From positions 71,246 through 129,191 of the forward strand of contig JAQBQT010000011.1 in assembly GCA_028286835.1 (NCBI GenBank): 57,946 bases of DNA, given 5' to 3'. Below, one piece after another: positions 1-57,946 of this stretch. Every line of letters starts with the position of its first letter. Position 1 is the first letter of the stretch. The DNA is from Candidatus Parcubacteria bacterium (GTDB taxonomy: Bacteria; Patescibacteriota; Minisyncoccia; Phycocordibacterales; PALSA-1337). The position numbers and the translations under genes were made by a program. The notes beneath the pieces are model-generated. The model was not told the DNA's origin. It did not search any database and saw only the letters and a program-made list of their open reading frames with translations.

Positions 1-46
1 TGCGGGCCAGAGTGGCGAGATGCTCGAGGTCTTTGACGGTTATCAT
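1..46 (-). CDS. gatC: Asp/Glu-tRNA amidotransferase subunit C, N-terminus only (runs off the window)
   Basis: Manual translation from ATG at 46 gives MITVKDLEHLATLAR, matching the GatC N-terminal pattern (M-I-T-x-x-D/E-V/L-x-H-L-A-x-L-A-R). Lies downstream of ligA on the same strand. Not in the ORF track. Confidence 0.8.
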   Translation of the reverse strand, partial: MITVKDLEHLATLAR

Positions 47-286
47 GAATGTGAGTCTAGCAATAAGCGAGGGTCTCGGCAATTACCTCGATAAGAGCCC
101 GAGGATCAATAGAACGATCGCGGTGGGAGGAAATCGATGTCGGAATGAACAGGATTTTTTATTTACAAACAATAGAAAATGTGTTTTAAAATGCCCAGTA
201 TCTGCAACGTAGTTTGAAATATTTCATCATAGTATTACAACATACCTGTCAATAAATTTTTCTGTACTGACCGACATCGCTTTGCT

Positions 287-2317
<2,031 letters not shown>

Positions 2318-2324
2318 TCACATC

Positions 2325-2912
2325 CTATCCCTTTTTCGTCAATCGGAGGGCGCGTTCTACGGTCGTCGGACTCGATGTATCAGGGCCTGCGCTCGAAGTG
2401 CAGTGATTGTAGCCTCGGGAATCGAATATCATGTAATGGTTGCCTGAGGAGTCAAAACCGTCGTAGAGCGTGACCACGGCGCAGGTGCCATTGGCCAGAT
2501 TGAAGTTGAGCGTATTCGGCGTCTGGTAGACCTTATTGACGCCGCTCACCAAGAATGGAGGATATCCAGAAGACGCCAAGACGAACGGGCCGACGGTCAC
2601 GGTCTGGCTGACGCCGTTCAGCGAACCGCATGTCACCGTTGCTCCGGTCGTGCTTGAGATCGTTCCCCCATTCTCACCTGAATATGCTGCGCTCGCGCAT
2701 TCGATGCCCGTGTCGGCTGCATAGAAAGAATAGATGGAGTTGCGGGCGGACGCGGAGAGCTCGTACTGCTTAGTCGCCACAGAAAGGATGAAGACGGCGA
2801 CGCCAAGCACGAGGGCGGCAGTCAGAACCGCAAAAAGCAACGTGTAGCCGTTCTGGAAGGATCTTCGGGTGAGGCGCTGTGGTGTGAGATGATTCATATT
2901 ATCGCGTGGCAT
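2325..2912 (-). CDS. PilX-like minor pilin / pilus assembly protein
   Basis: GYTLLFAVL hydrophobic N-terminal helix lacking Glu5, followed by SFYAADTGIECA (PilX N-terminal pattern). Last gene of the minor pilin run. Confidence 0.7.
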   Translation of the reverse strand: MPRDNMNHLTPQRLTRRSFQNGYTLLFAVLTAALVLGVAVFILSVATKQYELSASARNSIYSFYAADTGIECASAAYSGENGGTISSTTGATVTCGSLNGVSQTVTVGPFVLASSGYPPFLVSGVNKVYQTPNTLNFNLANGTCAVVTLYDGFDSSGNHYMIFDSRGYNHCTSSAGPDTSSPTTVERALRLTKKG

Positions 2913-3432
2913 TTAGAAGCTCGGTTGATGATAATACCTGGTATGACACCGTTCCCTCGGTCCATTCCACCACCACGGTCAGCACACATTCGGCATCGCC
3001 AGCACCGCAGGGATTTCTTCCATCCTCATCGGCCATATAGAAATAGCGCGTGAAAGGAGTGTCGGATCCCGTGCTGCCATGATTGTAGTAATTTCCTGAA
3101 GTGAGCTTGAGCCGATAAGGGTTCGTAGCGCCTCCTGTAGCCACAGTGACTGTATCAATGGCGCTTGCGTCACAGTATGCGGAAGCATTGCAGCCCGAAA
3201 ATCCTGTGAGCCACAGATCGCCAGCAGCCAGATTGTTGTCGCGAAGATTCTTGATGACTTCGATGCTTTCCTGTGCGAGATATGAAGCGATCATCTGATC
3301 CCTTGAGGCCAGCGCGCCAGTAAGGCCCTTCGAGGCAATGGATAACGGGCCTGCGATCGCGATCATGAGAACGGTGATCGCGACGAGCGTCTCGACAATA
3401 GTGAATCCTTTTTGTGCGTTGATTTTCTTCAT
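2899..3432 (-). CDS. Type IV minor pilin (PilV-like)
   Basis: KG/FTIVETLVAITVLMIAIAG class III signal peptide. Start moved to the ATG of MKKINAQKG. Confidence 0.85.
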   Translation of the reverse strand: MKKINAQKGFTIVETLVAITVLMIAIAGPLSIASKGLTGALASRDQMIASYLAQESIEVIKNLRDNNLAAGDLWLTGFSGCNASAYCDASAIDTVTVATGGATNPYRLKLTSGNYYNHGSTGSDTPFTRYFYMADEDGRNPCGAGDAECVLTVVVEWTEGTVSYQVLSSTELLNATR

Positions 3433-3436
3433 GGAT

Positions 3437-4075
3437 TTATGGGGTTCGCAATGAGACTGCTGACTGCACATTGAAGTATGTCTTCACCTGTTCGCGCGCG
3501 CCCGCGTATCCGGACAAGCTCACAAAGACCAACGGGAATGTCGAGGCGGAGGTACCGAGCTGGTAATTCGTCAAGACAACATTTGCGGGGGCGATAGGCG
3601 CAAACGAGGCGGAATTGAAGGTATCTGCGCAATGGTTGCCTTTTGTCTTCTGCGCAGCCTTGCTCAATTGGTATGTACCATCGGAATTAGTTGTGAAGAG
3701 GTACGCGTATATCAGGCGGCACGGAGGATTCGAGGTGTAATCCGTATTTGCGGATTTAAAAATGATGAGCTGATTGTGCCCAGCCGAAGCGCATGCCTGT
3801 GCCGTATATGTCGTCGGGTTGGCAAGGGCTCCTGTAGAGGTCGTTTCGCAGCGGATAGTAGAACCCGTTCTCAACTCGCGAGACATCGCTTCGAGAGCGA
3901 AAGAGAGACCAACGACCGCGTCCTGGGTCGTCTGGGCTTTTTTATTCGCATCGACGATCTTGACCAGGGCAGCAAGCGCGACCACTGCGACGATCGAGAA
4001 AATCATAAGGGATACGATGATCTCGATGAGGGTGAAGCCGCGATTATGCTGGGTGCGAAGAGCGCTCATATTCAT
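3437..4075 (-). CDS. Type IV minor pilin (PilW-like)
   Basis: RG/FTLIEIIVSLMIFSIV prepilin motif. ATGA overlap with the upstream gene. Confidence 0.85.
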   Translation of the reverse strand: MNMSALRTQHNRGFTLIEIIVSLMIFSIVAVVALAALVKIVDANKKAQTTQDAVVGLSFALEAMSRELRTGSTIRCETTSTGALANPTTYTAQACASAGHNQLIIFKSANTDYTSNPPCRLIYAYLFTTNSDGTYQLSKAAQKTKGNHCADTFNSASFAPIAPANVVLTNYQLGTSASTFPLVFVSLSGYAGAREQVKTYFNVQSAVSLRTP

Positions 4076-4701
4076 TGGGTTTTGACCGATATCTGGCCGT
4101 TCTCGCGGATAGCTATGGTGCGGGTGCTGCCGTCCGTTCCCACGATGATGACTTCCGCATATGTATAGCAGGAAGACGCAGAGCCGTTCGCGCAGATCTT
4201 GGCATCAGGATTCGGGCGGACGAAGGAGACGTCGAGCTGGGTTATGTTATAGAAGGCACAAGTGGATCCGCTCCCGACGCAGATGCCCGAGCCTGCCCCG
4301 CTCTTTGTGGGAGCGATAGTGGCTCCCCGCGTTATGGAGTAAGTCGTAAGAGCACCGTCGCTGGAGCCGCATATGCCATCGGGCGCGCCGGCAGGAAATG
4401 CATCGGCATACAGGATGATATGCTTGTTATTCGACGTGACTGTGCCGCATGAGATGCCTCCTGGGCTGGTGCTGAAATCGATGGCATACGGCTGGCCGAA
4501 GGAATTGGCCGCGCCCGTATTCTTCACGCTCAATCCATAATTCTGGGCGGTATGGAGAGCGAGAGCGATATCGTATGCGGTGTCAGTGAGGAGGGTGCTC
4601 TGATTGAAGTTGCCGTATTTGGCCACGACCAAAGCCGTCATCGCGGCGAAGATGCCGATGGAGACTACGAGCTCGAGGATTGTAAAACCGCGATTCATCA
4701 C
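4072..4701 (-). CDS. Type IV minor pilin (FimT/GspH-like)
   Basis: RG/FTILELVVSIGIFA prepilin motif and C-terminal RTIAIRENGQI strand typical of FimT/GspH. Confidence 0.85.
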   Translation of the reverse strand: MMNRGFTILELVVSIGIFAAMTALVVAKYGNFNQSTLLTDTAYDIALALHTAQNYGLSVKNTGAANSFGQPYAIDFSTSPGGISCGTVTSNNKHIILYADAFPAGAPDGICGSSDGALTTYSITRGATIAPTKSGAGSGICVGSGSTCAFYNITQLDVSFVRPNPDAKICANGSASSCYTYAEVIIVGTDGSTRTIAIRENGQISVKTQ

Positions 4702-5510
4702 CTACTAGTATACCCGAAAAGGCTGATAAGCGTATTCACATCTATCACCCGTATGCCCGTGAGCAAGACGAGGTACATGGCAAGAATGAGATAGGGGCCG
4801 AATGGGATGGCGATTTTATGCTTGTACCGCTTGTACGTGATGATCATCCAGGCTATGCCGAATGCGGCGCCGATCCAGAATGCGAGGACGATCGCATTCA
4901 CTCCCGCGCTCATGCCGAGAATCCAGCCGATGCCCAGAGCGAGCTTCGCGTCCCCCAATCCCATCCATGTGCCGCGCGATGCCGCCCACAGGAGAGCGAA
5001 CGGCAGAGCAAGGGCAGGCCCGGCAAGAAGCGTGGCGAGGTGCGGCGCATGATAAAGCGCAGGCCCGCCGACAAAAACACTGAGGAGCGCCACGGCATCA
5101 AAGGCGTAGACGAAGGGATCGGGGATGATCTGGTGCTTGGCGTCATACGCTGCGATGACGACCAGGAGGCACGCTGTCAGAAGATATATGACAGTCGATA
5201 CAGCTGCCATAAGCGTTACCGGAGGAAACTTGATCAGTATGAGCGCAAAGACGCAGCCCGCGATGAACTCGACGAGCGGATACTGCCATGAGATCTTGCT
5301 TTTGCATTTCCTGCAGGCTCCCCGCAGGAACAGGAAGCTGAACAGCGGGATGAGCTCCATCCATCGGAGCGTCTTGCCGCAGGACATGCACATGGACCTG
5401 CCGCCTATCCCCTTCCCCGTATTGAAGCGCAGCGAGACGACATTGAGAAAGCTGCCGACGATCGTGCCGAAGATGAACGCGAAGACCGCCAGGAATGCCA
5501 GCTCTTGCAT
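4698..5510 (-). CDS. pilD: Prepilin peptidase (A24 family)
   Basis: GSFLNVV, RSMCMSCG...CRKCK zinc motifs, catalytic DAKHQIIPD and GLGDAKL aspartates, multiple TM helices. Confidence 0.95.
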   Translation of the reverse strand: MQELAFLAVFAFIFGTIVGSFLNVVSLRFNTGKGIGGRSMCMSCGKTLRWMELIPLFSFLFLRGACRKCKSKISWQYPLVEFIAGCVFALILIKFPPVTLMAAVSTVIYLLTACLLVVIAAYDAKHQIIPDPFVYAFDAVALLSVFVGGPALYHAPHLATLLAGPALALPFALLWAASRGTWMGLGDAKLALGIGWILGMSAGVNAIVLAFWIGAAFGIAWMIITYKRYKHKIAIPFGPYLILAMYLVLLTGIRVIDVNTLISLFGYTSR

Positions 5511-5516
5511 CGGGGG

Positions 5517-6077
5517 TTAATTCGGACCTACGCAATAGTCGACCGATGTGAGCGCGTTGCTGCAGTTGCTGTATGGAGGCGAGTTCGCAGCCTGCGACCA
5601 GCCGTTCGGAGCGGTATTCTGGGAGCTCGAAGGATCGGAAATGGAGGAAGCCGCAAGGCCTTTAGCGACAGCGGCATTCGGTGACTCAAGCTTGGCATGG
5701 AGGACGTAATTGACCCTCAGTCCAGTCGAAGTGATGCGGTAATATGTATAATCGTATGCGGCCTGGCTTGCACCGGCAGGAGGAACTGGGATTTGAGCGA
5801 TGTAGGTTCCGAGCGTCACGCCTGACGGGCATTTGGTGCTCGTCATCGTGGTCGCGAGAGTGGCCCCCGTAGGATATTCGCCGCAGCGATCCATGAAAAG
5901 CGCCAAGGCTAGCTGGAGCTGAGCCAGATCTGAAACGCGCTGAGCATCGCGAGCTTTGCCGCGCGATCCCGAAAGGTTTTTCAGGATTATTCCAGTAAGA
6001 AGGACGATTATGGTGATGACTACCAGCAGCTCCACGATAGTGAATCCCCGAGTCCTAGCCTGTGTGTAATATTTCAT
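5517..6077 (-). CDS. Type IV pilin / GspG-like pseudopilin
   Basis: RG/FTIVELLVVITII, ARDAQRVSDLAQLQLAL helix, C-terminal Cys pair. Confidence 0.9.
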   Translation of the reverse strand: MKYYTQARTRGFTIVELLVVITIIVLLTGIILKNLSGSRGKARDAQRVSDLAQLQLALALFMDRCGEYPTGATLATTMTSTKCPSGVTLGTYIAQIPVPPAGASQAAYDYTYYRITSTGLRVNYVLHAKLESPNAAVAKGLAASSISDPSSSQNTAPNGWSQAANSPPYSNCSNALTSVDYCVGPN

Positions 6078-6127
6078 ATATGCCTGGAATTATACCAGAA
6101 CCGCGCACATTAGGCCTACCACACCTG

Positions 6128-8515
6128 TCATATCTTATGCACGCTGAAGAGGAGGAAGCCGGACTGTTCATCGTACAATTCAAGCTTGAAATGCGGATTA
6201 TTCGACAGGATATAGCCGAATGTGCGGTAGTCCTTGGAAGTCACGACATAGGAGGCGTGGAAATCCTCCAGAAGGCTTTGGGCTATCTTGTCCCCTTCCG
6301 TCTTTGCCCAGAGCTTTGTCGAAGTCGCCTGACGGAATGCCACGCGCTCCTGGGAGGATAGCTGAGGGCATGACTGATCTGCGCATACATATCCATCGTT
6401 CGCTATGTGGACCGACTTCCAGTACAGGCCTTTGTTGTATTCGTACATGAATCGCGGCTCAAGCCCCGAGCTGTAATAATCCTTCGGGCTCCAGTAATAG
6501 AGCTGAGGGAACCAGCTCCAGTTGGCTTCGAAAACGATGTCGCCAGGCTTCGAATTCCTGTCGAGCCAGCTTCCAACCTGATAGAACGAGAATGCCGATT
6601 GGCTGTAGCCGAGCTTCTGCTGAAGGAACAGCATGTTGCTCGCGAAGAGATACACGAGGACGATGGTGAGACCCGTCGCAAGGCTCCTTCTGATGAGGTC
6701 GGCACCCGTGACCTTGATAAGCCTACGCGCATAGTCGAACGAGAGCGCGATATAGAGCGCCGCGAAGAACGTGAAGTAGTCGCCGAAGCGCGCGCTCATG
6801 GTGATGGTCGAAAGGAAGAATCCTGCGGTGAGGACGAGCACGCTCGTCTGCAGATGCCTGCGCGCTTCCGGAAGCCCGGCGAAATAATCCGCGACCGGAG
6901 ACTGGTGCCATCTGTACCCTATGTAGCTATAGATATCGACGGAGAGCGCCGTCACGAATGCGGCGAATATGATGGCGTTGCCCTGGATGAAGTTGAAGAA
7001 GTCGGTCGGATACAGCTCTCCCCCCTCGCTTATAGCGACCTTCTTGCCGATGATGGTCTCCCAGTAGATCTTGACTAGCGTGTCCCAGATGAAGACGATG
7101 AAGCCGCCGGATCCGGATACCAGATATGTCGCAAGGATGGCAGCGACCGTGCCGAGAATGGCCGCGACGAGGTTCTTCCAGTCTGCCTTCTGGCGATAGA
7201 AAAGCTCTATAACATAGTAGACGAGGGCGACACAGACAGGCATGAAGAAGGTCGAGCTGTGCCAGAAGAGATACGCGAAGGAGAGCGCGAAGACGGCCCA
7301 GTGCTTCCTGCGGTAGAGGAAGTACAGAAGGAGGAGCAGGAGCGACGGAGCGAGCGCGTACGGGCGCGACAGGAAGAAGCGCCAGACTGAGTTGACGTTG
7401 GTTATGGCGAGGGTGAGCATGGTCCACACGAAGGGATTCCTGATGGAGAACTGCCTGAGGCACCAATAGAGGAGGGTGAACGCGCCGGCGGCTATGAAGA
7501 CCGCATAGAGCTTGATGCCGAGGAACAGCGGCGCGATGAATGTGAACGGCAGGACGACCAGATAGAACAGGAAGTTATAGTACATGAAGTAATCATTCCC
7601 CTGCGCCATGTTGGAGAAGTAGATGGCCTTGAAATTCTGGAATGAGCCGAAGAAGCCGTTATGCCACATCTCCTGCGCGAAGCGGAAATGGAAGAAGTGG
7701 TCGTCCCCGCTCGACAGCGTGCTCACGGAAAAGTACACCGCAAAGAATACGGCGAAAGTCAGTGCGAAAGTCAGGAATACCGGCATCCAGGTGAGCCGCG
7801 ACGGCATGGTATCGGCGATAAAGAGCGTCACGATGCGCGAGAAGCAGCGCCATCCCTGTCGCCAGTCCATCTTCTTGCCTTCCTCATTGCCTCTCGGCTC
7901 ATACCGTATCGGCACTTCGATCACTGCGCCCTTCTTGACGAGAGCATGCGACAGCTCGATGACATCGTATACGAAGTCGTTGCTGGGCAGCGCCAGCAAT
8001 TCAGCACCATACGATCGCGGGAAGACCTTATAGCATGTGGCGACGTCCGTCAGCTTCGTCCTGAAGAAAAAATTGAATACGCGCGTGATGAGGAGGCCGC
8101 CATAGTAGTAGATCCTCTTCAGGGACACCTTGTTCATGCCAAGCGTCCGGGAGCCGAACACCACGAATGTGGACCCTGAAACGATGGGTGCCAGGAGCGC
8201 CTTGTAGTCTGCTGGATCATATTCGAGATCTGCGTCCTGTATGAGGACGTAATCGCCCGTGGCGACCTTGAGCCCCTCCTTGAGAGCGGCTCCCTTGCCT
8301 CCGTTCACTGCGCACGAGACGACCGTGCAGCCTTCGATGCCGGCGAGTATCTCGCGGGTGCCGTCGCTCGAACCGTCATCGACGACGATCATCTCCTTGC
8401 TCCAGCCTGGTGGCAGCGGCGCGGCGATCACGCGCTCGAGCACCTTCCGGATAGTCTTGCTTTCGTTAAAAACGGGAATTACAACCGATACTTTCTTTCC
8501 TGTTATATCCGACAT
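6128..8515 (-). CDS. Fusion of an N-terminal GT2 (polyprenol-phosphate glycosyltransferase, DPM1-like) and a C-terminal multi-TM GT-C-like domain
   Basis: [44 protein letters not shown] (GT2). Followed by about 12 hydrophobic segments with a GDDHFFHFR loop and a soluble tail with [21 protein letters not shown]. Start set to ATG 8515 (MSDITGKK). Confidence 0.8.
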
Positions 8516-8542
8516 AGAGCACAATGTAGCATCTCCGGCCCC

Positions 8543-8579
8543 AAAAACAAAACCCCCGACCAGGAGGCAGGGGGTTTTG
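8543..8579 (-). terminator. Intrinsic terminator after the tandem pilins
   Basis: Minus strand CAAAACCCCC-TGCCTCCTGGTC-GGGGGTTTTG followed by TTTTT. Confidence 0.8.
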
Positions 8580-8596
8580 CGAATGTTCCGTAAGAA

Positions 8597-9073
8597 CTAG
8601 TTACAACCGGCTACGCCGTTGCTGTTGACAACATCACTCTGATTCGTCTTGCCTGTGGAATCTATGCAGAAGTACGTGGATGCATTCGACTTCATCCTGC
8701 CGCGAATAGCATATCCCGTATTGTTTGGAGCGACAGCAACGAAAAGCGCACCTCCTTGGTTGGTCGCGTCTGCATTGAGCTGGTTCAAAGCTGTGAAGTC
8801 AGGTCCTGTAGTAAGGACACATGTTGCAAACGTTGCCGCGCTGGTGTTGCTAGCAATACACGTTCCAGCTCCGTTCAGGTCAGGGTAACCAAGACCATTG
8901 AAACCAGATTCAATGGCCGTCCTTGCCTGCTGGACATCGGAGATGATGCGAGTGTCGCTGCCCTTGGCGCGAGCCGAATTGAGGGAGACGAGCACGATGG
9001 ACGCCAAGATACCGATGATGGCGATGACGACGAGCAATTCGATAAGAGTGAAACCACGAGTGAGCTTTTTCAT
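8597..9073 (-). CDS. Type IV major pilin candidate A
   Basis: RG/FTLIELLVVIAIIGILASIVL motif, four Cys, own terminator. Confidence 0.92.
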   Translation of the reverse strand: MKKLTRGFTLIELLVVIAIIGILASIVLVSLNSARAKGSDTRIISDVQQARTAIESGFNGLGYPDLNGAGTCIASNTSAATFATCVLTTGPDFTALNQLNADATNQGGALFVAVAPNNTGYAIRGRMKSNASTYFCIDSTGKTNQSDVVNSNGVAGCN

Positions 9074-9212
9074 AAATACGTTACTTTATATGTTTATTAT
9101 TAAACGCGTGACCAGCGATCTTTTGTCCATCTTGTAATGGGTTGCGCTAATTATAGCACTCCATATATTTCGCCTTTTACCGGCTGTGGATAACAATTAG
9201 TAGCTGCCCAAC

Positions 9213-9710
9213 TTAGTTACAACCTGCTACGCCTTTGCTATTAACAACATCGTTCTGATTCGTCTTGCCTGTCGAATCGACGCAGAAGTATATACTTGAA
9301 TTCGAAGAAAGTTTGCCCCTTATAGCATATGAAGTGTTGTTTGATCCATTTTGACCGACAGCAACAAGAATGGCACCTCCTTGGTTGGCCGCGTCTGCAT
9401 TGAGTTGGTTCAAGACTGTGAAGTCAGGTCCTGTCGTAAGGATACATGTTCCAAACGGTGCAGTACTCGTGTTGCTAGCAATACAGGTTCCGGTTCCATT
9501 CAGGTCAGGAAATCCGAAGCCGTTGAAACCGGATTCAAGAGCTGTTCTTGCCTGCTGGACATCGGAGATGATGCGGGCATCCTTGCCTTTGTTCCTCGCT
9601 GAGTTGAGAGAGACGAGGACGATAGAGGCGAGAAGGCCGATGATGGCGATAACGACGAGCAATTCGATAAGAGTGAAACCTTTGGTAAATGCGCTGGTAA
9701 GTTTTTTCAT
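9213..9710 (-). CDS. Type IV major pilin candidate B (paralog of A)
   Basis: KG/FTLIELLVVIAIIGLLASIVL motif. About 27 differences from pilin A over 152 aligned residues. Start at ATG 9710 with TATAAT 10 nt upstream. Confidence 0.92.
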   Translation of the reverse strand: MKKLTSAFTKGFTLIELLVVIAIIGLLASIVLVSLNSARNKGKDARIISDVQQARTALESGFNGFGFPDLNGTGTCIASNTSTAPFGTCILTTGPDFTVLNQLNADAANQGGAILVAVGQNGSNNTSYAIRGKLSSNSSIYFCVDSTGKTNQNDVVNSKGVAGCN

Positions 9711-9751
9711 ATGTGTGCTAATTATACTCGAGTGATAATAATGCGGCAATC

Positions 9752-10966
9752 CTAGCTTGTGGATGAAGCTATGCTATAGATCGGCACAAGGACGGCGGCG
9801 AGCAATACGGCCACGCCGGCGCCGAGGCCTACGATCATGGCCGGTTCGATGAGCGACACGAGAGAATCGACAGCCACTGACACCTCCCTATTATAGAAAT
9901 TGGACATGGTCTTCAGGATCTCGCCGACTTCGCCGGCCTCCTCGCCGACCTTCATCATCTGGATCATGATGCCCGGCACTTCCCTGCGGTTGCCGTCGAG
10001 CGACTCGGAAAGCGTCTTGCCTCCCTTCACGGATTCCGTCGCATCATTCAGGATCTGCTGGTACACCTTGTTATCGATGACGGCGGACGTGAGCTGGAGT
10101 GCCTGCACCATTGGGATGCCGGATGAAAGCATCGTATTCATGTTATCCGCGAAGCGGGAGAGGTAGAGCTTCTTGAAGAGAGTATTCACGTACGGGATCT
10201 CGAGCTTGAAGCTGTCGAAGGCTATCTTGCCCCGCGGCGTGCGGATGAAACGGACCAGGAAAAAGCCTGCGACGATGAGCGCGGCAAAAAGGATGAAGCC
10301 GTAGGAGACCAGGAAGTTGCTGATGCCGATGATGACTTTTGTATATACGGGAATGGTCGCGCCGGATTCGAGGAGGATAGGCGTTATCTTCGGGATGACC
10401 ATGGTGAACATGAGGATCATGACCACCACGAACGTGGCGATGACGAAGGCCGGATAGATAAGGGCTCCGCGGACCTTGGAGGTGAGCTCATAGGCGCGGT
10501 CGAGGTAGTCGGCGAGATAAAGGAACGTATCATTGAGCTTGCCTGACTCTTCGCCGGCCTTCACCATGTTCACATAAAAATCAGAGAAGACCTTGGGATG
10601 CTTGGAGAGGGCCTGCGAGATGGAGCTTCCGGCCTGGAGATCGTCGGCGACGACCGCGAGCTTGGATGAAAGGGCGTGATTCTCCGTTTCCGCGCCGAGA
10701 AGGCGGAAGACGCGCAGCGCCGAGATCTGTGCTTCGAAGAGGGTCGAGAGCTGGCGGGACAGGATGACGATGTCCTTCGTCGAAACGCGCTCGAAGAAGC
10801 TGATGTTCATCGACAGGAACGAGCCGCTCTTGCCTGCTTCCTTGACGGAGGTGAGGGCCAGGCCGCGGCGCTGGAGCGAAGAGATCGCGATGTCCACATT
10901 CACGGCATCGATGGAGCCGGTCTTCTTGGCTCCTGTCGTGTCTACGGCTTCATAGTTGAAGAGCAT
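9752..10966 (-). CDS. pilC: Type IV pilus platform protein (T2SSF family)
   Basis: ILSRQLSTLFEA, GEESGKL, ALIYPAFV, MMKVGEEAG, LIEPAMIV. Confidence 0.95.
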   Translation of the reverse strand: MLFNYEAVDTTGAKKTGSIDAVNVDIAISSLQRRGLALTSVKEAGKSGSFLSMNISFFERVSTKDIVILSRQLSTLFEAQISALRVFRLLGAETENHALSSKLAVVADDLQAGSSISQALSKHPKVFSDFYVNMVKAGEESGKLNDTFLYLADYLDRAYELTSKVRGALIYPAFVIATFVVVMILMFTMVIPKITPILLESGATIPVYTKVIIGISNFLVSYGFILFAALIVAGFFLVRFIRTPRGKIAFDSFKLEIPYVNTLFKKLYLSRFADNMNTMLSSGIPMVQALQLTSAVIDNKVYQQILNDATESVKGGKTLSESLDGNRREVPGIMIQMMKVGEEAGEVGEILKTMSNFYNREVSVAVDSLVSLIEPAMIVGLGAGVAVLLAAVLVPIYSIASSTS

Positions 10967-10973
10967 GGCAATA

Positions 10974-12032
10974 TTATATCATCCTCTCGAGCACTTTCGC
11001 ATTCATGGAATTGGTATAAGCGTTCTCTACGGTGATCTCCCCTGCGCGCACGAGCTCGGCAAGAGAGCGGTTGAGGTCGATCATGCCTTCCTGGGAGGAC
11101 GTTTCGATGACGGTGTCTATCTCATGGATGCGGTTCTCACGGATGAGGTTCGAAACGGCGTTATTATTGATGAGGAGCTCGTAGGCCGGAATGAGTCCAC
11201 CAGAAATGCGCGGAATGAGGCGCTGGGAGAATATTCCCGTCATGGAGCCGGCGAGCTGGATGCGGATCTGAGCCTGCTGATCGGCCGGGAATGAGTCGAT
11301 GATGCGGTTTATGGTCTGCGCAGCGTTGTTGGTATGCAAAGTCGACAAGATGAGGTGGCCTGTCTCAGCGGCAGTGACGGCCGTCGATATCGTCGTGATG
11401 TCGCGCATCTCGCCCACCATACAGACGTTGATATCCTCGCGGAACATGGAAACGAGGGCGGCCTCGAATGACGGCGTGTCTATGCGCACTTCGCGCTGGT
11501 CGATGATGGATTTCTTGGAATCGAATTGGAACTCGATCGGGTCTTCGATGGTGAGGATGTGCTCGGTCCTGGTCTGATTGATGATCTCGACCAGGGTCGC
11601 GAGAGTGGTCGTCTTTCCCTGTCCGATCGGACCCACCACCAGGAAGAAGCCCTGCGGCTTTCTGGTGAAGCTCTCGAGGATGGGCGGGAGATTGAGCTCA
11701 TTCAGCGTGCGGATGACCTTCGGGATGAGACGGAGCGCGATGGAGAGCGCGCCCTGGCGATAAAAGACGTTGCCGCGGAATCGGGCCTGCGTCACTGCGT
11801 ATGAAAAATCAGTATCCTTGTTAGCCTTGAGGAGCACTTTGCTTTCCGGCGTGAGGAAGGCGTCTACGAAGCCGAGCATGTCATGTTCGGAGAGGACTGA
11901 CTTCTTGACCAGCGGGATGAGGTTCCCCGTCACGCGGATGATGGGCGGGCGGCCCGTCGCAAGATGGAGATCGGATGCTCCTTCTTTGATCACCAGATTC
12001 ACCAAGTCGTCGATCTCTTTTTTGTAGTCCAT
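10974..12032 (-). CDS. pilT: Type IV pilus retraction ATPase
   Basis: ASDLHL, GPIGQGKTTT Walker A, TIEDPIE, QREV, VGEMRD, AAETGHLILSTLHTN. Confidence 0.95.
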   Translation of the reverse strand: MDYKKEIDDLVNLVIKEGASDLHLATGRPPIIRVTGNLIPLVKKSVLSEHDMLGFVDAFLTPESKVLLKANKDTDFSYAVTQARFRGNVFYRQGALSIALRLIPKVIRTLNELNLPPILESFTRKPQGFFLVVGPIGQGKTTTLATLVEIINQTRTEHILTIEDPIEFQFDSKKSIIDQREVRIDTPSFEAALVSMFREDINVCMVGEMRDITTISTAVTAAETGHLILSTLHTNNAAQTINRIIDSFPADQQAQIRIQLAGSMTGIFSQRLIPRISGGLIPAYELLINNNAVSNLIRENRIHEIDTVIETSSQEGMIDLNRSLAELVRAGEITVENAYTNSMNAKVLERMI

Positions 12033-12036
12033 GGGA

Positions 12037-12423
12037 TTATGCTTTTTTAGCGGCTAATATTTTTTCGACTTCGGCCAGCACCTCTGACGGTATGCTCGTG
12101 GCTTTGACGATGTATCCGTCGACATTGAGCTTCTTGGCCCGGGAGATGTCGTCAGGATTTCCCTGATTCGTGAGCATGACCACCTTCGCATTCGGCGCAA
12201 GCTTCTCCTTCCTGACTGCCGACATGAATTCAAGCCCGTCAGGGCCCGGCATGACGATGTCGACCATCATGATGTCCGGTACGAACCCGTCCCGGAGGAC
12301 CTTGAGGCCGGACTCCATCGAGTCGCCCGTCTTGACGTCGTAGCCCGCCTTGGAGAACTTGAGGGCATACATGTCGAGAAGGAATTTGTCATCGTCAACG
12401 AAGAGGGCTTTTTTAGGCTGCAT
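12037..12423 (-). CDS. Single-domain response regulator (receiver)
   Basis: VDDD acidic pocket, DIVMPG phospho-Asp, LTN and KA conserved residues. No output domain. Confidence 0.92.
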   Translation of the reverse strand: MQPKKALFVDDDKFLLDMYALKFSKAGYDVKTGDSMESGLKVLRDGFVPDIMMVDIVMPGPDGLEFMSAVRKEKLAPNAKVVMLTNQGNPDDISRAKKLNVDGYIVKATSIPSEVLAEVEKILAAKKA

Positions 12424-12441
12424 AAGGATAGTGTACCACTT

Positions 12442-14169
12442 TTACAATTTGTTGACTTCCTCGAGGGGGATGATCTTCTGGAAGGCCTTGATGATCGCGT
12501 CCTCTTTGATGGTTATCATGCCCTTCTGGCGCAGGAGCCTGCTCACTTCTGTCTCGGTGGCGCTTCGGAGGACGGCCTCCTCGACTTCCTTGTCCATGGC
12601 GAACATCTCGAACACGGCCATGCGCCCGCGAGTTCCCTTTGGGGCGGACGGGGTCGGCTTGATGCGGTACAGGGTGTCGCCGAACGGGATGTCCTTCTTG
12701 AACTCTTCCGGCAGATCCTCGAATTGCTTGTCGATCATGGCTTTGATGCTGCCTTCGACTTTGACCGCTTCGGCTGCTTCGGGGACGAGCATGCCCACGA
12801 GGCGCTGAGCGATGCCGAGGACCAAAGTCGGGGCGATCAGATACGGATCGACGCCCATATCGATGAGGCGCGGGATGATGCCGGCGGCGTTGTTGGTGTG
12901 CAAGGTAGAGAATACCAGGTGACCTGTAAGGGCGGCTTGGACGGCGAGCTGGGCGGTCTCCTTATCGCGGATCTCACCCACCATGATGATGTCAGGGTCT
13001 TGGCGCAATGTCGTACGGAGGCCGGAGCTGAAGTCATAGCCGATCTCGGGTCGCACCTGGGATTGCGACACGCCTTCGATCTGATATTCCACCGGGTCTT
13101 CGAGGGAAAGCACGTTCTCGGCCTCGCGATCCATCTCGCTCAGGATGGAATAAAGCGTGGTGGATTTTCCGGAGCCTGTCGGACCGGTAACGAGGATCAT
13201 GCCGTATGGACGGTCGATAGCCTTCCTGAGCATCTCGAGGTTGCGCGGCGAAAGCCCGATCTGGTCGATCTTGCGGACGCCTTTGGCCTGGTCGAGAATA
13301 CGCATCACGACCTTCTCGCCGTAGTAGGCCGGGAATGTGGAGACGCGGAAGTCGACGCGGCGGCCGTCGATGCGCGCGGAGAAGCGGCCGTCCTGCGGCT
13401 TGCGGCGCTCGTCGAGGCGCATATTGGAGAGCACTTTGATGCGGGCGACCACGGCCGAATGCACCTGAGGCGGCAATACGAGCGAGGTGTTGAGCGTGCC
13501 ATCGACGCGGAAGCGCACGCGGATCTTGTCGCGCATGTGCTCGATGTGAACGTCGGACGCTTCCCCTTCCACGGCATATCGGACGATAGTGGCCACGATC
13601 TTGATGACCGGGGCATCCTCGATGATGACCGTGTCCTCTTCCTCCTTGCCCTTCGCGGGTTCGCCCGGCTTGCCTCCCTTCTTCACGTCATCGGTCTCTA
13701 CGGAGAGCTCGGTCTCGAGCTCGGAAAGCGCGCGCGTCACTTCGCCCGTGAGGCCTTTGTACATGCCGAGCACCTTGGTGAAGTCGGCGAGAGTGATGAG
13801 GAAGATCTTGTACGGGATGTTCTTCTTCGCGACAAGGAAGTTGAGTGCGTCGCGCGCCTCCATATTGTCAGGATCGACGATGCCGACCTCAAGCGTGCCC
13901 TCCTTGAGGCCGACCGGCACGAAATGATAGTGCTCCGCGGATTCCTGGGGGATGTATTCAAGGGCTTCGAACGGAACGCCCTCCTCGGTGATGGCGCGCA
14001 CGGGGATATTCAAAAATTCGCCGCGAGCTTCGGTGATCTGCTCGGGCTTGAGCCCGCGGGCCACAAGAACCTCCTCAAGATTGACGCCGCTTCCCGTTGC
14101 TTTGCGGATTTCGCGCAGATCGTCTTTGGTGATGAGGTTTTTTTGTAGGAGTATGTCTAGTACGCTCAT
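12442..14169 (-). CDS. pilB: Type IV pilus assembly ATPase (GspE/PilB)
   Basis: ASDVHIE, RRKPQDGR, GPTGSGKSTT, LEDPVE, RQDPDIIMVGEIRD, LTGHLVFSTLHTN. Confidence 0.96.
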   Translation of the reverse strand: MSVLDILLQKNLITKDDLREIRKATGSGVNLEEVLVARGLKPEQITEARGEFLNIPVRAITEEGVPFEALEYIPQESAEHYHFVPVGLKEGTLEVGIVDPDNMEARDALNFLVAKKNIPYKIFLITLADFTKVLGMYKGLTGEVTRALSELETELSVETDDVKKGGKPGEPAKGKEEEDTVIIEDAPVIKIVATIVRYAVEGEASDVHIEHMRDKIRVRFRVDGTLNTSLVLPPQVHSAVVARIKVLSNMRLDERRKPQDGRFSARIDGRRVDFRVSTFPAYYGEKVVMRILDQAKGVRKIDQIGLSPRNLEMLRKAIDRPYGMILVTGPTGSGKSTTLYSILSEMDREAENVLSLEDPVEYQIEGVSQSQVRPEIGYDFSSGLRTTLRQDPDIIMVGEIRDKETAQLAVQAALTGHLVFSTLHTNNAAGIIPRLIDMGVDPYLIAPTLVLGIAQRLVGMLVPEAAEAVKVEGSIKAMIDKQFEDLPEEFKKDIPFGDTLYRIKPTPSAPKGTRGRMAVFEMFAMDKEVEEAVLRSATETEVSRLLRQKGMITIKEDAIIKAFQKIIPLEEVNKL

Positions 14170-14175
14170 AAGGGA

Positions 14176-14514
14176 TTACTTCTTCTGCGTGCTAATGGCG
14201 TTGGGATTGCCGACGCCTGGGATAGGAGCGAACGGATTCGGACGGCCGACGTTCTGCGAAGGTATTTCGACCGTGTAGTCCTTGAGACTGAGATACGTGG
14301 GATTCTGGAAAAGCGAGCTGTCCATGCGGATGCTCTCGATCTGGTTGAGGAGGTTGATCTCTGCAAGGCCGACGTCTCCGCTGCCGTTCGTAGCCGTAAG
14401 CCCGGTGGAGCCGGCCGGAACCGAGCTTCCCTGCGTATAGAAGTAGCCGACCGCAGCCAGCGCCACAACGATGACCACGACTATCAGACCCGTATGTGAT
14501 GTGGATTTTTTCAT
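14176..14514 (-). CDS. PilP-like membrane-anchored protein
   Basis: Single N-terminal TM and GRPNPF motif (cf. PilP RDPF). Position pilM-N-O-[this]-pilB. Confidence 0.55.
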   Translation of the reverse strand: MKKSTSHTGLIVVVIVVALAAVGYFYTQGSSVPAGSTGLTATNGSGDVGLAEINLLNQIESIRMDSSLFQNPTYLSLKDYTVEIPSQNVGRPNPFAPIPGVGNPNAISTQKK

Positions 14515-14520
14515 AGGATG

Positions 14521-15123
14521 TTATTGACGGAGCCAGTATGTCTGGAGCTGGACCTGGAATGTATACGTGCCGAGATCGGTTGCGCCCACCGTGAGATGCG
14601 TGACGTCCATGACGCGCAGGTTCGCTTCGAGATCCTGAAGGAACGCAAGGAACTGCTCGTACGTGGCCGTAGCTGTGAAGGATACGCTCACCGTGTCGAG
14701 AATAGGCGCCGCGAACGAGGAAGCCGTGAGGCGTGTCGGGGCGCCGTCCGCAGAAACCGGAGGGCGGACTGCAACGGAGCCCGCATCCTTGTTCGGACCT
14801 GAGGCGGCGACCGCCTTCACGTCAGGAAGAGTGAATCCATGGCGAATAGCCACATTGTTCATGTCGATGATGAGTCGGATATTATCGACAGTGCTCGGGA
14901 TCATTTTATCGAGACGGTCGCGGTCAGCTTCGGAAATGGCATTGTACTGCTTCAGAACCTCGTCACGGGTAGCGATGAGGCGGTCCGCGCTCGAGAGTGC
15001 GGCCGAGTACTGGTCATTCACAGCCTTGACCGACTTGGCGTCGACGATCATGCCGCTCGTCACTGTGAAGTAGACACCGATGGCGATAACGAGAAGTATG
15101 AAAGCTGTAAGGTTTTTGCTCAT
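14521..15123 (-). CDS. pilO: Type IV pilus alignment protein PilO-like
   Basis: N-terminal TM, coiled coil, LDKMIP, ATYEQFLAFLQDLEANLRVMDV ferredoxin-like core. Confidence 0.8.
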   Translation of the reverse strand: MSKNLTAFILLVIAIGVYFTVTSGMIVDAKSVKAVNDQYSAALSSADRLIATRDEVLKQYNAISEADRDRLDKMIPSTVDNIRLIIDMNNVAIRHGFTLPDVKAVAASGPNKDAGSVAVRPPVSADGAPTRLTASSFAAPILDTVSVSFTATATYEQFLAFLQDLEANLRVMDVTHLTVGATDLGTYTFQVQLQTYWLRQ

Positions 15124-15124
15124 A

Positions 15125-15814
15125 TTATTGATTTGATTGCGTGGCTGGCGGCGTCGATTGCGAAGCTGCGGCCGAAGTCGTAGTGGCCGGCCCGTTCACC
15201 TGGTAGGCGAGGTTCTGCGCATCGATCGAGGCTGTCAGGCTGAATGAGATGCTTCCGTTCTGATTGAAGGTGGGGTTGGACACAATCGGATTCCTGACGA
15301 CATTCTTCAAACCGAAGTCCTCCATCTTGTTGAGGACCTTTGCCTGGAAGGCAACAGTCGTAAGATCCTTTCCGTAACCTGAGAAGGCCACCTGCAGAGG
15401 CCCGCCTATCTGACCTGAAGGCGTTATGAAATCCATTGTCAGGAATCGGACGTTCTCTGCCGTGAGGCTCGATACTATGCCGAAAAGCCTGGACGTGGCG
15501 ATATGAGTATTCAAAAGCTGCTTTGCCAGATTGATCTTGGTGCTCTCGGCCTTGAGCTGGCGTATGAGATCTATATTGAATTGCTGCTCGCGGACGACGA
15601 GATCGCGCTTGTATTGTTCCTGGGCGGACACGAGATACTGCTTCCAGAAGAATGCCCCTGCTATGGACAGGAGCGAGCAGATAAAAATGACCGTCGCCAG
15701 CGTCATGAAGAGATTCCCGCCTCCGCGAGGGCGATGCTGGGTCGGCACAGGTGCGCCTGGAATCGGAGAGACAGGCCTCCTTGGAATGAATGACGTTTGA
15801 AATTTAGTTTCCAT
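15125..15814 (-). CDS. pilN: Type IV pilus alignment protein PilN-like
   Basis: METKFQTSFIP N-terminus, TM, coiled coil, core domain. Lies between pilM and pilO. Confidence 0.7.
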   Translation of the reverse strand: METKFQTSFIPRRPVSPIPGAPVPTQHRPRGGGNLFMTLATVIFICSLLSIAGAFFWKQYLVSAQEQYKRDLVVREQQFNIDLIRQLKAESTKINLAKQLLNTHIATSRLFGIVSSLTAENVRFLTMDFITPSGQIGGPLQVAFSGYGKDLTTVAFQAKVLNKMEDFGLKNVVRNPIVSNPTFNQNGSISFSLTASIDAQNLAYQVNGPATTTSAAASQSTPPATQSNQ

Positions 15815-15884
15815 AATGTGCTTGCCTGTTCATTATAGCAGAGAAGAGCCTCTGCAAGCTGTGTATATCCTCCTACCCCCTTCC

Positions 15885-16985
15885 CTACTCCAACTCTGAC
15901 AAGCGGCGAAGCACGGCACCGATCGCGACCGTGAATTCAGGACCTGCAGTCGCGAACTCCTCCGCCAGGAACGCCGGCGTCTCGAGCTTGCTGAACGGAT
16001 CGGCATACGTGACATCGGCCTGAAAGCTTATCTTGGCCAGATCCGTGAAGCCCTTGAGGAGGACTCCTCCGCCGGTGAGGATGACCTTGCTCACGTTCTT
16101 CTGGTACTTTTTCTGATAGTTGAGGAGGGTCGCGTTCGCTTCATAGAAGATGTAGTCGAGGTTGACCGTGATGATCTCGGTGAGCTCCTTGTATTCAGGG
16201 CCGCCCTTCAGGCCCTTCATGCGCTTCATGTTCTCGGCGTCAGCGACGGAAATGGAAAGGGCCTTGGAAAGCGCGAGAGTAATATCCTGGCTTCCCTTGT
16301 TGATGATGTGCGACGCGCGCAGGACGCCGCGCTCCACTATATATAGCTTCGTCGAGCGGGCGCCCATATCGATGATCATGGCCGTGCCCACTCCCTGCTC
16401 GAGGACTGCGCGGATGGAGCTGAAGATCTCGATCTCATAGAAGCTCGGCTGGAGGCCGCTCGCATTCATGACCGACTGGAATTCATTCAGGTACTCGTTA
16501 TGGATGGCGACAACGAGGACGTCGCGGCCGGCCTTATCGGCCTGGGCCTGATCGGCTTCGTTCTCATATGTCTCTTCTTTAGGGATGACCGAGAAGTCCA
16601 GGAAGACTTCGCTCAATGGAACTGGGATATATTTGCGGGCTTCGAGCGATACGATGTCAGCGAGCTGCTTGTCGGGAACTGGCGGGACGGTTATGAATGT
16701 GATGAGGCTGGACGAGAGCGGGAGCGCAGCGCCGCAGGAAGTGGTGGTGGTCTTGGATTCGCGCAGGAGATCGCGGATCGCCTCCGAGATCTTTTCGGGC
16801 GGCAAGGAAACCGCGCGGCCGATCTCAACGCCGCCATACGGGCCGAGGGCGAGCTCTCCGTAGGTTTCGAGGACCGCCTTGCCGCGCTTCTTTTTGATCT
16901 GGATGACCTTGATGGAGGAAGATCCCACATCAATGCCTAGCACGCTGGACTCTTTTTTGAACAAAGAGGAAAGAAATGAGGCCAT
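15885..16985 (-). CDS. pilM: Type IV pilus assembly protein PilM (actin-like)
   Basis: LGIDVGSSSIK, EARKYIPVP, IIDMGARST, ILTGGG. Start set to ATG 16985 behind an extended -10 (TGCTATACT). Confidence 0.95.
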   Translation of the reverse strand: MASFLSSLFKKESSVLGIDVGSSSIKVIQIKKKRGKAVLETYGELALGPYGGVEIGRAVSLPPEKISEAIRDLLRESKTTTTSCGAALPLSSSLITFITVPPVPDKQLADIVSLEARKYIPVPLSEVFLDFSVIPKEETYENEADQAQADKAGRDVLVVAIHNEYLNEFQSVMNASGLQPSFYEIEIFSSIRAVLEQGVGTAMIIDMGARSTKLYIVERGVLRASHIINKGSQDITLALSKALSISVADAENMKRMKGLKGGPEYKELTEIITVNLDYIFYEANATLLNYQKKYQKNVSKVILTGGGVLLKGFTDLAKISFQADVTYADPFSKLETPAFLAEEFATAGPEFTVAIGAVLRRLSELE

Positions 16986-17033
16986 GAAGCCAGTATAGCA
17001 GATATTCAATGGGAAATTGTATACTTACCGCAC

Positions 17034-17714
17034 ATGCGCCCCTTACGCGCTTTTTTTAATGCCGTACTTGAGGCCCTATTCCCTGTCCCTACCGCGGAAC
17101 GGGAGGTTTTTGCCATGGGCGCAAGCAGCTCGTTCAGAAATTTGCTGCGCGCGCCCAGATGCTCCATCCCAGAAGCCTGTTCGGTGTTCGCGTATGGCGA
17201 TGAGAGGGTTTCCAAGCTCGTCTGGAGCATCAAATATAAAAAATCCCGCGAAGGAGCGGCGATAGCAGGCCATGCACTCCATCAGGTAGCCAGGCTATTC
17301 TCGCGGGCGGTGCCGGAAGGCATGCGCGTCCTCATCGTTCCAATGCCCATAACAAAGGTGCGGCGGCGCCAGCGCGGCTTCAATCAGTGCGAGCTCATCC
17401 TGGACGAGATGCGGCGGCTCGATATAGAGAGACGGCTCTTATATGCGAATGATCTTATTTTGCGAGTGCGCCATACGTCGCGACAGACCACAAAAGATCG
17501 CACCGAACGCCTCGAGGGCGTGAAAGACCTGTTCGCCATGAATGAAACGGCGCTTGCGAAACTGACGGAGCAAAAACTACCATGCGACCGCTCGAGTTAT
17601 TTTGTCGTGATCATCGACGATGTCATCACAACCGGCAGCACGATGCGCGCCGCGATAGAAACGCTTAGGCGCGCAGGGTTCACCTACACATATGGGCTAT
17701 CAGTCGCTCATTAA
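17034..17714 (+). CDS. comF: ComF-family phosphoribosyltransferase-like competence protein
   Basis: LIVPMP, RQRGFNQ, QTTKDRTER, IIDDVITTGST PRT motif. No N-terminal zinc ribbon. Divergent from pilM. Confidence 0.9.
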   Translation: MRPLRAFFNAVLEALFPVPTAEREVFAMGASSSFRNLLRAPRCSIPEACSVFAYGDERVSKLVWSIKYKKSREGAAIAGHALHQVARLFSRAVPEGMRVLIVPMPITKVRRRQRGFNQCELILDEMRRLDIERRLLYANDLILRVRHTSRQTTKDRTERLEGVKDLFAMNETALAKLTEQKLPCDRSSYFVVIIDDVITTGSTMRAAIETLRRAGFTYTYGLSVAH

Positions 17715-18899
17715 AACTTTCACGAACCTCCTCTTGCCTATCTTGAGGACGGTCTCTTCGGACGGTTCGAATTTCGGGTCATCTATCTTCTCTTCCCGGT
17801 CGGTCTTCACGGCGCCGTCGAGGACGAGCCTGCGCCATTCTGTCTTTGATTCTACGACTCCTGCTTTGATGAGGGCGTCCGCGAGGGCTTCGCCTGCAGC
17901 GAGCTCCACTTCCTGGATATCTTCGGGAACCGTCCCTTTGGCGAACGTGGCGATGAATGCGGACTCGGCTGCCTCCGCAGCGGCCTCGCCATGGAAGCGC
18001 TTCACGATGTCATACGCGACGCGAGCCTTGGCTTCGCGCGGGCCGAGCGCCATGAGGTCGTCCTTTTCGGCCAGTGGAATGCGAGTGCAATTCATGAACA
18101 AGGGCTCGATCATCGGATCAGGCAAAGCCATGAGAGAGCCGAACAGCTTGTCAGCAGGCTGGTCGATGAAGACGCCGGTACCGTTCGACTTGGACATAAG
18201 CTGGCCGGTCGCCGGATTGGCCAGAAGATTGAGGGCGATCACGAACTTGTCCTTGTTCTTGAGGCGCTTCATAAGCGTGCGTCCGGCGAGCGCGTTGAAT
18301 ATCTGATCGGTGCCGCAGAGCTCGGCGTCGACATCCATGGCCACGGAATCATATCCCTGCATGAGCGGATAGAAGAACTCGTGGAGATGGATGGGCGTGC
18401 CGGCCTTGATGCGCTTCTCGAAGAGGTCGCGCTCGATGAACTGCTGGACCGTGAAGTTCGAAGCGAGACTTACAAGATCACTGAAGTTGAGCTTGGAAAG
18501 CCACTCAGAATTGTACCGAAGCTGAGCAGGATTCTCGGCCGCCTCGAAATCGATGATGGGCTTGATCTGCCTCACCCAGTCGGCGACATTCTTTTTCACC
18601 GTCTCCGCTGTGAGCTGGGTGCGGGCGGCGGACTTGTCCGGATCCCCGATCATGGCCGTGAAGTCCCCGAAGAGCACGATCACTTCGTGGCCGAGCTGTC
18701 GCAGCTCTTCCAGGAACATGAGATTCTTGGCATGGCCCAGATGGAGCGCAGTCGATGTGGGATCGAAGCCGATGTATATCTTCAGCCTCTTGCCGTTCTC
18801 GAGCGCAGCCACAAGCTCCTCCTTGGACGGAAAAGCCTCGACGACAGTGCCGCGATCAAAAAGCTCCTTAATTCGCTTTAGGTCCGTTATTGTTTTCAT
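17700..18899 (-). CDS. tyrS: Tyrosine--tRNA ligase
   Basis: GFDPTSTALHLGH, GDFTAMIGDP, YPLMQGYD, GTDQ, LMSKS, C-terminal S4 domain ending KIGKRRF. Confidence 0.97.
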   Translation of the reverse strand: MKTITDLKRIKELFDRGTVVEAFPSKEELVAALENGKRLKIYIGFDPTSTALHLGHAKNLMFLEELRQLGHEVIVLFGDFTAMIGDPDKSAARTQLTAETVKKNVADWVRQIKPIIDFEAAENPAQLRYNSEWLSKLNFSDLVSLASNFTVQQFIERDLFEKRIKAGTPIHLHEFFYPLMQGYDSVAMDVDAELCGTDQIFNALAGRTLMKRLKNKDKFVIALNLLANPATGQLMSKSNGTGVFIDQPADKLFGSLMALPDPMIEPLFMNCTRIPLAEKDDLMALGPREAKARVAYDIVKRFHGEAAAEAAESAFIATFAKGTVPEDIQEVELAAGEALADALIKAGVVESKTEWRRLVLDGAVKTDREEKIDDPKFEPSEETVLKIGKRRFVKVLMSD

Positions 18900-19206
18900 T
18901 GCTGGAAGCAGGCGCGGTATGAGACGTAGTGGATGCGGACTTGGAGCCGCTGTAGATCTTCGGCCATTTCTTGACGATGAATATGAGATAGATGAGCTCG
19001 AAGAGGCCGCCTGAGTTTACGATGAGGATGGCTATGAACCAGCCCTTCTCATCCCTCTTCGAAGCGAGCCACAACGCATATCCCTTGAGGACCAATGCGA
19101 TGACAATGAATACGAGGGCAAGCAGGACACCGATAATGCCCAGGAAACCGAAAGCGAAGAGCGGCGACGGGCCCAGCGACATGTAATTTCCCCAGGAATG
19201 CATCAT
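18868..19206 (-). CDS. Small membrane protein, DUF5652-like
   Basis: LKGYALWLASKRDEKGWFIAILIVNSGGLFELIYL matches the recalled DUF5652 pattern. Confidence 0.65.
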   Translation of the reverse strand: MMHSWGNYMSLGPSPLFAFGFLGIIGVLLALVFIVIALVLKGYALWLASKRDEKGWFIAILIVNSGGLFELIYLIFIVKKWPKIYSGSKSASTTSHTAPASSNENNNGPKAN

Positions 19207-19259
19207 GATAGGTGGTTAGTGTTTAGTATAGAACGTCAGTATACCCCAACGCCTATTTT

Positions 19260-19943
19260 CTACAACCGCGCATTTCCCCTGCGGTATTCGTTCATGGTTT
19301 CGTGGGCGAGGCGCGTCGGCTCGGGCAACCGGTGCTTTATGAGGCAGCGCCGCACGATCTCTATGGATTCATCGAGCGTGATGAGGTGCCCCGGGGACAC
19401 GAAGACTGGCTTAACCTTCGACCTTGTGCGCAGCGCAGCGCCGATCACCTCCCCGCTGGCCTTGTCGCGCATGAATGAGACCGAACCAGGCTCGTCGTCA
19501 GGCTCATCATAAACGCCTGTGAGTACGCTCTTTGCGCAGCCAATGGTCGGAATATCCAGGATAAGGCCGAGGTGCGTGGCGATGCCCAGCCTCCTCGGAT
19601 GCGCGATGCCCACACCGTCGACGATGAGCACGTCAGGCTTAGTACGGAGCTTTTTCCACGCCTTCATGAGAAGCGGGATCTCGCGGAACGAAAGCAGGCC
19701 GGGAATATATGGAAACGTGAGCTCGCTTTTGACGACTGCGTGATCGAGCATGTGCAGGCCCGGATAATCCAAGAGGACGAACCCTGCGAATCCCTCGGTC
19801 GCGAACCTGTCCATGCTCACGTCGGCGCCGCCGACGAGGCGCACTGTCTTTTCGAGCGGCGTGAGCTGTATGCCCTTCCGAAGCTCTTTTTGGATCTGAA
19901 CTGCTTCTTTGGGCGTCATATCCCACAGATGATTCATGTTCAT
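19260..19943 (-). CDS. nfi: Endonuclease V (deoxyinosine 3' endonuclease)
   Basis: GGADVS, FPYIPGLLSFRE, VDGVGIAHPRRLGIA, IGCAKS, RLPEPTRLAH. Confidence 0.96.
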   Translation of the reverse strand: MNMNHLWDMTPKEAVQIQKELRKGIQLTPLEKTVRLVGGADVSMDRFATEGFAGFVLLDYPGLHMLDHAVVKSELTFPYIPGLLSFREIPLLMKAWKKLRTKPDVLIVDGVGIAHPRRLGIATHLGLILDIPTIGCAKSVLTGVYDEPDDEPGSVSFMRDKASGEVIGAALRTRSKVKPVFVSPGHLITLDESIEIVRRCLIKHRLPEPTRLAHETMNEYRRGNARL

Positions 19944-19969
19944 GTAGATGATCAGATTATATAGAGGAT

Positions 19970-20011
19970 GCAGATAAGAAAGAAGGCCCGAGACGTGATG
20001 TCTCGGGCCTT
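19970..20011 (-). terminator. Intrinsic terminator of the small ORF
   Basis: Perfect 12-bp stem AAGGCCCGAGAC / GTCTCGGGCCTT followed on the minus strand by CTTTCTT. Confidence 0.8.
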
Positions 20012-20043
20012 ACAAAGGATCCTGCTATCAGGACACGGTGCAA

Positions 20044-20217
20044 TTAAGCGCCGCACACAGCTTCATCCTGAACTCCGATCAGGGGTCGCATCCCGTCGTC
20101 TTCGGCTCGTAAGAGCGCGATAAAGCTGAAAAATCTTTCAGTGACGGGTGAATCCTGTTCGTTGTTGTCCGGGACTGGCTGCACTTCATTTTCATCAATT
20201 TTAGTTGACGTGTTCAT
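20044..20217 (-). CDS. Small acidic hypothetical protein (57 aa), not in the ORF track
   Basis: MNTSTKIDENEVQPVPDNNEQDSPVTERFFSFIALLRAEDDGMRPLIGVQDEAVCGA. AAAGGAAG before the ATG, an upstream sigma70 promoter and a downstream terminator. Confidence 0.55.
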   Translation of the reverse strand: MNTSTKIDENEVQPVPDNNEQDSPVTERFFSFIALLRAEDDGMRPLIGVQDEAVCGA

Positions 20218-20307
20218 GAGTGCTTCCTTTGTTTGTTATGCCACAGCTTTTGGAAGAGCCCTGGCGTTGTTTTCAAAATTGAAGCTGAACAGAAGCTGGC
20301 TATATAC

Positions 20308-20336
20308 AGCATATGCCCGAAAATAAAGAGCGTCAA
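20308..20336 (-). promoter_or_regulatory. Sigma70-type promoter
   Basis: TTGACG-N17-TATGCT on the minus strand. Confidence 0.6.
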
Positions 20337-20372
20337 TAAGTGAGCGCCAGAAACTGTTGATAGCGAAAAGTG

Positions 20373-20459
20373 CGGAGACGGTGGGATTCGAACCCACGAG
20401 GCCCTTTCGAGCCTAACACCTTAGCACGGTGCCGCTTTCGACCGCTCAGCCACGTCTCC
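20373..20459 (-). tRNA. tRNA-Ser(GCU), CCA not encoded
   Basis: Acceptor GGAGACG/CGTCTCC, G73, D-arm GCTGAGCGGTCGAAAGC, anticodon arm GCACC-GTGCTAA-GGTGT, long variable arm, T-arm GTGGG-TTCGAAT-CCCAC. Confidence 0.93.
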
Positions 20460-20560
20460 ATGTTGCGTTTGAGCCTCTGGTCGTGCCTGGCCATTCTGGC
20501 ATAATTGGCCCGTTTTTACAAAAAAGTGTACAGTCCCTGTAAAGGAATACCCCGACCACC

Positions 20561-21424
20561 ATGACTGCTGCCGCCGCAAAAAACTCACAGAAAAAACTCC
20601 AGGGCTTCAAGCGCGAGGTCTGGACATACTATAGAGCACACAAGCGCGACATGCCGTGGCGCCGCGATATGTCTCCATACGCCATCATCGTGTCGGAGAT
20701 CATGCTCCAGCAGACACAGGTCCCGCGCGTAGTTCCCAAGTTCGATTCGTGGATGAAACGCTTCCCTGATTGGAGAACGCTCGCGAAGACACCGACCAGG
20801 AATGTGCTCAAGGAATGGTCAGGGCTCGGCTACAACCGCCGCGCGCTCTATCTCAAGCGCATCGCAGAGGAGATCACTGACAATGGCAAAAGATCCGAAA
20901 CGCTCCCTTCAGACTATCAAGGTCTCATTCAGCTCCCCGGCATCGGACCAAATACCGCCGGAGCCATTCTCGCCTATGCCTTCAATGTTCCCCACCCATT
21001 CATCGAGACGAATATCCGTTCGGCCTATATCCATTATTTTTTCACCGAAAAGAAAGGCGGCACCAAGATCCCCGACGCGATGATCATGCCTCTCATAGAA
21101 GAAACGCTCGCTGATCCGAAGATCCGCGCCAATCCCCGTGAATGGCACTGGGCCCTCATGGATTACGGCTCTCATCTCAAAGCGAGCCTGCCGAACCCGT
21201 CGCGTAGGAGCGCTCACCATGTGAGGCAAAAGCCATTCAAAGGCTCGAATCGCGAGCTCCGATCGGAGATCTTGAAGAGCGTGTTGAGAAAGCCCGCGCG
21301 CATTCGGGACATAGAAAGCCTGCTCAAGGCGCGATACCCTTCCACGGAGATCCGCAGGAACTTGATTGCCCTGACCCGCGAAGGATTCATCGCCAAGAAA
21401 AATGACATATACCAAATCGCATAA
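20561..21424 (+). CDS. mutY: A/G-specific adenine glycosylase (HhH-GPD) without an Fe-S cluster motif
   Basis: LPWR-like MPWRR, IIVSEIMLQQTQV, WSGLGYNRRA, LPGIGPNTA, ETNIR, ALMDYG. Confidence 0.88.
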   Translation: MTAAAAKNSQKKLQGFKREVWTYYRAHKRDMPWRRDMSPYAIIVSEIMLQQTQVPRVVPKFDSWMKRFPDWRTLAKTPTRNVLKEWSGLGYNRRALYLKRIAEEITDNGKRSETLPSDYQGLIQLPGIGPNTAGAILAYAFNVPHPFIETNIRSAYIHYFFTEKKGGTKIPDAMIMPLIEETLADPKIRANPREWHWALMDYGSHLKASLPNPSRRSAHHVRQKPFKGSNRELRSEILKSVLRKPARIRDIESLLKARYPSTEIRRNLIALTREGFIAKKNDIYQIA

Positions 21425-21443
21425 AATGCCGTACAATTAAGCC

Positions 21444-23723
21444 ATGGCGCTCAACCTCGATACATTAGCAGCCGACCGATTCCGTCTTACGCCTCCCCAG
21501 CGTGATGCTCTGCGCCGGCTTGGCGTGACCACGATCAAGGACCTCCTCTACCATTTCCCTGTCCGCTACGGCGACACCGTCGAGGCCCGGAGCATCGCCT
21601 CGCTCAAGAAGGGCGATACCGCGGTCATATTCGGCAAGATCTCCGGCCTCAAGGCGGGAAAAGGATTCAAATCAAAAGTCGCAATGGCCGACGGCAACGT
21701 GGAGGACGAGTCAGGCAAGATCCACTGCGTCTGGTTCAACCAGCCCTACCTCGCCAAGATGACCGCCGAAGGCGCCTTCGTGCGCATTGAAGGAAAAGTC
21801 TCTCAGAGGCGCCAGACTGAGGAGCTCTATTTCTCCAATCCAAAACTCGAGACGGTGAATGAGCTCCCCATCGGCGTCGGCAATTCCCTGTTCGGCGAAG
21901 GCGGCGCAGCCCACAACCTCTATCCCGTATATCCCGAATCCCGCGGCATCAGCTCGACCTGGATCTATCACAATATCCAGAAGCTCTTCAAGACAGGCAT
22001 CCTCGACGATCTCGAGGACATATTGCCCGGCCACATCCTGGTCAAATATCATCTGCCAAATATCCGCACTGCCCTCATCTGGATCCATGCGCCCATGAAG
22101 AAGGAGGATGCCGAAGCGGCCCGCAAGCGCTTCGCCTTCGAGGAGATATTCCTGATCCAGCTGGCACGGCAGCGCGCCCGCGCCGCATACAAAGACAATC
22201 CGGCATTCATCATTGAGCCGTCGCTCAAGGCCATCGACCAGTTCATCAAGCGCTTCCCCTTCCCGCTCACCGGCGCCCAGGAGAATGCAGTCACTGCGGT
22301 CCTTCAGGACTTCTCGCGCGAGGAGGCCATGACAAGGCTCCTCGAAGGAGACGTGGGCTCAGGCAAGACGGCCGTCGCTGCGACCGCGGCATTCGCGGCC
22401 ATCACCACCCGCCCAAGCCTCATCGACAAGAATGGCAACCGCGTCCAGCAGAAATTCGGCAACCTCCAGGTGGCATACATGTGCCCGACGGAGATCCTGG
22501 CGACCCAACAGTTCGAATCCTTCGTGCAATATTTCGCGTACCTCGGCGTCCACATCGGGCTCATGACATCGTCCGGCTGCCGCGTCTTCCCGTCCAAAGT
22601 AAATCCCAAGGGTTGGACCGACATTTCCCGCACACAGCTTCTTGCCTGGGTGGCGAACGGCGAGATCCCCATCGTCGTCGGTACGCATTCGCTCATCCAG
22701 AAGTCAGTCGAATTCAAGCATCTCGCATTCGTGATCATCGACGAGCAGCACCGCTTTGGCACTGCCCAGCGCGCCAAGCTCGTGAAGAAGAACGAGCATG
22801 CCCTGCCGGCCAAACCTCTGAAGACATTCGGGATGGGCGGTTCAATGGGAGGCACAAGCGCCACCGTCCCCCAGAAGCCGCCTGCGCCTCATCTTCTCTC
22901 CATGACCGCGACTCCCATTCCGCGCACCCTCGCCCTCACCCTTTATGGCGACCTCGATCTCACGCTTATCGACCAGATGCCTGCAGGCAGGAAGCCCGTC
23001 ATCACCGAGATCGTCTATCCGACCAAGCGCGACGAGACATACGAGAAGATCCGCACTGAACTCGCCGCGGGCCGCCAGATGTATGTCATCTGCCCGCGCA
23101 TCAACGAGCCTGATCCTGATAAGGAAGCCGCGGTCATAGCCAAGTCAGTGAAGGAAGAAGCGAAGCGCCTCGAAAAGGAGGTCTTCCCTGATTACAGAGT
23201 GGGCGTCATGCACAGCAAGATGAAGCCGGCCGAGAAGGACCGGGTCATGAATGATTTCAAGGAAGGCCGCATCAAGATCCTCTGCTCGACATCCGTCGTT
23301 GAAGTCGGCGTGAACGTGCCGAACGCCACCGTCATCATCATCGAGGGTGCCGAGCGGTTCGGCCTGGCCCAGCTCCACCAGCTCCGCGGCCGCGTCATGC
23401 GCTCGTCTGATCAGGCATTCTGCTACTGCTTCGCAGAGACGAGCAGCGAGAAGTCCGTGGAGCGTCTCAAGGCCCTCAAGACCGCCAAGAACGGTTTCGA
23501 GCTCGCGGAGTTCGATCTCCAGCAGCGCGGCGCAGGCGAGCTCTCCGGCATACGCCAGTGGGGCGTGTCCGATGTCGCCATGGATGCCCTGAAGAATCTG
23601 CGCCTCGTCGAAGCCGCCCGCACCGAAGCTACCCGATTCGTCTCAGAGGACGCCGAGCTGTCAAAATACCCGAGCCTCCGTACCGCCGTAGACGAGAAGG
23701 ACGCGGGGACGCATTTTGAATAA
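21444..23723 (+). CDS. recG: ATP-dependent DNA helicase RecG
   Basis: Wedge OB domain, LLEGDVGSGKT, DEQHRFG, MTATPIPRTL, EGAERFGLAQLHQLRGRV, DLQQRGAGE. Confidence 0.97.
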   Translation: MALNLDTLAADRFRLTPPQRDALRRLGVTTIKDLLYHFPVRYGDTVEARSIASLKKGDTAVIFGKISGLKAGKGFKSKVAMADGNVEDESGKIHCVWFNQPYLAKMTAEGAFVRIEGKVSQRRQTEELYFSNPKLETVNELPIGVGNSLFGEGGAAHNLYPVYPESRGISSTWIYHNIQKLFKTGILDDLEDILPGHILVKYHLPNIRTALIWIHAPMKKEDAEAARKRFAFEEIFLIQLARQRARAAYKDNPAFIIEPSLKAIDQFIKRFPFPLTGAQENAVTAVLQDFSREEAMTRLLEGDVGSGKTAVAATAAFAAITTRPSLIDKNGNRVQQKFGNLQVAYMCPTEILATQQFESFVQYFAYLGVHIGLMTSSGCRVFPSKVNPKGWTDISRTQLLAWVANGEIPIVVGTHSLIQKSVEFKHLAFVIIDEQHRFGTAQRAKLVKKNEHALPAKPLKTFGMGGSMGGTSATVPQKPPAPHLLSMTATPIPRTLALTLYGDLDLTLIDQMPAGRKPVITEIVYPTKRDETYEKIRTELAAGRQMYVICPRINEPDPDKEAAVIAKSVKEEAKRLEKEVFPDYRVGVMHSKMKPAEKDRVMNDFKEGRIKILCSTSVVEVGVNVPNATVIIIEGAERFGLAQLHQLRGRVMRSSDQAFCYCFAETSSEKSVERLKALKTAKNGFELAEFDLQQRGAGELSGIRQWGVSDVAMDALKNLRLVEAARTEATRFVSEDAELSKYPSLRTAVDEKDAGTHFE

Positions 23724-23882
23724 ACCCCTAGAATTTGTAACATTTATCTTCCTCATACGATTTATATATAAGTAGAGGCTAATGCTGCGCACGGATAGGT
23801 CATTCTATACTCAAAAGATGCCCCTAAATTAGACAAAAGACCCGAACCATGCTACAAACATTAGAGGGATCAATAACAGGTT

Positions 23883-24344
23883 ATGAATAAGGTAAAGAAC
23901 CGAAATACTACCCAGAATGTAGTCATAACCATACTAATCACCATACTCTGCGTAGTATTACTACTATATATAGAGCGTGACTTAGTATACGCAAAACTCA
24001 AAGACTGGAAACTTGTTCCTCAGCCTGAACACTTCACAGAGTTGTACTTCAACAACTATGACGATTTGCCCAAGCGCAGCGTCAAAGGCTTCACTGCTGC
24101 GTTCTCGTTCACTATCCATAATATGGAAGGTGCGACGATGACATACCCGTACAAAGTATATTTCGAGTACTCAAGCGGACGAATAACGCCCTTCGTGGAA
24201 GGCTCCATAACATTGGCTGACGGCGAATCCTACGCAACAACAACCACACACGTCTTTGAAACGACGGATTTGCAAGGAAAAGTCATAGTAGCCATCCCCA
24301 CACTCAATCAAGAAATAGACTCCATACTGCCAAATAACAATTAA
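23883..24344 (+). CDS. Membrane-anchored protein, DUF1616-like
   Basis: N-terminal TM, then EHFTELYF...LP...FTIHNMEGATMTYPYKV resembling the DUF1616 C-terminal domain. Confidence 0.55.
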   Translation: MNKVKNRNTTQNVVITILITILCVVLLLYIERDLVYAKLKDWKLVPQPEHFTELYFNNYDDLPKRSVKGFTAAFSFTIHNMEGATMTYPYKVYFEYSSGRITPFVEGSITLADGESYATTTTHVFETTDLQGKVIVAIPTLNQEIDSILPNNN

Positions 24345-24347
24345 ACT

Positions 24348-25130
24348 ATGTCTCATCAAAATACCACTCTAAAAAAGGTCAGCGTACTGATACCCTGCTA
24401 TAACGAAGTGGGTGGTATCGCAAACGTAATAAAGAGTTTCCCTTTCGAAAAGGCGCTCTCTCAGGGGTTTTTATTCGACATCATCGTCATCGACAATAAC
24501 TCGACAGATCAGACTGCGGATATTGCCCGTGCACATGGGGCTACTGTCCTCTTCGAACCTATGAAGGGCAAGGGTAATGCGATGAAACGCGGCTTCTATT
24601 CCATACCGACGGACACGGACTACGTAGTCATGCTAGATGGGGACGATACATATCGTCCCGAAGAGATCCTCCGCCTTATAGAGCCTCTTCATTCAGATTT
24701 CTGCGACGTTGTGATCGGTTCCCGCCTCAGCGGACGCATTATGAATGGTTCCATGAACAACCTCAACCGAGCGGGTAACTGGATCTACTCCCATTTGGTG
24801 CGCTATTTCTATAAGGTGAATGTCACAGACGTTCTCACAGGTTACTTCGCCTGGAAGAAATCTGCTCTCGAAGACCTCAGACCACACCTCTATTCTCAGG
24901 GCTTTGCCATTGAGATGGAGATGGTCACTAAGATGGCAAAATTGAATCAGCAAATCTGTTGCGTGCCTATCAGTTATCACATTCGCGCTGGAAGGACTAA
25001 TTTGAGCCCCGTACGCGATGGCATCCGTATCCTTTGGATGTTCACAAAGAACCTTTATTGGGCTCCCACTATCCCTACAAAGAAATCACTCGAAGAGTCT
25101 AAATTCGTCTCACAATTGCAGCAAGGTTAA
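24348..25130 (+). CDS. GT2 glycosyltransferase (polyprenol-phosphate glycosyltransferase-like)
   Basis: VSVLIPCYNE, VIDNNSTD, GKGNA, MLDGDDTY, VIGSR, DVLTGY, FAIEMEM. Confidence 0.92.
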   Translation: MSHQNTTLKKVSVLIPCYNEVGGIANVIKSFPFEKALSQGFLFDIIVIDNNSTDQTADIARAHGATVLFEPMKGKGNAMKRGFYSIPTDTDYVVMLDGDDTYRPEEILRLIEPLHSDFCDVVIGSRLSGRIMNGSMNNLNRAGNWIYSHLVRYFYKVNVTDVLTGYFAWKKSALEDLRPHLYSQGFAIEMEMVTKMAKLNQQICCVPISYHIRAGRTNLSPVRDGIRILWMFTKNLYWAPTIPTKKSLEESKFVSQLQQG

Positions 25131-25140
25131 CATCGTTCCG

Positions 25141-28100
25141 ATGGAGTCTTTTACAGGAAAAAAAATAGTCATAGTGGCCCATCACTATCCGCCACATATC
25201 ACTGGCGTAGGTTTCGTAGCTCAGAACCATGCCCGCCGTCTCGCAGCACTTGGTCATAAGGTAACAGTCATAACGAGCGACACTGGCCCGATGGAGAAAG
25301 ACGCAGTACAAGACGGGGTGCGAGTCGTTCGAATCAAGGCTTGGAATATCACGGAAGACTGGAATGCGCCCTTCCCTCTTTTTTCGCCGACCCTAGCATT
25401 CACCCTCTCCAAATATATTCGGGATGCAGACATTGTGCATGTGCACGATTCTTTTTATATCAGTTCATTCTTTGCAAGCGTTATAAGCTGGATATACCGC
25501 AAGCCGCTACTCCTTACACAACACGTAGCCATGATTGCCCATCCGAGCAAAATCATCGTTGCGATACAAAAAATAGTATATGCAACGACCGGAAAAATAA
25601 TTTTTTCCTTAAGCAAGCGCATATTTGTTTTCAATAATAGGATCGAGAATTTTCTTTTAGAAAAAGGTGTTTTGCAGGACAAGATAATAAGCCTATTCAA
25701 TGGCGTCGATACGGAGGTCTTTCGCCCTGCCGCCGGCGATGAGAAAAAAAATTTAAGGAAGAAGTTCAATCTTAGCCTCGAGAAGAAGATCGTGCTTTTC
25801 GTGGGAAGATTCGTCCCCAAAAAGGGCTTTGATAAAGTACTTAGACTCGGAAGCAGCGAGTATCAAGTCGCGTGCGTCGGAGGCGAGGAGTCAAAAGAGA
25901 AAATAGAAGGCGATGTGGTGTTCCTCGGCAAAGTCGACCAGAGCAAACTCGCTGAGATATATCGTGCAGCAGACATATTCCTGCTTCCATCCGAAAGCGA
26001 AGGCTTCCCACTCTCCGTACAGGAAGCCATGGCTTCAGGATTGCCGATCATCACCACGGACGATCCTGGCTACGAAAAATACCATTTCGACAGACAGAAC
26101 ATGCATCTCATAGACAATACGGATATCGAATCGATACGAAAAATCGTACTGCAAACATGTAGAGATGAGAAGATTCTTCAGAGGATGTCGACATATTCAG
26201 AGCGATACGCTAAGGAGAACTTCAACTGGGATAAATCTATAGCCAAGCTCGATGGCATATATTCAGAGTTAATTGGTACGAACAGCGGTAAGAAACATAT
26301 AACCGTCGTCTCACCGTATTTCTATCCAAAAATCGGAGGCTTGGAGAATATCGCTTATACTACAGCGCGGAATCTTCACCAAAGCGGCATCTACAGGGTA
26401 AGTATCATCACAAGCAATCACACTGGAAAGGAATATGTGAAAGAGACGATCGACGGCATGATCGTTCATAGATTGCCTATACAGTTCATATTATCGAATA
26501 GCCCGGTCAATCTCACATGGTACTGGAAAATCAAGCGCATTTTCAAGGCGGATCGGCCTGACCTCATTCATGTCCATTCCCCTGTCCCGTATATAGCAGA
26601 CATGGCTGCATATGCAGCCGGAAAGACGCCCGTAGTTATCACATACCACTCGGGCAGCATGCGCAAGAATAAATGGCCTGTAGATATCCTCATCGACCTT
26701 TATGAGAAGGTCTTCCTGGTAGCCCTATTCAAAAAAGTTGTGGCTATCGTCGCATATTCACCAGAATTCATTGAGAAGGAACTGAGGCCATTCAAGGAAA
26801 AAACATTCTATATATCCCCAGGCGTCGATTTGAATAGATTTACACCGACCCCGCTCTCCCAGAATAAGGTCGTCACCTTCGTGGGCCGTATGGAGCACGC
26901 AACCAAATGGAAAGGTGTCGAGACCCTTCTGAAAGCCGTAAGCATTTATGCGAAGAAGGACCCTACCGTCCGGTTGAGGCTTGTCGGCACAGGCGACGCC
27001 ATAGAGCACTACAAGAAGATGGCTTTTGACCTGAATATCGGCTCAAATGTGGTCTGCACAGGACCCAAATTGGGTGGTGCTTTGACAGAAGAATACCAAA
27101 GGGCCGATGTCGTAGTGCTTCCTTCCACTTCCAATGCAGAATCATTTGGAATGGTCTTGGTCGAAGCAATGGCTTCAGGTCGACCAATCATTGGTTCGAA
27201 TATCGGCGGCATCCCACAGCTTATAGATGACGGCAAAAACGGCCTGCTTGTAGCCCCAGGCGACGAAGCAGCCCTCGAACAAGCAATTGAAAAAGTGCTT
27301 ACAGATAAGAAGCTGGCATCTACATTCGCTGAGCGATCTCTGGTTAAAGCCCGAGAGTTCAATTGGGCGATCCAAGTGGAGAAGTACCAGAATCTATTTA
27401 AAGAAATTCTCAAGGTAAAGAGCAAGAAAGTCGCGCTCGTGACTGACGCTCTGTATCCATACAACAAAGGAGGCAAGGAAAAGAGAATATACGACATCAG
27501 CACTCGACTAGCTGCACGCGGATACGACGTGACTGTGTATTCGATGAAGTGGTGGAACGGTCCTAAGAAGATCACCGAGAACGGAGTCAAACTATATGGC
27601 ATAAGCCCTTATTTCCCTCTCTACGAAGGCAAGCGCCGTTCTATAAAAGAAGGCGTGCTTTTCTCCCTGCATGCGCTCAAGCTGCTTTGGGAAGACTTCG
27701 ACATCATCGAAGTCGACCATATTCCCCATCTCGTGCTTTTTACAGTCAAGATCGTATGCGTTATTAAAAGAAAGAAGATGATCGCAACATGGCACGAAGT
27801 ATGGGGCAAAACGTACTGGAAGAAATATCTCGGAGCAGCAGGGCTTATAGGATACTGGATAGAAAAAGTAAGTTCGAAGCTTCCTGACATCATCATCTCT
27901 GTTTCTGAGCATACCACTGGAGCATTAAAGAAAACTCTGAGTAGAGAAAAAAACGTTGTTACAATCTCAAATGGGCTGGACGTCATCGGGACACGGACGG
28001 GTCTCACGAAGAGCAATGGTGCGGATATCATATTCGCAGGCCGATTATTGGCTCACAAGAACATCGACATACTTTTGCACGCAATCGCTATCCTAAAAGC

Positions 28101-28539
28101 AAAAAACATCGATGTGACTGCGAATATTATTGGAGAGGGTCCGGAACGAACCAACCTCGAAAATCTGGCGCTGCAGCTGGACCTCACCGATAGAGTCACA
28201 TTCAAAGACTTCTTCATGGATCATAAGGAACTGTATTCGATGATGCAGGCATCAAGGGTCTTCGTACTCCCTTCGACCCGTGAAGGCTTTAGCATCGTAG
28301 CCCTTGAAGCGAACGCATGCGGGCTGCCAGTGGTAGCAATCGATCATCCAGAAAATGCAGCCAAGAACCTCATTACTGATGGCGGGAATGGTATTCTAAC
28401 AACGCTCGACGAAAGCGCTCTAGCCGAATCCATCCTCAAAGCTTTCAAAATGAAGGAAAATGAGCAAAACTATGACAGCTACATAAAGGAGTATGATTGG
28501 GACAGTCTGATCTCGAAAGTAATCACCGTATATGAATAA
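25141..28539 (+). CDS. Triple GT4 (GT-B) glycosyltransferase fusion
   Basis: Three tandem modules, each with an N-terminal YP..GG loop and an E-x7-E signature (EGFPLSVQE, ESFGMVLVE, EGFSIVALE). Start set to ATG 25141. Confidence 0.9.
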   Translation: MESFTGKKIVIVAHHYPPHITGVGFVAQNHARRLAALGHKVTVITSDTGPMEKDAVQDGVRVVRIKAWNITEDWNAPFPLFSPTLAFTLSKYIRDADIVHVHDSFYISSFFASVISWIYRKPLLLTQHVAMIAHPSKIIVAIQKIVYATTGKIIFSLSKRIFVFNNRIENFLLEKGVLQDKIISLFNGVDTEVFRPAAGDEKKNLRKKFNLSLEKKIVLFVGRFVPKKGFDKVLRLGSSEYQVACVGGEESKEKIEGDVVFLGKVDQSKLAEIYRAADIFLLPSESEGFPLSVQEAMASGLPIITTDDPGYEKYHFDRQNMHLIDNTDIESIRKIVLQTCRDEKILQRMSTYSERYAKENFNWDKSIAKLDGIYSELIGTNSGKKHITVVSPYFYPKIGGLENIAYTTARNLHQSGIYRVSIITSNHTGKEYVKETIDGMIVHRLPIQFILSNSPVNLTWYWKIKRIFKADRPDLIHVHSPVPYIADMAAYAAGKTPVVITYHSGSMRKNKWPVDILIDLYEKVFLVALFKKVVAIVAYSPEFIEKELRPFKEKTFYISPGVDLNRFTPTPLSQNKVVTFVGRMEHATKWKGVETLLKAVSIYAKKDPTVRLRLVGTGDAIEHYKKMAFDLNIGSNVVCTGPKLGGALTEEYQRADVVVLPSTSNAESFGMVLVEAMASGRPIIGSNIGGIPQLIDDGKNGLLVAPGDEAALEQAIEKVLTDKKLASTFAERSLVKAREFNWAIQVEKYQNLFKEILKVKSKKVALVTDALYPYNKGGKEKRIYDISTRLAARGYDVTVYSMKWWNGPKKITENGVKLYGISPYFPLYEGKRRSIKEGVLFSLHALKLLWEDFDIIEVDHIPHLVLFTVKIVCVIKRKKMIATWHEVWGKTYWKKYLGAAGLIGYWIEKVSSKLPDIIISVSEHTTGALKKTLSREKNVVTISNGLDVIGTRTGLTKSNGADIIFAGRLLAHKNIDILLHAIAILKAKNIDVTANIIGEGPERTNLENLALQLDLTDRVTFKDFFMDHKELYSMMQASRVFVLPSTREGFSIVALEANACGLPVVAIDHPENAAKNLITDGGNGILTTLDESALAESILKAFKMKENEQNYDSYIKEYDWDSLISKVITVYE

Positions 28540-29698
28540 CCCCACTAACAACAAAAGGGCTCTTCCTCACATTGTCATCGCAACTGCCTATTTCTATCCA
28601 AAGATCGGAGGCGTTGAGAATTATTCCTACATGCTCGCTAAGAAGCTGCAAGAAAGCGGTGAATACACTGTAAGCATCATCACGAGCGACTACGACAATA
28701 CAAAAAACGCAAAACTGATTATCGATGGTATGACTGTATATCGCCTACCTGTGGGCTTCAGACTCTCCAACACTCCGATGAACCTGAGATGGTACTGGGA
28801 AATAAAGAAGATCCTTAAACAAGAGAAGCCCGATATACTTCATGTGCACTCCCCCGTCCCGTACCTTCCAGACATGGCTGCATGGGCAGGTAAAAATGTA
28901 CCCATGGTATTCACATACCATTCGGGCAGCATGAAAAAAGGCAAATGGCCTATCGATGCGCTAATACAGATCTACGAGAAAGTCTTCCTTGCAAAGATGT
29001 TCCAGCGAGCAAGGGCTGTTATCGCAATCTCACAAGAGTTCGTAAAAAATACATTTCCTCAGTACAAGAATAAAACCTTTTTCATTCCGACAGGAGTAGA
29101 TTTAGGCAGGTTTAAGAAGATGCCCTTACCCGCATCACAGCGAGTCACATACGTTGGTCGCATTGAACACAGCTCGAGCTGGAAAGGCATTGATTCATTG
29201 CTCCAAGCCATGACTATCGTCGTATCCCAATGCCCCGAGGCTACGCTTGAGCTTATTGGCGGCGGCGATGCACTCCCCCACTATAAGGAACGTGCGGCGC
29301 AACTCGGCATCGCCGAATCAGTCGTATTTTCTGGACCAAAACGAGGGGCCGAACTGGTCGAAGCATACAGCAGGTCCAACGTAGTCGTTTTATCTTCGAT
29401 ATCAGATTCGGAAGCTTTCAGCGTTACGCTCGTTGAAGCTATGGCATGCGGTAGGCCGATCGTCGGAACCAATATCGGAGGAACTCCTCAGCTCATAGAC
29501 CACGAGAAGAACGGCCTGCTTGTGGCTCCTAACAAGCCAGAAGAGCTTGCGGCTGCAATTATCAGAGTCCTCAACGATACAACTCTTGCACAAAACCTCG
29601 CGGCATCAGGAGCTGAGAGATCCATAGGTTTCTCATGGGATATCCAAGCGAAAAAATACTCCGACATTTTCCAGTCGATGTTAACCAAAAACATATGA
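28532..29698 (+). CDS. GT4 glycosyltransferase
   Basis: YFYPKIGGVEN, EAFSVTLVEAMACG. Close paralog of module 2 of the triple fusion. Confidence 0.92.
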   Translation: MNNPTNNKRALPHIVIATAYFYPKIGGVENYSYMLAKKLQESGEYTVSIITSDYDNTKNAKLIIDGMTVYRLPVGFRLSNTPMNLRWYWEIKKILKQEKPDILHVHSPVPYLPDMAAWAGKNVPMVFTYHSGSMKKGKWPIDALIQIYEKVFLAKMFQRARAVIAISQEFVKNTFPQYKNKTFFIPTGVDLGRFKKMPLPASQRVTYVGRIEHSSSWKGIDSLLQAMTIVVSQCPEATLELIGGGDALPHYKERAAQLGIAESVVFSGPKRGAELVEAYSRSNVVVLSSISDSEAFSVTLVEAMACGRPIVGTNIGGTPQLIDHEKNGLLVAPNKPEELAAAIIRVLNDTTLAQNLAASGAERSIGFSWDIQAKKYSDIFQSMLTKNI

Positions 29699-32031
29699 GG
29701 ATCACCTTTTTAGCATCGGGCAGCATACGCAGCAACTTTAGCTATCGCATACTTGCTTTAGCACGCTCTTTGAGAGCGCACGGAAACAGCGCATCGATCA
29801 TCGCCCCTTCTGCCGATAAATATAACAATTTCTCCCCTGAGAAAATAAATGAGATCGATGGCGTAAAGATACTTCAGCCATTTCAGCTCAAGACCAAGCG
29901 CCTGGAGATCAATCTCATCCCTTATCTCTTCGGTGCTTTTAAAGCGCTTCTTAAGGAAAAACCTGAAGTCATATACATTTATAAACCGACCCCGATCTCT
30001 GCTATCGGTCTTTTCGGCAAAATGGTCTTGGGGGCCGAGACGGTGGTGGATTTCGATGATCTTGGAAGCGAAGTTATGAGGATCGAAGGTCATCCATCCT
30101 ATCAACGGAAGCTGGTTGAATGGTCTGAGCGGATTTGCGCCCATTACGCAGATAGGCTCGTCGTGACATCAAGCCTGCTTTTTGATCTATATACAAAAAA
30201 ATATCCGAAGAAGCCCATCATCATTATCCCGAATGGAGTGGAGAAGGATTGGTTGAATAAGCCGCTCGTGGTTACAGATGCGGCTCGGATCGTTTTTATG
30301 GGATCTCTGAACAGGAAGACTATCTTGGGCCCGCTATTTGAAGTGCTGCCAAAAGTTATCGCCAAATATCCTTCGCTCAAAGTGCTTGTCATCGGCGATG
30401 GCACATACCTATCTTATTTCAAAGATCTCGCAGCAAAAGACGGCCTCACGAACAATGTATCTTTTACAGGATGGCTAGCTCTTGATGCCGCCCGATCCCA
30501 GCTGCATAGCGGCGACATCGGATACAACTATATGCCCGATGAGATCACTGTCAAAGCCGCGAGCAACATGAAGATGCCTCAATATATGTCTCGCGGCGTC
30601 GTCCCATTCGTGAGCGATGTGGGAGACCTTTCTCGCACAATCGGCAACGGTAGTGCAGGCTACATCTGCCCTGCTGGAGATGCAGGATCGCTTTTCAACG
30701 TCCTTGTTTCTGCCATCCAAGACCCGAACCGATCTGATAAGGTCAAAAATGCTATTCATCTCGCATCCACAGTGCTCAGCTGGGATACTCTTGCCCAGAA
30801 TTTCCAGGCATGGGTGCGTCCTTCTGGAAATACCCATCCAAAGATATATGTGGTCGCAACAGCGATACCCGGAAACTTTGGTGGCGGGGAGATGCGGAAC
30901 TTCAATCTTATCAAACAGCTCATTAAGCAGCTCAAGCCTAATCTCCACATCTTCTGTATCTCACAAAACAATATCCCCGATGAAATCAAAAAGTTCGAAT
31001 CTCAGACTACAGCCAAGATACACATTGCTCCAAGCGCTAAACGCACATGGGGCTCAACTCTCCGCGCGATCGTATTAAAGCGTGTCCCTCCCTATATGGA
31101 TGACTTCCAATCCAGCAACTTGGGCAGCATGTTCCGTATGGCATGCGAGGAATCGCTTCCCGATATCGTACATATAGAGCAGATACATGCCTACTATTGC
31201 GTGCGTCCGCACATTCCTTGGCTAAAAAAGATGGGCGTGCGCATCATATTCGATTGCCATAATGTGGAATTCCGAGGTTTCAAAGATTCATTGGAAATAT
31301 TCTCGCTTTCAAAGAGGCTGATAGGGACATATCTGACTCCTCACATGAAGAAAATTGAGATTGAGGCTACAAAATATTCAGACGCAATCCTCGCCTGCTC
31401 CGAGATCGATGCCGCTTTCTTTAGGGCATATAATAAAAACGTTCATATCATTCCGAATGGAGTGGACTGCTCAGAATTCGTATCTGACAAAAAACCAGAT
31501 AAGCCCATACTTATATTCATGGGATCTGCAGCATACCCCCCTAATGCTGATGCGGCTCAATTCTATCTAACATCTATCCATCCGATAGTAAAGAGATCTG
31601 TGCCGAATGTGCAGCTTCTGGCCATTGGCATCCAGAAATCATGGCTCGAAGAGAATAAGCTGGCCGATCCTTCTGTCGACGGTCTTGGATTTGTCGACGA
31701 TGTTAGGGTATACCTTAGTAAGGCAGCAATTGGCATCTCACCCATCCGTTATGGGTCAGGAACACGCATTAAGATCATGACGTACATGGCCACTGGCTTG
31801 CCTGTCATTTCCACCAGCAAGGGTGCGGAGGGGGTCGACTATGAGAACGGCAAGAACATCATACTCGCGGATGAAGCAGAGACGTTCGCTGCAGGCGTCA
31901 TCAAACTACTCAACGACAGAGTATTACGCGACAAGATCGCAAATAATGGGTATTCTTTCATAAGGGATCATTATGACTGGGATGTCATAGGCAAAAATCT
32001 GAAATCAATATATCTCCATGGCATTTCATAG
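29695..32031 (+). CDS. Double GT4 glycosyltransferase fusion
   Basis: Two GT-B modules (DFDD...IIPNGV...FMGSL; FDCHNVE...IIPNGVD...FMGS...PNADA...GSGTRIKI). ATGA overlap with the upstream gene. Confidence 0.88.
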   Translation: MRITFLASGSIRSNFSYRILALARSLRAHGNSASIIAPSADKYNNFSPEKINEIDGVKILQPFQLKTKRLEINLIPYLFGAFKALLKEKPEVIYIYKPTPISAIGLFGKMVLGAETVVDFDDLGSEVMRIEGHPSYQRKLVEWSERICAHYADRLVVTSSLLFDLYTKKYPKKPIIIIPNGVEKDWLNKPLVVTDAARIVFMGSLNRKTILGPLFEVLPKVIAKYPSLKVLVIGDGTYLSYFKDLAAKDGLTNNVSFTGWLALDAARSQLHSGDIGYNYMPDEITVKAASNMKMPQYMSRGVVPFVSDVGDLSRTIGNGSAGYICPAGDAGSLFNVLVSAIQDPNRSDKVKNAIHLASTVLSWDTLAQNFQAWVRPSGNTHPKIYVVATAIPGNFGGGEMRNFNLIKQLIKQLKPNLHIFCISQNNIPDEIKKFESQTTAKIHIAPSAKRTWGSTLRAIVLKRVPPYMDDFQSSNLGSMFRMACEESLPDIVHIEQIHAYYCVRPHIPWLKKMGVRIIFDCHNVEFRGFKDSLEIFSLSKRLIGTYLTPHMKKIEIEATKYSDAILACSEIDAAFFRAYNKNVHIIPNGVDCSEFVSDKKPDKPILIFMGSAAYPPNADAAQFYLTSIHPIVKRSVPNVQLLAIGIQKSWLEENKLADPSVDGLGFVDDVRVYLSKAAIGISPIRYGSGTRIKIMTYMATGLPVISTSKGAEGVDYENGKNIILADEAETFAAGVIKLLNDRVLRDKIANNGYSFIRDHYDWDVIGKNLKSIYLHGIS

Positions 32032-34393
32032 CCTTATCTTAAAACGCAAAGAGACCCCGTACCTGGAACAGCCATTCCCTCTGTATTTCCTATTGGGCCT
32101 CATCCTGGTCAACCTCATTGCTATCTTCAAATTTGATCCGTTTTATATCGGATCCTTTTTTGCGTTCTTCTACGTCATAATAACCCCAGGCCTCCTTGTC
32201 CTGCCTTTCCTGATTCACAAAAAATTCCCGCCCATGCTAGGCATTGCCATAAGCGCAGCATTGGGCATTCTGATACTCATGCTCGCAGGCCTGGTCATAA
32301 ATACCATGCTGCCCCTGATGGGCTTAGACGAGCCTCTTACGACGATACCGCTTCTGGTGATGTTTGACGTGATTGTGTATTTCGCACTCGTATGTAATTA
32401 CGAATTCAACAAACTTTTGCCATTCGAATTCAAGAATTTAAACGCATTCAATTGGTCCATTGTAGGAGCATCGCTTCTCACTCCTTTGTTCGCATGCATA
32501 GGCGCGATCATCCTTAACAACCAAGGCTCAAGTCTATTCGCCACCCTAGTTCTAGCCTTGCCTGTCGTACTGGTTCCAATAATCGTCTGGAAGAAGACCG
32601 GGATTGATCCGAATGTTCCTGCCATCGTGCTGTATCTCATAGCGCTAGGATTCCTCCTCACGAATTCGATGCGCGGATGGTACATATCTGGCCACGACAT
32701 ACTGCTTGAATATCACGTCTTCTCTGTGACCAACGCTGCACATCTATGGAACATGGCTTTCTATAGAGATCCCTATATGGCATGCCTCAGCTTAACCATA
32801 CTTCCTTCGTTCCTTCAGCAAGTCCTTCACATATCGCCCGAATACATCTTCAAATTCTTCATGCAATTCCTGGGAGCTTTTCCGGTGGTCGTCATCTTTT
32901 ATCTTGCTAAAGAATATGTCTCTGAGAAGATAGCCTTCCTGGTCGCCTTCTTATATATATCCTTCCCGACATTCTTAATCGATATGGCTTTCCTTAATCG
33001 CCAAGGCATTGCCTTTTTGTTCTTCTCCATCTTACTCCTATTCATTATGACGAAGAAATACGCAAAGGGTCCACAAAGAATGACCGCCCTTTTCCTCTTT
33101 GGCATTGGCATCATCATTTCGCACTACTCAACTTCATACGTAGCCATAGCGATGCTCGTGGGAACATACATCATCAATCGTGTAGCTAGGTTTATTGTTA
33201 CGACAAAGTGGCCCGCTTGGCTACAACGCCTGATGAACAAGCTTCCAAATCGTGATATGTATGATAAACCAATACTCATTAGCTTCCTATTCACTTTTGG
33301 CATGCTGGCGCTCATGCTGGTCTGGTCAACCCTCGTCACAAAGACGTCGACAAGCTTTTTCAATACGATCCAGCAGATTATCGTCACCGTCGAACGCCCA
33401 TTCAGCCTCGAAGAATCCTCTGGACAGGCCAATTACAGCCTCCTCCAACAGAAAAATAAGACTCCTCAGCAGCTATTCGATGAATTCAGAGCGGACGGCA
33501 TCAAACAAGTCCAAGTCAAAGAACATCTATCTGAGTTCTATCCCATAGCAATAACTGAGAGCTATCCTGCTATAGCCATCGCAGAGACTCCAACCCCACT
33601 CACATCGTTCGGCGAGAAGATCCAATCTATCGTGCGGGTGAATCTAACGTATCTTTTTGCTGTCATCAAACAGCTTTACGCAAAGATTATCCAGGTGTTC
33701 CTGCTTATAGGTCTCTTGGGACTCGTGCTCGGATTCAGCTTCAAGAAGAATATCTTGAGGAAAGTACCCGTAGAATATCTTGCGCTATCGACGGCCGGGC
33801 TTTGCATGATCGTGGCACAAACAATATTGCCCGCAAGCGCTATCGATTACGGCCTATTAAGGCTCTTGCAGCAGACGCTCATATTTCTATCATTACCGAC
33901 TATACTCGGGCTCATTCTCTTAACTTCTCTGGTGACCTACACCCCCAAGCGACAGCTCATCTCTTCGACGTGTGTCATCCTCTTTTTCTTTATAATTTTA
34001 TCCGGATTATTCCCACAATTGACTGGTGGAGCGAGATACCCACTTCCCCTTGATAATGCCGGCCTTTATTACGATTCATACTTCACTCATGGAGAAGAGG
34101 TCGCGTCCATCCAGTGGCTTGCGCAGAATGGAGATCACTCGCTACCGATCCAAGCTGCTCACTTCTCAGATATGAAGATGCTGGCATTTGGAAAGATCGG
34201 AGCATACATAGAGCTCCTACCTGAGACTACAAAGAAACGGTCGTACGTATATTTCAACTACGATAACACCAAAACAAATAACATCCTTGAGATCGTGAAC
34301 GGCAACGTCGTGTACTATCAATTCCCGACAATATTCCTGGATCGCTATAAGAGCCTTATTTATAGCAACGGGGGCAGCAAGATATTCCGCTAA
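32018..34393 (+). CDS. DUF2206-like polytopic membrane protein 1 (possible GT-C polymerase/transferase)
   Basis: More than 15 hydrophobic segments, ISGHDILLEY loop, ACLSLTILP, RQGIAFLFF, SHYSTSY, C-terminal IYSNGGSKIFR. Confidence 0.7.
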   Translation: MAFHSLILKRKETPYLEQPFPLYFLLGLILVNLIAIFKFDPFYIGSFFAFFYVIITPGLLVLPFLIHKKFPPMLGIAISAALGILILMLAGLVINTMLPLMGLDEPLTTIPLLVMFDVIVYFALVCNYEFNKLLPFEFKNLNAFNWSIVGASLLTPLFACIGAIILNNQGSSLFATLVLALPVVLVPIIVWKKTGIDPNVPAIVLYLIALGFLLTNSMRGWYISGHDILLEYHVFSVTNAAHLWNMAFYRDPYMACLSLTILPSFLQQVLHISPEYIFKFFMQFLGAFPVVVIFYLAKEYVSEKIAFLVAFLYISFPTFLIDMAFLNRQGIAFLFFSILLLFIMTKKYAKGPQRMTALFLFGIGIIISHYSTSYVAIAMLVGTYIINRVARFIVTTKWPAWLQRLMNKLPNRDMYDKPILISFLFTFGMLALMLVWSTLVTKTSTSFFNTIQQIIVTVERPFSLEESSGQANYSLLQQKNKTPQQLFDEFRADGIKQVQVKEHLSEFYPIAITESYPAIAIAETPTPLTSFGEKIQSIVRVNLTYLFAVIKQLYAKIIQVFLLIGLLGLVLGFSFKKNILRKVPVEYLALSTAGLCMIVAQTILPASAIDYGLLRLLQQTLIFLSLPTILGLILLTSLVTYTPKRQLISSTCVILFFFIILSGLFPQLTGGARYPLPLDNAGLYYDSYFTHGEEVASIQWLAQNGDHSLPIQAAHFSDMKMLAFGKIGAYIELLPETTKKRSYVYFNYDNTKTNNILEIVNGNVVYYQFPTIFLDRYKSLIYSNGGSKIFR

Positions 34394-34399
34394 TCTTCC

Positions 34400-35686
34400 A
34401 TGAGAATCCTTTTTATTTCAGAATATTACCCGCCCTATATCAAAGGAGGAGCAGAAGTAAGCACCTTTCTCTTAGTGAACCAGCTGGCGATAGAACATAC
34501 GATTACAATCGCATGCAGCAAGATCGCAACAGGACCATGGAACGAAAGGGGTGTTGAAGTGCATCCGATAATACGGAGGTTCACTCTGAAAAATAAAAAT
34601 ATACTATCGATCCTACAATACGGCTTTGGCATTATTTTCAATCCTTTAATCTCGGCCGTAGCCATCATTAGGCTAGCAAAGAAGGTTCGTCCGGAACTAG
34701 TGAACATAGTTCCCTCCTCGTACCAGTTCATTCCTATTGCACTGATCATGAGGCTCATCTTGGGCATACCGACAATCGTTGACTGCCGCGACTACAGCAT
34801 TATTTGTCCTGCCCATATGAATTGCGACAGATTCGACGATAGCATATTCAGAACCCATGGATACAGATGCCTTAGGACGTATAACGTGGAGAACAAATTC
34901 CTTTCACTTTTCATCGCCCCGTTCGCGTTATATGAATCGACTGTCTTTAATGCATACAAATATTCCCTGCGCTTCACGCTTGAACATGTGGACGGATTAA
35001 GGCTAATCACACTGAGCCGATATGTGCGAGATCAATTAGTACTGAATGGATTCGCTAAGAACAAGATATCCGTCATCGCTAACATCTGCGAGATCCCTGA
35101 CCGTGAACCGCAACAGGGAAAACTAGGATTGCCAACCTTTGCGTTCGCTGGCCGCCTGGAGAAAGGAAAAGGCGTCTGGGAGATCGTAATGGCGGCAGAG
35201 ATGTTACAGAAGCGCGGATATGATTTTGAAGTGCACATAGCAGGAACTGGAGATGAAGCTTCTAGTCTGGAGTCATATGTCAGAGACAATCCTAATACGC
35301 CGGTTAAATTATTGGGCAAAATGGATCATACTCAGGTGATGGAGCTCTATGAAGCGGCTACGGCCATCCTCGGGCCCTCACAGTGGCCAGAGCCCTTCGG
35401 ACGCTTCATTCTGGAAGCATTCAGTATGGGAAAACCGATAATCGCTACGCGAAGCGGTGGTATCCCTGAAGCAATTAATGATACAGTGACTGGAGTGCTT
35501 ATAGATCCAAAATCCCCTTCTCAATTAAGCTATGCGATGCAGTATTTCATCGATCATCCCGAAAAAGGCATAGCAATGAAAGCTGCGATCATTCGGGAAA
35601 GAGAGAAATACAAAGCAACTTGGATAGCGAAGGAGAGAGTAGGCATTTATGCGAATCTAATCGCACGTCAACACACATCTTTATGA
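34400..35686 (+). CDS. GT4 glycosyltransferase
   Basis: EYYPPYIKGGAE, FAGRLEKGKG, PEPFGRFILEAFSMGKP. Confidence 0.92.
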   Translation: MRILFISEYYPPYIKGGAEVSTFLLVNQLAIEHTITIACSKIATGPWNERGVEVHPIIRRFTLKNKNILSILQYGFGIIFNPLISAVAIIRLAKKVRPELVNIVPSSYQFIPIALIMRLILGIPTIVDCRDYSIICPAHMNCDRFDDSIFRTHGYRCLRTYNVENKFLSLFIAPFALYESTVFNAYKYSLRFTLEHVDGLRLITLSRYVRDQLVLNGFAKNKISVIANICEIPDREPQQGKLGLPTFAFAGRLEKGKGVWEIVMAAEMLQKRGYDFEVHIAGTGDEASSLESYVRDNPNTPVKLLGKMDHTQVMELYEAATAILGPSQWPEPFGRFILEAFSMGKPIIATRSGGIPEAINDTVTGVLIDPKSPSQLSYAMQYFIDHPEKGIAMKAAIIREREKYKATWIAKERVGIYANLIARQHTSL

Positions 35687-36567
35687 ATACACTAAAGGAA
35701 TCTTTAAGAAAAATCACTCCGCACTTCATCCTCGATATCGTTGGAAGATACGATTTTATCAAAAAAACCGAATTATTTTCAGAGAGGCCCTTTTATAGCA
35801 TGTGTAAGCTCTCACGCTGGATGTTCTTCGTTTGGACCAAAAGAGATGTTTCCTTCCGAACTCCCGATGGAACGAGATTCGTTTCGATGCCATATAATTT
35901 GAGCTCGTTTTTTGTTTGCTTTACAAATTACCGCGATCCGGCTATCCAGAAATTCATGACAACGCATCTAAAAACAGATGCTGTATATGTCGACGCTGGT
36001 GCCAATATAGGGACGTACAGTGTGAGGGCAGGACAATACCTCAAGCACGGCCAAGTCATTTCTTTTGAGGCACACCCGCTGATATTCTCTTATTTTGAAA
36101 GGAATATCAAACTAAACGGATTGCGTAATGTCAGATTATGCAATGTCGCGCTGGGCGCAGAGAATGGAGAGACCGAAATGGCGTATTCCAGTAAGAATGC
36201 CGGCGAGACACATATCGCGACGCCTGGCGAGCAGAAGATTAGCGTTCCTCTGCGGACGCTCGATAGTGCCCTTATGGAAATGAGCATTCGTGAGATCGAT
36301 TATTTGAAGATTGATGTCGAAGGGTTTGAGCTTCCTCTCCTGAAGGGTTCTAAGGAGATTGTGCGGAACAGCAAAAAGATAATCATCCAGACGGAATTGA
36401 ACAACAAGCATGCGCAAAGATACAATAATTCTGTAAAGGATCTAACGGACCTACTTATGAGCTGGGGGTTGGCACCGCACTCAATTGACAATAACGGACA
36501 ATCCCATACTATGGAGCCAAAGGAGCTTGAGGAGGATTGTGACGTGCTTTGGTGGAGAGAACAATAA
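35683..36567 (+). CDS. FkbM-family SAM-dependent methyltransferase
   Basis: VDAGANIG, FEAHP, NVALG, LKIDVEGFE. Start set to ATG 35683. Confidence 0.92.
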   Translation: MNTLKESLRKITPHFILDIVGRYDFIKKTELFSERPFYSMCKLSRWMFFVWTKRDVSFRTPDGTRFVSMPYNLSSFFVCFTNYRDPAIQKFMTTHLKTDAVYVDAGANIGTYSVRAGQYLKHGQVISFEAHPLIFSYFERNIKLNGLRNVRLCNVALGAENGETEMAYSSKNAGETHIATPGEQKISVPLRTLDSALMEMSIREIDYLKIDVEGFELPLLKGSKEIVRNSKKIIIQTELNNKHAQRYNNSVKDLTDLLMSWGLAPHSIDNNGQSHTMEPKELEEDCDVLWWREQ

Positions 36568-36576
36568 TCGATCAAG

Positions 36577-37839
36577 ATGAATACCACAGCAATAAAAAAA
36601 GAGGTCCATGTTAGATTTTCAGGAGGTAAAGTGAAACCTTTGATCCTCCTGATGAGTCTAAGTATTTTTGCTTTTTTTATTTTGGTCGGTTTCATCCGCT
36701 CGATTTCTCAAAACGAACCGCCTGCAGTTGTAACCCCGGCCCTCACCTCTACTACGACAACGGCGGCATCGACAACTTTCCCTAGTAAACCTAATCCCCC
36801 AGTAGTCACCCGCCCTACAACACCCGTAACCATAACGCCAAGCGGCCTTGCGGGGATCGGGCATGCAGTAGGAATCTCTGCCGGAGGATCTCTGTCGCGA
36901 ATGAGTCTGTCGGATATGAATGCGTATCTCGACCAAATGTCAGCCCTCGGCGTCACGTGGGTCAGGTTCGATGTCGAGTGGGGCATCGTTCAATATAATT
37001 CACCCAACAATTTCGACTGGAGCAATTTCGATGACCTTGTAAGTGCGATCAACTCCCACCATATGAATGGCCTAGGTATCATCCTTTTCACCCCAGCATG
37101 GGCTCGAAATCCATCCTGTACAGGTGGCGCAAAGTGCCCTCCAAACGATCCTCAACAGTTCGCAACATTCGCTGCTTCCCTCGCAAACCGATACAAAGAC
37201 AAAGGTATCCACGATTGGGAGATCTGGAACGAACCAAATAACTATGATTTTTGGGCGACAAAAACAGACTGCGTCGCATATACGAATCTTCTTAAGGTCA
37301 CATATCCTGCTATAAAGGCTGTTGACCCGCTCGCAGTCATCGTGAGCGGCGGTCTAGCTCCCGAAAATACCGACAACCACAACATATCTCAGATGGACTT
37401 CCTCAGGTGCATCTATGCCAATGGCGGGAAAGAGTATTTCGATGTGTTCGGTGACCACTCATACACATTTCCCTCCCTACCAAGCGATAATAAAACAAAT
37501 ATCTGGGCACAAATGTCTGTCACGTCTCCAAGCCTGCGCAGCATCATGATCGCGAACGGCGATGGCGCAAAAAAGACATGGATCACAGAATTTGGAGTTC
37601 CCACGAATGGCCCTAACTCAAACTGGTATGTAAGCGAAGCTCGACAAGCGCAAATGGTCGTAAGCTCGATGAATCTATACAAGACCTATGACTGGGCAGG
37701 GCCTATATTCTGGTACACGTTGAGAGATAATGGCACGTCAACGAATACAAATGAGAATTTCTTTGGGCTTATACGAGCGGACGGAAGCCTTAAACCTGCT
37801 TATACAACGCTCAAAGATATACTCTCTCACGGAATCTAA
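36577..37839 (+). CDS. Membrane-anchored clan GH-A glycoside hydrolase (GH5/GH39-like)
   Basis: N-terminal TM and P/T linker, WVRFD, TPAWA, WEIWNEPN (acid/base Glu), WITEFG (nucleophile Glu), FGLIR. Confidence 0.85.
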   Translation: MNTTAIKKEVHVRFSGGKVKPLILLMSLSIFAFFILVGFIRSISQNEPPAVVTPALTSTTTTAASTTFPSKPNPPVVTRPTTPVTITPSGLAGIGHAVGISAGGSLSRMSLSDMNAYLDQMSALGVTWVRFDVEWGIVQYNSPNNFDWSNFDDLVSAINSHHMNGLGIILFTPAWARNPSCTGGAKCPPNDPQQFATFAASLANRYKDKGIHDWEIWNEPNNYDFWATKTDCVAYTNLLKVTYPAIKAVDPLAVIVSGGLAPENTDNHNISQMDFLRCIYANGGKEYFDVFGDHSYTFPSLPSDNKTNIWAQMSVTSPSLRSIMIANGDGAKKTWITEFGVPTNGPNSNWYVSEARQAQMVVSSMNLYKTYDWAGPIFWYTLRDNGTSTNTNENFFGLIRADGSLKPAYTTLKDILSHGI

Positions 37840-37898
37840 TCACACCACGATAACCTTCTTCCACGCAAGGACAATATAGGGTATGCTGGATACTATAC

Positions 37899-40319
37899 AT
37901 GATGAAACGTATGGCCATTATGGCCATTTATATTTTATGTAGTACGTGTTCGCTGTCTCCTCTCACAAAAAAAGCCGAAGCCTCCACATTCTCTATCGGC
38001 GAACGTGTCTACATAGTAAATACCCTGAGGGTGCATAAGATACCCTCCAATTCCACCGACTCGATAGTCGGCGCGCATCCTGCTGGCAGCTTTGGAACGA
38101 TCATAAGTGGTCCCAAAGTAACATCTGCCTATACCTGGTGGCAGGTAGACTACGATTCAGGCGCAGACGGTTGGAGCGCATCGAATTGGCTCTTTCGTGC
38201 CCCCATCCAAACTATCGCTAAAAAAAATAGCATTGTCTCAAGCACGAATCTTTCAGGCACTATAGGAAATCAAACAGGGAACACTGCTGTGCAAGTCGGA
38301 AATCAAATACAGACCACAGCTAATCTGAAGGTACGTTCTGCTCCATCAGCTAACGGAGCACCCATTGGCAAGCATACTGTCGGGTCCAAAGGGACAGTTA
38401 CAGCAGGGCCAGTCTCAGCGAACGGTTATAAATGGTGGCACATCGAATACAGAGATGGACTATCAGGATGGAGCGCACAAGATTGGCTCGCACCCGCCGC
38501 AAGCTCTGCGCCTGTAATTCCGATCTCCACAGCCGACTCAGCGATGCCATCGACAGCAAATGATACTCCATCATATTCCGGAGAAGGCGGGGGTGGATCT
38601 GCAACACGTGCACCTGTCATACCGACACCACCAGTATCTACAAATACCGGAGGCGGTGGAGGCGGATCAGTACTACCGGCACCTATCATACCGACACCAC
38701 CAGTATCTACAAATACCGGAGGCGGTGGAGGCGGGAATCCATCTATCTCCGCACCGACTCCGACGACCTACACGTTAAATGCATCAAGCGACGTTGGCGG
38801 AACTATTTCTCCAACCGGATCTACAAAGATAAATAGCGGAGCTTCTCAGACATACCTCATCACCGCAGCTAGCGGCAAGAAGATTTCAACTGTCAGCATC
38901 GATGGAAAAGCTCTGTCAGGAACACCTTCAAGCTACGTCTTCTCAAATGTGACCGCAAACCATACCATACATGCTACGTTCGCCGTTTCTACAACAACAC
39001 CACCTTTACAGCTGACAGCGCCGACCATCACATCTTTCAAGGCGGGCACCTCAACGATAACGACTGGCAAATCTACTAGCTTGACCTGGATTGTTACTGG
39101 AACCCCGACGCCATCGATCAGCATCAATCAGGGCATTGGTACCATCATTGGAACAAGCTTGGTTCTGATCTCCCCTACCACTACCAAGGTATATACCCTG
39201 ACCGCATCGAATACGTCTGGCACAAAAACGGCTCAAGTCACCGTCATCGCCATCGCACCCAGCACCAGCACGCCAACCGCCAACGATCAGCCCCCAGCAA
39301 CACCTGCCACTGCCGGATCCAGTGCGGCAGCGCAGATCGGGCACACGGCCGGCATATCGGCGGGATGGCCCCTGTCACAGATGACGCCCGCAGCAATGAA
39401 TGCCTATCTCGATCGGCTTGTCGAACTCAAGGCGACTTGGGTACGGTTCGATATTGATTGGGACCTCATTCAAAAGGATTCGCAGAACGCATTCGACTGG
39501 AGCAAGATAGACAGCTTGGTTGCAGCTATAAACAGCCACCATCTGAGCGGTCTTGGCATACTACAATTCACGCCGGCCTGGGCTCGTAATTCTGCTTGTG
39601 CGAGCGGCAATAAATGTCCGCCGAACAAGTTCGACCAATTCGCGACGTTTGCCGCAGCCGCCGCCACCCGATACAAGGACAAAGGCATTCACACCTGGGA
39701 GATATGGAACGAGCCAAACAATGCCATCTTCTGGGCGCCACGTACTGATTGCGCTGCATATACGAGCCTGCTCAAAATCACGTACACGGCGATCAAAACT
39801 GCTGACCCAGGGGCCGTAGTCTTGAGCGGCGGCTTAGCTCCAGAACCCACTGATACCTACAACACTTCCCAAGCAGATTTCCTTAAGTGTATCTATACGA
39901 ATGGAGGCAAAGAGTATTTCGACGTCTTGGCTGACCACTCATATACATTCCCTGCTCTTCCTTCTGATAACAATACGAACATGTGGGCTCAAATGGCGGC
40001 GACAAACCCGAGCCTACGCAGCATCATGAGCACCAACGGGGATTCACATAAAAAAATGTGGATTACTGAATTCGGCACCCCTACGAATGGTCCTGATTCG
40101 AATACATTTGTTGATGAGGCTCGGCAATCTCTTATGGTCACAAGCGCCATGACTCTCTATAAGACCTATGATTGGGCCGGGCCGATATTCTGGTACACAT
40201 TGAATGACCTTGGTATATCAACGAGCACTATCGAGAACTTCTTCGGATTAATCCGAGCAGATGGAAGCCTAAAGCCAGCATTCACGACTCTCAAAAATAT
40301 CATAAACGCTGGCCTATGA
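37899..40319 (+). CDS. Secreted multidomain glycoside hydrolase: 2x SH3b-like, P/G/T linker, beta-sandwich modules, GH-A catalytic domain
   Basis: Signal peptide (KAEA/S), two ...GP...GY.WW.V.Y..G..GW modules, WEIWNEPN and WITEFG. Catalytic domain is a paralog of the preceding gene. Confidence 0.8.
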   Translation: MMKRMAIMAIYILCSTCSLSPLTKKAEASTFSIGERVYIVNTLRVHKIPSNSTDSIVGAHPAGSFGTIISGPKVTSAYTWWQVDYDSGADGWSASNWLFRAPIQTIAKKNSIVSSTNLSGTIGNQTGNTAVQVGNQIQTTANLKVRSAPSANGAPIGKHTVGSKGTVTAGPVSANGYKWWHIEYRDGLSGWSAQDWLAPAASSAPVIPISTADSAMPSTANDTPSYSGEGGGGSATRAPVIPTPPVSTNTGGGGGGSVLPAPIIPTPPVSTNTGGGGGGNPSISAPTPTTYTLNASSDVGGTISPTGSTKINSGASQTYLITAASGKKISTVSIDGKALSGTPSSYVFSNVTANHTIHATFAVSTTTPPLQLTAPTITSFKAGTSTITTGKSTSLTWIVTGTPTPSISINQGIGTIIGTSLVLISPTTTKVYTLTASNTSGTKTAQVTVIAIAPSTSTPTANDQPPATPATAGSSAAAQIGHTAGISAGWPLSQMTPAAMNAYLDRLVELKATWVRFDIDWDLIQKDSQNAFDWSKIDSLVAAINSHHLSGLGILQFTPAWARNSACASGNKCPPNKFDQFATFAAAAATRYKDKGIHTWEIWNEPNNAIFWAPRTDCAAYTSLLKITYTAIKTADPGAVVLSGGLAPEPTDTYNTSQADFLKCIYTNGGKEYFDVLADHSYTFPALPSDNNTNMWAQMAATNPSLRSIMSTNGDSHKKMWITEFGTPTNGPDSNTFVDEARQSLMVTSAMTLYKTYDWAGPIFWYTLNDLGISTSTIENFFGLIRADGSLKPAFTTLKNIINAGL
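38611..38734 (+). repeat. Intragenic 55-nt direct repeat (period 69 nt)
   Basis: 38611-38665 and 38680-38734 differ at one base and encode P(V/I)IPTPPVSTNTGGGGG twice. Confidence 0.9.
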
Positions 40320-42664
40320 TCTCATCTAAGGGAATAGCTAAAATATCGGTTGCGTGGATGATAGTCACAACCTGTGTTGTTTTCATCCCCAGCATTTCTG
40401 CGTGGATCGCAACCCCTTTCGTCTTGGTTGGCATTATATTCGTGCCCGGTCTATTGCTTGCCGTCAATCTGGGGATCCATCGAAAAAGTATCCTCGAATA
40501 TATCCCCTACTCATTAGGACTCGGGCTCGGATTCGTGATTATAGGCGGATTGGCTTTGAACTGGGTATTACCGCACGCAGGCGTATCCGCTCCTCTTGCG
40601 CGGGTGCCGCTTATTGTATTCTTCAATTGCTCTGTACTGGTATTAGCTGTAATAGCTTACAAATTTAAAACCGTGGAGACAGAGTTTGAAATTGGTTGGC
40701 CTGACGTAACAAGTGTGTTATTCGGGACAGTGCCCCTGCTCTTCGTAGTAGCGAACGTAGTCGGAGCAGAAAGATTGAACAACGGACAGAACGGAATAAT
40801 GACACTCACGACGTTGGCATGCACCACAATCTACTTCTTAATTCTATCCTGTCAGAAAAAACAGCCCAAAGAGTGGGTGTACATCTGGTCTCTATACTGT
40901 ACCTCCCTCTCGCTTTTACTTATGTACTCATTAAGAAGCTCCCATATATTCGGCTGGGATATCAACCAGGAATACCAAGTATTTCAGGCAACACTCCAAC
41001 ATCTTGTGTGGAAAGTATCCTATTATCCTAATTTCGACTACAACGCCTGTCTGAGCATCACTATATTGCCAACGATTCTGAAGGTACTAACGAACATATC
41101 AAGCGAATATGTATTTAAAATCACATATCAGCTCATTTTTGCTGCTGTTCCAGCCCTCGTATACTTACTCTGCAAACGGTACCTCACTCAAAATCTAGCA
41201 TTCGTAGCGGCATTTCTATTACTGTCACAGAGATGGTTTTACGAACAAATGCCTGCTTTGATACGGCAAGAGATCGCATTCATATTCTATATATTCATAC
41301 TCATCGCGCTCTTTGATACAGATTTGTCTAAACGAACCCGCTATACCCTATTATCTATATTCACTACTGCTCTGGTGCTTTCTCATTACTCAACGACATA
41401 TATTTGGATCGCCGTGATGTTTGGAGGACTCGCTATGTCTTATCCTGCGCGCTTTTTCATCAAATCATTGCGCAAACAAAAACCAGTCATCAGCCCGATC
41501 ATACTAATCTTCACAATCATCATCCTGGCGGTATGGGAGATACCGGTAACGCATACCGGGAGTGCCCTTTCTAAATTTGCCACAAATCAAAATCCTTTAG
41601 GTGCAACAAAGCCCGCAGCAGATGTACCACCACAGACAGTCCAGCATCCGGAGAATACAAGTGATGGTATAAATATCGACACCAAAACTATAGCCCACGA
41701 TGCTCCTGCAGCCCAGGCGGATACTATGGCCCACAAACTCATACAGCAGCTTTCTTTTGCGACCACAAACCCAAACAGTCAAACTAATCTGGAGATAGCG
41801 TACCAAAAAATTATTAATGCTTATGGTAACCCTACCAAATACGATATATACAGCGATGGATCAAACTCACACTATATGCCACGTGTTGTAAATAATACGG
41901 CTCACATGTCGCCCCAAATAAATCCATCCTTATCGACAATCATCCGCTTCGCCGAAACAACTTCTAAAATAGTCCTCATAGATATGTTCCCTATTGCTGG
42001 GATAATTGTCCTTTGTTTGCGCCTTCGAAAACGAGAGTCCAGCACCACATACGACCTCATTCTCATAAACATGAGTGCACTCGGACTTATAACACTTACC
42101 CTTCTCGTCCCCTATCTTCAGGACTACTACAATCTAACCCGGCTCTACCTGCAAATGTTCATTTTAATCTGCATGCTTTCTATCGTTGGGGGGATGGCAC
42201 TACTCAAATCGCTTCCACGGTATCAAATCGAAATTCTTGCATGCATTGTGGCGATTATGTTCTGTTCCCAAAGCGGATTATTTGAACAATTTACGGGGGG
42301 AGAAAAGCGACTCACACTCAATTCTCTTCCAGGGAATCTGGATATCTACTATACATATGACAGCGATATTGCCGGCGCCAAATGGTTGGCTAAAAATAGA
42401 GACCCTATCGCCCCAATCCAATCTGACATTATATCCTCATTGCGCCTCCAGTCATTTGGAGATATAGCAGCGGGTAATTTTGCAATACTTCCCCAAACTC
42501 TTCGTCGAAATAGTTATGTGTATCTGACAAATCTAAACATTAATTCAGGAAAAAACTTCTACCAGTACGAAAATAATCTTTTGATATTCAACTATCCCTT
42601 AGAATTCCTCGACTCGCACAAGAATCTCATCTATAGCGCCGGGGGATCAAGAATTTACAGGTAA
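40316..42664 (+). CDS. DUF2206-like polytopic membrane protein 2
   Basis: IFGWDINQEY, ACLSITILP, RQEIAFIF, SHYSTTY, C-terminal IYSAGGSRIYR. Distant paralog of 32018..34393. Confidence 0.7.
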   Translation: MISSKGIAKISVAWMIVTTCVVFIPSISAWIATPFVLVGIIFVPGLLLAVNLGIHRKSILEYIPYSLGLGLGFVIIGGLALNWVLPHAGVSAPLARVPLIVFFNCSVLVLAVIAYKFKTVETEFEIGWPDVTSVLFGTVPLLFVVANVVGAERLNNGQNGIMTLTTLACTTIYFLILSCQKKQPKEWVYIWSLYCTSLSLLLMYSLRSSHIFGWDINQEYQVFQATLQHLVWKVSYYPNFDYNACLSITILPTILKVLTNISSEYVFKITYQLIFAAVPALVYLLCKRYLTQNLAFVAAFLLLSQRWFYEQMPALIRQEIAFIFYIFILIALFDTDLSKRTRYTLLSIFTTALVLSHYSTTYIWIAVMFGGLAMSYPARFFIKSLRKQKPVISPIILIFTIIILAVWEIPVTHTGSALSKFATNQNPLGATKPAADVPPQTVQHPENTSDGINIDTKTIAHDAPAAQADTMAHKLIQQLSFATTNPNSQTNLEIAYQKIINAYGNPTKYDIYSDGSNSHYMPRVVNNTAHMSPQINPSLSTIIRFAETTSKIVLIDMFPIAGIIVLCLRLRKRESSTTYDLILINMSALGLITLTLLVPYLQDYYNLTRLYLQMFILICMLSIVGGMALLKSLPRYQIEILACIVAIMFCSQSGLFEQFTGGEKRLTLNSLPGNLDIYYTYDSDIAGAKWLAKNRDPIAPIQSDIISSLRLQSFGDIAAGNFAILPQTLRRNSYVYLTNLNINSGKNFYQYENNLLIFNYPLEFLDSHKNLIYSAGGSRIYR

Positions 42665-43930
42665 CCCTGGGGTCGGACGATTCCTGTATAGGAATATGTA
42701 CACGAAGGCGATTATTGCAGCCACAAGATTGCCTACCAGCCACGCTATAGCGATCCAGGATAGCCCCTTATTAGCCCAAAACACCGCCAAGAAGGCCACA
42801 ACCCCTGCATATACTACATTCGTTATGACCAGAGCATACATCTGATGCCTGATCCTCAATAAGACGCTGCCAATATTGAATGCTGCGACAGCTGGGGCCG
42901 CAAGCGCCAAGAGGGCTATGACCTCTGAACCTCCAGAGCTATATGACTTACCAAAAAATCTTAAAATGTCAGGGCCAAAAAACGCGAGGATGAGACCTGC
43001 AGGTAACATCAAGAACACCATTATTTTTAGCGAACCCTTGATGAGATCTCGTATAGATTTCTCGCTGTACGATCCTTCGGCGAATAGAGACTGAGAGACC
43101 GACGCTGAAACTGTGTAAAGTAAATTGATGATCATGAAGGCCAGATAGAAGTACCCTGCCGCATCAGCCCCCAAGCGGCCGATGATGATAATCGGCAATA
43201 TCGAAGTCGGCACTATACTAAAAAGATTTGCGAGATAATTAGTAAATGAATAATGCAATACTTTCTGGAGTATTTCCTTATCGATTCTGATCTCTGGACG
43301 ATACCCGAACTTGATATACAGCAAAGTGAAGCTCACGAGCATTCCGATCGAGACGGCGAGGCCCGAAGCCGCGAATATGCCGTAGGCTCCGACCCCAATA
43401 AAAACAAAAGGCAGTAGAAGCTTAGCGACGCTAATGATGATACCGTCAGTGAGAAAGTTATACTGAGCTGCTCTATATGCGATGAATATGCTATCGCTCA
43501 AAGAGTTCGCTGCTGCAAAAGTGACCATGATGACGAAACCTATGGAGTACCATACGTTCTCCCGGATGATGCCTAAAGATGGCGTTATATACGGAATTAG
43601 GATGATATAAGCTATCGAGATCAGTGCAGCAGCCCCCATTACTATGATCGATCCAGTATTGATCTCCTTATTCCTGTTCTGGGAGCTAGGCAAGAACCTG
43701 ACAAACGTACTATTGAAACCGAAAAGGCTTACGAATGAGATGAGTGTCATCGCCGAGATAAGCGTCGTGCTCACCCCGATCTGGCTTGGGGTAAAAATAT
43801 GAGTGCAAACCAGCCAAAAGAAAAAGCCGAAGCCGCCCATAGTACCAGTCGTCAGCATAAGATAAATAGAATTCCGGAAAAGATTGTCTTCCAAAAAGTG
43901 TTTCCAGAGAAGATTGAAAGGCTTAGTCAT
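42647..43930 (-). CDS. Oligosaccharide flippase (Wzx/MOP superfamily)
   Basis: FRNSIYLM, FGFNSTFVRFLP, GADAAGYFYLA, SLFAEGS, 12 or more TM segments. Start set to ATG 43930. Confidence 0.88.
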   Translation of the reverse strand: MTKPFNLLWKHFLEDNLFRNSIYLMLTTGTMGGFGFFFWLVCTHIFTPSQIGVSTTLISAMTLISFVSLFGFNSTFVRFLPSSQNRNKEINTGSIIVMGAAALISIAYIILIPYITPSLGIIRENVWYSIGFVIMVTFAAANSLSDSIFIAYRAAQYNFLTDGIIISVAKLLLPFVFIGVGAYGIFAASGLAVSIGMLVSFTLLYIKFGYRPEIRIDKEILQKVLHYSFTNYLANLFSIVPTSILPIIIIGRLGADAAGYFYLAFMIINLLYTVSASVSQSLFAEGSYSEKSIRDLIKGSLKIMVFLMLPAGLILAFFGPDILRFFGKSYSSGGSEVIALLALAAPAVAAFNIGSVLLRIRHQMYALVITNVVYAGVVAFLAVFWANKGLSWIAIAWLVGNLVAAIIAFVYIFLYRNRPTPGLPVNS

Positions 43931-43999
43931 TCGAGTATATATTACATTACGTTTTCTTTTATACCTCGTCAACCTGATGTCTTCATGTATAATTGCAGC

Positions 44000-44218
44000 A
44001 TGAAAGCACTTAAGGCCCTCACCTTTACACTATTCTTTTTCGGTTTTGCTGGATGGTTTTATATTGCAGAAAATGCTGCGTTTCATCCCAATACTCTTGT
44101 ATTGCCGCTCACACATCTCGCTTCATGGCCTCGCGAAGATACATTCGGGATCATTTGCTTTGGACTCTCCTTCTTAAGCCTTTTCATCTACATGCTTATA
44201 AAAGATAGGAATAAATGA
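44000..44218 (+). CDS. Small two-TM membrane protein (72 aa)
   Basis: MKALKALTFTLFFFGFAGWFYIA...HLASWPREDTFGIICFGLSF. TATAAT lies 6 nt before the ATG. Confidence 0.7.
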   Translation: MKALKALTFTLFFFGFAGWFYIAENAAFHPNTLVLPLTHLASWPREDTFGIICFGLSFLSLFIYMLIKDRNK

Positions 44219-44220
44219 TG

Positions 44221-44294
44221 TCCGCCCTCATGGATTCGAACCATGGACCCCAGAGGTATAAGCTCTGTGCTCTAACCAACTGAGCTAAGGGCGG
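44221..44294 (-). tRNA. tRNA-Ile with UAU anticodon, CCA not encoded
   Basis: CCGCCCT-TA-GCTC-AGTTGGTTA-GAGC-A-CAGAG-CT TAT AC-CTCTG-GGGTC-CATGG-TTCGAAT-CCATG-AGGGCGG-A. All stems pair fully. Confidence 0.9.
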
Positions 44295-44397
44295 AAGCGA
44301 GGAGGAATGAATAAAGCCTTGCCTTACTCATTCAGTCCGAGCGCACCGTCCGCACGAGCGAAGCGAGTATGGGCGGGCGCATGCCACAGCTTAGAAC

Positions 44398-44430
44398 AAA
44401 AAAAGCCGCCCGACAACGCCGGGCGGCAAA
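44398..44430 (-). terminator. Intrinsic terminator
   Basis: GCCGCCCG-loop-CGGGCGGC followed by T7 on the minus strand. Confidence 0.85.
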
Positions 44431-44448
44431 GCTAATCTGCGGACATGC

Positions 44449-44844
44449 TCATGCTGCCCTGATAGCGCTGCCCCATGGCAGAGAATTGAGAGGCGGCATA
44501 TACGTCTTAGGGCAGAGGTTATGGATCAGCTCCTGCCGCACTTCTTCAGGATAGGGCCCGAGATTCGTTCCGATCATGGAGGCAATGAAGATATACTGCG
44601 TGACCTCCTCAGGAAGATCGAGGAGCTTTGCGGCATCCCACTCATCATCAGACGTTAAGGCCGGCCTGAAGCCCATGACCTCATTCGCAACGGCACAGAG
44701 CGGATGCCAGAACGTAAGCGGCATTTCAGCGACGGCATCATCCGCCCGTATAAGAGAGATCTCACTGGTCCGGGAGAGCAGGACGCATTCCCAGCGAGTC
44801 CGAACAAGATCGCGGCAGCAGGCAAAGAAGTATTTGGTTTTCAT
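44449..44844 (-). CDS. Hypothetical protein (131 aa)
   Basis: Open frame with its own terminator between ftsH and tRNA-Ile. No recognised motif. Confidence 0.6.
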   Translation of the reverse strand: MKTKYFFACCRDLVRTRWECVLLSRTSEISLIRADDAVAEMPLTFWHPLCAVANEVMGFRPALTSDDEWDAAKLLDLPEEVTQYIFIASMIGTNLGPYPEEVRQELIHNLCPKTYMPPLNSLPWGSAIRAA

Positions 44845-44892
44845 AGTGTACCTTTCCGGGAAAGTGTACTCTGGGGCCCAACGATGTCAATA

Positions 44893-46818
44893 TCAGATGA
44901 CCTTCTTCTCCTTCTTGAGGACGATGCCGTTCGCCGATACGATCTTCTCATATTCCTCGCGCTCGATGGTCTCGGTTTCGACGAGGCGCTTGGCCACGAC
45001 CTCAAAAGCCTGCTTGTGCTCGTTCAGCACCTTTTCCGCCTGAGTGCGGGCCTCGGTCATGATGCGGGTGACTTCCCCATCAATCTCGGCCGATACCTTC
45101 TCGGAATATTCCTTGCCTTCTACGCCCATGCCGAACATCGGCCTGCCGTGCCCGCTCTCGAGAGCGACCGGGCCTATCTTCTCGGACATGCCATACCTCG
45201 TGACCATGTCGCGCGCGAGAGCGGTCGAGACCTGGAGATCGTTGGAAGCTCCTGTCGTCATGTCATCGAAGACCATGCGCTCCGCGACATACCCTCCGAG
45301 CGAAACGGCAATGTCGTCCAGGAATTCCTTGCGCGACTGGAGCTTGCGGTCCTCGAACGGCAGCTTGAGCGTGTAACCTGCGGCGCGTCCGCGTGAAATG
45401 ATAGATATCTTGTGCACCGGATCGGCGTGCGGAAGGACCGAAGAGACGATGGCGTGGCCGGCCTCATGATATGCGGTGATCTCCTTCTCGTGCGGAGAAA
45501 GGACGTGGCTCTTCCTCTCGGGACCGAGCATGACCTTCTCGATGGAACGTATGAAATCGAACTGGCCGATGGTAGTGCGGCCTTCGCGGGCGGCAAGGAT
45601 GGCGGCTTCGTTCGTGAGGGAGGCGAGATCAGCGCCGGAGAATCCAGGAGTGCGCTCGGCGATGACGTGCATATTCACGTCTTCAGCGAGCTGCTTCTTG
45701 CTGATATGGACCTGAAGGATGGCTTCGCGGTCGAAGCGGTCAGGAAGGTCGATGGTGACGCGGCGGTCGAAGCGGCCCGGGCGGAGCAATGCCGGATCGA
45801 GAACATCGGGCCTGTTCGTGGCGGCCATGACGATGACTTTCTCGTTCGGCTCGAAGCCGTCCATTTCGACAAGGATCTGGTTCAATGTCTGCTCGCGCTC
45901 ATCGTTGCCTCCGCCGAATCCGCCGCCGCGGGCGCGGCCGACGGCATCTATCTCATCCACGAAGACGATGGCGGGTGCAGTGTCCTTGGCCATCTTAAAG
46001 AGATCGCGTACGCGGGATGCGCCGACGCCCACGAACATCTCCACGAATTCAGAACCCGAGATGGAGAAGAACGCCACGCCTGCTTCGCCTGCGACCGCGC
46101 GTGCGAGCAAGGTCTTTCCTGTGCCCGGAGCGCCCATGAGCAGTACGCCCTTCGGGATCTCTGCGCCGATGTCTATGAATTTCTTTGGATTCTTGAGAAA
46201 GTCCACGATCTCCATCAATTCCTGCTTGGCTTCCTTTGCACCCGCGACATCCTTGAACGTGATGCGCTGCTTGGTGTCTTCAGGCAATGTGATGCGCGCC
46301 TTGGATTGGCCGAACGAGAGAGCTGCGACGCCGGCACCCTTCATCTGACGCGAGATGAGCCACACAAAGAATATGAGGAAGAGAATCGGGGCGAGGAACG
46401 GAGCGAGTTGGATGAGCCAGTACACGAAACCACCCTGTTCTGCGATGGCGATGGTCGTCGAGGCGAGCTGGCCTTCGGTCACGCCGAATCGCGACAAAGA
46501 TTCCGTGAGCGAGGAATCGGTTTCCTTCTGCGATGTCTTCACTGTCTTGTCGGCATACTGTGCCTTGATAGTCGTGTCCTGGACTGTGAGCGACGTGATG
46601 AGGCCCTTCTTCAGGTCATCGGCGATGATGGAGAGCGGCACGGACTGCACCGTCTGACTCTGGGATGAATACTCTGCGTATATTCCGGTGATAAGGAGGA
46701 AGACCAGAATGACCGTGGCGATGATGTTCACGAAATTCCAGCGCGGGGGCATGAAACCAGGGCGTTTGAGCCCGTTTTTACCCTGCCCAGGAGGGGTGTT
46801 GTTTGAAAATGGCGGCAT
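44893..46818 (-). CDS. ftsH: ATP-dependent zinc metalloprotease FtsH
   Basis: Two TMs, [20 protein letters not shown] motif [26 protein letters not shown]. Start set to ATG 46818. Confidence 0.98.
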
Positions 46819-46864
46819 GGGGTGATTATACAGAAATGCGGGGAAATAGGAAGAAAAGGCGGGC

Positions 46865-46907
46865 AAAAGAAAACAGCCCTTCTTCCCCATGAAGAGAGGC
46901 TGTTTTC
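46865..46907 (-). terminator. Intrinsic terminator
   Basis: GAAAACAGCC...GGCTGTTTTC hairpin followed by TTTT on the minus strand. Confidence 0.75.
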
Positions 46908-46924
46908 GGAGCCTTTCGAAAAGC

Positions 46925-47140
46925 CTATTTGCTTCCGCAGCCGCAGCACTTGCAGAGCTTGCTCAAGCCGATGATCATGAGGAGGATCGGCCACGATGTG
47001 CTCACTGCAGCGGCATCAATCACGGCGAAGTTGCCGAGAAGGAAGATGAGGCCGATAAGCGTGATGGCGATCGGGGCTACGATATGGTGCTGGCACGAGC
47101 AGGCGCAATTGCAGGTCTTGGAAGCTTCATTCGGGTTCAT
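46925..47140 (-). CDS. Small Cys-rich two-TM protein (DUF5668/LiaF-TM-like)
   Basis: CNCACSCQHH-TM(LIGLIFLLGN)-WPILLMIIGL-CKCCGC, with its own terminator. Confidence 0.7.
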   Translation of the reverse strand: MNPNEASKTCNCACSCQHHIVAPIAITLIGLIFLLGNFAVIDAAAVSTSWPILLMIIGLSKLCKCCGCGSK

Positions 47141-47294
47141 AAAATGAAAAACGATTATATGCTTTTGATAAGTCACGAAATTATATCATGGCCGTTTGCC
47201 TTGCGAGATGATATTGACATTAATAACATATTATGGTTGTATTCTAGCAGTTCTTTCAGAATCACAACACACAAACACTCAACCCACAGAGACA

Positions 47295-47840
47295 ATGAAT
47301 GACTTCAGTGATTTTTCAACTGACTTTTCGGATCGTGCTGCATCGGTAAAAACAAAGCTTCCTGTACGATTCCTTGGACCTATTGGCGAAGGAGACGATC
47401 GCGGACGGGAAGCTCTTGAAACGGCCGGAGTAAAATTTCTTGAAACAGTGCCGAACAATTCCCTCTTTCAGCACGTAGAGCTGCCGGCAAACTGGAAGCT
47501 TGTGTACCATCCACGTCACCTCTTCTGGACACACTTGATCGACCATCAGGGTCGCAAGCGTGCCGGGATCTTCAGCAGGAATGGATACAGCGATCCGTAT
47601 GTGCTCGTATCGTGCAGACTGAGTTACAAGCGGACAAGCGACTACGATAACTTCGTTATGTATGTTTCGACAGCAGTGTTCAAAGATGGTCTTGAAATCT
47701 ACACGGTAGCTGAGAATCAGCGGCCTGATAGCACCGAGTCAGAGCGACACACGTTGGCGGAAGATGTCGATGCTCGAGCCCTGGAATGGTTACAGGGAAA
47801 GTACCCAAACTGGCAGGACCCGCGGGCATATTGGATTTAA
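47295..47840 (+). CDS. Hypothetical protein with a phage-like motif set
   Basis: LF..VELPANWK...HLFWTHLIDHQGRKRAGIF and C-terminal WLQGKYPNWQDPRAYW. Start set to ATG 47295. Confidence 0.65.
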   Translation: MNDFSDFSTDFSDRAASVKTKLPVRFLGPIGEGDDRGREALETAGVKFLETVPNNSLFQHVELPANWKLVYHPRHLFWTHLIDHQGRKRAGIFSRNGYSDPYVLVSCRLSYKRTSDYDNFVMYVSTAVFKDGLEIYTVAENQRPDSTESERHTLAEDVDARALEWLQGKYPNWQDPRAYWI

Positions 47841-47871
47841 AATAGCCGACCTTAAAAAATTCGCCCGCAGC

Positions 47872-47908
47872 AACCCTTCGAGACACATTCTCGAGGGGTT
47901 TTTATTTT
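47872..47908 (+). terminator. Intrinsic terminator
   Basis: AACCCTTCGAGA-CACAT-TCTCGAGGGGTT followed by TTTATTTT. Confidence 0.8.
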
Positions 47909-47917
47909 ATTTTGTAT

Positions 47918-47954
47918 AAAAATGCCTCCGTGAGATTTCTCTTACGGAGGCATT
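47918..47954 (-). terminator. Intrinsic terminator (convergent partner)
   Basis: AATGCCTCCGT...ACGGAGGCATT stem followed by TTT on the minus strand. Confidence 0.8.
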
Positions 47955-47965
47955 GGTATTGACGC

Positions 47966-48121
47966 TTAGGTTTTCTTTTCGGCGTCATTGGCTTTTTCGT
48001 CGGCGTCATCCGCCGTTTTCTGTTTTTCGTCGGCATCAGCTCGGGCCACTTCTGCTTCCGCTTCTTTGGTTTCTTTCTGGGCTTGATCCAGATGCTCTTG
48101 TGCTGCTTCTTTATCGGGCAA
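47966..48121 (-). CDS. Small acidic Ala/Glu/Lys-rich helical protein (51 aa), TTG start
   Basis: AAGGAGGTGATT then ACA TTG, giving MPDKEAAQEHLDQAQKETKEAEAEVARADADEKQKTADDADEKANDAEKKT. Has its own terminator. Confidence 0.75.
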   Translation of the reverse strand: MPDKEAAQEHLDQAQKETKEAEAEVARADADEKQKTADDADEKANDAEKKT

Positions 48122-48217
48122 TGTAATCACCTCCTTCAAAATCGAATGGTATAGCAAAACATATCCTGATGCAAAGGCATCATGCAAAACGCATACAAAG
48201 CTATGTGTTCCTATAAT

Positions 48218-48288
48218 GTGGACTTTGTGAGCCAAAGTTGGAACTACCTACCCTCTTGGTTATTTGAAGCGTCCAAAGCGATTTTAAG
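48218..48288 (+). repeat. 71-bp direct repeat, copy 1
   Basis: GTGGACTTTGTGAGCCAAAGTTGGAAC...TATTTGAAGCGTCCAAAGCGATTTTAAG. 61 of 71 positions identical to copy 2 with no gaps. Confidence 0.92.
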
Positions 48289-48299
48289 TTTATCCGTAC

Positions 48300-48340
48300 A
48301 AAAAGAAGCGCCCACCGAAGCGAGGCTTCCGTGGGCGTGA
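48300..48340 (-). terminator. Intrinsic terminator of the Clp N-domain gene
   Basis: CGCCCAC-GGAAGCCTCGCTTCG-GTGGGCG then CTTCTTTTT on the minus strand. Confidence 0.75.
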
Positions 48341-48365
48341 TTATGGTTCAAACTGTTTCTGTCGT

Positions 48366-48812
48366 CTATACTTCGAGTTCCTTTCGGATGAAGCCTGTGA
48401 GCTCATCTCCATATTGCAGATGCAGGTCAACAAAGACTTCTCCAGCGAAAGCGGCAGGATTTTTGACCAGAGCCAGAAGAACGTGTTCAGTCCCGATGTA
48501 GACGTTTTCCTTGATCACCGTTTCCCGCTCTTGCGCGGCGACAACCATAACATCGACAGCGTCTTGGGAAAATCCAATTTCCGCAATACTGTTTTTATTC
48601 GCAATCGCAAACAACTCGCGAGCTTCATTGACAATCGGAGCATTATTTATTTGGTAATGCTTCTCGAGAACCGACCAGGCCACCCCTTGACCAAGCCTAA
48701 CGATTGCCAAAAGGAGGTGGTAGGGTTCAACATTGCTGTCTTTCCTGAGAGCAGCTTTACGGGCCAAAGCGAGCACCTGATGGAGCCGCGGCGTGTAATT
48801 TACTCGGATCAT
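48366..48812 (-). CDS. Stand-alone Clp N-terminal (repeat/R) domain protein
   Basis: YTPRLHQVLALA...VEPYHLLLAIV...GQGVA and FSQDAVDVM...YIGTEHVLLALV: both Clp-N repeats, with no AAA+ domain before the stop. Confidence 0.82.
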   Translation of the reverse strand: MIRVNYTPRLHQVLALARKAALRKDSNVEPYHLLLAIVRLGQGVAWSVLEKHYQINNAPIVNEARELFAIANKNSIAEIGFSQDAVDVMVVAAQERETVIKENVYIGTEHVLLALVKNPAAFAGEVFVDLHLQYGDELTGFIRKELEV

Positions 48813-48878
48813 TGTAAAGGTAAAACTAGTCCGTTTATTTGAAAGAACCATTCGGAAAGATACCGAGGGCTCAAAAAC

Positions 48879-48907
48879 ACCTTACAATTCTGTAGTATGG
48901 TTGTCAA
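48879..48907 (-). promoter_or_regulatory. Sigma70-type promoter for the Clp-N gene
   Basis: TTGACA-N17-TAAGGT. Confidence 0.6.
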
Positions 48908-48912
48908 ATTTG

Positions 48913-48983
48913 GTGGATTTGGTGAGCCAAAGTTGGAACCGGCTACCCTTCTGGATATTTGAAGCGTCCGAAGCGATTATAAG
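48913..48983 (+). repeat. 71-bp direct repeat, copy 2
   Basis: GTGGATTTGGTGAGCCAAAGTTGGAAC...TATTTGAAGCGTCCGAAGCGATTATAAG. On the minus strand, with two flanking bases, it ends ...ATCCACCA. Confidence 0.92.
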
Positions 48984-49132
48984 GGCTCGATCATTTGCAC
49001 ATTAACACTCAGGAACAGGTTAATAACAGTGCTTGGGGTCACATGCTGGGAATGGAGTACGGGTATACAAGTATATGTTATTTAAGTTATTAATAATGAA
49101 TATAAAGACAAACAGGAGTATGCTTTGAAATT

Positions 49133-50197
49133 ATGACTCTTATTATGGGTTTAAACTTCAGCCATAAGTTGTATCTAGCCGGAGATACCCGAGTAACAAG
49201 GACTGAACCAGGGAAAGAGCCCATTTCAATCGACAATATTGCAAAAATCGTCCCGATATGGGGAAAGCAGATACTTGGTCAGGCTTTTTATGACAAGAAC
49301 ACAATTGCATTAGCTGTGGCTGGAGATTTACACTTTGCATCTTTTATTAAGGAAAAGGTAACGAATGCCTTAAACAAAAAAGAACTCAATTCGAACATAA
49401 GGGTTTTTTCCACTCAAATAAAAGAATACTTGAGAACTGCAACTGACGAGTGGCTCCTAGATCATGAATATTCCAATTGCGCTTTAATATTTGCTGGAAT
49501 GAATTTAAGGGCTCGTAAAAAAATCTCACAAGAAAAATTGGATGAATTACTTGCGCAACATGAACAACAACGCGAAAAAGATAAGCCTTCTCGTGATCGT
49601 TTTATCAAAGAAGTACTTCCCACAAATCCTACTTGGCAAGCAATGGAGGCAAAACTACTCCAACAAAGAGGTAAAGGTGTGGAAGAAATGATAAAGGAGG
49701 GTGACATTCCAAAGATTAGTCCCTGGATACAAAAGGCTATTGATGAAAAAACAAATGAAATCGATATGCCTGATTCACTCATCATTGGAATTGAAATAAA
49801 GCCACATCAAGGTATTTTTAACCAGCAGGAGGCCGAATGGGGAGAATTCATTGCTTATGGGGCTGGTTTAACAAAAAATGATCTCAACCAATCAATGATG
49901 GCCGTTCTAGAATTTAGTCACATAAAAGAGGAGGATAACCCTAGGCTTCTTGAAGGGGCTATATTAACAAGTGAAATTTTGGATACTGCAAAAAACAAAA
50001 AAATCGGATCAATAGGAGGAACTGTGCTGTTATACAGCTTAGAAATGGACGGTCAGATGAGGATTTCAGGAAAAGATGTAAAGTTTAACAATCCAGGAGA
50101 ACCGATATCTCTTAAACTAATGGGTCAAGATGTTCCACTAATAATGTTCCATCAATACCCCAAAATCCCTAAGGGTCCTGAGACGATGGAAATGTAG
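49133..50197 (+). CDS. Ntn-hydrolase / proteasome-beta-like protein with a large helical insertion
   Basis: M-T-LIMGL start, LAGDTRVT, AKI, AVAGD, LIFAG, FIAYGAG, SIGGTV. Markedly AT-rich. Confidence 0.65.
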   Translation: MTLIMGLNFSHKLYLAGDTRVTRTEPGKEPISIDNIAKIVPIWGKQILGQAFYDKNTIALAVAGDLHFASFIKEKVTNALNKKELNSNIRVFSTQIKEYLRTATDEWLLDHEYSNCALIFAGMNLRARKKISQEKLDELLAQHEQQREKDKPSRDRFIKEVLPTNPTWQAMEAKLLQQRGKGVEEMIKEGDIPKISPWIQKAIDEKTNEIDMPDSLIIGIEIKPHQGIFNQQEAEWGEFIAYGAGLTKNDLNQSMMAVLEFSHIKEEDNPRLLEGAILTSEILDTAKNKKIGSIGGTVLLYSLEMDGQMRISGKDVKFNNPGEPISLKLMGQDVPLIMFHQYPKIPKGPETMEM

Positions 50198-50288
50198 ATT
50201 GATGACAGAAAAAGCGGCTTTGAAACCGCTATTCTGTCCCTGCCTCTCAGGGTATTTATCCTCCCAGAGGCTCAAAAAGGGGTGCTAG

Positions 50289-50651
50289 TGGAGATGGCGG
50301 GAATCGAACCCGCGTGCAATCGAGGCTGTCCGGACGGTTCTACGACGGTAGTCATCTTTGTGGTTTAGTGAACGGACTCAAAAGAAGACAAAACGCACAT
50401 TCACGATCTCTATGGTTCGGGTAGTAAGGTGAGAAACCCTACTGCCCTACATCCAGGTTATGACATCGCACTAAGGTCAGGATCCCCCTAGATTGACGCG
50501 CACTACTTAAGCGAGTGCGAATGCAAAGTCCTTGGCTCCGAAATACGGAGATACGGTGTTTTTAGCATTTCGAGTTTCCAACGGATTAACGAGTCGCTGG
50601 TGCTCGCGCCGCGCGAACGGAAGCCGGCAATTGTCTATGCCGATCATCCCC
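50289..50651 (-). ncRNA. ssrA: tmRNA
   Basis: 5' GGGGATG pairs with 3' CATCTCC-A with a G3-U70 wobble. T-arm GCGGG-TTCGATT-CCCGC. Internal tag ORF 50566-50507. Adjacent to smpB. Confidence 0.96.
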
Positions 50652-50679
50652 ATGAGTTTTCAACGATCTGCCTGACCGA

Positions 50680-51126
50680 CTATCTGTCGTTCATAGCCCT
50701 TCGGGCTTCCCTGGCGGTCTCGCGGTCCTTCGTCGAAGCGCGCTTGTCATGCTGCTTTTTGCCGCGGACCACGGCCACCGAGACTTTCACCAAAGGACCT
50801 TTATTATATATAGAAATTGGCACTATTGTCAAACCGCGGCCCTCCTCGAGATGGGCCAGGCGGTGGATCTCTTTCTTCGTGAGGAGCAGGCGGCGATTCC
50901 TGCGCGGCTCATAGCCTTTCGGCGTGTTCTTTTCCTGATACGGCGGCACGAATACATTCACGGCATACGCCTCTCCTCCGCGGACGATCACATGCGAGCC
51001 GTCGAGCGATCCCTGCCCATTCTTCAGGGACTTCACTTCATGGCCGGAAAGCTCCAAACCCGCCTCGAATGTTTCGAGGATTTCGAAGTTGAAACGGGCC
51101 TTTTTGTAGTCGACTAATGACGTCAT
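50680..51126 (-). CDS. smpB: SsrA-binding protein
   Basis: YKKARFNFEILETFEAGLELSGHEVKSL, RKLLL-like RRLLLTKKEI, VRGKKQHDKR. Confidence 0.97.
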   Translation of the reverse strand: MTSLVDYKKARFNFEILETFEAGLELSGHEVKSLKNGQGSLDGSHVIVRGGEAYAVNVFVPPYQEKNTPKGYEPRRNRRLLLTKKEIHRLAHLEEGRGLTIVPISIYNKGPLVKVSVAVVRGKKQHDKRASTKDRETAREARRAMNDR

Positions 51127-51151
51127 GGGTGATATCGTACCATAGAATATT

Positions 51152-52246
51152 ATGACTTCCCCGACCCAGTGGTCCCTCTACGCATCCAACGAAGAAGCGT
51201 GGGCTGCCATCCTCGCCGACTGCGCCGCTGCGCAGGAATCCATCGTGCTCGAGCAGTTCATATTCACCGTCGACAGCTTCGGACAGAACCTCATCGATGT
51301 GTGCACTGAGCGCGCCGCCAAAGGCGTCAAAGTGCGCTTCCTCTGGGATGCCGCGGGAAGCTTCAGCGTCTTCGGCTCCAATATCGCGGCCGATCTGCGC
51401 TCCAAAGGAATCGAGCTCGTCTTCTGGAGGACGCTCATTCCCGCCTATCTCAAGATCCCGAATATCCGCTCGTGGTTCCTGAGGAATCATCGCCGCACGC
51501 TCGTCATCGACCAGAAGATCGGCTACACAGGGAGCATCTCCATCCGGGACAGCATGCGTGGCTGGCGGGACACCAATGCGCGCTTCGTGGGGCCGGTCGT
51601 GGTCCAGATGCAGAACGCCTTCGAGAATATGTGGGCGCGCGCAACCAAGCTCAGACATCCGCGGATCCGCAGAGTCCAGCAGGATCCTGAATTCGCGTAC
51701 GAAACCAATTCCCCGTCTCCCGGCAAGCGCCGCATGTACCGCACGCTCGTCGAAGCGATCAGGAATGCGCGCACGTATATCTATCTCACCACCCCGTATT
51801 TCGTGCCGACGAGAAGGCTCGCCCGCGTCATCCGCCTTGCGGCCCATCGCGGCGTCGACGTCCGGCTCATGGTGCCGGATCGCACCGACCACTACCCTTC
51901 GCTCGATCTGGGCGCACGCTCGTTCTTCACCTCTCTCCTCAATTCCGGCGTGCGCATCTTCCTGTACCCGAATAAGGACGGCACGTCCCTCATTCACGGC
52001 AAGACGGTCGTTATCGACGGCACCTGGGCAACCATCGGCTCCCTCAATCTGGACAATGTGAGCCTGCTCTATAACTTCGAGGCCAATATGGTCTCCAGCA
52101 ATCCGCGCTTTGCCGAAGAATTGGAGGCGCATTTCATTCACGACATGAGCGTATCCGCCGAAGTCATGCGGGATGTCTGGAAAAGCCGCTTCTTCCTGGA
52201 ACGCCTGCCTGAATATGCCATAAAGGCGGTCAGAAGGTTCCTCTAA
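51152..52246 (+). CDS. Phospholipase D superfamily protein, cardiolipin synthase-like, no N-terminal TM
   Basis: LEQFIF, GVKVRFLWDAAGS, first motif NHRRTLVID, YLTTPYFVP, second motif IHGKTVVID...GSLNLD...NFE. Confidence 0.85.
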   Translation: MTSPTQWSLYASNEEAWAAILADCAAAQESIVLEQFIFTVDSFGQNLIDVCTERAAKGVKVRFLWDAAGSFSVFGSNIAADLRSKGIELVFWRTLIPAYLKIPNIRSWFLRNHRRTLVIDQKIGYTGSISIRDSMRGWRDTNARFVGPVVVQMQNAFENMWARATKLRHPRIRRVQQDPEFAYETNSPSPGKRRMYRTLVEAIRNARTYIYLTTPYFVPTRRLARVIRLAAHRGVDVRLMVPDRTDHYPSLDLGARSFFTSLLNSGVRIFLYPNKDGTSLIHGKTVVIDGTWATIGSLNLDNVSLLYNFEANMVSSNPRFAEELEAHFIHDMSVSAEVMRDVWKSRFFLERLPEYAIKAVRRFL

Positions 52247-52344
52247 ACCAGGGCCGGGCAAAGCCGGAGTATAGGCCTGAAAAAGCTTGCGCACGGCCCA
52301 TACTCATGCTATAAATAACACCTGCATCCATAATCGTTCCTCAG

Positions 52345-52854
52345 TTGGCTATACGCGTCAAAATCAACCATCAAATCAAAGCGCCTGAAATGCGGGTAAT
52401 TACCGCAGATGGCGAAAACCTAGGAGTCATGCCGACTGGCAAGGCTCTTGAGGAAGCCCGTGCAAGGGGCCTTGATCTGATCGAGATATCCCCGACCGCA
52501 AAGCCGCCTATCGGAAAGATAATGGACTATGGCAAGTACCTTTACGACGAGAAGAAGAAGACCAAGTCAGCCCGTTCCAGGACCCAGACGACGGAAGTCA
52601 AAACCGTCCAGGTCAAGATAGGAACCGGCGAGCACGACCTCACCCTCAAAGCCAAGCGCGTTTCCGAATGGCTTGCCGAGGGCAACCGCGTGAAGATCGA
52701 CCTGTTCCTCGTGGGACGGTCGAAGTACATGGACTTCAACTTCCTGAAAGAAAGGCTCGAGCGCATCCTCAAGCTCATCACTGTCGATTACAAGATCGCA
52801 CAGGAGGCAGTCAAAGGACCGAAAGGCTTGACCATTTACGTAGAGAAGAAATAA
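52345..52854 (+). CDS. infC: Translation initiation factor IF-3, non-AUG start
   Basis: INHQIKAPEMRVI, GLDLIEISP, KIMDYGKYLY, VQVKIGTGEHD. First gene of infC-rpmI-rplT. Confidence 0.95.
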   Translation: MAIRVKINHQIKAPEMRVITADGENLGVMPTGKALEEARARGLDLIEISPTAKPPIGKIMDYGKYLYDEKKKTKSARSRTQTTEVKTVQVKIGTGEHDLTLKAKRVSEWLAEGNRVKIDLFLVGRSKYMDFNFLKERLERILKLITVDYKIAQEAVKGPKGLTIYVEKK

Positions 52855-52875
52855 GGATCATATAACACACGAATC

Positions 52876-53067
52876 ATGGCCATAAAAACCAACAAATCAT
52901 TTGCCAAGCGCTTCAAGGTCACCCGCACCGGAAAGATTTTGTCGCGCAAGCCGGGCCAGAACCATTTCAATGCCAAAGAGCGCAGCCGCACATCCATGAA
53001 CAAGAAGCGTATGGCGACGGTCACCATGGACAACAAGGCGAAGAGCCGCTTCCTGGTCAACCTATAA
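52876..53067 (+). CDS. rpmI: 50S ribosomal protein L35
   Basis: IKTNKSFAKRFKVTRTGKI...HFNAK. Confidence 0.96.
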   Translation: MAIKTNKSFAKRFKVTRTGKILSRKPGQNHFNAKERSRTSMNKKRMATVTMDNKAKSRFLVNL

Positions 53068-53106
53068 ATTCCCTATCAATTAACCCTAGATTTTTAATCA
53101 ACTTCC

Positions 53107-53457
53107 ATGACACGCGTAAAGAAAGGAGTAAATGCACTTAAGAACCGCCGCAATGTGCTGCGCCAGGCCAAGGGCTTCCGCTTCCGCCGTTCGACGAATG
53201 AGGCAGCAGCCAATGAGGCTCTCGCCCATGCAGGCGCCTACGCCTTCGCTCACCGCCGCGACAAGAAGGGCGATTTCCGCCGCCTCTGGAACGTGAAGAT
53301 CAACGCCGGCCTCCGCGCCATCGACGCCAAGCTCACCTACAGCAAGTGGATGGGCGCAGCCAAGAAGAAAGGCCTTCTCCTCGACCGCAAGGCCCTCGCC
53401 ACGCTCGCCGAGTTCAAGCCTGAGACATTCAAGCGCGTTGTCGAATCGGTTAAATAA
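53107..53457 (+). CDS. rplT: 50S ribosomal protein L20
   Basis: MTRVKKG, AKGF, AHRRDKKGDFRRLWNVKINA, LDRKALA. Confidence 0.97.
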   Translation: MTRVKKGVNALKNRRNVLRQAKGFRFRRSTNEAAANEALAHAGAYAFAHRRDKKGDFRRLWNVKINAGLRAIDAKLTYSKWMGAAKKKGLLLDRKALATLAEFKPETFKRVVESVK

Positions 53458-54010
53458 TAGACTTCGCGAAGTCTGACAGATGAGTGCCGACGAGAACTGC
53501 GTCGGCATTTTTGTTGATGTCGGAGATAGTGCGGATATTGCTTGCCTGACAGAGCCAGCCCGGAAATGCTGCGCGAGCTTGGTCAAAGGTCTTGCCTTTA
53601 AGACCCCCGGTCGCGAGGTCACGGCTGTTCCATACAGCTTTCATGTCAGACGATATCTGCTTAAGCTCTTCGATGATGTTGGGCTCAATGAGGCACTTCC
53701 CTACATGGACTCGCGGGATGCGTCCGACCACGAGCACCCAGTCAGCTCCGGCTTGTATAGCTCGCACGATCAGATCGTCAGTCGCATGAATTCCTTTCGC
53801 TAGAATGGGCTTGCCCGTAAGCGCCTTCGCTTTCTTGATCAGTTCGAACGATCCATTCCAACGAGGGTCGGTATGTATGGAAATGATATCCCCTATTTCA
53901 TTGGCGATCTTGAATAATTCGTCCCAGCTTTTATCCGATACATATCCAAAGGGCGAATGTGTTTTAACTTCAGCGATCACAGAAATGTCCTTATCTCCTA
54001 CGCGGATCAT
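53450..54010 (-). CDS. Truncated indole-3-glycerol-phosphate-synthase-like (TrpC-like) TIM barrel
   Basis: VIAEVKTHSP, ISIHTD, ILAKG, AGADWVLV, LIE, WNSRDL, ADAVLVG. Confidence 0.7.
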   Translation of the reverse strand: MIRVGDKDISVIAEVKTHSPFGYVSDKSWDELFKIANEIGDIISIHTDPRWNGSFELIKKAKALTGKPILAKGIHATDDLIVRAIQAGADWVLVVGRIPRVHVGKCLIEPNIIEELKQISSDMKAVWNSRDLATGGLKGKTFDQARAAFPGWLCQASNIRTISDINKNADAVLVGTHLSDFAKSII

Positions 54011-55392
54011 TTAAGTTCGTATCTCTTCAGCCTTTCCGGCATCATAGCCTTCACGCGGAGCTCGTCATTGAGGCGCTGGGCGAGATGCATGGAGGCGCCA
54101 GGCTCGCCCATAGCCACGTATACCTGCTTGAGACGGTCTGTGGCAGTCGCGACGAATTCCACCAAGTGGTCGCCGTCCTTATGCGCTGAGTATCCGTATA
54201 TGGTTTCTATATGAGCCCTCACGGTGATGTCCTGACCGTGGATGTGGACCTTCTTCGTGCCGTCCGCCAGCGCGCGGCCGAGCGAGCCCGGAGACTGGTA
54301 GCCCACGAGGAGCAGCGTGCTCGTGGCATCGGGCAGGAATCGCTCTTCATGGCTTATGACGCGGCCGCCGACTGACATTCCCGAACCGGCCAGAATGATC
54401 TTGGCGCCCTGAAGGTGCTCGATCGAACGAGACTCCCCTTGCGACATGGTGTATTGGAGTTTAGGGAAATCAAAGATGTCATCGCCATTCCTGATCTGCG
54501 CCTGGGCTGCGGGATTGAAGAGCTCGATGCTGTCGCGATATACGTCGGTGGCCTTGATGCCCATGGGCGAGTCCACGAATATCGGAACTGACGGGATCCT
54601 GCCCTGCTCGACCATATTGTTGAGCTCATAGAGGAGCACTTGGGTGCGATCGATGGAGAATGCAGGGATGACGAGCGTGCCGCCGCGGGCCAAGGCAGCC
54701 TTGATGATATTCTCGAGCTCCGCCGAGCGCGTTTCCCTGTCTTCATGATTCCTATCGCCGTAGCAGCTTTCCATGACCATATAGTCTACGTCGCCCACGG
54801 TCTCGGTATCTCGGAGGAGTGGTGCCGGTGAATTTCCCAGATCGCCCGTGAATAGGATCTTGGTTCCCTGCGAATCCTTGAGAGTGACCTCGATCATCGT
54901 CGAGCCGAGAATGTGGCCGGCATCTTTGAGATATATTGAAACATCGGGTGCGATTTCAGTCTGCGTATGATATTCGACGGTCTTCCATTGCAGAAAGACA
55001 GGCGGCACGTCAGTCGCGAGATAGAGAGGGTCCCTTCCCTCACGTCGCGCCTCTTCGGCCAGAATGCCAGCGGCATCGGCCAGCACGAGCTCGGCAAGCT
55101 GCTTGGTCTGCGAAGTAGAATATATAGGGCCTTTGTATCCCTCCTTCACGAGCTTCGGGATGCGGCCCACGTGATCGAGATGGGCATGCGTGATGAGGAG
55201 TGCGTCTATCGAGGCAGGATCGTACGGGAACTTCTCGCGATTCTCTTCCTGGGCGACTCGCTCCCCTTGTACCATGCCGCAATCGATGAGGATCTTGGTG
55301 CCAGCAGGAGTTTCCAAAAGAAAGTTCGCGCCCGTGACCGTGCCTACGCCTGTCGCGAATAGGATGCTCGGCTTCTGTTGGGATTCATTCAT
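54007..55392 (-). CDS. MBL-fold metallo-hydrolase, beta-CASP family (RNA-processing nuclease)
   Basis: GVGTVTGAN, IDCG, THAHLDHVG, AGHILGS, FTGDLG, MESCYG, PAFSIDR, GSGM, YSAHKD. Start set to ATG 55392. Confidence 0.93.
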   Translation of the reverse strand: MNESQQKPSILFATGVGTVTGANFLLETPAGTKILIDCGMVQGERVAQEENREKFPYDPASIDALLITHAHLDHVGRIPKLVKEGYKGPIYSTSQTKQLAELVLADAAGILAEEARREGRDPLYLATDVPPVFLQWKTVEYHTQTEIAPDVSIYLKDAGHILGSTMIEVTLKDSQGTKILFTGDLGNSPAPLLRDTETVGDVDYMVMESCYGDRNHEDRETRSAELENIIKAALARGGTLVIPAFSIDRTQVLLYELNNMVEQGRIPSVPIFVDSPMGIKATDVYRDSIELFNPAAQAQIRNGDDIFDFPKLQYTMSQGESRSIEHLQGAKIILAGSGMSVGGRVISHEERFLPDATSTLLLVGYQSPGSLGRALADGTKKVHIHGQDITVRAHIETIYGYSAHKDGDHLVEFVATATDRLKQVYVAMGEPGASMHLAQRLNDELRVKAMMPERLKRYELK

Positions 55393-55446
55393 ACACTTAT
55401 TATACCCCGCCACACAGAAACACCCAGTGGGTGATTCTACTGAATC

Positions 55447-55480
55447 AAAAACACCACCTTCGCCTAGGGCGCGGTGATGT
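55447..55480 (-). terminator. Intrinsic terminator downstream of the putative 6S RNA
   Basis: ACATCACC-GCGCCCTAGGCGAA-GGTGGTGT followed by TTTT. Confidence 0.75.
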
Positions 55481-55487
55481 CTTCGGT

Positions 55488-55625
55488 AGGTTGCGAGTAT
55501 AATAACCTGTTTACACAGGTGGGTCTTCTCACGTCCAACGCCGAAGCGCGGATGAATATGAACAGCCGAACTGTTCGTCGAAGTCCCGTTAAAGTTGAAT
55601 TTGTAGTTTTTATACTACGCAACCT
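55488..55625 (-). ncRNA. ssrS: Putative compact 6S RNA
   Basis: Closing stem AGGTTGCGTAGTATAA / TTATACT-CGCAACCT. A/C-rich single strand, GGGACTTC/GAAGACCC internal stem, CCCACCTG-TGTAAA-CAGGTT hairpin, and UUCG and GUAA tetraloops. TACAAT -10 at 55637-55632 and a downstream terminator. Confidence 0.7.
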
Positions 55626-55680
55626 GTACCCATTGTAGACCTCTGGAGCGCGAGCGCAAGTGCCCCGATCCGTTCGGACA

Positions 55681-56304
55681 TTATTCGAGAATTCCGTCGA
55701 GATTGACGTCGTACAAAATCCCCTCCTGCACCAAACGGTAGTCTATGACCTCTTGAGGCTTGAACCAATGCGCTATCTCGTCTTCTGCCTCTTTGACCGA
55801 GCCCGAGGCATGCACGAGGTTGCGGATGGCGCGGCCATCCTGGTCAGTGAGGGCATAGGAATCGATGACAAAGTCTCCGCGGATGGTGCCCACATCAGAT
55901 GTAAGAGGCTCCGTGCCGCCCGTAAGCTTCCTCACGATCGATATCGCATGTGCGCCCTGCCAGACCATGACGATGGCCGGGCCCTTGGTCATGTAGTTGA
56001 CCAGGTTACGTAGGATCTTTTCGGTGACCTTGAGCGGATCAGTTTCCGGCGGAGTCATGCCCTTGTCGGTATAGCCTTTGATGGTCTTCACGCCGGTCTT
56101 CACGCGCCATTCGGGGTCGAGCGTATAGTGCTTCTCGATGAGCTCGGCTGTCGGCACCATCATCTTCATGGCGGCGAGTTTCATGCCCACGCGCTCGTAG
56201 CGGCCGATGATCTCTCCTATGAGGCTGCGCTGGATCCCGTCGGGCTTGATGATGACGAGCGTGCGTTCGAATTTCGGATGGTTATTGGATGTGGTGGATT
56301 TCAT
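55681..56304 (-). CDS. ndk: Nucleoside diphosphate kinase
   Basis: ERTLVIIKPDGIQR, GTIRGDF, RNLVHASGS. Confidence 0.96.
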   Translation of the reverse strand: MKSTTSNNHPKFERTLVIIKPDGIQRSLIGEIIGRYERVGMKLAAMKMMVPTAELIEKHYTLDPEWRVKTGVKTIKGYTDKGMTPPETDPLKVTEKILRNLVNYMTKGPAIVMVWQGAHAISIVRKLTGGTEPLTSDVGTIRGDFVIDSYALTDQDGRAIRNLVHASGSVKEAEDEIAHWFKPQEVIDYRLVQEGILYDVNLDGILE

Positions 56305-56343
56305 ACACGCATGATACGTGTAATAGCCGATGTATGCAAAATG

Positions 56344-57114
56344 CTAGGCCGTCAGGATCTCCGCGTCCCCTTTCGTTATCAGAATAGTGTGCTCGAAATG
56401 CGCACTCGGGCTGCCGTCCGCAGTCCTGTATGTGTAGCCGTCTTTGTTATCGAGGACGATCTCCGATGTGCCGAGGTTGAACATCGGCTCGATGGCTATG
56501 ACCATGCCGGGCTTGAGGAGCTCCCCTTTTCCAGGCTCGCCATAGTTGGGCACATATGGGTCTTCATGCACTTCATAGCCAACTCCGTGGCCCGAAAGCT
56601 CTTCGACGATGCCATAACCGGCAGCGACGCCCACAAGCTCGATGGCACTCGAGATGTCTCCGACCCGTTTGCCACCCTTGGCCGCTTTGATGCCGGCCAT
56701 AAGGGCTTTCTTTGTCGTCTCAAGAAGCTTCTCCAGCTCAGGGCTGATCTTGCCCACCGCTACAGTAACGGCCCCGTCGGTTATAAGATCCTTTTTGATG
56801 AGGCCCAGGTCGAGCGAGACGATATCTCCCTCGTTAAGGACGCGATTATTCTCATTCGGGATGCCATGGACCACTTCATCATTCACCGAGACGCAGAGAG
56901 CTGCCGGATATGGCCGATCGGCACCATACGGCTGATAGTCCAGGAAAGCGGCCCTGTCGCCTTCCTCGGCGATGAGCGCACGAGCGCGATCCTCAAGCTC
57001 GAGCGTCGTGATGCCCGGCTTCACCATGGCGGCAAGCTCGCGCAGGATGGCGGCATGGCGATGCCCGCCCTCGCGAAGGACGGCTATGTCTTTCTTTGTC
57101 TTGATCCTGATCAT
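56344..57114 (-). CDS. map: Methionine aminopeptidase type I
   Basis: CVSVNDEVVHGIP, GDIVSLDLG, DGAVT, GHGVG..VHEDP, AIEPM, SAHFEHT. Confidence 0.97.
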   Translation of the reverse strand: MIRIKTKKDIAVLREGGHRHAAILRELAAMVKPGITTLELEDRARALIAEEGDRAAFLDYQPYGADRPYPAALCVSVNDEVVHGIPNENNRVLNEGDIVSLDLGLIKKDLITDGAVTVAVGKISPELEKLLETTKKALMAGIKAAKGGKRVGDISSAIELVGVAAGYGIVEELSGHGVGYEVHEDPYVPNYGEPGKGELLKPGMVIAIEPMFNLGTSEIVLDNKDGYTYRTADGSPSAHFEHTILITKGDAEILTA

Positions 57115-57123
57115 ATCTAGAGC

Positions 57124-57729
57124 CTACGATAGGCCGATGCGCTTGGCAATGTCGGCATGTATCTCCTCTACCGAGCGCTCGCCGTCTATGTCGAGGAATG
57201 TGACACCCGGATGCGCGCGGTACCATTCGATGGTCGGGATGACATCTGACTCATAGGCGACCTTGCGCACCTCCATAGCGGCAGCGTGGTCATCAGCGCG
57301 GCCGCTCGTCTTGGCGCGGAGAAGAAGTCGCTTGTGCGATTCCTCATGTTCGACATCGAGGTATATGACGTACGGCTTGCCGAGCCCATAAAACGGGAAA
57401 AGCCCATCAAGGAGCTTTGCCTCCAGAAGCTTGCGCGGGGTTCCGTCAAAGACCATATGTTCCGTGCCCGTATAGTTGTCGCCTATGAGCGTCGCCCACA
57501 GATATACGCACATGAATTCTGGCATGAGCGACCCGCCGTCGATCGTCTTCTTGGTAAGCGCCGCGGTATAAGTAGTCCTCTTTGAAAAGTTCCGGAATTC
57601 CTGTCCTGTCTGGATATACAAAGGAGGATGTTCGGGATTCTGCTCCCGCAGCTGCTTGATTAAGAGCTCTGCCTGCGTGCCCTTCCCTGCGCCATAGCGT
57701 CCGACGAAGATGAATGCTTGAGGAGTCAT
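57124..57729 (-). CDS. adk: Adenylate kinase (short LID type)
   Basis: GRYGAGKGTQA P-loop, FDGTPRK, GRADD. Conserved secY-adk-map order. Confidence 0.88.
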   Translation of the reverse strand: MTPQAFIFVGRYGAGKGTQAELLIKQLREQNPEHPPLYIQTGQEFRNFSKRTTYTAALTKKTIDGGSLMPEFMCVYLWATLIGDNYTGTEHMVFDGTPRKLLEAKLLDGLFPFYGLGKPYVIYLDVEHEESHKRLLLRAKTSGRADDHAAAMEVRKVAYESDVIPTIEWYRAHPGVTFLDIDGERSVEEIHADIAKRIGLS

Positions 57730-57744
57730 GATGCGACGATTATA

Positions 57745-57857
57745 ACACGAACAGACTTGGCTCCGAAGAGACTTTCGGAGGCCGAAGAGGCCGAGAACGA
57801 GACGCGGCCCCAGCAGGGGCCGACGTCGTGCTCTGAGGAGACAGAGTCCGTTCGTGC
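57745..57857 (-). other. Highly structured intergenic palindromic element
   Basis: 13-bp closing helix (GCACGAACGGACT / AGTCTGTTCGTGT) enclosing several GC-rich hairpins. Confidence 0.6.
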
Positions 57858-57858
57858 T

Positions 57859-57946
57859 TTAGTATTCGCGCATCGCCACCTGAGCGTCTATCTTCTTCTG
57901 GAGATCGAGCATGACTGACACGACGATGAGGAGGGCTGTACCGCCG
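57859..57946 (-). CDS. secY: Preprotein translocase SecY, C-terminus only
   Basis: Manual translation gives GGTALLIVVSVMLDLQKKIDAQVAMREY-stop. Confidence 0.93.
   Translation of the reverse strand, partial: GGTALLIVVSVMLDLQKKIDAQVAMREY

Follow-up and report, generated by a model that had tools for sequence, protein, structure and literature searches.

A new system of pilin glycosylation in bacteria has a strong candidate in the protein encoded directly beside the major pilins of this Candidatus Parcubacteria bacterium, since the cassette to which it belongs adjoins the major pilin genes and since N-glycosylation motifs (N-X-S/T sequons) are doubled in these pilins. Whatever the linkage of the sugar, the protein probably glycosylates the major pilins in two steps by way of a lipid-linked sugar, and we are fairly confident that the major pilin is the target of its GT-C half. 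Pilin glycosylation had been proposed in an earlier sequence-only reading of this DNA, and the GT-C fold of the membrane part, the linkage to pilin genes and the excess of sequons support it. The "one-protein machine" of that reading is overstated, because the sugar lipid still needs to be flipped and a tblastn search found no GtrA-like gene across the 58-kb window (the whole stretch of DNA analysed, 57,946 nucleotides).

The fusion gene in the pilin cluster

As originally read, the open reading frame (6128-8515, minus strand, stop codon at 6128-6130) encodes 795 amino acids from an ATG. An alternative TTG start at 8524-8522 would give 798 amino acids, but the ATG is favoured because the resulting N-terminal length agrees with that of 29 fused homologs. 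The neighbouring features are:

9213-9749, minus strand: major pilin paralog 1, 178 amino acids, no Trp, sequons at N84, N93, N134, N137, N138 and N150
8597-9073, minus strand: major pilin paralog 2, 158 amino acids, no Trp, sequons at N76, N117, N130 and N144
8543-8578, minus strand: intrinsic terminator after pilin 2, consisting of AAAACCCCC, a 12-nt loop, GGGGGTTTT and then GTTTTT
8523-8531, minus strand: TGCTACATT, an extended -10-like element 7 nt before the ATG
5517-6077, minus strand: third pilin, 186 amino acids, two sequons, immediately 3' of the fusion frame

The two tandem major pilins are 79% identical to each other and are the proposed acceptors. They lie directly upstream of the fusion gene, and directly downstream of it follow the third pilin, the prepilin peptidase (4698-5510) and minor pilins; the gene map thus agrees with the placement given before, after two major pilins and ahead of the others. 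The gap between the fusion frame and the third pilin is 50 nucleotides, which leaves no space for the GtrA and methyltransferase genes found in relatives.

A clear terminator (8578-8543), absent from the sequence-only reading, follows the second pilin. The element TGCTACATT is a consensus-like match only and overlaps the alternative TTG start, and a promoter scan of the upstream region did not have it among the reported promoters. GGAG is present at 8536-8533, 8 nt upstream of the TTG. Further away in the window, at 24-44 kb, GT4-rich glycan genes and a Wzx-like flippase form a large glycan-synthesis island.

Fold and conserved residues of the two halves

The following parts of the protein could be delimited:

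7811-8515, minus strand: cytoplasmic GT2 domain (residues 1-235), resembling polyprenyl-phosphate sugar synthases
7808-7864, minus strand: predicted amphipathic juxtamembrane helix (residues 218-236), from secondary structure and pLDDT
6608-7798, minus strand: predicted GT-C membrane module (residues 240-636) of about 11 membrane passes, from the model, Foldseek and the inferred topology
7667-7708, minus strand: motif of the first external loop (residues 270-283) with the candidate catalytic acidic pair D271/D272
7007-7027, minus strand: EGGELYP (residues 497-503), candidate second catalytic acidic site, from conservation and topology
6779-6790, minus strand: RFGD (residues 576-579), placed at the outer membrane boundary, with R576 and D579 invariant
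6131-6607, minus strand: predicted external C-terminal alpha/beta domain (residues 637-795), from the model and conservation
6494-6523, minus strand: conserved strand-then-helix motif (residues 665-674) at the start of the external domain, from conservation and the model

The N-terminal half is the DPM1-like GT2 domain it had been taken for. Pfam PF00535 covers residues 10-164 (E=5.5e-29, 101.7 bits with a cutoff of 23.3 bits), and the Foldseek ranking (ArnC, 1e-10; DPMS, 6e-10; GtrB, 3e-8; then GpgS) has its first three entries in the same order as the PDB sequence search. In NCBIfam, AglJ ranks first (E=1.5e-32) and ArnC second, both below the equivalog cutoffs (113 versus 325 bits and 50.6 versus 529 bits, respectively). 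The domain contains the motifs DDGSSDG (residues 46-52), NGGKG (71-75), QDADLE with the DxD (93-98) and GSR (121-123), in which D47, S49, D51, N71, G73, K74, Q93-D94-A95-D96 and G121-S122-R123 do not vary among 30 fused proteins. GT2 enzymes of the polyprenyl-phosphate type produce single-sugar lipid-monophosphate donors, and in bacteria and eukaryotes such donors usually feed glycan decoration or the O- or C-linked modification of proteins rather than N-glycosylation. A short hinge of low confidence by pLDDT (residues 238-240) connects this half with the GT-C half.

The model of residues 240-795 (pLDDT 95.6, pTM 0.93) consists of a multi-helix membrane module and an alpha/beta tail of about 160 amino acids, and according to this model the membrane part is a GT-C fold. 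The top 24 Foldseek matches in the PDB are all GT-C enzymes (E 3e-8 to 8e-3); the best one is STT3 (E=3e-8, TM-score 0.57-0.63), and AglB (E=6.5e-7), PglB (E=2.7e-6) and DPY19 (TM-score 0.58-0.63) are also among the top matches, with further matches to ALG9/12, ArnT, AftA and, weakly, Pmt4 (E=8e-3). The fold check that had accompanied the sequence-only reading therefore returned GT-C similarity, with oligosaccharyltransferases as the best matches of solved structure.

The earlier term "STT3/AglB-like" is appropriate for the fold but not for the sequence, in which there is no Pfam STT3 match, no WWDYG and no profile-profile similarity to PglB. Residues 240-795 have no match in Pfam or NCBIfam, and even at E<=10 the membrane part of the query and 19 relatives remained empty in Pfam (no STT3 PF02516, and no PMT or PMT_2 in 10 family members). 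A search of all PDB sequences with the family profile found no GT-C enzyme and no oligosaccharyltransferase. With hhalign, neither C. jejuni PglB nor a 16-sequence PglB alignment, a narrow one for which the homolog search gave Campylobacter sequences only, reached a significant probability (0.4% and 2.7%), and comparison with the DUF2206 membrane protein of the window itself revealed no relation. TPR or MIR domains are absent from the Pfam results and the model. Judged by sequence, the GT-C half appears to be a family outside all annotated ones, and literature searches on pilin glycosylation, oligosaccharyltransferases and GT2 plus GT-C fusions in Patescibacteria did not find it described. The distant relative P0240 bears the UniRef name "RgtA/B/C/D-like domain", yet it has no Pfam match.

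From the helices of the model and the positive-inside rule, and with the fused GT2 necessarily cytoplasmic, we infer that the chain starts inside, crosses the membrane about 11 times, has one amphipathic helix on the external side and ends outside. The soluble tail noted before is present, whereas the number of transmembrane helices had been given as about 12. The invariant polar residues of the GT-C half are all located on the inferred outer face. The acidic pair of the first external loop is a hallmark position of GT-C enzymes; the outer-loop motif recognised at the outset is indeed found there, and D271 and D272 are invariant in an alignment of 99 homologs, while the distant P0240 has one Asp only at this position. 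E500 is invariant both among the 30 fused proteins and in the 99-sequence family, whereas E497 is invariant in the former and reaches at least 90% conservation in the latter; EGGELYP is placed in a long external loop with somewhat lower model confidence. Candidates for binding the lipid phosphate and the sugar are R576 and D579, the likewise invariant K335 (7511-7513) and R384 (7364-7366), and the pair W418-H419 (7259-7264), in which W418 is invariant and H419 conserved to at least 90%.

These residues bear on the question whether the membrane part could be a catalytically dead scaffold or a factor for pilus assembly or stability, which we consider highly improbable. Non-enzymatic pilin accessory proteins are known, for instance TfpY/TfpZ in Pseudomonas (PMC11841053), but here the acidic pair at the canonical GT-C catalytic loop is invariant in the 99-sequence alignment, conserved basic and acidic residues face outward, and a GT2 that makes the donor is repeatedly fused or coupled to the module.

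The external domain contains an invariant cysteine pair, C711 (6383-6385) and C716 (6368-6370), that may form a disulfide. The motif at residues 665-674 has an invariant W666, and conservation reaches at least 90% at W668, F669, L672, Y673 and Y674. The tail had been compared with the WWDYG segment of oligosaccharyltransferases; a conserved motif is present at a comparable strand-helix position, but it reads NWSWF instead of WWDYG. To our knowledge, all N-oligosaccharyltransferases described so far recognise the +2 Ser/Thr through WWDYG, and its absence is a point against N-linkage here.

An accessory cassette linked to pilins

The GT-C family comprises about 2,550 clusters at 50% identity, and every member with a named source is from a Patescibacteria-type MAG. 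The neighbourhood check proposed with the sequence-only reading confirmed the linkage to pilins: a type IV pilin is found at most 1.4 kb from the GT-C gene in 24 of the 27 evaluable species-level loci, with homologs of 28-79% identity. In relatives, the GT-C gene usually follows the major pilin directly, in the interval from PilC to PilD. One subclade (L023, L024 and L028) has no pilin nearby and adjoins GH130 phosphorylase-like genes.

Only one of 43 otherwise syntenic PilC-pilin-PilD loci carries the GT-C gene, which is thus an accessory cassette, a pattern similar to tfpW or tfpO in Pseudomonas. Among these syntenic loci, a GT2 is seen only where the GT-C occurs, and GT-C-positive loci are spread over at least nine places in the PilC tree. 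The GT2 is fused or adjacent to the GT-C in 20 of 28 loci, which suggests a lipid-phosphate-linked sugar as the donor of the GT-C. Additional cassette genes in relatives encode GtrA (7 loci), DedA/VTT-like proteins (4 loci) and a SAM methyltransferase (17 of 28 loci); glycosyltransferases beyond the single GT2 are not part of these cassettes. The stand-alone GT2 partners of relatives have about 230-250 amino acids, roughly the size of the fused catalytic domain alone, which suggests that they lack an anchor in the membrane; thus, unfused GT2 and GT-C proteins may act as a complex.

It might also be possible that the target is not a protein but a wall polysaccharide, a teichoic-acid-like polymer or a lipid, and that the location in the pilus operon reflects co-expression or a chance insertion. 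Most characterised bacterial systems of GT2, flippase and GT-C act on glycans or lipids (PMC11194591), the pilin-free GH130 subclade fits such a role, and a large glycan-synthesis island exists elsewhere in the window. We regard a non-protein target as improbable, since a pilin adjoins the gene in nearly all evaluable loci across deep divergence, the cassette comes and goes at precisely this place beside the pilin, and a shift in composition, specifically in the major pilin, tracks the presence of the GT-C.

Slightly less probable still is a true oligosaccharyltransferase that transfers an oligosaccharide, already assembled by other enzymes, en bloc to the pilins, with the fused GT2 only priming or branching this glycan. 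The best fold matches STT3, AglB and PglB would be in line with this, as would the AglJ-like GT2 half, since AglJ primes a multi-sugar glycan in Haloferax. The frequent methyltransferase in the cassettes of relatives and the GT4-rich genes with a Wzx-like flippase in the window point in the same direction. However, the cassettes of relatives never hold further glycosyltransferases, and nothing links the fusion gene to the glycan island, which has another GC content and lies at a distance of 16 kb.

Among the closest parallels to the two-step reading with the major pilin as target is TfpW of P. aeruginosa group IV, a strain-variable GT-C pilin arabinosyltransferase encoded directly downstream of the major pilin (bioRxiv 10.1101/2020.04.19.049825). 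TfpW has its N-terminus inside, about 11 helices and an essential DDx in the first external loop, and its C-terminal part is a large domain outside the membrane; the donor is a single sugar on polyprenyl phosphate, and a GtrA-like protein is its partner (bioRxiv 10.1101/2020.04.19.049825). Gene position, variable presence, topology, the acidic loop motif and an external C-terminal domain are thus shared with TfpW by its published description. However, the external domain is TPR in TfpW and a small alpha/beta domain with a cysteine pair here, and the TfpW donor is made by DPPR synthase, DprE1 and DprE2 encoded elsewhere, whereas the GT-C described here has a DPM1/GtrB-type GT2 fused or next to it. 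Furthermore, TfpW O-links and polymerises arabinofuranose, while the pilin statistics here point to Asn sequons.

The same division of labour, with a GT2 loading the lipid, a small flippase turning it outward and a GT-C passing on the sugar outside, is found in GtrA/GtrB/GtrC, CsbB/GtcA/YfhO and ArnC/ArnEF/ArnT. ArnC and GtrB are among the best structural matches of the GT2 half, and GtrA-like genes occur in seven related cassettes. Unlike our candidate, these three-component systems act on O-antigen, teichoic acids or lipid A instead of protein, and each component is a protein of its own; here, the first and last form one polypeptide, and the GtrA-like gene is absent from the window.

Sequons, sugar linkage and the proposed pathway

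Major pilins of GT-C-positive loci contain 2.47 sequons per 100 amino acids, compared to 1.15 in GT-C-negative syntenic loci (per-locus p=3e-6), and the positive locus exceeds its nearest GT-C-negative neighbour by PilC identity in 15 of 19 pairs (p=0.005); the paired test leaves some phylogenetic confounding, since the two locus sets came from different searches. Against the shuffled expectation, sequons are enriched in the positive set (z=+3.0) but not in the negative one (z=-0.7). Ser/Thr is enriched at position +2 of Asn only, and in the positive set only (1.28-fold, p=0.006, borderline if the 12 offsets are corrected for). For the two pilins of the window, the four and six sequons counted earlier are correct as totals but had been assigned the wrong way round (six belong to the pilin at 9213-9749 and four to that at 8597-9073). 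These counts had been discounted in part for composition; the excess over GT-C-negative loci now supports the hint, and the Asn content is also higher (8.9% beside a GT-C, 6.0% without).

The sequon difference was absent from PilinC-like pilins, minor pilins, PilB/T/M, PilC, PilD and LigA, in which it was also sought. GC content as the cause of the Asn excess was rejected: GT-C-positive loci have the higher GC content, Asn in PilC is equal, and both GC strata agree. Within the GT-C-linked pilins alone, most single pilins are not enriched in sequons beyond composition, no sequon position is conserved across distant GT-C-linked pilins, and the pilin of locus L019 has zero sequons. We give N-linkage at sequons a little less than an even chance.

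O-linkage of the sugar to Ser/Thr by the same two-step machine on the major pilins is an alternative that we regard as rather unlikely. Pseudomonas TfpW as well as actinobacterial and eukaryotic PMT are cases of O-linkage from lipid-monophosphate single-sugar donors, and a polyprenyl-phosphate monosaccharide donor is what the GT2 domain implies here. The gene position and the DD motif of the first external loop are as in TfpW (bioRxiv 10.1101/2020.04.19.049825), Pmt4 and ArnT are among the fold matches, the GT-C half has no WWDYG, and the pilins contain about 22% Ser+Thr. This Ser+Thr content is, however, similar with and without GT-C (22.3% versus 21.4%, p=0.17), whereas Asn content and sequon density differ strongly. 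In addition, the PMT fold match is far weaker than that of STT3, and the fusion protein has no TPR or MIR domain.

PMT with Ppm1 and DPY19 are protein-glycosylating GT-C enzymes fed by a DPM1-type GT2 donor, as the protein described here would be; PMT differs in its PMT/PMT_2 Pfam match and its MIR domain. C-mannosylation of the DPY19 type (W-x-x-W) was ruled out, since it requires Trp and both major pilins are without Trp.

For N-linkage, the systems to compare are STT3, AglB and PglB and the AglJ/AglB pair of Haloferax, which include the best fold matches and the best NCBIfam match of the GT2 half (AglJ); the partner pilins of our candidate are enriched in N-X-S/T. In archaea, AglB works from lipid-monophosphate donors, and type IV pilins and archaellins are among the proteins that it N-glycosylates. 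The protein described here is shorter than STT3, AglB and PglB and has an inferred number of about 11 instead of 13 membrane helices. PglB requires D/E at position -2; this extended sequon (D/E-X-N-X-S/T) is not enriched here and was rejected (6 of 99 sequons).

The proposed pathway would start with the cytoplasmic GT2 domain, which by homology would move one sugar from a nucleotide sugar to polyprenyl (undecaprenyl) phosphate at the inner leaflet. The lipid-phosphate-sugar would then be flipped outward, in relatives by the GtrA-like flippase of the cassette, or with the DedA-like protein perhaps serving flipping or recycling of the lipid carrier. At the outer leaflet, the GT-C half, modelled in its fold, would take the flipped donor using the loop with D271/D272, the loop with E497/E500 and the conserved basic residues. 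The sugar would be passed to the globular domains of both major pilins while these are still membrane-anchored, before pilus assembly, and on the statistics above the acceptor would most likely be the Asn in N-X-S/T. With an Asn acceptor, the pathway would be minimal and resemble the archaeal AglJ plus AglB route. The fusion would couple donor synthesis to transfer, with the first and last steps in one polypeptide. The complete picture, a hitherto unrecognised bacterial N-glycosylation by an oligosaccharyltransferase-fold family with a fused AglJ-like donor domain that places a single sugar from a lipid-monophosphate donor on pilin Asn-X-Ser/Thr, falls somewhat short of an even chance; such a system may be mobile and archaeal in style, and some lineages, including the source of this DNA, may have it without a dedicated flippase.

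Type IV pili are the main known means by which the ultra-small Patescibacteria attach to cells and live on them. In the one experimental study found, pilin glycosylation was predicted only and the enzyme was not named (PMC11623550). A concrete enzyme family is now proposed for this predicted modification, and the on/off behaviour of the cassette is the pattern expected for surface variation under phage or host pressure. The finding also adds an unannotated GT-C family and a natural fusion of a donor-making and a donor-using enzyme. The types of bacterial N-glycosylation that we know of are those of PglB and of cytoplasmic NGT enzymes; if the Asn reading is true, the fusion would represent a new type, and a compact enzyme with few or no partner genes is of interest for glyco-engineering.

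Two enzyme folds in one protein

The fusion ORF joins two glycosyltransferase halves. Residues 10-164 match the Pfam GT2 family (E=5.5e-29), and the best curated (NCBIfam) match of this half, far under the ortholog cutoff, is AglJ (E=1.5e-32), the dolichyl-phosphate hexose synthase of Haloferax, with ArnC as second. Sequence matches in the PDB were ArnC, DPMS, GpgS and GtrB. In the full-length model (pLDDT 86.9, pTM 0.70) the best fold matches of the GT2 half were ArnC (1e-10), DPMS (6e-10) and GtrB (3e-8), each of which loads one sugar onto polyprenyl phosphate.

The GT-C half (residues 240-795) gave no match in Pfam, NCBIfam or PDB sequences, a 99-sequence profile included. It was modelled with the 99-sequence alignment (pLDDT 95.6, pTM 0.93), and the top 24 PDB fold matches were all GT-C enzymes. 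Yeast and human STT3 were matched with E=3e-8 to 5e-7 and TM-scores of 0.57-0.63; further GT-C fold matches were DPY19, AglB, PglB, ALG12, ALG9, ArnT, AftA and Pmt4. The STT3/AglB-like GT-C proposed in the sequence-only reading was thus borne out at the fold level, with STT3, AglB and PglB among the top 24. The likeness to STT3 is one of fold only: the WWDYG motif, which the sequence-only reading had called degenerate, is missing, and hhalign against PglB and a Campylobacter-only PglB alignment gave no significant match. Defined by sequence, the GT-C half falls outside STT3, PMT and DPY19.

The topology that we infer from the modelled helices, oriented by the positive-inside rule, has its N-terminus inside the cell, about 11 membrane passes and its C-terminus outside. 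Every invariant polar residue (D271/D272, K335, R384, W418, E500, R576/D579) is located on the outer side, as is E497, the near-invariant partner of E500, and the external domain contains an invariant Cys pair. Such a layout is that of an active GT-C.

The fusion gene in the pilus operon and in relatives

A complete type IV pilus operon lies on the minus strand of the window, with the genes in this order:

15885-17009, minus strand, PilM, first gene
between PilM and PilB, minus strand, three small genes
12442-14169, minus strand, PilB
12037-12423, minus strand, response regulator, between PilB and PilT
10974-12032, minus strand, PilT
9752-10966, minus strand, PilC
9213-9749 and 8597-9073, minus strand, two tandem major pilins, 79% identical paralogs
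6128-8515, minus strand, GT2 + GT-C fusion ORF, after the second major pilin
5517-6077, minus strand, third pilin, after the fusion ORF
4698-5510, minus strand, prepilin peptidase
2325-4701, minus strand, three minor pilins and a fourth small gene without N-terminal methylation motif
287-2305, LigA, last gene

The ATG at 8515 yields 795 aa, and this N-terminal length agrees with 29 fused homologs. All sequence features quoted in the sequence-only reading were found in place, and the -10-like TGCTACATT of its putative promoter is a consensus match. Two features had been overlooked:

8578-8543, minus strand, strong intrinsic terminator directly after the second major pilin
8524, minus strand, alternative TTG start with its own GGAG 8 nt upstream, overlapping the -10-like TGCTACATT (region 8522-8536)

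This arrangement of terminator and GGAG/TTG suggests that the pilins are highly transcribed and that read-through into the fusion ORF is attenuated.

Clustered at 50% identity, the family of the GT-C membrane module comprises about 2,550 clusters, of which 561 reach E<=1e-30. Named members all come from Patescibacteria-type MAGs, a few with plainly wrong bin labels. Many contigs with a Paceibacteria-type pilus synteny carry implausible labels such as 'uncultured Saccharibacteria', 'Bdellovibrionales', 'Fimivivens', 'Bathyarchaeia' or 'Nitrosopumilus' (loci and homolog records L007-L014, L016, L021-L024, L026-L027, P0035 and P0074); the taxon names of these records should not be trusted. GT2-fused forms make up about one third of the close homologs and are also found among distant ones; the remaining close homologs stand alone and are about 570 aa long.

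Neighbourhoods were annotated in 28 species-level loci by BLAST, phmmer and a signal-motif scan together with Pfam. A type IV pilin lies within 1.4 kb of the GT-C in 24 of the 27 evaluable loci, confirming the predicted linkage of homologs to pilins, and the usual position of the GT-C is directly after the major pilin gene. In 20 of the 28 loci a GT2 accompanies the GT-C, whether fused to it, adjacent or divergent. The cassette often has a SAM methyltransferase as its third member (17/28; methyltransferase-bearing loci are L002, L004-L006, L009, L011-L013, L018, L019, L021, L023-L028 and, from the PilC survey below, L037). In several lineages the methyltransferase is fused to the GT2, giving proteins of 410-630 aa; its presence suggests a methylated sugar in these lineages. 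A GtrA-like flippase occurs in seven of the 28 loci and a DedA/VTT-like protein in four. Examples are:

L001:12406-12831, GtrA-like gene
L005:11637-12365, methyltransferase
L024:8271-9806, methyltransferase
L019:3438-4037, DedA/VTT-like gene after the GT-C, replacing GtrA
L024:11548-12162, the same
L028:9041-9673, the same
L023, the same (fragment)

The DedA/VTT-like genes belong to a subgroup with a long divergent GT2-methyltransferase. The L024 gene has a sub-threshold Pfam VTT match (26.7 bits, cutoff 33.9 bits), and the L019 gene, which has no Pfam match, was assigned by similarity to the L024 gene alone. L023, L024 and L028 form a non-pilin GT-C subclade outside pilus loci, adjoining two GH130-like genes (beta-mannoside phosphorylase family, about 640 aa each; e.g. 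L024:4355-8212), suggesting that this branch has another acceptor or a donor economy based on mannose. The window's cassette is the most compact version, with 50 nt between the ORF and the next pilin; it contains no methyltransferase gene, and GtrA is found nowhere in the 58-kb window.

For comparison, metagenome contigs were searched with a PilC alignment, and 43 loci with the order PilC-pilin-PilD-minor pilin-LigA and enough downstream sequence to judge were kept. Only one of them (L037) contains a GT-C, accompanied by a methyltransferase and a GT2; the corresponding interval of the other 42 contains no GT2. In the PilC tree, GT-C-positive loci are dispersed over at least nine places. We conclude that the GT-C is an accessory cassette, gained and lost at one constant position behind the major pilin, the same come-and-go pattern as that of the Pseudomonas pilin accessory genes tfpO and tfpW. 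Two loci have IS200-like (Y1 transposase) genes beside the cassette (L012:11623-12453 and L022:6992-7669), consistent with such gain and loss.

The window also contains a glycan-synthesis island (23883-43972; GC 0.44-0.47 vs about 0.55) with most genes on the plus strand:

24348-25130, second DPM1-like GT2, 30% identical to the GT2 of the fusion
25018-28539, triple GT4, 1173 aa
within 23883-43972, further GT4 genes
32018-34393 and 40316-42664, two DUF2206 membrane proteins, about 790 aa
37899-40319, SH3 + GH5-like protein
42647-43972, minus strand, Wzx-like flippase

The island may be a surface-glycan locus gained by horizontal transfer; a connection between it and the pilin cassette was not established.

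The major pilin as probable acceptor

Taken alone, the number of sequons (N-X-S/T) in GT-C-linked pilins looked like an effect of composition. The syntenic loci without GT-C supply the control that these pilins lack.

Table. GT-C-positive and GT-C-negative loci compared. Major pilins were measured in their mature globular part; the negative set is strict (PilC-PilD interval fully sequenced).
Measure; positive; negative; remark
N-X-S/T per 100 aa; 2.47; 1.15; per-locus p=3e-6
Asn content, major pilins; 8.9%; 6.0%
PilC Asn content; 3.6%; 3.5%
Median GC of locus; 0.485; 0.429
Sequons relative to shuffled sequence; z=+3.0; z=-0.7
Observed/expected S/T two residues after Asn (+2); 1.28 (p=0.006); 0.92; enrichment at +2 only among offsets -3..+3
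Ser+Thr content; 22.3%; 21.4%; no difference

The sequon effect is present in both GC strata. Paired by PilC identity, 15 of 19 positive loci lie above their nearest negative neighbour (p=0.005), and 10 of 12 do so if each negative neighbour is used once (p=0.009). The positive set contains 99 N-X-S/T vs 61 of the reverse motif. No increase was found in PilinC-like pilins, minor pilins, cytoplasmic pilus proteins, PilC, PilD or LigA.

LigA is strongly depleted in N-X-S/T against shuffled sequence, in GT-C-positive and GT-C-negative loci alike (ratio about 0.45, z=-3.4 and -5.0), and in loci without the GT-C the cytoplasmic PilB/T/M are mildly enriched (z=+4.4); both are probably conserved-motif effects. 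The window's tandem major pilins keep different sequons at matching positions (e.g. NGT/NGA, NQN/NQS), and a similar turnover is seen among close orthologs.

Both major pilins of the window lack Trp, which excludes DPY19-style C-mannosylation. The comparisons of sequons and composition make the major pilin the most likely target and the Asn in the sequon the best-supported candidate site, on a statistical signal of moderate size. N-linkage is a tentative assignment, slightly short of an even call, and O-linkage is less likely.

Proposed mechanism and known systems

The analysis demonstrates the two folds, their conserved motifs, the topology logic, the linkage of the genes and the shift in pilin composition. 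In the mechanism that we propose beyond these results, undecaprenyl phosphate would receive a sugar from the GT2 domain on the cytoplasmic side, the lipid-linked sugar would be flipped, a step probably taken by GtrA in relatives, and the GT-C would pass the sugar on to pilins that are still anchored in the membrane and not yet assembled. The D271/D272 and E497/E500 loops are the candidate transfer sites. The DedA family is tied to undecaprenyl-phosphate recycling, and the DedA/VTT-like neighbour fits such a lipid-carrier mechanism.

The three-component systems of the GtrABC/ArnC-ArnT type follow the same logic as the fusion ORF (PMC11194591). By gene position and target its closest counterpart is TfpW (bioRxiv 10.1101/2020.04.19.049825), which however has a TPR domain that the fusion ORF lacks, whereas by fold and sequon signal STT3/AglB is closest. 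In the literature we found no description of this system, and in the one experimental paper found on a Patescibacteria pilus, pilin glycosylation is predicted only (PMC11623550). There is a substantial chance that the fusion system represents a new type of bacterial N-glycosylation.

Follow-up and report, generated by a model that had tools for sequence, protein, structure and literature searches.

The locus described here raises the question of how a surface glycan could be built by a gene block that encodes no recognisable Wzy, Wzz or WaaL. The window, meaning the whole stretch of 57,946 nucleotides that was analysed (Candidatus Parcubacteria bacterium), comes from a single soil-metagenome DNA run. 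Within it, a 20-kb block at positions 23883-44218, here called the island, is flanked by recG and by tRNA-Ile/ftsH. It holds a short DUF1616-like gene (d16), one GT2, seven GT4 modules, two DUF2206 genes (A and B), an FkbM methyltransferase, two PslG-like hydrolases, a Wzx flippase and a small conserved 2-TM protein (o139), all on the plus strand except the flippase. Each element listed in a preliminary description of this DNA was found in place by Pfam or NCBIfam profile matches. The absence of Wzy, Wzz/Wzc, WaaL and WbaP reported there also held: no island ORF matched a Pfam or NCBIfam family for Wzy, Wzz/Wzc, WaaL or WbaP/WecA, and since the genes tile the block with intergenic gaps of at most 69 bases, no space is left for a further gene. 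Packing was that of an operon: neighbouring genes are separated by -14 to +10 nt, apart from one gap of 59. A complete type IV pilus locus, which includes several pilin genes, lies in the window 7-21 kb upstream.

The GT2 (24348-25130; 260 aa, TM-less, of polyprenyl-phosphate sugar synthase type; PF00535, 6e-24) had been proposed to prime a lipid carrier. Its best NCBIfam match was AglJ (TIGR04182; 2.8e-58, 197.6 bits), the best-matching model, but the score falls under the equivalog cut-off of 325 and the protein is therefore no AglJ orthologue. The nearest solved relatives were P. furiosus DPMS (5mlz, 1.3e-13) and then ArnC, and the DADLQ motif of DPMS reads DGDDT here, with its D-x-D retained. 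AglJ, DPMS and ArnC each load one sugar on polyprenyl monophosphate. A Pfam scan found no phosphoglycosyl transferase, Wzy, Wzz or LCP protein in the island or in the ~46 window ORFs, and none of these was a recurrent neighbour within ~3 kb of the cassette at 80 related loci. The synthase type, together with the absence of a phosphoglycosyl transferase in the island or recurrently nearby, makes the GT2 a sensible candidate initiator, in agreement with the earlier proposal. A wecA gene outside the cluster primes many O-antigen clusters, and the GT4 product could likewise be primed by a phosphoglycosyl transferase encoded at another site in the genome.

The GT4 modules are laid out as three, one, two and one. 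The triple protein, with three GT-B modules in one polypeptide (25141-28539; PF00534, PF13692 and PF13439, three stretches each), probably starts at 25141 and not at 25018, judging by where the first module lies and where the preceding gene stops. It is followed by a single GT4 (28532-29698; PF00534 3.9e-35, PF13439 3.5e-28) and by a double GT4 (29695-32031; PF13692 and PF00534, two stretches), whose start is probably at 29695, overlapping the preceding stop by 4 nt. The seventh module is again a single GT4 (34400-35686; PF00534 1.2e-29).

Between the sixth and seventh modules lies DUF2206-A (32018-34393; 791 aa), and its divergent paralog DUF2206-B (40316-42664; 782 aa) follows the hydrolases. 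Both passed the PF09971 gathering threshold of 35.6 bits (68.8 for A and 76.7 for B, with the C-terminal half of each covered), as the family assignment in the preliminary description required; the archaeal branch of the family scores 154-215 bits. The two proteins are 29% identical over a full-length alignment. DUF2206-A spans the membrane with ~17 TM helices; it also carries a soluble insert (~469-540) and a C-terminal alpha/beta domain (~664-791). Its AF2 model reached a pLDDT of 90.3 and a pTM of 0.92. In a Foldseek search against PDB, the best 16 matches were all GT-C enzymes (AftA, STT3, PglB, DPY19 and ArnT) at probabilities of 0.75-1.00, with a best E of 7e-5 for AftA, although TM-scores against solved GT-C structures were only 0.33-0.45. 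Transporters appeared only at probabilities below 0.1, and the 50 matches listed included no WaaL- or SEDS-type protein. Sequence profiles gave a GT-C signal as well: 29 of 53 DUF2206 relatives matched PMT_2 at E <= 0.01 (best 2.6e-7), one of the 53 (P0069) exceeded the STT3 cut-off of 24.5 with 37 bits, and residues 222-462 of DUF2206-A gave sub-threshold matches to both (PMT_2 2.9e-4, STT3 0.022). The model thus shows DUF2206 with the predicted fold of a GT-C glycosyltransferase, as had been proposed, and not with the transporter or known-Wzy fold that would have spoken against that proposal.

A G-x-D-x-x-x-E motif, noted earlier as common to the two large polytopic paralogs, proved real: it reads G225-H-D227-I-L-L-E231 in A and G-W-D-I-N-Q-E in B. 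Across 99 bacterial and archaeal members, D227, E231, R328, Q329, H369, Y370, R615 and W700 were invariant, and DUF2206-B retains all of them. D227, E231, K279, R328, Q329, H369, Y370 and R615 are candidate active-site residues of DUF2206-A. By the positive-inside rule, the D227/E231 loop is predicted to face outward; the motif comes after the seventh predicted TM helix, whereas the canonical GT-C position is after the first.

The cassette was followed through 80 related loci, 43 of them with full flanks. GT4 genes were present in 43/43 of the latter, GT2 and Wzx in 42/43 each, d16 in 35/43 and the hydrolase in 34/43, and gene order was kept across Patescibacteria, Actinomycetota and Chloroflexota. 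That dozens of genomes, spread over three phyla, have one and the same gene set and order goes far beyond chance, and this strong co-occurrence bears out the preliminary description, which had staked its reading on it. That description had also connected DUF1616 and DUF2206 with archaeal glycan clusters, and one half of the connection stood. Methanogen DUF2206 genes lie between GT4 genes and Wzx, the slot usual for a Wzy gene, but no DUF1616 gene was seen beside the three archaeal DUF2206 genes examined.

These counts also bear on whether the block arose by chance or recent transfer as a mosaic without functional unity, in which DUF2206 would be a non-enzymatic transporter or scaffold. The GC content of the island (~0.44-0.47) is ~10 points under that of its flanks (0.55-0.57), a tRNA-Ile gene starts two bases past its end, and profile searches found no solved relative of DUF2206. 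Yet the gene set and order are common to three phyla and cassette GC follows that of the host from 0.29 to 0.72; no att-like repeats or integrase were found at the island. The GT-C fold, with transporters below a probability of 0.1, and polar and charged residues that are invariant in both domains of life point the same way. Recurrence, fold and invariant residues together effectively refute the mosaic, which we consider extremely improbable.

Two parts of the island were specific to its own lineage. A true second DUF2206 copy was found in 3/80 related loci, with DUF2206-B orthologues only in L003, L004 and L006. In the tree, B forms a separate deep branch confined to the closest relatives of the window, and the DUF2206 of single-copy loci was always nearer A than B. 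DUF2206-B is, on this evidence, a lineage-specific second predicted GT-C. A split into polymerase and ligase or transferase, which the twin genes had suggested, cannot be the general mechanism when the second copy occurs in so few loci. The FkbM-family SAM methyltransferase (35683-36567; TIGR01444 2.2e-33, PF05050 6.5e-19) had a homologue in 1/80 loci; the capping step once assigned to it would therefore be at most a strain-specific decoration.

The position of the GT4 genes bears on whether the island encodes one system or two. In a two-system arrangement, the GT2, flippase and DUF2206 would add a single sugar outside the cell, and the GT4s would build a separate, diphosphate-primed glycan. 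Priming enzymes with housekeeping roles are often encoded away from glycan clusters, and o139 might, speculatively, be a small flippase. It is the mark of decoration systems that they pair a polyprenyl-phosphate GT2 with a GT-C (PMC11127046, PMC10821137), and GacK is a Wzx-type flippase able to serve a monosaccharide carrier (PMC10821137). The three- and four-component systems GtrA/B/C, ArnC/ArnT, CsbB/GtcA/YfhO and GacI/J/K/L share the polyprenyl-phosphate GT2, flippase and GT-C with the island (PMC10821137, PMC11127046), and in some of them a small membrane protein activates the GT2. They transport one sugar, whereas in the cassette two to seven GT4 modules are always present, directly between GT2 and DUF2206, so that an oligosaccharide is the likely cargo. 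Nearly all cassettes have one flippase only and lack an ABC transporter, a synthase and Wzy, which would leave a separate GT4 product with neither exporter nor polymerase. Natural GT4-DUF2206 and GT2-DUF2206 fusions exist, of which the former speak against two systems, and a Lactococcus GT2 product of the same type is demonstrably elongated by cytoplasmic glycosyltransferases (PMC10821137). We regard two systems as distinctly unlikely.

What DUF2206 does with its cargo is addressed by the genes around it. Hydrolase 1 (36577-37839; PF00150 3.3e-10; GH39/GH5, clan GH-A) is membrane-anchored, with an N-terminal TM helix followed by a Thr/Pro-rich linker. Its best PDB match was PslG (3.8e-24 over 300 residues), and both catalytic Glu motifs are retained (WNEPN, and ITEFG against STEWG in PslG). 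To judge by these motifs it is a PslG-like GH39 endoglycanase, of predicted activity and substrate. Hydrolase 2 (37899-40319; PF00150, PF08239 SH3_3) has a signal peptide, SH3 domain(s), Gly/Pro/Thr-rich linkers and Ig-like repeats and is probably wall-associated; the two are 67% identical in the catalytic domain (358 residues). Polysaccharide deacetylases and pyruvyl transferases were recurrent cassette neighbours across the 80 loci. Since these enzymes and an endo-acting hydrolase accompany the cassette and no other polymerase candidate is present, we infer a polymerase role for DUF2206 as the preferred reading.

The predicted fold also allows DUF2206 to be an oligosaccharyltransferase, which would pass the glycan en bloc, with no polymerisation, to a surface protein (S-layer, pilin or other) or to a wall polymer, in the manner of AglB/PglB or Lactococcus WpsJ. 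STT3/PglB, AftA, DPY19 and ArnT, its nearest structural neighbours, are single-transfer enzymes, a counterpoint to polymerisation at the level of the model, and the one relative above the STT3 Pfam cut-off points the same way. The GT2 resembles AglJ of archaeal N-glycosylation (PMC3871713), and the pilin genes upstream would fit as well, but the pilus locus was no recurrent neighbour in the 80 loci. The hydrolase of 34/43 loci, the deacetylases and the pyruvyl transferases are typical of polysaccharide and not of protein-glycosylation pathways, and the methanogen DUF2206 clusters are organised like Wzx/Wzy polysaccharide loci. Archaea, moreover, already possess AglB for protein N-glycosylation. 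En bloc transfer is unlikely on balance, and polymerisation by DUF2206 is retained as the preferred reading.

Two of the remaining membrane genes, d16 and o139, might be accessory. The first gene of the operon, d16 (23883-24344; 153 aa), encodes a single-pass protein with an FnIII/Ig-like beta-sandwich. It had been called DUF1616-like; the gene is there, but it scored 20.2 bits against the PF07760 gathering threshold of 31.6 and covered only positions 149-273, in the C-terminal half of the 307-position profile. Its relatives scored 17-32 bits (close relatives up to 31.9), and from its sequence d16 is more aptly seen as a short family of its own that has the beta-sandwich half of DUF1616 in common with it. 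The AF2 model (pLDDT 94.5) has a TM helix at 7-41 and a seven-stranded sandwich, with Foldseek matches to GH3 FnIII domains, ApaG and RbmA. The motifs PExFTELYF and FxFTIHNxE were invariant in 33 homologues; homologues fell into 1,995 representative clusters at E <= 0.001, and d16 directly adjoins the GT2 in 41 of 54 loci having both. The other small gene, o139, was listed as an ORF at 43799-44218 and has a probable start at 44000 (44000-44218; 72 aa, 2 TM). It had no Pfam match and is nonetheless a real conserved gene, with a loop motif (NAxxHPxTLxxPLTHLxxWPREDTFG) and homologues in 30/80 loci from CPR to Actinomycetota, in the last of which it is tandemly duplicated (2 TM to 4 TM). Because d16, the hydrolase and o139 are each absent from some cassettes, none is strictly required. 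The flippase (42647-43930, minus strand, convergent with the operon) belongs to the MOP superfamily (Polysacc_synt; PF01943 at 38.2 bits against 28.2, PF13440 at 30.9 against 23); a solved relative by sequence was not found.

The closest architectural parallel was sought among known routes. In the pellicle polysaccharide (PSP) pathway of Lactococcus lactis/cremoris (WpsA/WpsB, WpsC-F, WpsG, WpsH/I and WpsJ), a TM-less DPMS-like GT2 beside a small membrane protein initiates on polyprenyl monophosphate (PMC10821137), cytoplasmic glycosyltransferases elongate, a Wzx-type flippase exports and GT-C-fold enzymes act outside. That pathway has no phosphoglycosyl transferase or classical Wzy, its host is monoderm, and the two GT-C paralogs of the window mirror the polymerase-plus-ligase pair of its model. 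All five component types occur in the island, as an architectural match only, since the component families appear to differ: the GT-C of the island is a DUF2206 protein of ~17 TM helices, including an N-terminal extension, and where PSP has the 3-TM WpsB/GacJ type as small partner, the island has the single-pass beta-sandwich protein d16 and the 2-TM o139. PslG-like hydrolases belong to the cassette and not to PSP as described (PMC10821137), most cassettes have a single GT-C, and no rhamnan-type acceptor pathway is linked.

Haloferax volcanii N-glycosylation (AglJ, AglG, AglI, AglE, a flippase and AglB, with AglD/AglR/AglS, on dolichol phosphate; PMC3871713) resembles the island in its AglJ, the nearest model to the GT2, in building an oligosaccharide on polyprenyl monophosphate, in a Wzx-like flippase, the type to which AglR and Agl15 belong, in a methyltransferase that tailors the glycan and in a GT-C that transfers it outside. 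DUF2206 and DUF1616 were, moreover, first defined in archaea. It differs in that the GT-C of the island is not AglB/STT3 (1/53 DUF2206 relatives reaches the STT3 model), the cassette hosts are bacterial and the GT2 is under the AglJ equivalog cut-off. Hydrolases and deacetylases linked to the cassette suggest a polysaccharide over a protein N-glycan, and no acceptor protein was identified.

Wzx/Wzy pathways, Pseudomonas Psl included, likewise use several glycosyltransferases to assemble a repeat unit and a Wzx flippase (PMC6813494, PMC11912335), with the polymerase slot taken by a polytopic membrane enzyme and, in Psl, a PslG-type endoglycanase in the cluster. The island differs in lacking a WbaP/WecA initiator, recognisable Wzy, Wzz/PCP and an outer-membrane exporter, in initiating probably on a monophosphate and in having as its polymerase candidate an STT3/AftA-like GT-C with a C-terminal soluble domain. 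A classical Wzx/Wzy-dependent pathway was rejected, as neither the island, the ~46 window ORFs scanned nor the recurrent neighbours at the 80 loci included an initiating phosphoglycosyl transferase, Wzy or Wzz/PCP.

We therefore propose, with a probability of roughly 0.6, that the island is a conserved bacterial cassette assembling a surface heteroglycan on polyprenyl-phosphate, in which DUF2206, a previously uncharacterised GT-C-fold family of predicted donor and activity, performs the extracytoplasmic step. The GT2 would load polyprenyl monophosphate with the first sugar at the inner membrane face, and the seven GT4 modules would elongate it from nucleotide sugars to an oligosaccharide of up to ~eight residues, which the FkbM enzyme may O-methylate in this strain. 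The flippase, judging from its family, would carry the lipid-linked oligosaccharide to the outer face. There DUF2206-A, through the Asp227/Glu231 loop and Arg, Lys, His and Tyr residues, would remove the glycan from the lipid phosphate and either polymerise repeat units, its putative main role, or pass the glycan to a final acceptor. The two outward-facing hydrolases may trim or release the polymer; d16 and o139 might be accessory membrane subunits, and DUF2206-B, in this lineage only, might make a second extracytoplasmic transfer, such as a ligation or a branch. The cassette has no outer-membrane export step, which fits hosts that are all of single-membrane lineages. The preliminary description had spoken of an uncharacterised glycan route, and this applies to the parts more than to the plan: the pathway logic resembles known routes, with precedents in Lactococcus PSP and Haloferax N-glycosylation, and it is the key protein families themselves that are uncharacterised.

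The thirteen genes of the island formed one continuous block (window positions 23883-44218) between recG (21444-23723) and, on the other side, a minus-strand tRNA-Ile(TAT) gene (44220-44294) followed by ftsH. GC content was 0.44-0.47 in the block (0.52 in the 38-40 kb bin) versus 0.55-0.57 in the flanks. Genes were assigned from Pfam, NCBIfam and PDB sequence searches. The plus strand began with d16, encoding a DUF1616-like protein of 153 aa (23883-24344), and a GT2 gene encoding 260 aa without TM helices (24348-25130). These were followed by GT4 genes with a triple (25141-28539), single (28532-29698) and double module (29695-32031), DUF2206-A, predicted to have a GT-C fold (32018-34393), a further single-module GT4 gene (34400-35686), an FkbM methyltransferase gene (35683-36567), two PslG-like hydrolase genes (36577-37839 and 37899-40319) and the divergent paralog DUF2206-B (40316-42664). 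Because spacing ranged from -14 to +10 nt, with a single exception of 59 nt, these eleven genes were taken to be one operon. A minus-strand gene for a Wzx flippase of the Polysacc_synt family (42647-43930) was convergent with the operon end, and the plus-strand gene o139, encoding a 72-aa protein with two TM helices (44000-44218, inside ORF 43799-44218), was divergent from the Wzx gene. The seven GT4 modules and the G-x-D-x-x-x-E motif of DUF2206 reported in the preliminary description were borne out by Pfam matches and alignments, respectively. So was the reported lack of Wzy, Wzz, WaaL and WbaP: no island gene gave a match to Wzy, Wzz/Wzc, WaaL or WbaP/WecA, nor was there space for an extra gene. 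Scanning the island for promoters and terminators gave counts no higher than chance. The sequence was present in one DNA run only, from a soil metagenome, and in no RNA run; exact look-up of DUF2206-A among public contigs returned no record.

A scan of species-representative genomes yielded 202 loci with DUF2206 relatives, the best 80 of which were analysed. They fell in three groups: Patescibacteria (Paceibacterota, Saccharimonadia, Kaiserbacteria and Adlerbacteria), Actinomycetota and Chloroflexota. Island proteins were searched against six-frame ORFs of the 80 loci, and counts were made on the 43 with complete ±10 kb flanks. GT4 genes were found in 43/43, GT2 and Wzx in 42/43 each, d16 in 35/43, a PslG-like hydrolase in 34/43 and o139 in 19/43. 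The co-occurrence anticipated for these genes was seen in all three groups, and with a kept order: d16, GT2, two to four GT4 genes, DUF2206, sometimes a further GT4, Wzx, hydrolase and o139. Where d16 and GT2 were both present, they were directly adjacent in 41 of 54 loci. Recurrent neighbours were otherwise tailoring genes (polysaccharide deacetylases, a second GT2, pyruvyl transferases and epimerases), and within about 3 kb of the cassette neither a phosphoglycosyl transferase nor a Wzz, LCP or Wzy family recurred in the best 80 of 202 loci.

The sole cultured organism among the best 80 loci was the Actinomycetota member Pseudonocardia asaccharolytica DSM 44247 (L078; NZ_AUII01000008.1, 134942-157044), with the order GT2, GT4, DUF2206, GT4, o139, Wzx, GT4, hydrolase. 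No d16 gene was detected in this cassette, which suggests that certain lineages can do without it. Loci L006, L011, L015, L044, L048 and L056 came from MAGs labelled Gammaproteobacteria or Flavobacteriaceae and carried CPR-type cassettes. The core DUF2206 of L006 had the same scores as that of the Saccharibacteria-labelled L007 and was inseparable from it in the tree; the taxonomic labels of these MAGs look unreliable.

Cassette GC tracked host GC from 0.29 to 0.72, and the cassette is therefore usually an old resident. A mobile island was rejected as a general explanation: this GC pattern held elsewhere, neither an integrase nor att-like repeats were found at the island, and the tRNA-Ile had no direct repeat at the left border. 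For the window genome, the fall in GC by 10 points and the tRNA directly beside the island hint at a more recent arrival, by insertion next to this tRNA. The tRNA gene starts two bases past the end of o139, and its UAU anticodon is unusual, since most bacteria decode AUA with a lysidine-modified CAT tRNA.

The preliminary description had made twin DUF2206 proteins, acting as polymerase and ligase, and a methyl cap parts of the system. Neither generalised: a true second DUF2206 was found in 3/80 loci and FkbM in 1/80 (best 80 of 202), and both are therefore traits of the window lineage. The count for the second copy leaves aside L065, from a Chloroflexia genome, where DUF2206 is broken into two neighbouring ORFs (321 and 448 aa; 5754-8063); this pair is probably one gene split by a frameshift or assembly error. 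Every single-copy DUF2206 was nearer to paralog A than to B, a comparison biased by the selection of the 80 loci for similarity to A. A rough neighbour-joining distance tree, without support values, placed B-type sequences as a separate deep branch beside all A-type sequences, archaeal sequences as the outgroup, and DUF2206-A with Parcubacteria loci. It is a matter of speculation that DUF2206-B supplies a second extracytoplasmic step in the window lineage, as in the Lactococcus model.

To examine the DUF2206 fold, DUF2206-A was modelled with AlphaFold2 from an alignment of 53 relatives (pLDDT 90.3, pTM 0.92). The model comprised approximately 17 TM helices along with a soluble insert and, at the C-terminus, an alpha/beta domain. 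In a Foldseek search of the PDB, all 16 top matches were GT-C enzymes, namely AftA (E = 7e-5), human and yeast STT3, PglB, DPY19 and ArnT, at moderate TM-scores (0.33-0.45). Transporters had probabilities below 0.1 throughout, and the matches listed included no protein of the WaaL or SEDS type. At the level of the modelled fold, DUF2206 is thus shown to be a GT-C glycosyltransferase, as had been proposed. In profile searches, 29 of 53 relatives matched the GT-C family PMT_2 at E <= 0.01, one of 53 matched STT3 above the Pfam cut-off, and the central region of DUF2206-A matched PMT_2 at 2.9e-4. Against PDB sequences, the DUF2206 family profile gave no match below E = 0.4 and the Wzx profile found nothing. 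Twelve residues (D227, E231, W244, S258, R328, Q329, H369, Y370, W436, P605, R615 and W700; DUF2206-A numbering) were invariant in 99/99 sequences (78 core bacterial, 4 B-type and 17 archaeal). By the positive-inside rule, D227 and E231 lie in a loop that follows the seventh TM helix and faces outward, and it is a reasonable inference that this is the catalytic loop. In relatives P0097, P0075, P0066, P0067 and P0109, a GT2 or GT4 domain is joined to DUF2206 in proteins of approximately 1,100-1,170 aa.

The best model for the GT2 was AglJ (2.8e-58, under the equivalog cut-off), and its nearest structures were Pyrococcus dolichol-phosphate mannose synthase (1.3e-13) and ArnC; the D-x-D motif was kept. 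AglJ, dolichol-phosphate mannose synthase and ArnC each load one sugar onto polyprenyl monophosphate. The hydrolases matched PslG (3.8e-24) with both catalytic glutamate motifs present. PslG is an endoglycanase of the Pseudomonas Psl pathway (PMC6813494, PMC11912335). The upstream hydrolase has an N-terminal membrane anchor and the downstream one a signal peptide with SH3 and Ig-like parts, and both should be extracellular.

The most economical model uses all conserved parts and lacks none: the GT2 would begin a glycan on polyprenyl monophosphate, the GT4 modules would lengthen it, Wzx would flip the lipid-linked glycan, DUF2206 would remove it from the lipid outside the cell, and the hydrolases would process the product. 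Within this model we favour DUF2206 as the polymerase (probability roughly 0.45), because an endo-acting hydrolase, deacetylases and pyruvyl transferases mark polysaccharide pathways and the cassette has no other polymerase candidate. The nearest folds of DUF2206 are single-transfer enzymes, which speaks for an oligosaccharyltransferase or ligase instead; we consider this a serious rival, if an unlikely one. It is possible, though improbable, that the cassette decorates with a single sugar and that the GT4 product is separate and primed from outside.

The d16 model showed a TM helix and a seven-strand FnIII/Ig-like sandwich (pLDDT 94.5), with motifs sharply conserved among homologues. The family comprised 1,995 representative clusters, mostly standalone proteins of approximately 150 aa. 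In Haloferax, AglB N-glycosylates a DUF1616 protein at a peptide similar to the d16 motif, an analogy which suggests that the sandwich faces outward; the only literature mention of DUF1616 found was its listing as a Haloferax glycoprotein. Among relatives P0267-P0272 and P0143-P0147, some were tandem duplications of approximately 280-290 aa with two sandwich domains, and others had an extra C-terminal segment with a conserved motif, YGGWYW...MVWLG...QDIWS. The idea that archaeal DUF1616 is split here into a DUF2206 N-terminal TM module and the d16 beta domain was kept as a weak lead only. In P0097, the membrane region at the N-terminal end of the DUF2206 part matched the N-terminal TM half of DUF1616 at a sub-threshold 27.8 bits, which hints at a common membrane module. 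A DUF1616 signal was seen in one of 53 DUF2206 members (E = 0.0026), the N-termini of the window's own DUF2206 proteins had no DUF1616 match, and the longer d16 relatives had no such module. The ORF assigned to o139 holds a genuine gene. The o139 protein matched no Pfam family; its polar loop motif, NAxxHPxTLxxPLTHLxxWPREDTFG, was kept from CPR to Actinomycetota, where o139 was tandemly duplicated.

The DUF2206 sequences nearest the Pfam model come from methanogens. In Methanobacterium paludis, Methanohalophilus and one further genome, DUF2206 lies after a GT4 run and near a Polysacc_synt flippase, which is the usual Wzy slot, with sugar-nucleotide genes around. DUF1616 and PslG-like genes were absent within 10 kb of these three archaeal genes. 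A broader reading, spanning methanogens, Patescibacteria, Actinomycetota and Chloroflexota, is that DUF2206 is a cross-domain GT-C family replacing Wzy as repeat-unit polymerase on polyprenyl-monophosphate oligosaccharides begun by AglJ/DPMS-type GT2 enzymes, and that with d16 and o139 as new accessory membrane proteins it forms a major unrecognised surface-polysaccharide route in single-membrane bacteria including the largely uncultured CPR. We hold this reading to be possible, though doubtful.

Elsewhere in the window, a complete type IV pilus locus (2325-17009, minus strand) encoded at least six pilin-like proteins with N-methylation motifs, a prepilin peptidase (4698-5510), PilC, a PilT-like ATPase, PilB and PilM, and held two unannotated genes (14521-15814). 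It was not recurrent beside the cassette in the best 80 of 202 loci. Among the pilin genes, a minus-strand gene (6128-8524) encoded a 798-aa protein with a DPMS-like GT2 (DADLE motif), a polytopic domain and a C-terminal soluble domain. Its membrane part had no Pfam match, and relatedness to DUF2206 was rejected (hhalign probability 0.3%). The protein may be a self-contained lipid-sugar synthase and transferase, conceivably for pilin glycosylation. A tmRNA gene (50286-50651, minus strand, 94.7 bits), a tRNA-Ser(GCT) gene (20372-20459, minus strand) and genes for NAD-dependent DNA ligase, a Tyr/Trp-type class I tRNA synthetase, endonuclease V, IF3, a beta-CASP RNase, NDK, methionine aminopeptidase and adenylate kinase were also present in the flanks.

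Compared with classical Wzx/Wzy systems, the cassette lacks a phosphoglycosyl transferase, Wzy and a co-polymerase; unlike three-component systems, it always has GT4 genes. Closest in logic is the Lactococcus PSP pathway, for which in vitro work demonstrated that WpsA/WpsB make GlcNAc-P-C55 and that this is elongated on the monophosphate (PMC10821137). In Haloferax, a single dolichol phosphate carries the glycan assembled by AglJ/G/I/E, which is transferred by AglB, a GT-C enzyme (PMC3871713). The pathway logic is thus known already, and the GT-C (DUF2206), d16 and o139 families are new to the functional literature searched, in which we found no work on DUF2206, with PF09971 appearing only in an unrelated context, no functional work on the DUF2206, d16 or o139 families, and nothing relevant for 'GT-C' with 'Patescibacteria'.

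Patescibacteria live attached to other cells, and their surface glycans are therefore likely central to their biology; to our knowledge, their surface chemistry is essentially unknown. With the cassette, a conserved set of genes that can be put to the test is at hand for one putative CPR surface glycan, and P. asaccharolytica is a cultured carrier usable for genetics. DUF2206 now has a fold and candidate catalytic residues, and the family is linked to methanogen glycan clusters. Should DUF2206 turn out to polymerise units linked to a monophosphate, it would account for the 'missing Wzy' of many archaeal and Gram-positive-type clusters, and the Lactococcus PSP paradigm would reach at least three more phyla.

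Follow-up and report, generated by a model that had tools for sequence, protein, structure and literature searches.

The window, the whole stretch of 57,946 nucleotides of bacterial DNA analysed here, contains a real isoleucine tRNA gene with the rare anticodon UAU (tRNA-Ile(UAU)). The gene is very likely a functional and vertically inherited gene of a Paceibacteria bacterium, which decodes AUA throughout the genome and is not devoted to the adjacent genomic island. Such a tRNA bears on a nearly universal requirement, because nearly all bacteria need an essential TilS for reading AUA as isoleucine without reading AUG. tRNA-Ile(UAU) is already known as a bacterial AUA decoder; what appears to be new is its syntenic occurrence across a class. 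The features of the window that are relevant to this finding are listed in Table 1.

Table 1. Coordinates of the features discussed, with the evidence for each
Feature	Position	Strand	Evidence
tRNA-Ile(UAU) gene, 74 nt (position 1 to A73)	44221..44294	-	ARAGORN, Rfam, homologues, compensatory changes
Anticodon U34-A35-U36 (+ strand: ATA), in loop CUUAUAC	44258..44260	-	Sequence, metagenome contigs, homologues
Intrinsic-terminator-like hairpin (10 pairs, 9 G-C) and T-run	44395..44427	-	Consensus scan
131-aa ORF between ftsH and the tRNA, lineage-specific	44449..44844	-	Family and homologue searches
FtsH protease, conserved upstream neighbour	44893..46890	-	Pfam Peptidase_M41 and AAA; orthologues 60-83% identical, 80 loci
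RecG helicase, neighbour on the tRNA 3' side in relatives	21444..23723	+	Pfam; here 20.5 kb away
tRNA-Ser(GCU)	20372..20459	-	ARAGORN, Rfam; in 27 related loci, 26 of them also with tRNA-Ile(UAU)
tmRNA	50286..50651	-	Rfam RF00023, 94.7 bits; upstream of ftsH in most relatives
SmpB, upstream part of the synteny block with tmRNA	50680-51126		Pfam
Low-GC glycan block, between recG and tRNA-Ile(UAU)	23724..44220	.	Composition, Pfam, homologue search

The tRNA-Ile(UAU) gene and its conservation in Paceibacteria

ARAGORN calls two tRNAs in the window, one of which is a minus-strand tRNA-Ile(tat) (44220-44294). At 44294..44221 the Rfam model RF00005 scores 69 bits, its gathering score being 29 (E = 5.3e-13), and it flags no pair as non-canonical. 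By both programs, therefore, U34-A35-U36 is the anticodon of a canonical cloverleaf tRNA. The RNA, read 5' to 3', is CCGCCCUUAGCUCAGUUGGUUAGAGCACAGAGCUUAUACCUCUGGGGUCCAUGGUUCGAAUCCAUGAGGGCGGA. Each of its four stems is fully paired, with seven pairs in the acceptor stem (CCGCCCU/AGGGCGG), and the anticodon loop is C32-U33-U34-A35-U36-A37-C38 (CUUAUAC). The CCA end is not encoded in the gene, the genome sequence at that point being A73-C-A-U. The original prediction, which was made from the sequence alone, had described a fully paired 74-nt cloverleaf with a UAU anticodon. This proved genuine, and the loop CUUAUAC, A73, C1-G72, C4-G69, U12-A23, and C38 that it had listed are all present in the sequence.

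The DNA of the window is found at a depth of approximately 10x in one soil metagenome run, which contains 99% of the sampled words. Exact contigs from this run cover the tRNA-Ile(UAU) gene without any difference. Contigs of related tRNAs pile up at the gene, such that the word depth of the family in the soil run is about 700. Within the anticodon no contig variant reaches a share of 10% in the soil run or in two further runs of the same study; variants at a share of at least 10% occur only at positions 44250 and 44252, in the anticodon-stem/variable-loop region. A C at the wobble position, which had been named beforehand as the observation that would count against the gene, is not among the variants in the metagenome contigs.

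With regard to expression, of four metatranscriptome assemblies the three from soil, plant, and wastewater contain an identical tRNA sequence of 75-77 nt, and the one from wood decay contains a sequence that differs in two places. These contigs, which are of low depth, have flanks foreign to the window, and may also derive from DNA carry-over, are compatible with transcription of the tRNA in other species. In the window, the strong terminator-like hairpin upstream of the tRNA gene (44427-44405) would end the transcript of ftsH and the 131-aa ORF, in which case tRNA-Ile(UAU) probably has a promoter of its own within 44295-44394. A promoter scan found no sigma-70-like match between the hairpin and the tRNA gene. 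The 131-aa ORF has no match in Pfam, NCBIfam, or PHROG, and no homologue in 80 related loci.

These related loci are the ftsH loci of the 80 best FtsH matches among species-representative genomes. The matches are labelled as CPR/Patescibacteria or just as 'uncultured bacterium', and none carries a non-CPR name. Approximately half of them bear the generic label 'uncultured Candidatus Saccharibacteria' and come from third-party assemblies; the informative names are those of Taylor-, Nomura-, Adler-, Kaiser-, and Zambryskiibacteria and of Paceibacterota/Parcubacteria. The closest FtsH (83% identical) is labelled Minisyncoccia, and the FtsH proteins of Candidatus Taylorbacteria are up to 79% identical to that of the window. 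The source of the window is a soil CPR bacterium of the class Paceibacteria/Parcubacteria, near Candidatus Taylorbacteria. Further genes in the window code for LigA, a type IV pilus set, TyrRS, endonuclease V, IF3, and NDK.

A tRNA-Ile(tat) is called by ARAGORN in 68 of the 80 related loci, at a median distance of 362 bp downstream of ftsH (range -4 to 5310 bp). In the twelve loci without it, the available sequence extends only 26 to 4511 bp past ftsH. The usual order in the relatives is SmpB, tmRNA, FtsH, tRNA-Ile(UAU), and RecG (convergent), followed in some by tRNA-Ser(GCU). RecG adjoins tRNA-Ile(UAU) in 54 relatives, with a gap of 3 bp to 6.1 kb; in the closest relative the end of RecG lies 3 bp from the tRNA. 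That so many loci have a homologue of this tRNA(UAU) in the same position puts the gene far beyond chance, and it bears out the earlier view that the tRNA is a property of the lineage and no one-off.

The family as collected comprises 69 copies with 63 distinct sequences. RNAalifold, run on 42 sequences, returned the cloverleaf with compensatory double changes at 16 of the 21 pairs. U12-A23, G53-C61, A73, and the anticodon loop do not vary in this set; C4-G69, which the window tRNA also has, occurs in 37 of the 42 sequences, and C1-G72 in 15. When all 69 copies are considered, the anticodon loop is CUUAUAC in 67 and CUUAUAU in two. The structure of tRNA-Ile(UAU) is thus under purifying selection across the 63 distinct homologues. 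The original prediction had taken C1-G72 and C38 to be unusual, which does not hold within the group, where the former is shared by more than a third of the aligned sequences and the latter is essentially fixed. Judged by this pattern of conservation, tRNA-Ile(UAU) is neither a pseudogene nor a chance match; synteny marks it as a core gene, inherited vertically, whose place throughout the class Paceibacteria is between ftsH and recG.

TilS, tRNA-Ile2(CAU), and IleRS

An HMM was built from nine true TilS sequences and used alongside a search for the PP-loop motif. Neither gave a match (E up to 10) among the 4510 ORFs of the window and the 80 ftsH loci, 1.28 Mb in total. The same HMM recovered at least 18 TilS from control metagenome loci (0.69 Mb), and eight tilS-like ORFs sampled from these loci all pass TIGR02432. 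In 12 of 73 control loci tilS lies directly downstream of a CAU tRNA, and in about five of these ftsH follows directly. Therefore, linkage of tilS and ftsH is common in other bacteria, and it is missing here. The Paceibacteria loci contain a single CAU tRNA, in locus L067, which is elongator-Met-like and has A38.

Two other searches were uninformative. A scan of metagenomes for a CAU version of the tRNA by its CTCATAC loop was unspecific: it picked up tRNAs resembling elongator-Met or Ile2 from many different bacteria, none of them in Paceibacteria surroundings. A protein-database search with the Aquifex TilS, a query verified to be identical to PDB 1WY5, listed matches that were all from Aquificae; the list is ranked by closeness, so it is no test of absence from CPR. 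Published annotation tables list neither K04075 nor a lysidine synthase in the portions covered, which amount to approximately 45% of one genome and, for an incomplete bin, to about 830 genes.

These results bear on the explanation that tRNA-Ile(UAU) is a redundant decoder, that is, that tilS and tRNA-Ile2(CAU) are kept and the UAU tRNA is an extra reader of AUA in a genome that uses this codon heavily. The two systems are known to co-occur in Lactobacillus casei, Cyanothece PCC 7424, and Ferrimonas balearica (PMC3575796), where a role as extra reader has been proposed for the UAU tRNA, but these are sporadic, species-level cases that are not syntenic across a class, and co-occurrence in whole classes is not known. 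A Prokka-style 'TilS' label in one Paceibacteria bin may also be quoted in favour of redundancy; the protein so labelled, however, has no KO, and its best match is an N-acetyl sugar amidotransferase in a glycan cluster. Against redundancy stand the zero count of TilS in the Paceibacteria loci and the expectation that a redundant tRNA would hardly be conserved throughout a class with genomes of approximately 1 Mb and about 44 tRNAs. Redundancy is a possible but somewhat doubtful explanation. That tRNA-Ile(UAU) has instead replaced the TilS/tRNA-Ile2(CAU) system in this organism is moderately probable.

Replacement of this kind calls for an IleRS that accepts a U34 anticodon, by which is meant here either a type-1 enzyme with Arg or Lys at the position of Trp905 or a type-2 enzyme. 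No IleRS gene is present in the window or in the 80 related loci. The domain PF19302 (DUF5915) is one that we take to be the C-terminus of type-2 IleRS. It is found, together with tRNA-synt_1 and Anticodon_1 and with no zinc-finger domain, in the IleRS of both members of the class for which published annotation tables were consulted, Minisyncoccus archaeiphilus (the cultured type of the class) and a Paceibacterales bin. Because PF19302 is present and the zinc-finger domain is absent, the IleRS of these two cultured or enriched Paceibacteria are interpreted as having a type-2 (archaeal/eukaryote-like) C-terminus.

The identity elements of the E. coli IleRS (type-1) are A73, A37 (t6A), A38, C4-G69, U12-A23, and C29-G41; the inclusion of A38 reportedly goes back to Nureki in 1994. 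Within the tRNA-Ile(UAU) family A73, A37, and U12-A23 are invariant, C29-G41 varies, and A38 is replaced by C38 in 67 of the 69 copies.

The glycan block and the use of ATA codons

The GC content of the window falls from approximately 0.56 to approximately 0.45 between 23.8 and 44.2 kb. The block with this deviant composition contains 13 genes, which code for GT2 and GT4 glycosyltransferases, two DUF2206 membrane proteins, an FkbM methyltransferase, two GH5-like proteins, and a flippase; one protein of 1173 aa consists of three fused GT4 modules. A homologue covering at least half the length is found in the 80 related loci for just one of the 13 genes, a GT2, and in four loci. The distance between the tRNA and recG is 20.5 kb here, as compared with the much smaller gaps in the 54 relatives given above. 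The larger gap and the missing homologues indicate that the block is a lineage-specific insertion on the 3' side of the tRNA: it is absent in relatives, deviates in composition, and abuts the tRNA 3' end. The original prediction had the 3' end of the tRNA facing this compositionally foreign block; this is accurate, as the gene is read from the minus strand and ends at 44221.

It had further been suggested that the tRNA 3' end served as an integration site and that the tRNA was tied to the island. The extreme form of this suggestion is that the tRNA arrived as cargo of the glycan island or of a mobile element, with its 3' end as the att site. Besides the position, the composition, and the absence of the block from relatives, it may be said in favour of such an origin that tRNA 3' ends are classic integration sites. 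The hallmarks of integration, however, are absent. No integrase is found by Pfam or PHROGs among the ORFs of the island, all of which are glycan-related or have no match, and no repeat of at least 14 nt of the tRNA 3' end is present at the far border (23.6-24 kb compared with the tRNA). A second low-GC block adjoins the 3' end of the tmRNA. Neither att repeats nor integrases are found at either of the two low-GC blocks. Moreover, the closest phage tRNAs are at most 81% identical and are annotated as Arg or Met, and in relatives the larger inserts at the tRNA-recG junction code for surface proteins or a class II ribonucleotide reductase and for no integrase. The tRNA occupies its position between ftsH and recG in the 68 relatives, which do not have the island. 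The synteny and the lack of any close phage tRNA refute an origin as cargo, which we consider very unlikely. The glycan block is a separate insertion, later than tRNA-Ile(UAU), and is probably a surface-glycan cluster that was received by a variable junction through recombination.

The distribution of ATA codons is in keeping with a core role of the tRNA. The core genes of the window have 12.1 ATA per 1000 codons with a GC3 of approximately 0.75. Their isoleucine codons comprise 127 ATA, 85 ATT, and 510 ATC, so that ATA exceeds ATT. The glycan block has 28.5 ATA per 1000 codons and the second low-GC block 21.8. Across the class, ATA makes up 25% of the isoleucine codons of FtsH. The earlier statement that the island genes use ATA freely is correct as far as it goes, but this usage is not specific to the island. 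The heavy use of ATA in core genes indicates that tRNA-Ile(UAU) serves the whole genome and not just the island.

The meaning of the codon was derived from an alignment of 81 FtsH genes, in which the residues of the other sequences opposite each codon were tabulated. Opposite the 939 ATA codons the residues are I 52%, V 17%, L 14%, and M 3%. The profiles of ATT (I 48%, V 21%, L 17%) and ATC (I 53%, V 19%, L 14%) are similar, and that of ATG is clearly different (L 27%, V 17%, I 16%). In the conserved columns, 241 ATA codons fall in 13 columns with at least 90% Ile, as compared with one ATA in eight Met columns. Because its profile matches those of ATT and ATC and it is nearly absent from conserved Met columns, ATA is read as isoleucine in this codon-by-column analysis. 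The body of the tRNA lends no support to an isoleucine identity, the best BLAST match among E. coli tRNAs being a tRNA-Arg (79%); this comparison was rejected as uninformative. The isoleucine identity therefore rests on the anticodon and the codon alignment, not on the tRNA body. A reassignment of AUA, in which the UAU tRNA would be charged with Met or another amino acid as in some mitochondria, is most improbable, because even though CPR lineages recode UGA and the C32/C38 loop context is common to many bacterial elongator tRNA-Met genes, MetRS is dependent on C34 and the FtsH codon analysis refutes it.

Decoding by U34 and comparison with known systems

For a genome-wide AUA decoder, the following course may be proposed. 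Transcription of the tRNA would start at a separate promoter, beyond the ftsH terminator; the transcript would then be trimmed and, since CCA is not encoded, would have it added. A37 probably becomes t6A; a relative has TsaD. The IleRS of the lineage, which in relatives appears to have the type-2 C-terminus, would charge the tRNA with isoleucine, and AUA would be read through U34-A pairing. What limits misreading of AUG may be U34 itself (unmodified or specially modified), the invariant C32/C38 loop, or discrimination at the ribosome as in Mycoplasma mobile. When this reading is extended to the whole class, such that all Paceibacteria, which form one of the largest radiations among bacteria, would dispense with lysidine and TilS and would read AUA with a U34 tRNA, a fixed C32/C38 loop, and a type-2 IleRS, its chances of being right or wrong appear evenly balanced.

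Full-text searches found no literature that links lysidine, TilS, AUA, or tRNA-Ile anticodons with Patescibacteria, CPR, or Parcubacteria. Therefore, within the literature searched, the class-wide syntenic tRNA-Ile(UAU) of Paceibacteria appears to be undescribed. TIGR02432, the TilS family, is presumably one of the GTDB bac120 markers, and if TilS is lost throughout the class, this marker would be systematically missing from Paceibacteria genomes. TilS would then be dispensable at a far larger phylogenetic scale than has been thought, the documented bacterial exceptions amounting to approximately 17 genomes in three genera (PMC8450103). Paceibacteria would be by far the largest TilS-independent clade of bacteria, one in which AUA would be favoured over AUU in core genes. 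Minisyncoccus, which is in culture, would offer a tractable model of AUA decoding by U34, and the class a natural system for asking what keeps U34 from pairing with G and misreading AUG where ribosome and tRNA are streamlined. The loss would also represent a convergent simplification of CPR with DPANN archaea, parallel to that of the TiaS-less Nanoarchaeota. Even if TilS has not been lost, the arrangement ftsH-tRNA-Ile(UAU)-recG is a useful synteny marker and a hot spot of surface-glycan recombination.

The block at the tRNA 3' side resembles the known tRNA- and tmRNA-associated genomic islands in that a deviant, lineage-specific segment adjoins a tRNA on its 3' side. It differs from them in that integrase and mobility genes are missing and the tRNA 3' end is not directly repeated; with its content of glycan-synthesis genes it is more like a replaceable surface-polysaccharide locus.

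As for the tRNA, a survey with tRNAscan-SE 2.0 found tRNA-Ile(UAU) in 17 genomes of Mycoplasma mobile, Bifidobacterium, and Neorickettsia (PMC8450103). tRNADB-CE records it in 19 species, and a further 371 metagenomic sequences of unknown origin are known. The tilS-less Bifidobacterium and Neorickettsia have a eukaryote-type IleRS (Taniguchi 2013, PMC3575796). They are similar to the present case in having a genome-encoded UAU tRNA-Ile, and the IleRS of relatives of the window organism, with PF19302 and no zinc-binding domain, likewise appears to have a type-2 C-terminus. In Bifidobacterium and Neorickettsia, however, the loss of tilS is documented and is confined to a few genera, whereas the Paceibacteria exhibit conservation at the level of a class, a fixed locus, and the C38 loop.

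Mycoplasma mobile shares with Paceibacteria the use of a UAU tRNA for AUA, a reduced genome, and the same problem of AUG misreading that arises from U34. It has been demonstrated experimentally in this species that Arg865 of a type-1 IleRS recognises U34, that U34 is unmodified, and that discrimination takes place at the level of the ribosome (Taniguchi et al. 2013). The IleRS of Paceibacteria appears to be of a different type from that of M. mobile, as judged from the annotation tables of two relatives.

Nanoarchaeum equitans and Korarchaeum cryptofilum (PMC8450103, PMC3575796) resemble CPR bacteria in being ultra-small and host-dependent, and in them a U34 tRNA has replaced the enzyme that modifies C34. 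They are Archaea, and the enzyme that was lost is TiaS, which makes agmatidine, not TilS. With this difference in mind, they may be regarded as the nearest counterpart of CPR in both ecology and evolution.

Variation of tRNA-Ile(UAU) and use of isoleucine codons

At the ftsH-recG locus of the close relatives, tRNA-Ile(UAU) occurs with two very different body types, one beginning with CCGCCCUUAGCUCAGUUGGUUAGAGC and the other with GCACGCGUAGCUCAAUGGUAGAGC. In the grouping compared, the related loci L001, L004, L006 and L007 are set against the window, L002 and L003, and the close relatives carrying either type have FtsH proteins 69-83% identical to that of the window. The presence of both types at one locus suggests gene replacement by recombination or, alternatively, very fast compensatory evolution.

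In the core genes of the window (for example, 287-23723 and 44449-57729), ATA is used for isoleucine more often than ATT (127 versus 85 codons) at a GC3 of about 0.75. Such a preponderance of ATA over ATT at this GC3 is unusual for a bacterium, and is consistent with a preference for a Watson-Crick reader of AUA rather than for decoding AUU through a G34-U wobble pair.

The low-GC blocks and tmRNA

The glycan island encodes two multi-module glycosyltransferases (see table), of 1173 aa with three GT4 units and 798 aa with two, together with two DUF2206 membrane proteins of about 790 aa each, a family that is mainly archaeal. Its SH3-GH5 gene contains a 69-nt tandem duplication (38572-38709).

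A second low-GC block separates ftsH from the 3' end of the tmRNA gene, a distance that is at most about 1 kb in most relatives. It holds four ORFs, three without a family and one Clp_N-like, the latter flanked by a 71-nt direct repeat (48218-48288 and 48913-48983; 86% identical); no integrase was found in the block. The tmRNA gene is matched by Rfam but not called by ARAGORN in the window, whereas for most relatives ARAGORN does report a tmRNA. Visual inspection of the Rfam alignment suggests AKNTVSPYFGAKDFAFALA as its tag, a sequence that resembles the tags of the relatives.

Coordinates of features in the window and in related Paceibacteria loci around ftsH (L numbers)
Feature	Sequence	Position	Remark
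Glycosyltransferase	window	25018-28539	island
Glycosyltransferase	window	29635-32031	island
Second low-GC block	window	46891-50285	GC 0.42-0.47
tmRNA	window	50286-50651	Rfam, 94.7 bits
tRNA-Ser(ACU)	L013	14871-14960	
tRNA-Ser(ACU)	L020	17255-17344	
tRNA-Ser(ACU)	L021	14396-14485	
tRNA-Ser(ACU)	L050	18391-18478	
tRNA-Ser(ACU)	L065	13968-14057	
tRNA-Ser(ACU)	L077	14169-14256	
tRNA-Ser(ACU)	L080	15469-15554	

Other tRNA genes and the annotation of tilS

A type-II tRNA-Ser with anticodon ACU (A34) is seen in seven Paceibacteria loci, in five of them within a few hundred bp of tRNA-Ser(GCU); the window has none. Apart from Arg-ACG, bacterial anticodons beginning with A are very rare. If this A34 were deaminated to inosine, misreading of AGA would follow.

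In the annotation given in the supplement of PMC10936435, the 3504-nt IleRS gene of one Paceibacterales bin (PMX_810_sub_00382) also carries a histidine-phosphatase domain, because of which Prokka mislabelled it GpmB, and a PP-loop sugar amidotransferase of the same bin is wrongly named TilS. Surveys of TilS in the CPR based on gene names would be misled by such labels.

Clusters of a tRNA(CAU) with a C38 loop, which may be either Ile2 or elongator Met, tilS and ftsH, in that order, are found in many unrelated bacteria (control metagenome contigs L104, L113, L145, L157 and L176), sometimes with mnmA and a LarE-like PP-loop gene upstream.

Follow-up and report, generated by a model that had tools for sequence, protein, structure and literature searches.

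The two 71-nt direct repeats that lie downstream of the tmRNA gene (ssrA) in the 57,946-nucleotide stretch of patescibacterial DNA analysed here (the window) very probably derive from a large serine recombinase (LSR) gene, as its orphaned 3' ends, and double as the P arms of that gene's attP, left behind as attR-type scars. The initial annotation had read them as att-like scars of elements that integrated at the 3' end of ssrA, and this reading is supported. It had also likened them to a remnant of a coding end, which agrees with the frame on the opposite strand, predicted to encode an LSR C-terminal tail.

The repeats, recovered as family D9 of a repeat search, are identical at 61 of 71 positions (86%) without gaps, and their flanks are indeed unrelated. 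An 18-mer common to both has exactly two occurrences in the window, where chance would give 0.02. Both repeats are situated downstream of ssrA and are oriented like that gene. They begin with GTGGA, a start shared with the reverse-complemented 3' end of tmRNA, where 9 of 12 bases agree. The features of the locus are compiled in Table 1.

Table 1. Features at the ssrA locus of the window (positions are those of the whole window)
Feature	Position	Strand	Evidence or remark
Low-GC variable region, ssrA to conserved LiaF-TM/FtsH backbone	47177..50285	.	GC profile, synteny
Bidirectional terminator after acidic ORF	47872-47958	both	terminator scan
Acidic ORF, 53 aa, after repeat 1	47966-48127	-	SD GGAGGTG, TTG start
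Repeat 1, putative orphaned LSR tail (VDFVSQSWNYLPSWLFEASKAIL), P arm and core	48218..48288	+	repeat search, profile, frame analysis
Clp_N terminator	48309-48324		terminator scan
Clp_N-domain gene, sole gene between repeats 2 and 1	48366..48812	-	Pfam PF02861, 1.4e-10
Clp_N promoter-like site TTGACA-17-TAAGGT	48879..48907	-	read from sequence
Repeat 2, putative orphaned LSR tail (VDLVSQSWNRLPFWIFEASEAII), P arm and core, attR-type junction	48913..48983	+	repeat search, profile, frame analysis
Predicted Ntn-hydrolase-fold cargo gene, ssrA-proximal unit	49133..50197	+	AF2, Foldseek; convergent with ssrA
Putative P' arm of attL, LSR gene 3' remnant (…DRKSGFETAILSLPLRVFILPEAQKGVL)	50198..50287	+	tblastn, in-frame translation, DNA alignment
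ssrA terminator hairpin	50213-50230	-	terminator scan; inside P' arm
ssrA (tmRNA gene)	50286..50651	-	Rfam RF00023, 94.7 bits, E=1.1e-35
Shared att core TCCAC (GTGGA on +)	50288..50292	-	junction table
smpB	50680-51126	-	SmpB Pfam 5.7e-46; ssrA directly downstream of smpB

Coding signature of the repeats and forms of the recombinase

A profile built from the two window copies was run on related Paceibacteria contigs and recovered about 16 further copies, with matches in L008, L010, L011 (two copies), L012, L013 and L017 and further ones in L087 (two copies) and L091-L099. All copies lie downstream of ssrA and on its strand wherever the contig carries a tmRNA. The coding frame opposite ssrA has no stop in 10 copies, compared with 3-19 stops in the other five frames. 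Moreover, pairwise diversity drops from 0.277 at codon position 3 to 0.165 at position 1 and 0.105 at position 2 (permutation p=0.009), and conservation reaches a shared stop about 36 codons in. On this coding signature, the repeat family is predicted to encode the ~36-residue C-terminal tail of an LSR on the strand opposite ssrA, and the repeats correspond to the last ~24 of the ~36 tail codons of an LSR gene straddling attP. The tail motif is widespread and occurs in at least 70 clusters of short predicted proteins (50% identity). Scans of viral contigs for the repeat element and for the LSR P0079 gave no match.

The copies of the window retain only 23-24 of the ~36 tail codons and have different ends. 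Translation returned the plus-frame peptides of both as originally given; one codon differs synonymously between them and six non-synonymously, a mostly non-synonymous pattern which suggests that the tails are decaying in this window. The 27 nt nearest to the core hold 2 mismatches, against 8 in the distal 44 nt. The core of the window-type repeat (GAGCCAAAGTTGGAACNNNCTACCC) found no match in the genome or metagenome contig collections, and the window subfamily, which has LPxW and not LYPW, appears so far to be unique.

The recombinase is encountered in intact, split and remnant forms. The intact form is P0079 on L100, an LSR with Zn_ribbon_recom which ends in …NRKSGFETAHLSLPLRVFALPEAQNSLL/VDVTRNQWNQLQDWVFQSSQAILGLRSLAGAT followed by a stop. 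It was recovered by exhaustive profile search; a word-indexed search with a chimeric query of LSR end plus tail returned fragments only. Against L096, 14 of 26 tail residues are identical (aligned by eye) and the body is 51% identical. The split form is the LSR of L013/L096, whose 526 aa (L096) fall inside the range of about 450-700 aa of large serine recombinases. It contains a Resolvase domain (PF00239, 1.9e-21), a zinc ribbon (PF13408, 2e-8) and a TP901-1 integrase N-terminal domain (3.7e-12), and reads …QKGSL/VEMPGIEP… through attL into antisense tmRNA. The island measures 3.7 kb, and the tail, in the same frame, closes it at the distal end. The motif also follows an LSR remnant in P0008, the inner P-core-P' junction inside the two-unit array of L087. 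The linkage of LSR and tail is drawn from a single type of intact island (L013/L096/L099) and from the 1.2-kb contig L100 in attP form. Relatives that read into antisense tRNA were also seen (P0010, P0011).

The earlier statement that the window contains no recombinase holds for an LSR as such, but not for its 3' end. A remnant of 28 codons at 50204-50287 abuts ssrA, with its frame continuous with GTG GAG… of antisense ssrA. The L013 LSR C-terminus matches positions 50204-50341 at 78% identity over 46 aa (tblastn, E=3e-17), and the P' arm of the window aligns at DNA level with L013, L100 and L087.

The ssrA locus, its junctions and its cargo genes

The ssrA gene, which ARAGORN missed at its position in the window, holds the recombination core in its 3' end (...CATCTCCAC/TA). 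Of the five bases of the core TCCAC, three are the final nucleotides of the acceptor stem, followed by the discriminator A and the leading C of CCA. It is the same at tmRNA ends, in both window repeats, in the L100 attP and at the L087 inner junction. P' homology in four loci stops at CTA/GTGGA and is followed either by tmRNA (attL) or by the tail (attP), and all four junction types (attP, attB, attL, attR) were recovered with the common core GTGGA. Repeat 2 forms the distal boundary of the Ntn unit, and the flank past its core (CAAATTTGACAACC) resembles the sequence after the tmRNA end in L011 and L012. Additionally, every P arm, that of L100 among them, has GGTTC at 28 nt from the core end, and tmRNA has it at 23 nt. 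These distances fit a published account (PMC3783163) in which the motif for the LSR zinc-ribbon domain stands ~5 bp farther out in attP than in attB, a motif for which GGTTC is a candidate. The right arms have no clear symmetry, and a search by eye for dyad symmetry in the P and P' arms gave nothing convincing.

GC content is 0.38-0.51 across the variable region, compared with 0.55-0.63 in the flanks. Among relatives the gap between ssrA and ftsH ranges from 1.26 to 6.6 kb in the synteny comparison, and the closest relative, L007, is without an island there. The ssrA-ftsH interval is thus supported as a variable hotspot. Logan contigs of SRR13312974 are 100% identical to the window and break at two places, namely within repeat 2 (48971-48974) and at the core end of ssrA, where they overlap by 30 nt (50289-50318). 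These breaks hint at population variants at the boundaries.

Exactly one gene between successive sites had been claimed, and one ORF was found in each interval, the Ntn-fold gene and then the Clp_N gene. The Ntn cargo gene has a GC content of 0.38. Its product is modelled as a proteasome beta/Anbu-like Ntn fold (AF2 pLDDT 84; Foldseek probability 1.0 to 20S beta subunits and Anbu), and Thr2, Asp18 and Lys38 are conserved as invariant columns. The promoter-like site of the Clp_N gene begins 5 nt past the repeat 2 core, in a B'-type flank, and went unflagged in the consensus scan because its -10 is weak. Its -35 (TTGACAAC) is kept upstream of the L005 Clp_N homologue (73% identical). The repeat element is not detectable upstream of that homologue, and L005 therefore gives no test of the boundary. 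The 53-aa acidic ORF after repeat 1 has no protein family match.

Proposed mechanism and rival explanations

In the proposed mechanism, the LSR gene of a free circular element would span attP. Its body would end in …GFETAxLSLPLRVFxLPEAQxxxL and, past the core GTGGA, its circle form would finish with the ~36-residue tail VDLVSQSWNQLYPWVFExSEAIVG…stop. Integration would take place at the last nucleotides of ssrA, with the core TCCAC on the ssrA strand, so that the tmRNA would stay intact. In the integrated state, the LSR body and the P' arm would lie against ssrA (attL), the gene would continue into antisense tmRNA, and its RKSGFETA codons would also serve as the ssrA terminator hairpin. The original tail would be stranded at the far end of the island, where attR would consist of P arm, core and host flank. 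The window may accordingly be pictured as an attL with the 28-codon LSR remnant, an Ntn unit closed by repeat 2 and a Clp_N unit closed by repeat 1, from which the LSR itself would have been lost. The LSR is the presumed catalyst of these events, and the crossover probably falls inside the 5-nt core. Excision of a window unit would give a circle junction (P-core-P') reading …GGCTCACCAAATCCAC/TAGCACCCCTTTTTGAGCC… and a restored attB reading …CGCCATCTCCAC/CAAATTTGACAACC…. Furthermore, the tail swap may tune recombinase activity.

About 14 other loci carry tails without an LSR and mostly without a P' arm beside ssrA, and simple integration followed by decay is therefore insufficient for them. Two-copy arrays with one gene per interval occur in the window, L011 and L087, none with an LSR. 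As canonical LSRs recombine only attP x attB, such tandem arrays need an extra step. The recombinase-less single-gene units could have arisen by accretion: a composite would excise via the distal attR and re-integrate, the LSR island would then excise precisely, and the hitchhiker would remain. Judged by comparison with known islands, accretion with cis-mobilisation would explain the arrays of one gene per interval at least as well as the integron-like, trans-mobilised arrangement put forward in the initial annotation.

That arrangement, a true cassette platform in which single-gene units are captured one by one at the ssrA core with the LSR acting in trans, is improbable. Its units would take the form [promoter-type flank - gene - P tail], with the tail DNA kept as a recombinase-binding half-site. 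In its favour, each interval of the three two-copy arrays holds a single gene, as do most single-copy loci (L008, L010, L012, L017). The junctions past the tmRNA end and past the elements are also alike, often with TTGACA at most 8 nt from the core; in L017, the same 158 nt (94% identity) follow both the tmRNA and the element. The better preservation of the core-nearest 27 nt between the window copies points the same way. However, no cassette gene is common to different genomes, a circular cassette junction was not seen, and the pairing required would be attB x attR-like, which canonical LSRs do not perform (PMC3783163). Moreover, an identical layout would result if units accreted and the LSR island then excised precisely.

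The open frame and the codon-position pattern would equally be expected of self-standing small plus-strand genes that encode proteins of about 30-50 aa and are kept for a function of their own; a GTG or ATG at the conserved boundary in most copies and the motif's presence in 70 clusters of short predicted proteins accord with such genes. They are nevertheless very unlikely, as the parts N-terminal to the motif are unrelated and of variable length, the motif being always C-terminal and forming the C-terminus of the bona fide LSR P0079 or following the LSR remnant in P0008. In addition, a conserved Shine-Dalgarno sequence or promoter is absent upstream, the boundary is the att core, and in the window the copies break off after codon 23-24, with different ends. 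The position of both copies 5' of minus-strand genes (Clp_N and the acidic ORF) and the match of the core with the tmRNA end would suit an RNA element on the ssrA strand, either structured or acting as a cis-regulatory leader, or else a tRNA-like piece of tmRNA displaced in the manner of tyrosine-integrase islands. Copy 2 had further been noted to be able to form a T-arm-like hairpin and to end in UCCA-CCA. This hairpin is absent in copy 1 and across the family, where RNAalifold predicts a consensus fold of -2.78 kcal/mol in which the 7 pairs are weak and lack compensatory changes, and on this consensus fold without covariation the RNA reading was rejected. A derivation of the repeats from the tmRNA 3' end also fails, since the identity is confined to the 5-nt core and four of the next seven bases, without a T-arm. 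An Rfam search of the repeats at E<=10 returned noise only, with no tRNA or tmRNA fragment. The spacing to downstream promoters is variable and the variation tracks the codon positions of the opposite strand, leaving an RNA element or leader extremely unlikely.

Comparison with known systems and significance

In its layout, the closest known system appears to be the ssrA islands of Dehalococcoides with the LSR DsiB (McMurdie 2011, PMC3146451). Those islands stand in tandem immediately downstream of ssrA, with a conserved sequence next to the repeat at the distal boundary (PMC3146451). The DsiB gene lies on the reverse strand beside attL and its 3' end overlaps attL, running into ssrA or the neighbouring island; many units are without an integration module and were proposed to be cis-mobilisable and gained by accretion (PMC3146451). 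The same position and orientation downstream of ssrA are found in the window and in every related locus bearing a tmRNA, and the tandem arrays of the window, L011 and L087 (two units each) likewise include units without an integration module. As with DsiB, the L013/L096 LSR sits beside attL with its 3' end overlapping ssrA, and the remnant in the window has the same position and frame. The LSR described here is placed by its domain content and TP901-1 N-terminal similarity, its likeness to DsiB being one of layout. There are also clear differences. The present loci belong to Patescibacteria (Paceibacteria/Taylorbacteria), their units are ~0.4-3.7 kb long and often hold a single gene, and a DsiA/ParB/Mom module is absent. 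Whereas a 20-bp ssrA repeat is created in the T-loop in Dehalococcoides and DsiB C-termini were reported as divergent (PMC3146451), the crossover here would fall at the extreme 3' end of ssrA with a shared core of only 5 nt, and the displaced tail is conserved, with a coding signature.

Phage large serine integrases (A118/LI, TP901-1, Bxb1, phiC31; PMC3783163) share with the present LSR the Resolvase and zinc-ribbon domains, a short core, hybrid attL/attR sites without long direct repeats, and possibly a motif (here the candidate GGTTC) that stands 5 bp farther from the core in the P arm than in the B arm. They differ in that here a tmRNA gene is targeted, the recombinase gene crosses attP and the sites occur in tandem arrays; serine integrases have been stated as not known to target tRNA-type genes (PMC4383910). 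Integrons similarly build up arrays at one fixed chromosomal site, in which most units hold a single gene and a conserved element of ~70 nt closes each of them. Unlike integrons, the present system would use a serine and not a tyrosine recombinase and has no attI or Pc platform, and unlike attC, an imperfect palindrome with a hairpin fold in the single strand, its element is a probable coding remnant, with a consensus fold of -2.78 kcal/mol and no covariation.

The integrases of the SSV-type Sulfolobus viruses contain their own attP, and integration partitions the gene into N- and C-terminal parts. The intP gene of Myxococcus phage Mx8 also contains its own attP, and its 3' end is altered on integration. 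In these cases too, integration breaks up the coding sequence of the recombinase, and fragments of the gene can still be recognised at the borders of the island. Both are tyrosine recombinases, whereas a serine recombinase is concerned here and only the last ~36 codons would be exchanged. In contrast to tyrosine-integrase islands (Islander signature), where the displaced fragment copies the 3' portion of the tRNA or tmRNA gene, the repeat beyond the core is unrelated to tmRNA and is predicted to encode the LSR tail.

The conserved and selected tail supports the speculation of McMurdie et al. 2011 that the recombinase is perhaps complete only on the circular element (PMC3146451), and control of integration versus excision by a tail swap thereby becomes directly testable. 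A broader suggestion, which is doubtful at present, is a serine-recombinase gene-capture platform at ssrA, where a complete LSR would exist only on the excised circle, the tail swap would switch activity or directionality, and single-gene units would be captured at the 5-nt core. If true, this platform would parallel integrons in function while relying on another recombinase family, with recombinase-less units bounded by the tail/P-arm element being accreted, shuffled and mobilised at one 5-nt core. Serine-recombinase integration at ssrA would be extended beyond Dehalococcoides, and P0010 and P0011 suggest that tRNA genes may also be targets, against the usual view of tDNA as the domain of tyrosine recombinases only. 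Genome engineers could furthermore take an interest in compact LSRs whose target, the 3' end of tmRNA, is defined and universally conserved. For the Patescibacteria themselves, orphan "hypothetical small proteins" in these clusters would be explained as split-off recombinase tails at island borders, and the tail signature would offer a simple sequence marker to map mobile DNA in their reduced genomes.

Direct repeats and gene layout downstream of ssrA

The two 71-nt direct repeats claimed by the initial annotation downstream of the tmRNA gene (ssrA) are genuine. They are identical at 61 of 71 positions without gaps, the sequences flanking them are unrelated to each other, and an 18-mer common to both occurs only twice in 58 kb (0.02 occurrences expected by chance). 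As had been noted, GTGGA opens both repeats and the tmRNA end when all three are read on the plus strand. On the ssrA strand, the order is ssrA, core (TCCAC) and P' arm with a remnant of a large serine recombinase (LSR), Ntn cargo, P arm and core (repeat 2), Clp_N, P arm and core (repeat 1), and the acidic ORF. The "Ntn" label holds, since the AlphaFold model of this protein matches proteasome beta subunits and Anbu. The tmRNA recognized by Rfam was not detected by ARAGORN.

Features around the repeats (window positions)
Feature	Position	Strand	Remarks
Acidic ORF	beyond repeat 1		53 aa
Repeat 1	48218-48288		
Clp_N protein	48366-48812	-	between repeats 2 and 1
Repeat 2	48913-48983		
Ntn ORF	49133-50197	+	between ssrA and repeat 2; pLDDT 84
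LSR remnant	50198-50287		90 nt, Ntn ORF stop to tmRNA end
ssrA terminator hairpin	50213-50230	-	intrinsic
tmRNA (ssrA)	50286-50651	-	complete; Rfam, 94.7 bits
smpB	50680-51126	-	directly followed by ssrA
GC 0.38-0.51	47177-50285		0.55-0.63 on both sides

Homologues of the Ntn-fold protein (29-52% identical) occur in other Patescibacteria. One (locus L103, 6001-7086) is convergent with ssrA, ~100 nt from its 3' end, without LSR remnant or tail; another (L101, 6001-7077) overlaps an HTH_3 gene with a tyrosine integrase nearby. These contexts point to a recurrent mobile cargo gene. Further long direct repeats in the window (8598-9023/9214-9648 and 37249-37548/39729-40028; identities 78-81% and 71%) are probably tandem paralogous genes with no relation to the ssrA repeats.

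A repeat family encoding the recombinase C-terminus

SmpB-anchored loci from species-representative genomes place the organism as a Patescibacterium close to Paceibacteria/Taylorbacteria. Their gene order is IF3-PLD-smpB-ssrA-…-ftsH, with an ssrA-ftsH gap of 1.26 to 6.6 kb. The ftsH homologue is interrupted by ~1.3 kb around residues ~260 in L007 (8346-9643) and L025 (12772-14066), which could be an intein or other insertion; the window ftsH is uninterrupted. A profile of both repeats found homologues in L008, L010, L011 (two copies), L012, L013, and L017, the family core added L091-L099 from metagenomes, and L087 holds two further copies. The family is tied to ssrA: wherever a copy shares its contig with a tmRNA, it is found 0.4-5.2 kb downstream of that gene, on the tmRNA strand. 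Conservation of the block breaks off abruptly at …GTCCAC. A literature search found no papers on such elements in Patescibacteria.

The suggestion that the repeats are remnants of a coding end is supported. Among 10 ungapped copies, the GTG GAC frame has no stops and the other five frames have 3-19. Diversity is highest at the third codon position (0.277, vs 0.165 at the first and 0.105 at the second; permutation p=0.009), with synonymous changes from locus to locus in the Ser, Leu, Val, and Glu codons. For most relatives, the conservation extends to a shared stop that follows VDLVSQSWNQLYPWVFExSEAIVGVRG[YMF]EK.L.FA. Judged from these codon patterns, the conservation of the element is that of coding sequence on the strand opposite ssrA. 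An RNA reading, including the tRNA-like (T-arm-like) structure initially proposed, is not supported: RNAalifold gave -2.78 kcal/mol without any compensatory pair in the family, and the repeats have no Rfam match.

An intact island shows, in split form, what the sequence encodes. In L013 and L096, a 526-aa protein with Resolvase (1.9e-21) and Zn_ribbon_recom (2e-8) domains, similar to the TP901-1 integrase catalytic domain, adjoins the tmRNA on the reverse strand. This LSR has no stop before ssrA and runs …KLTYNRKSGFETAILSLPLRVFTLPEAQKGSL/VEMPGIEPGCNR… into antisense tmRNA. The element lies at the far island end, 3.7 kb off, and shares the frame of the LSR with respect to the core. Circularisation at the core would give a recombinase ending …QKGSL-VDLVSQSWNQLYPWVFEASEAIVGVRGFEKELVTV and a stop. 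N runs interrupt L013, a public Taylorbacteria scaffold, at 14655-14676 (within the element) and ~12225 (within the N-terminus of the LSR). In the metagenome contig L096, the island is the same and has no gaps.

Exhaustive searching with a profile of the tail yielded 70 clusters, nearly all of them 29-177-aa orphans with the motif C-terminal and unrelated N-terminal parts. P0079 (in L100), an N-truncated LSR with 51% identity to the L013 enzyme, ends …NRKSGFETAHLSLPLRVFALPEAQNSLL/VDVTRNQWNQLQDWVFQSSQAILGLRSLAGAT and a stop; by sequence, it is an existing example of the predicted LSR-plus-tail gene. Its tail is identical to that of L096 at 14 of 26 positions, a divergence about equal to that of the bodies, so the tail evolves together with the rest of the protein. 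P0008 (L087) is an LSR-tail fusion preserved as a remnant within a two-unit array, and other fragments show the integrated form …AQK..L/VEM(P/G)GIEP….

Probable attachment junctions and the ssrA terminator

The remnant adjoining ssrA in the window shares homology with the 3' ends of the LSR genes of L013, L100, and L087 as far as CTA/GTGGA, where it stops. The in-frame translation of the remnant is …DRKSGFETAILSLPLRVFILPEAQKGVL/VEMAGIEP…, with a tblastn match of 78% over 46 aa (E=3e-17). The earlier statement that the window holds no recombinase therefore stands for the LSR body, as no LSR sequence was found in the window beyond this remnant, and fails for the 3' end abutting the tmRNA. Repeat 2 is followed by a flank (CAAATTTGACAACC) of the same kind as the sequence after the tmRNA end in L011, L012, and L007, consistent with an attR junction made up of P, core, and host-type flank; in L007, the closest relative and island-free, the junction reads TCCAC/TTGACG. 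The reading of the repeats as att scars is supported. The ssrA-proximal unit appears to have decayed in place, keeping P' and P and losing the recombinase body.

The core is made up of the final three bases of the acceptor stem, the discriminator, and the first C of CCA; the tmRNA is therefore not disrupted by integration. The ssrA 3' end (50286-50292) reads …CTCCAC-TA; thus only the first C is genomic and the end needs enzymatic completion. In several relatives, the complete CCA is encoded. Every P arm, that of the otherwise divergent L100 included, has GGTTC 28 nt from the core end; in the T-loop of the tmRNA, the distance to the core is 23 nt. In LSR sites, the zinc-ribbon-domain motif of attB is 5 bp nearer the centre than that of attP (Rutherford et al., PMC3783163); the GGTTC spacing fits this geometry, a supportive but not proven correspondence. 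With it, the WNQ codons of the tail may be under DNA-level constraint besides the protein-level one. The terminator hairpin (AGCGGTTTCAAAGCCGCT + TTTTCTGT) falls within the RKSGFETA codons of the LSR remnant, on the opposite strand, and is kept in 4/4 P' arms (window, L013, L100, L087). The mobile element thus supplies the tmRNA terminator after integration. Logan contigs (SRR13312974) identical to the window break at 48971-48974 (in repeat 2) and 50289-50318 (ssrA core end, overlap 30 nt = k-1). Alternative junctions within the population sampled may account for these breaks.

Origin of the arrays and related systems

This LSR is carried by L013, L096, and L099 only, against ~14 other loci with tails but no LSR. 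The latter usually have one small gene between ssrA and tail and lack the P' arm at ssrA, and no cargo gene is common to different genomes. Such layouts would result from accretion and cis-mobilisation, the route put forward for Dehalococcoides islands (PMC3146451): excision of an LSR island via a more distal attR would carry an older unit along, the composite would re-integrate elsewhere, and precise later excision of the LSR island would leave ssrA-core-B'type-gene-P-core-B'. Integron-like capture of cassettes one at a time would be a less likely alternative. In L017, the 158 nt following the tmRNA end recur after the element end at 94% identity; the direct repeat at these two places measures 168 nt (94% identity; 10845-11012, 11658-11825), and each copy closes with a pseudo tmRNA 3' end (…CGATTCCTCCCATCTCCAC).

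The ssrA-specific genomic islands of Dehalococcoides are the closest described system (PMC3146451). They too form tandem units downstream of ssrA, some without integration modules, and their LSR, DsiB, lies on the reverse strand, overlaps attL, and has no stop before ssrA; the authors conjectured that dsiB is possibly complete on the circle only. In contrast, the present units are miniature, belong to Patescibacteria, lack the accessory module, and have a tail that is conserved and bears a coding signature; their 5-nt core sits at the extreme 3' end, in place of the 20-bp T-loop repeat of Dehalococcoides.

In L015 (~10894-12500), a different LSR-like ORF of 534 aa, 23% identical to the LSR of L013, lies directly against the 3' end of the tmRNA. 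This suggests use of ssrA by more than one lineage of serine recombinases within the clade. According to the Islander paper (PMC4383910), serine integrases are not known to target tRNA-type genes. The same-family fragments P0010 and P0011 end …LSLPLRVFTLPEEQKMFL/VGDRGVEPLTS and …EAVESHV/VLPVGIEPTS, respectively. The resemblance of these ends to antisense tRNA 3' ends suggests relatives that integrate into tRNA genes, which would be unusual for serine recombinases.
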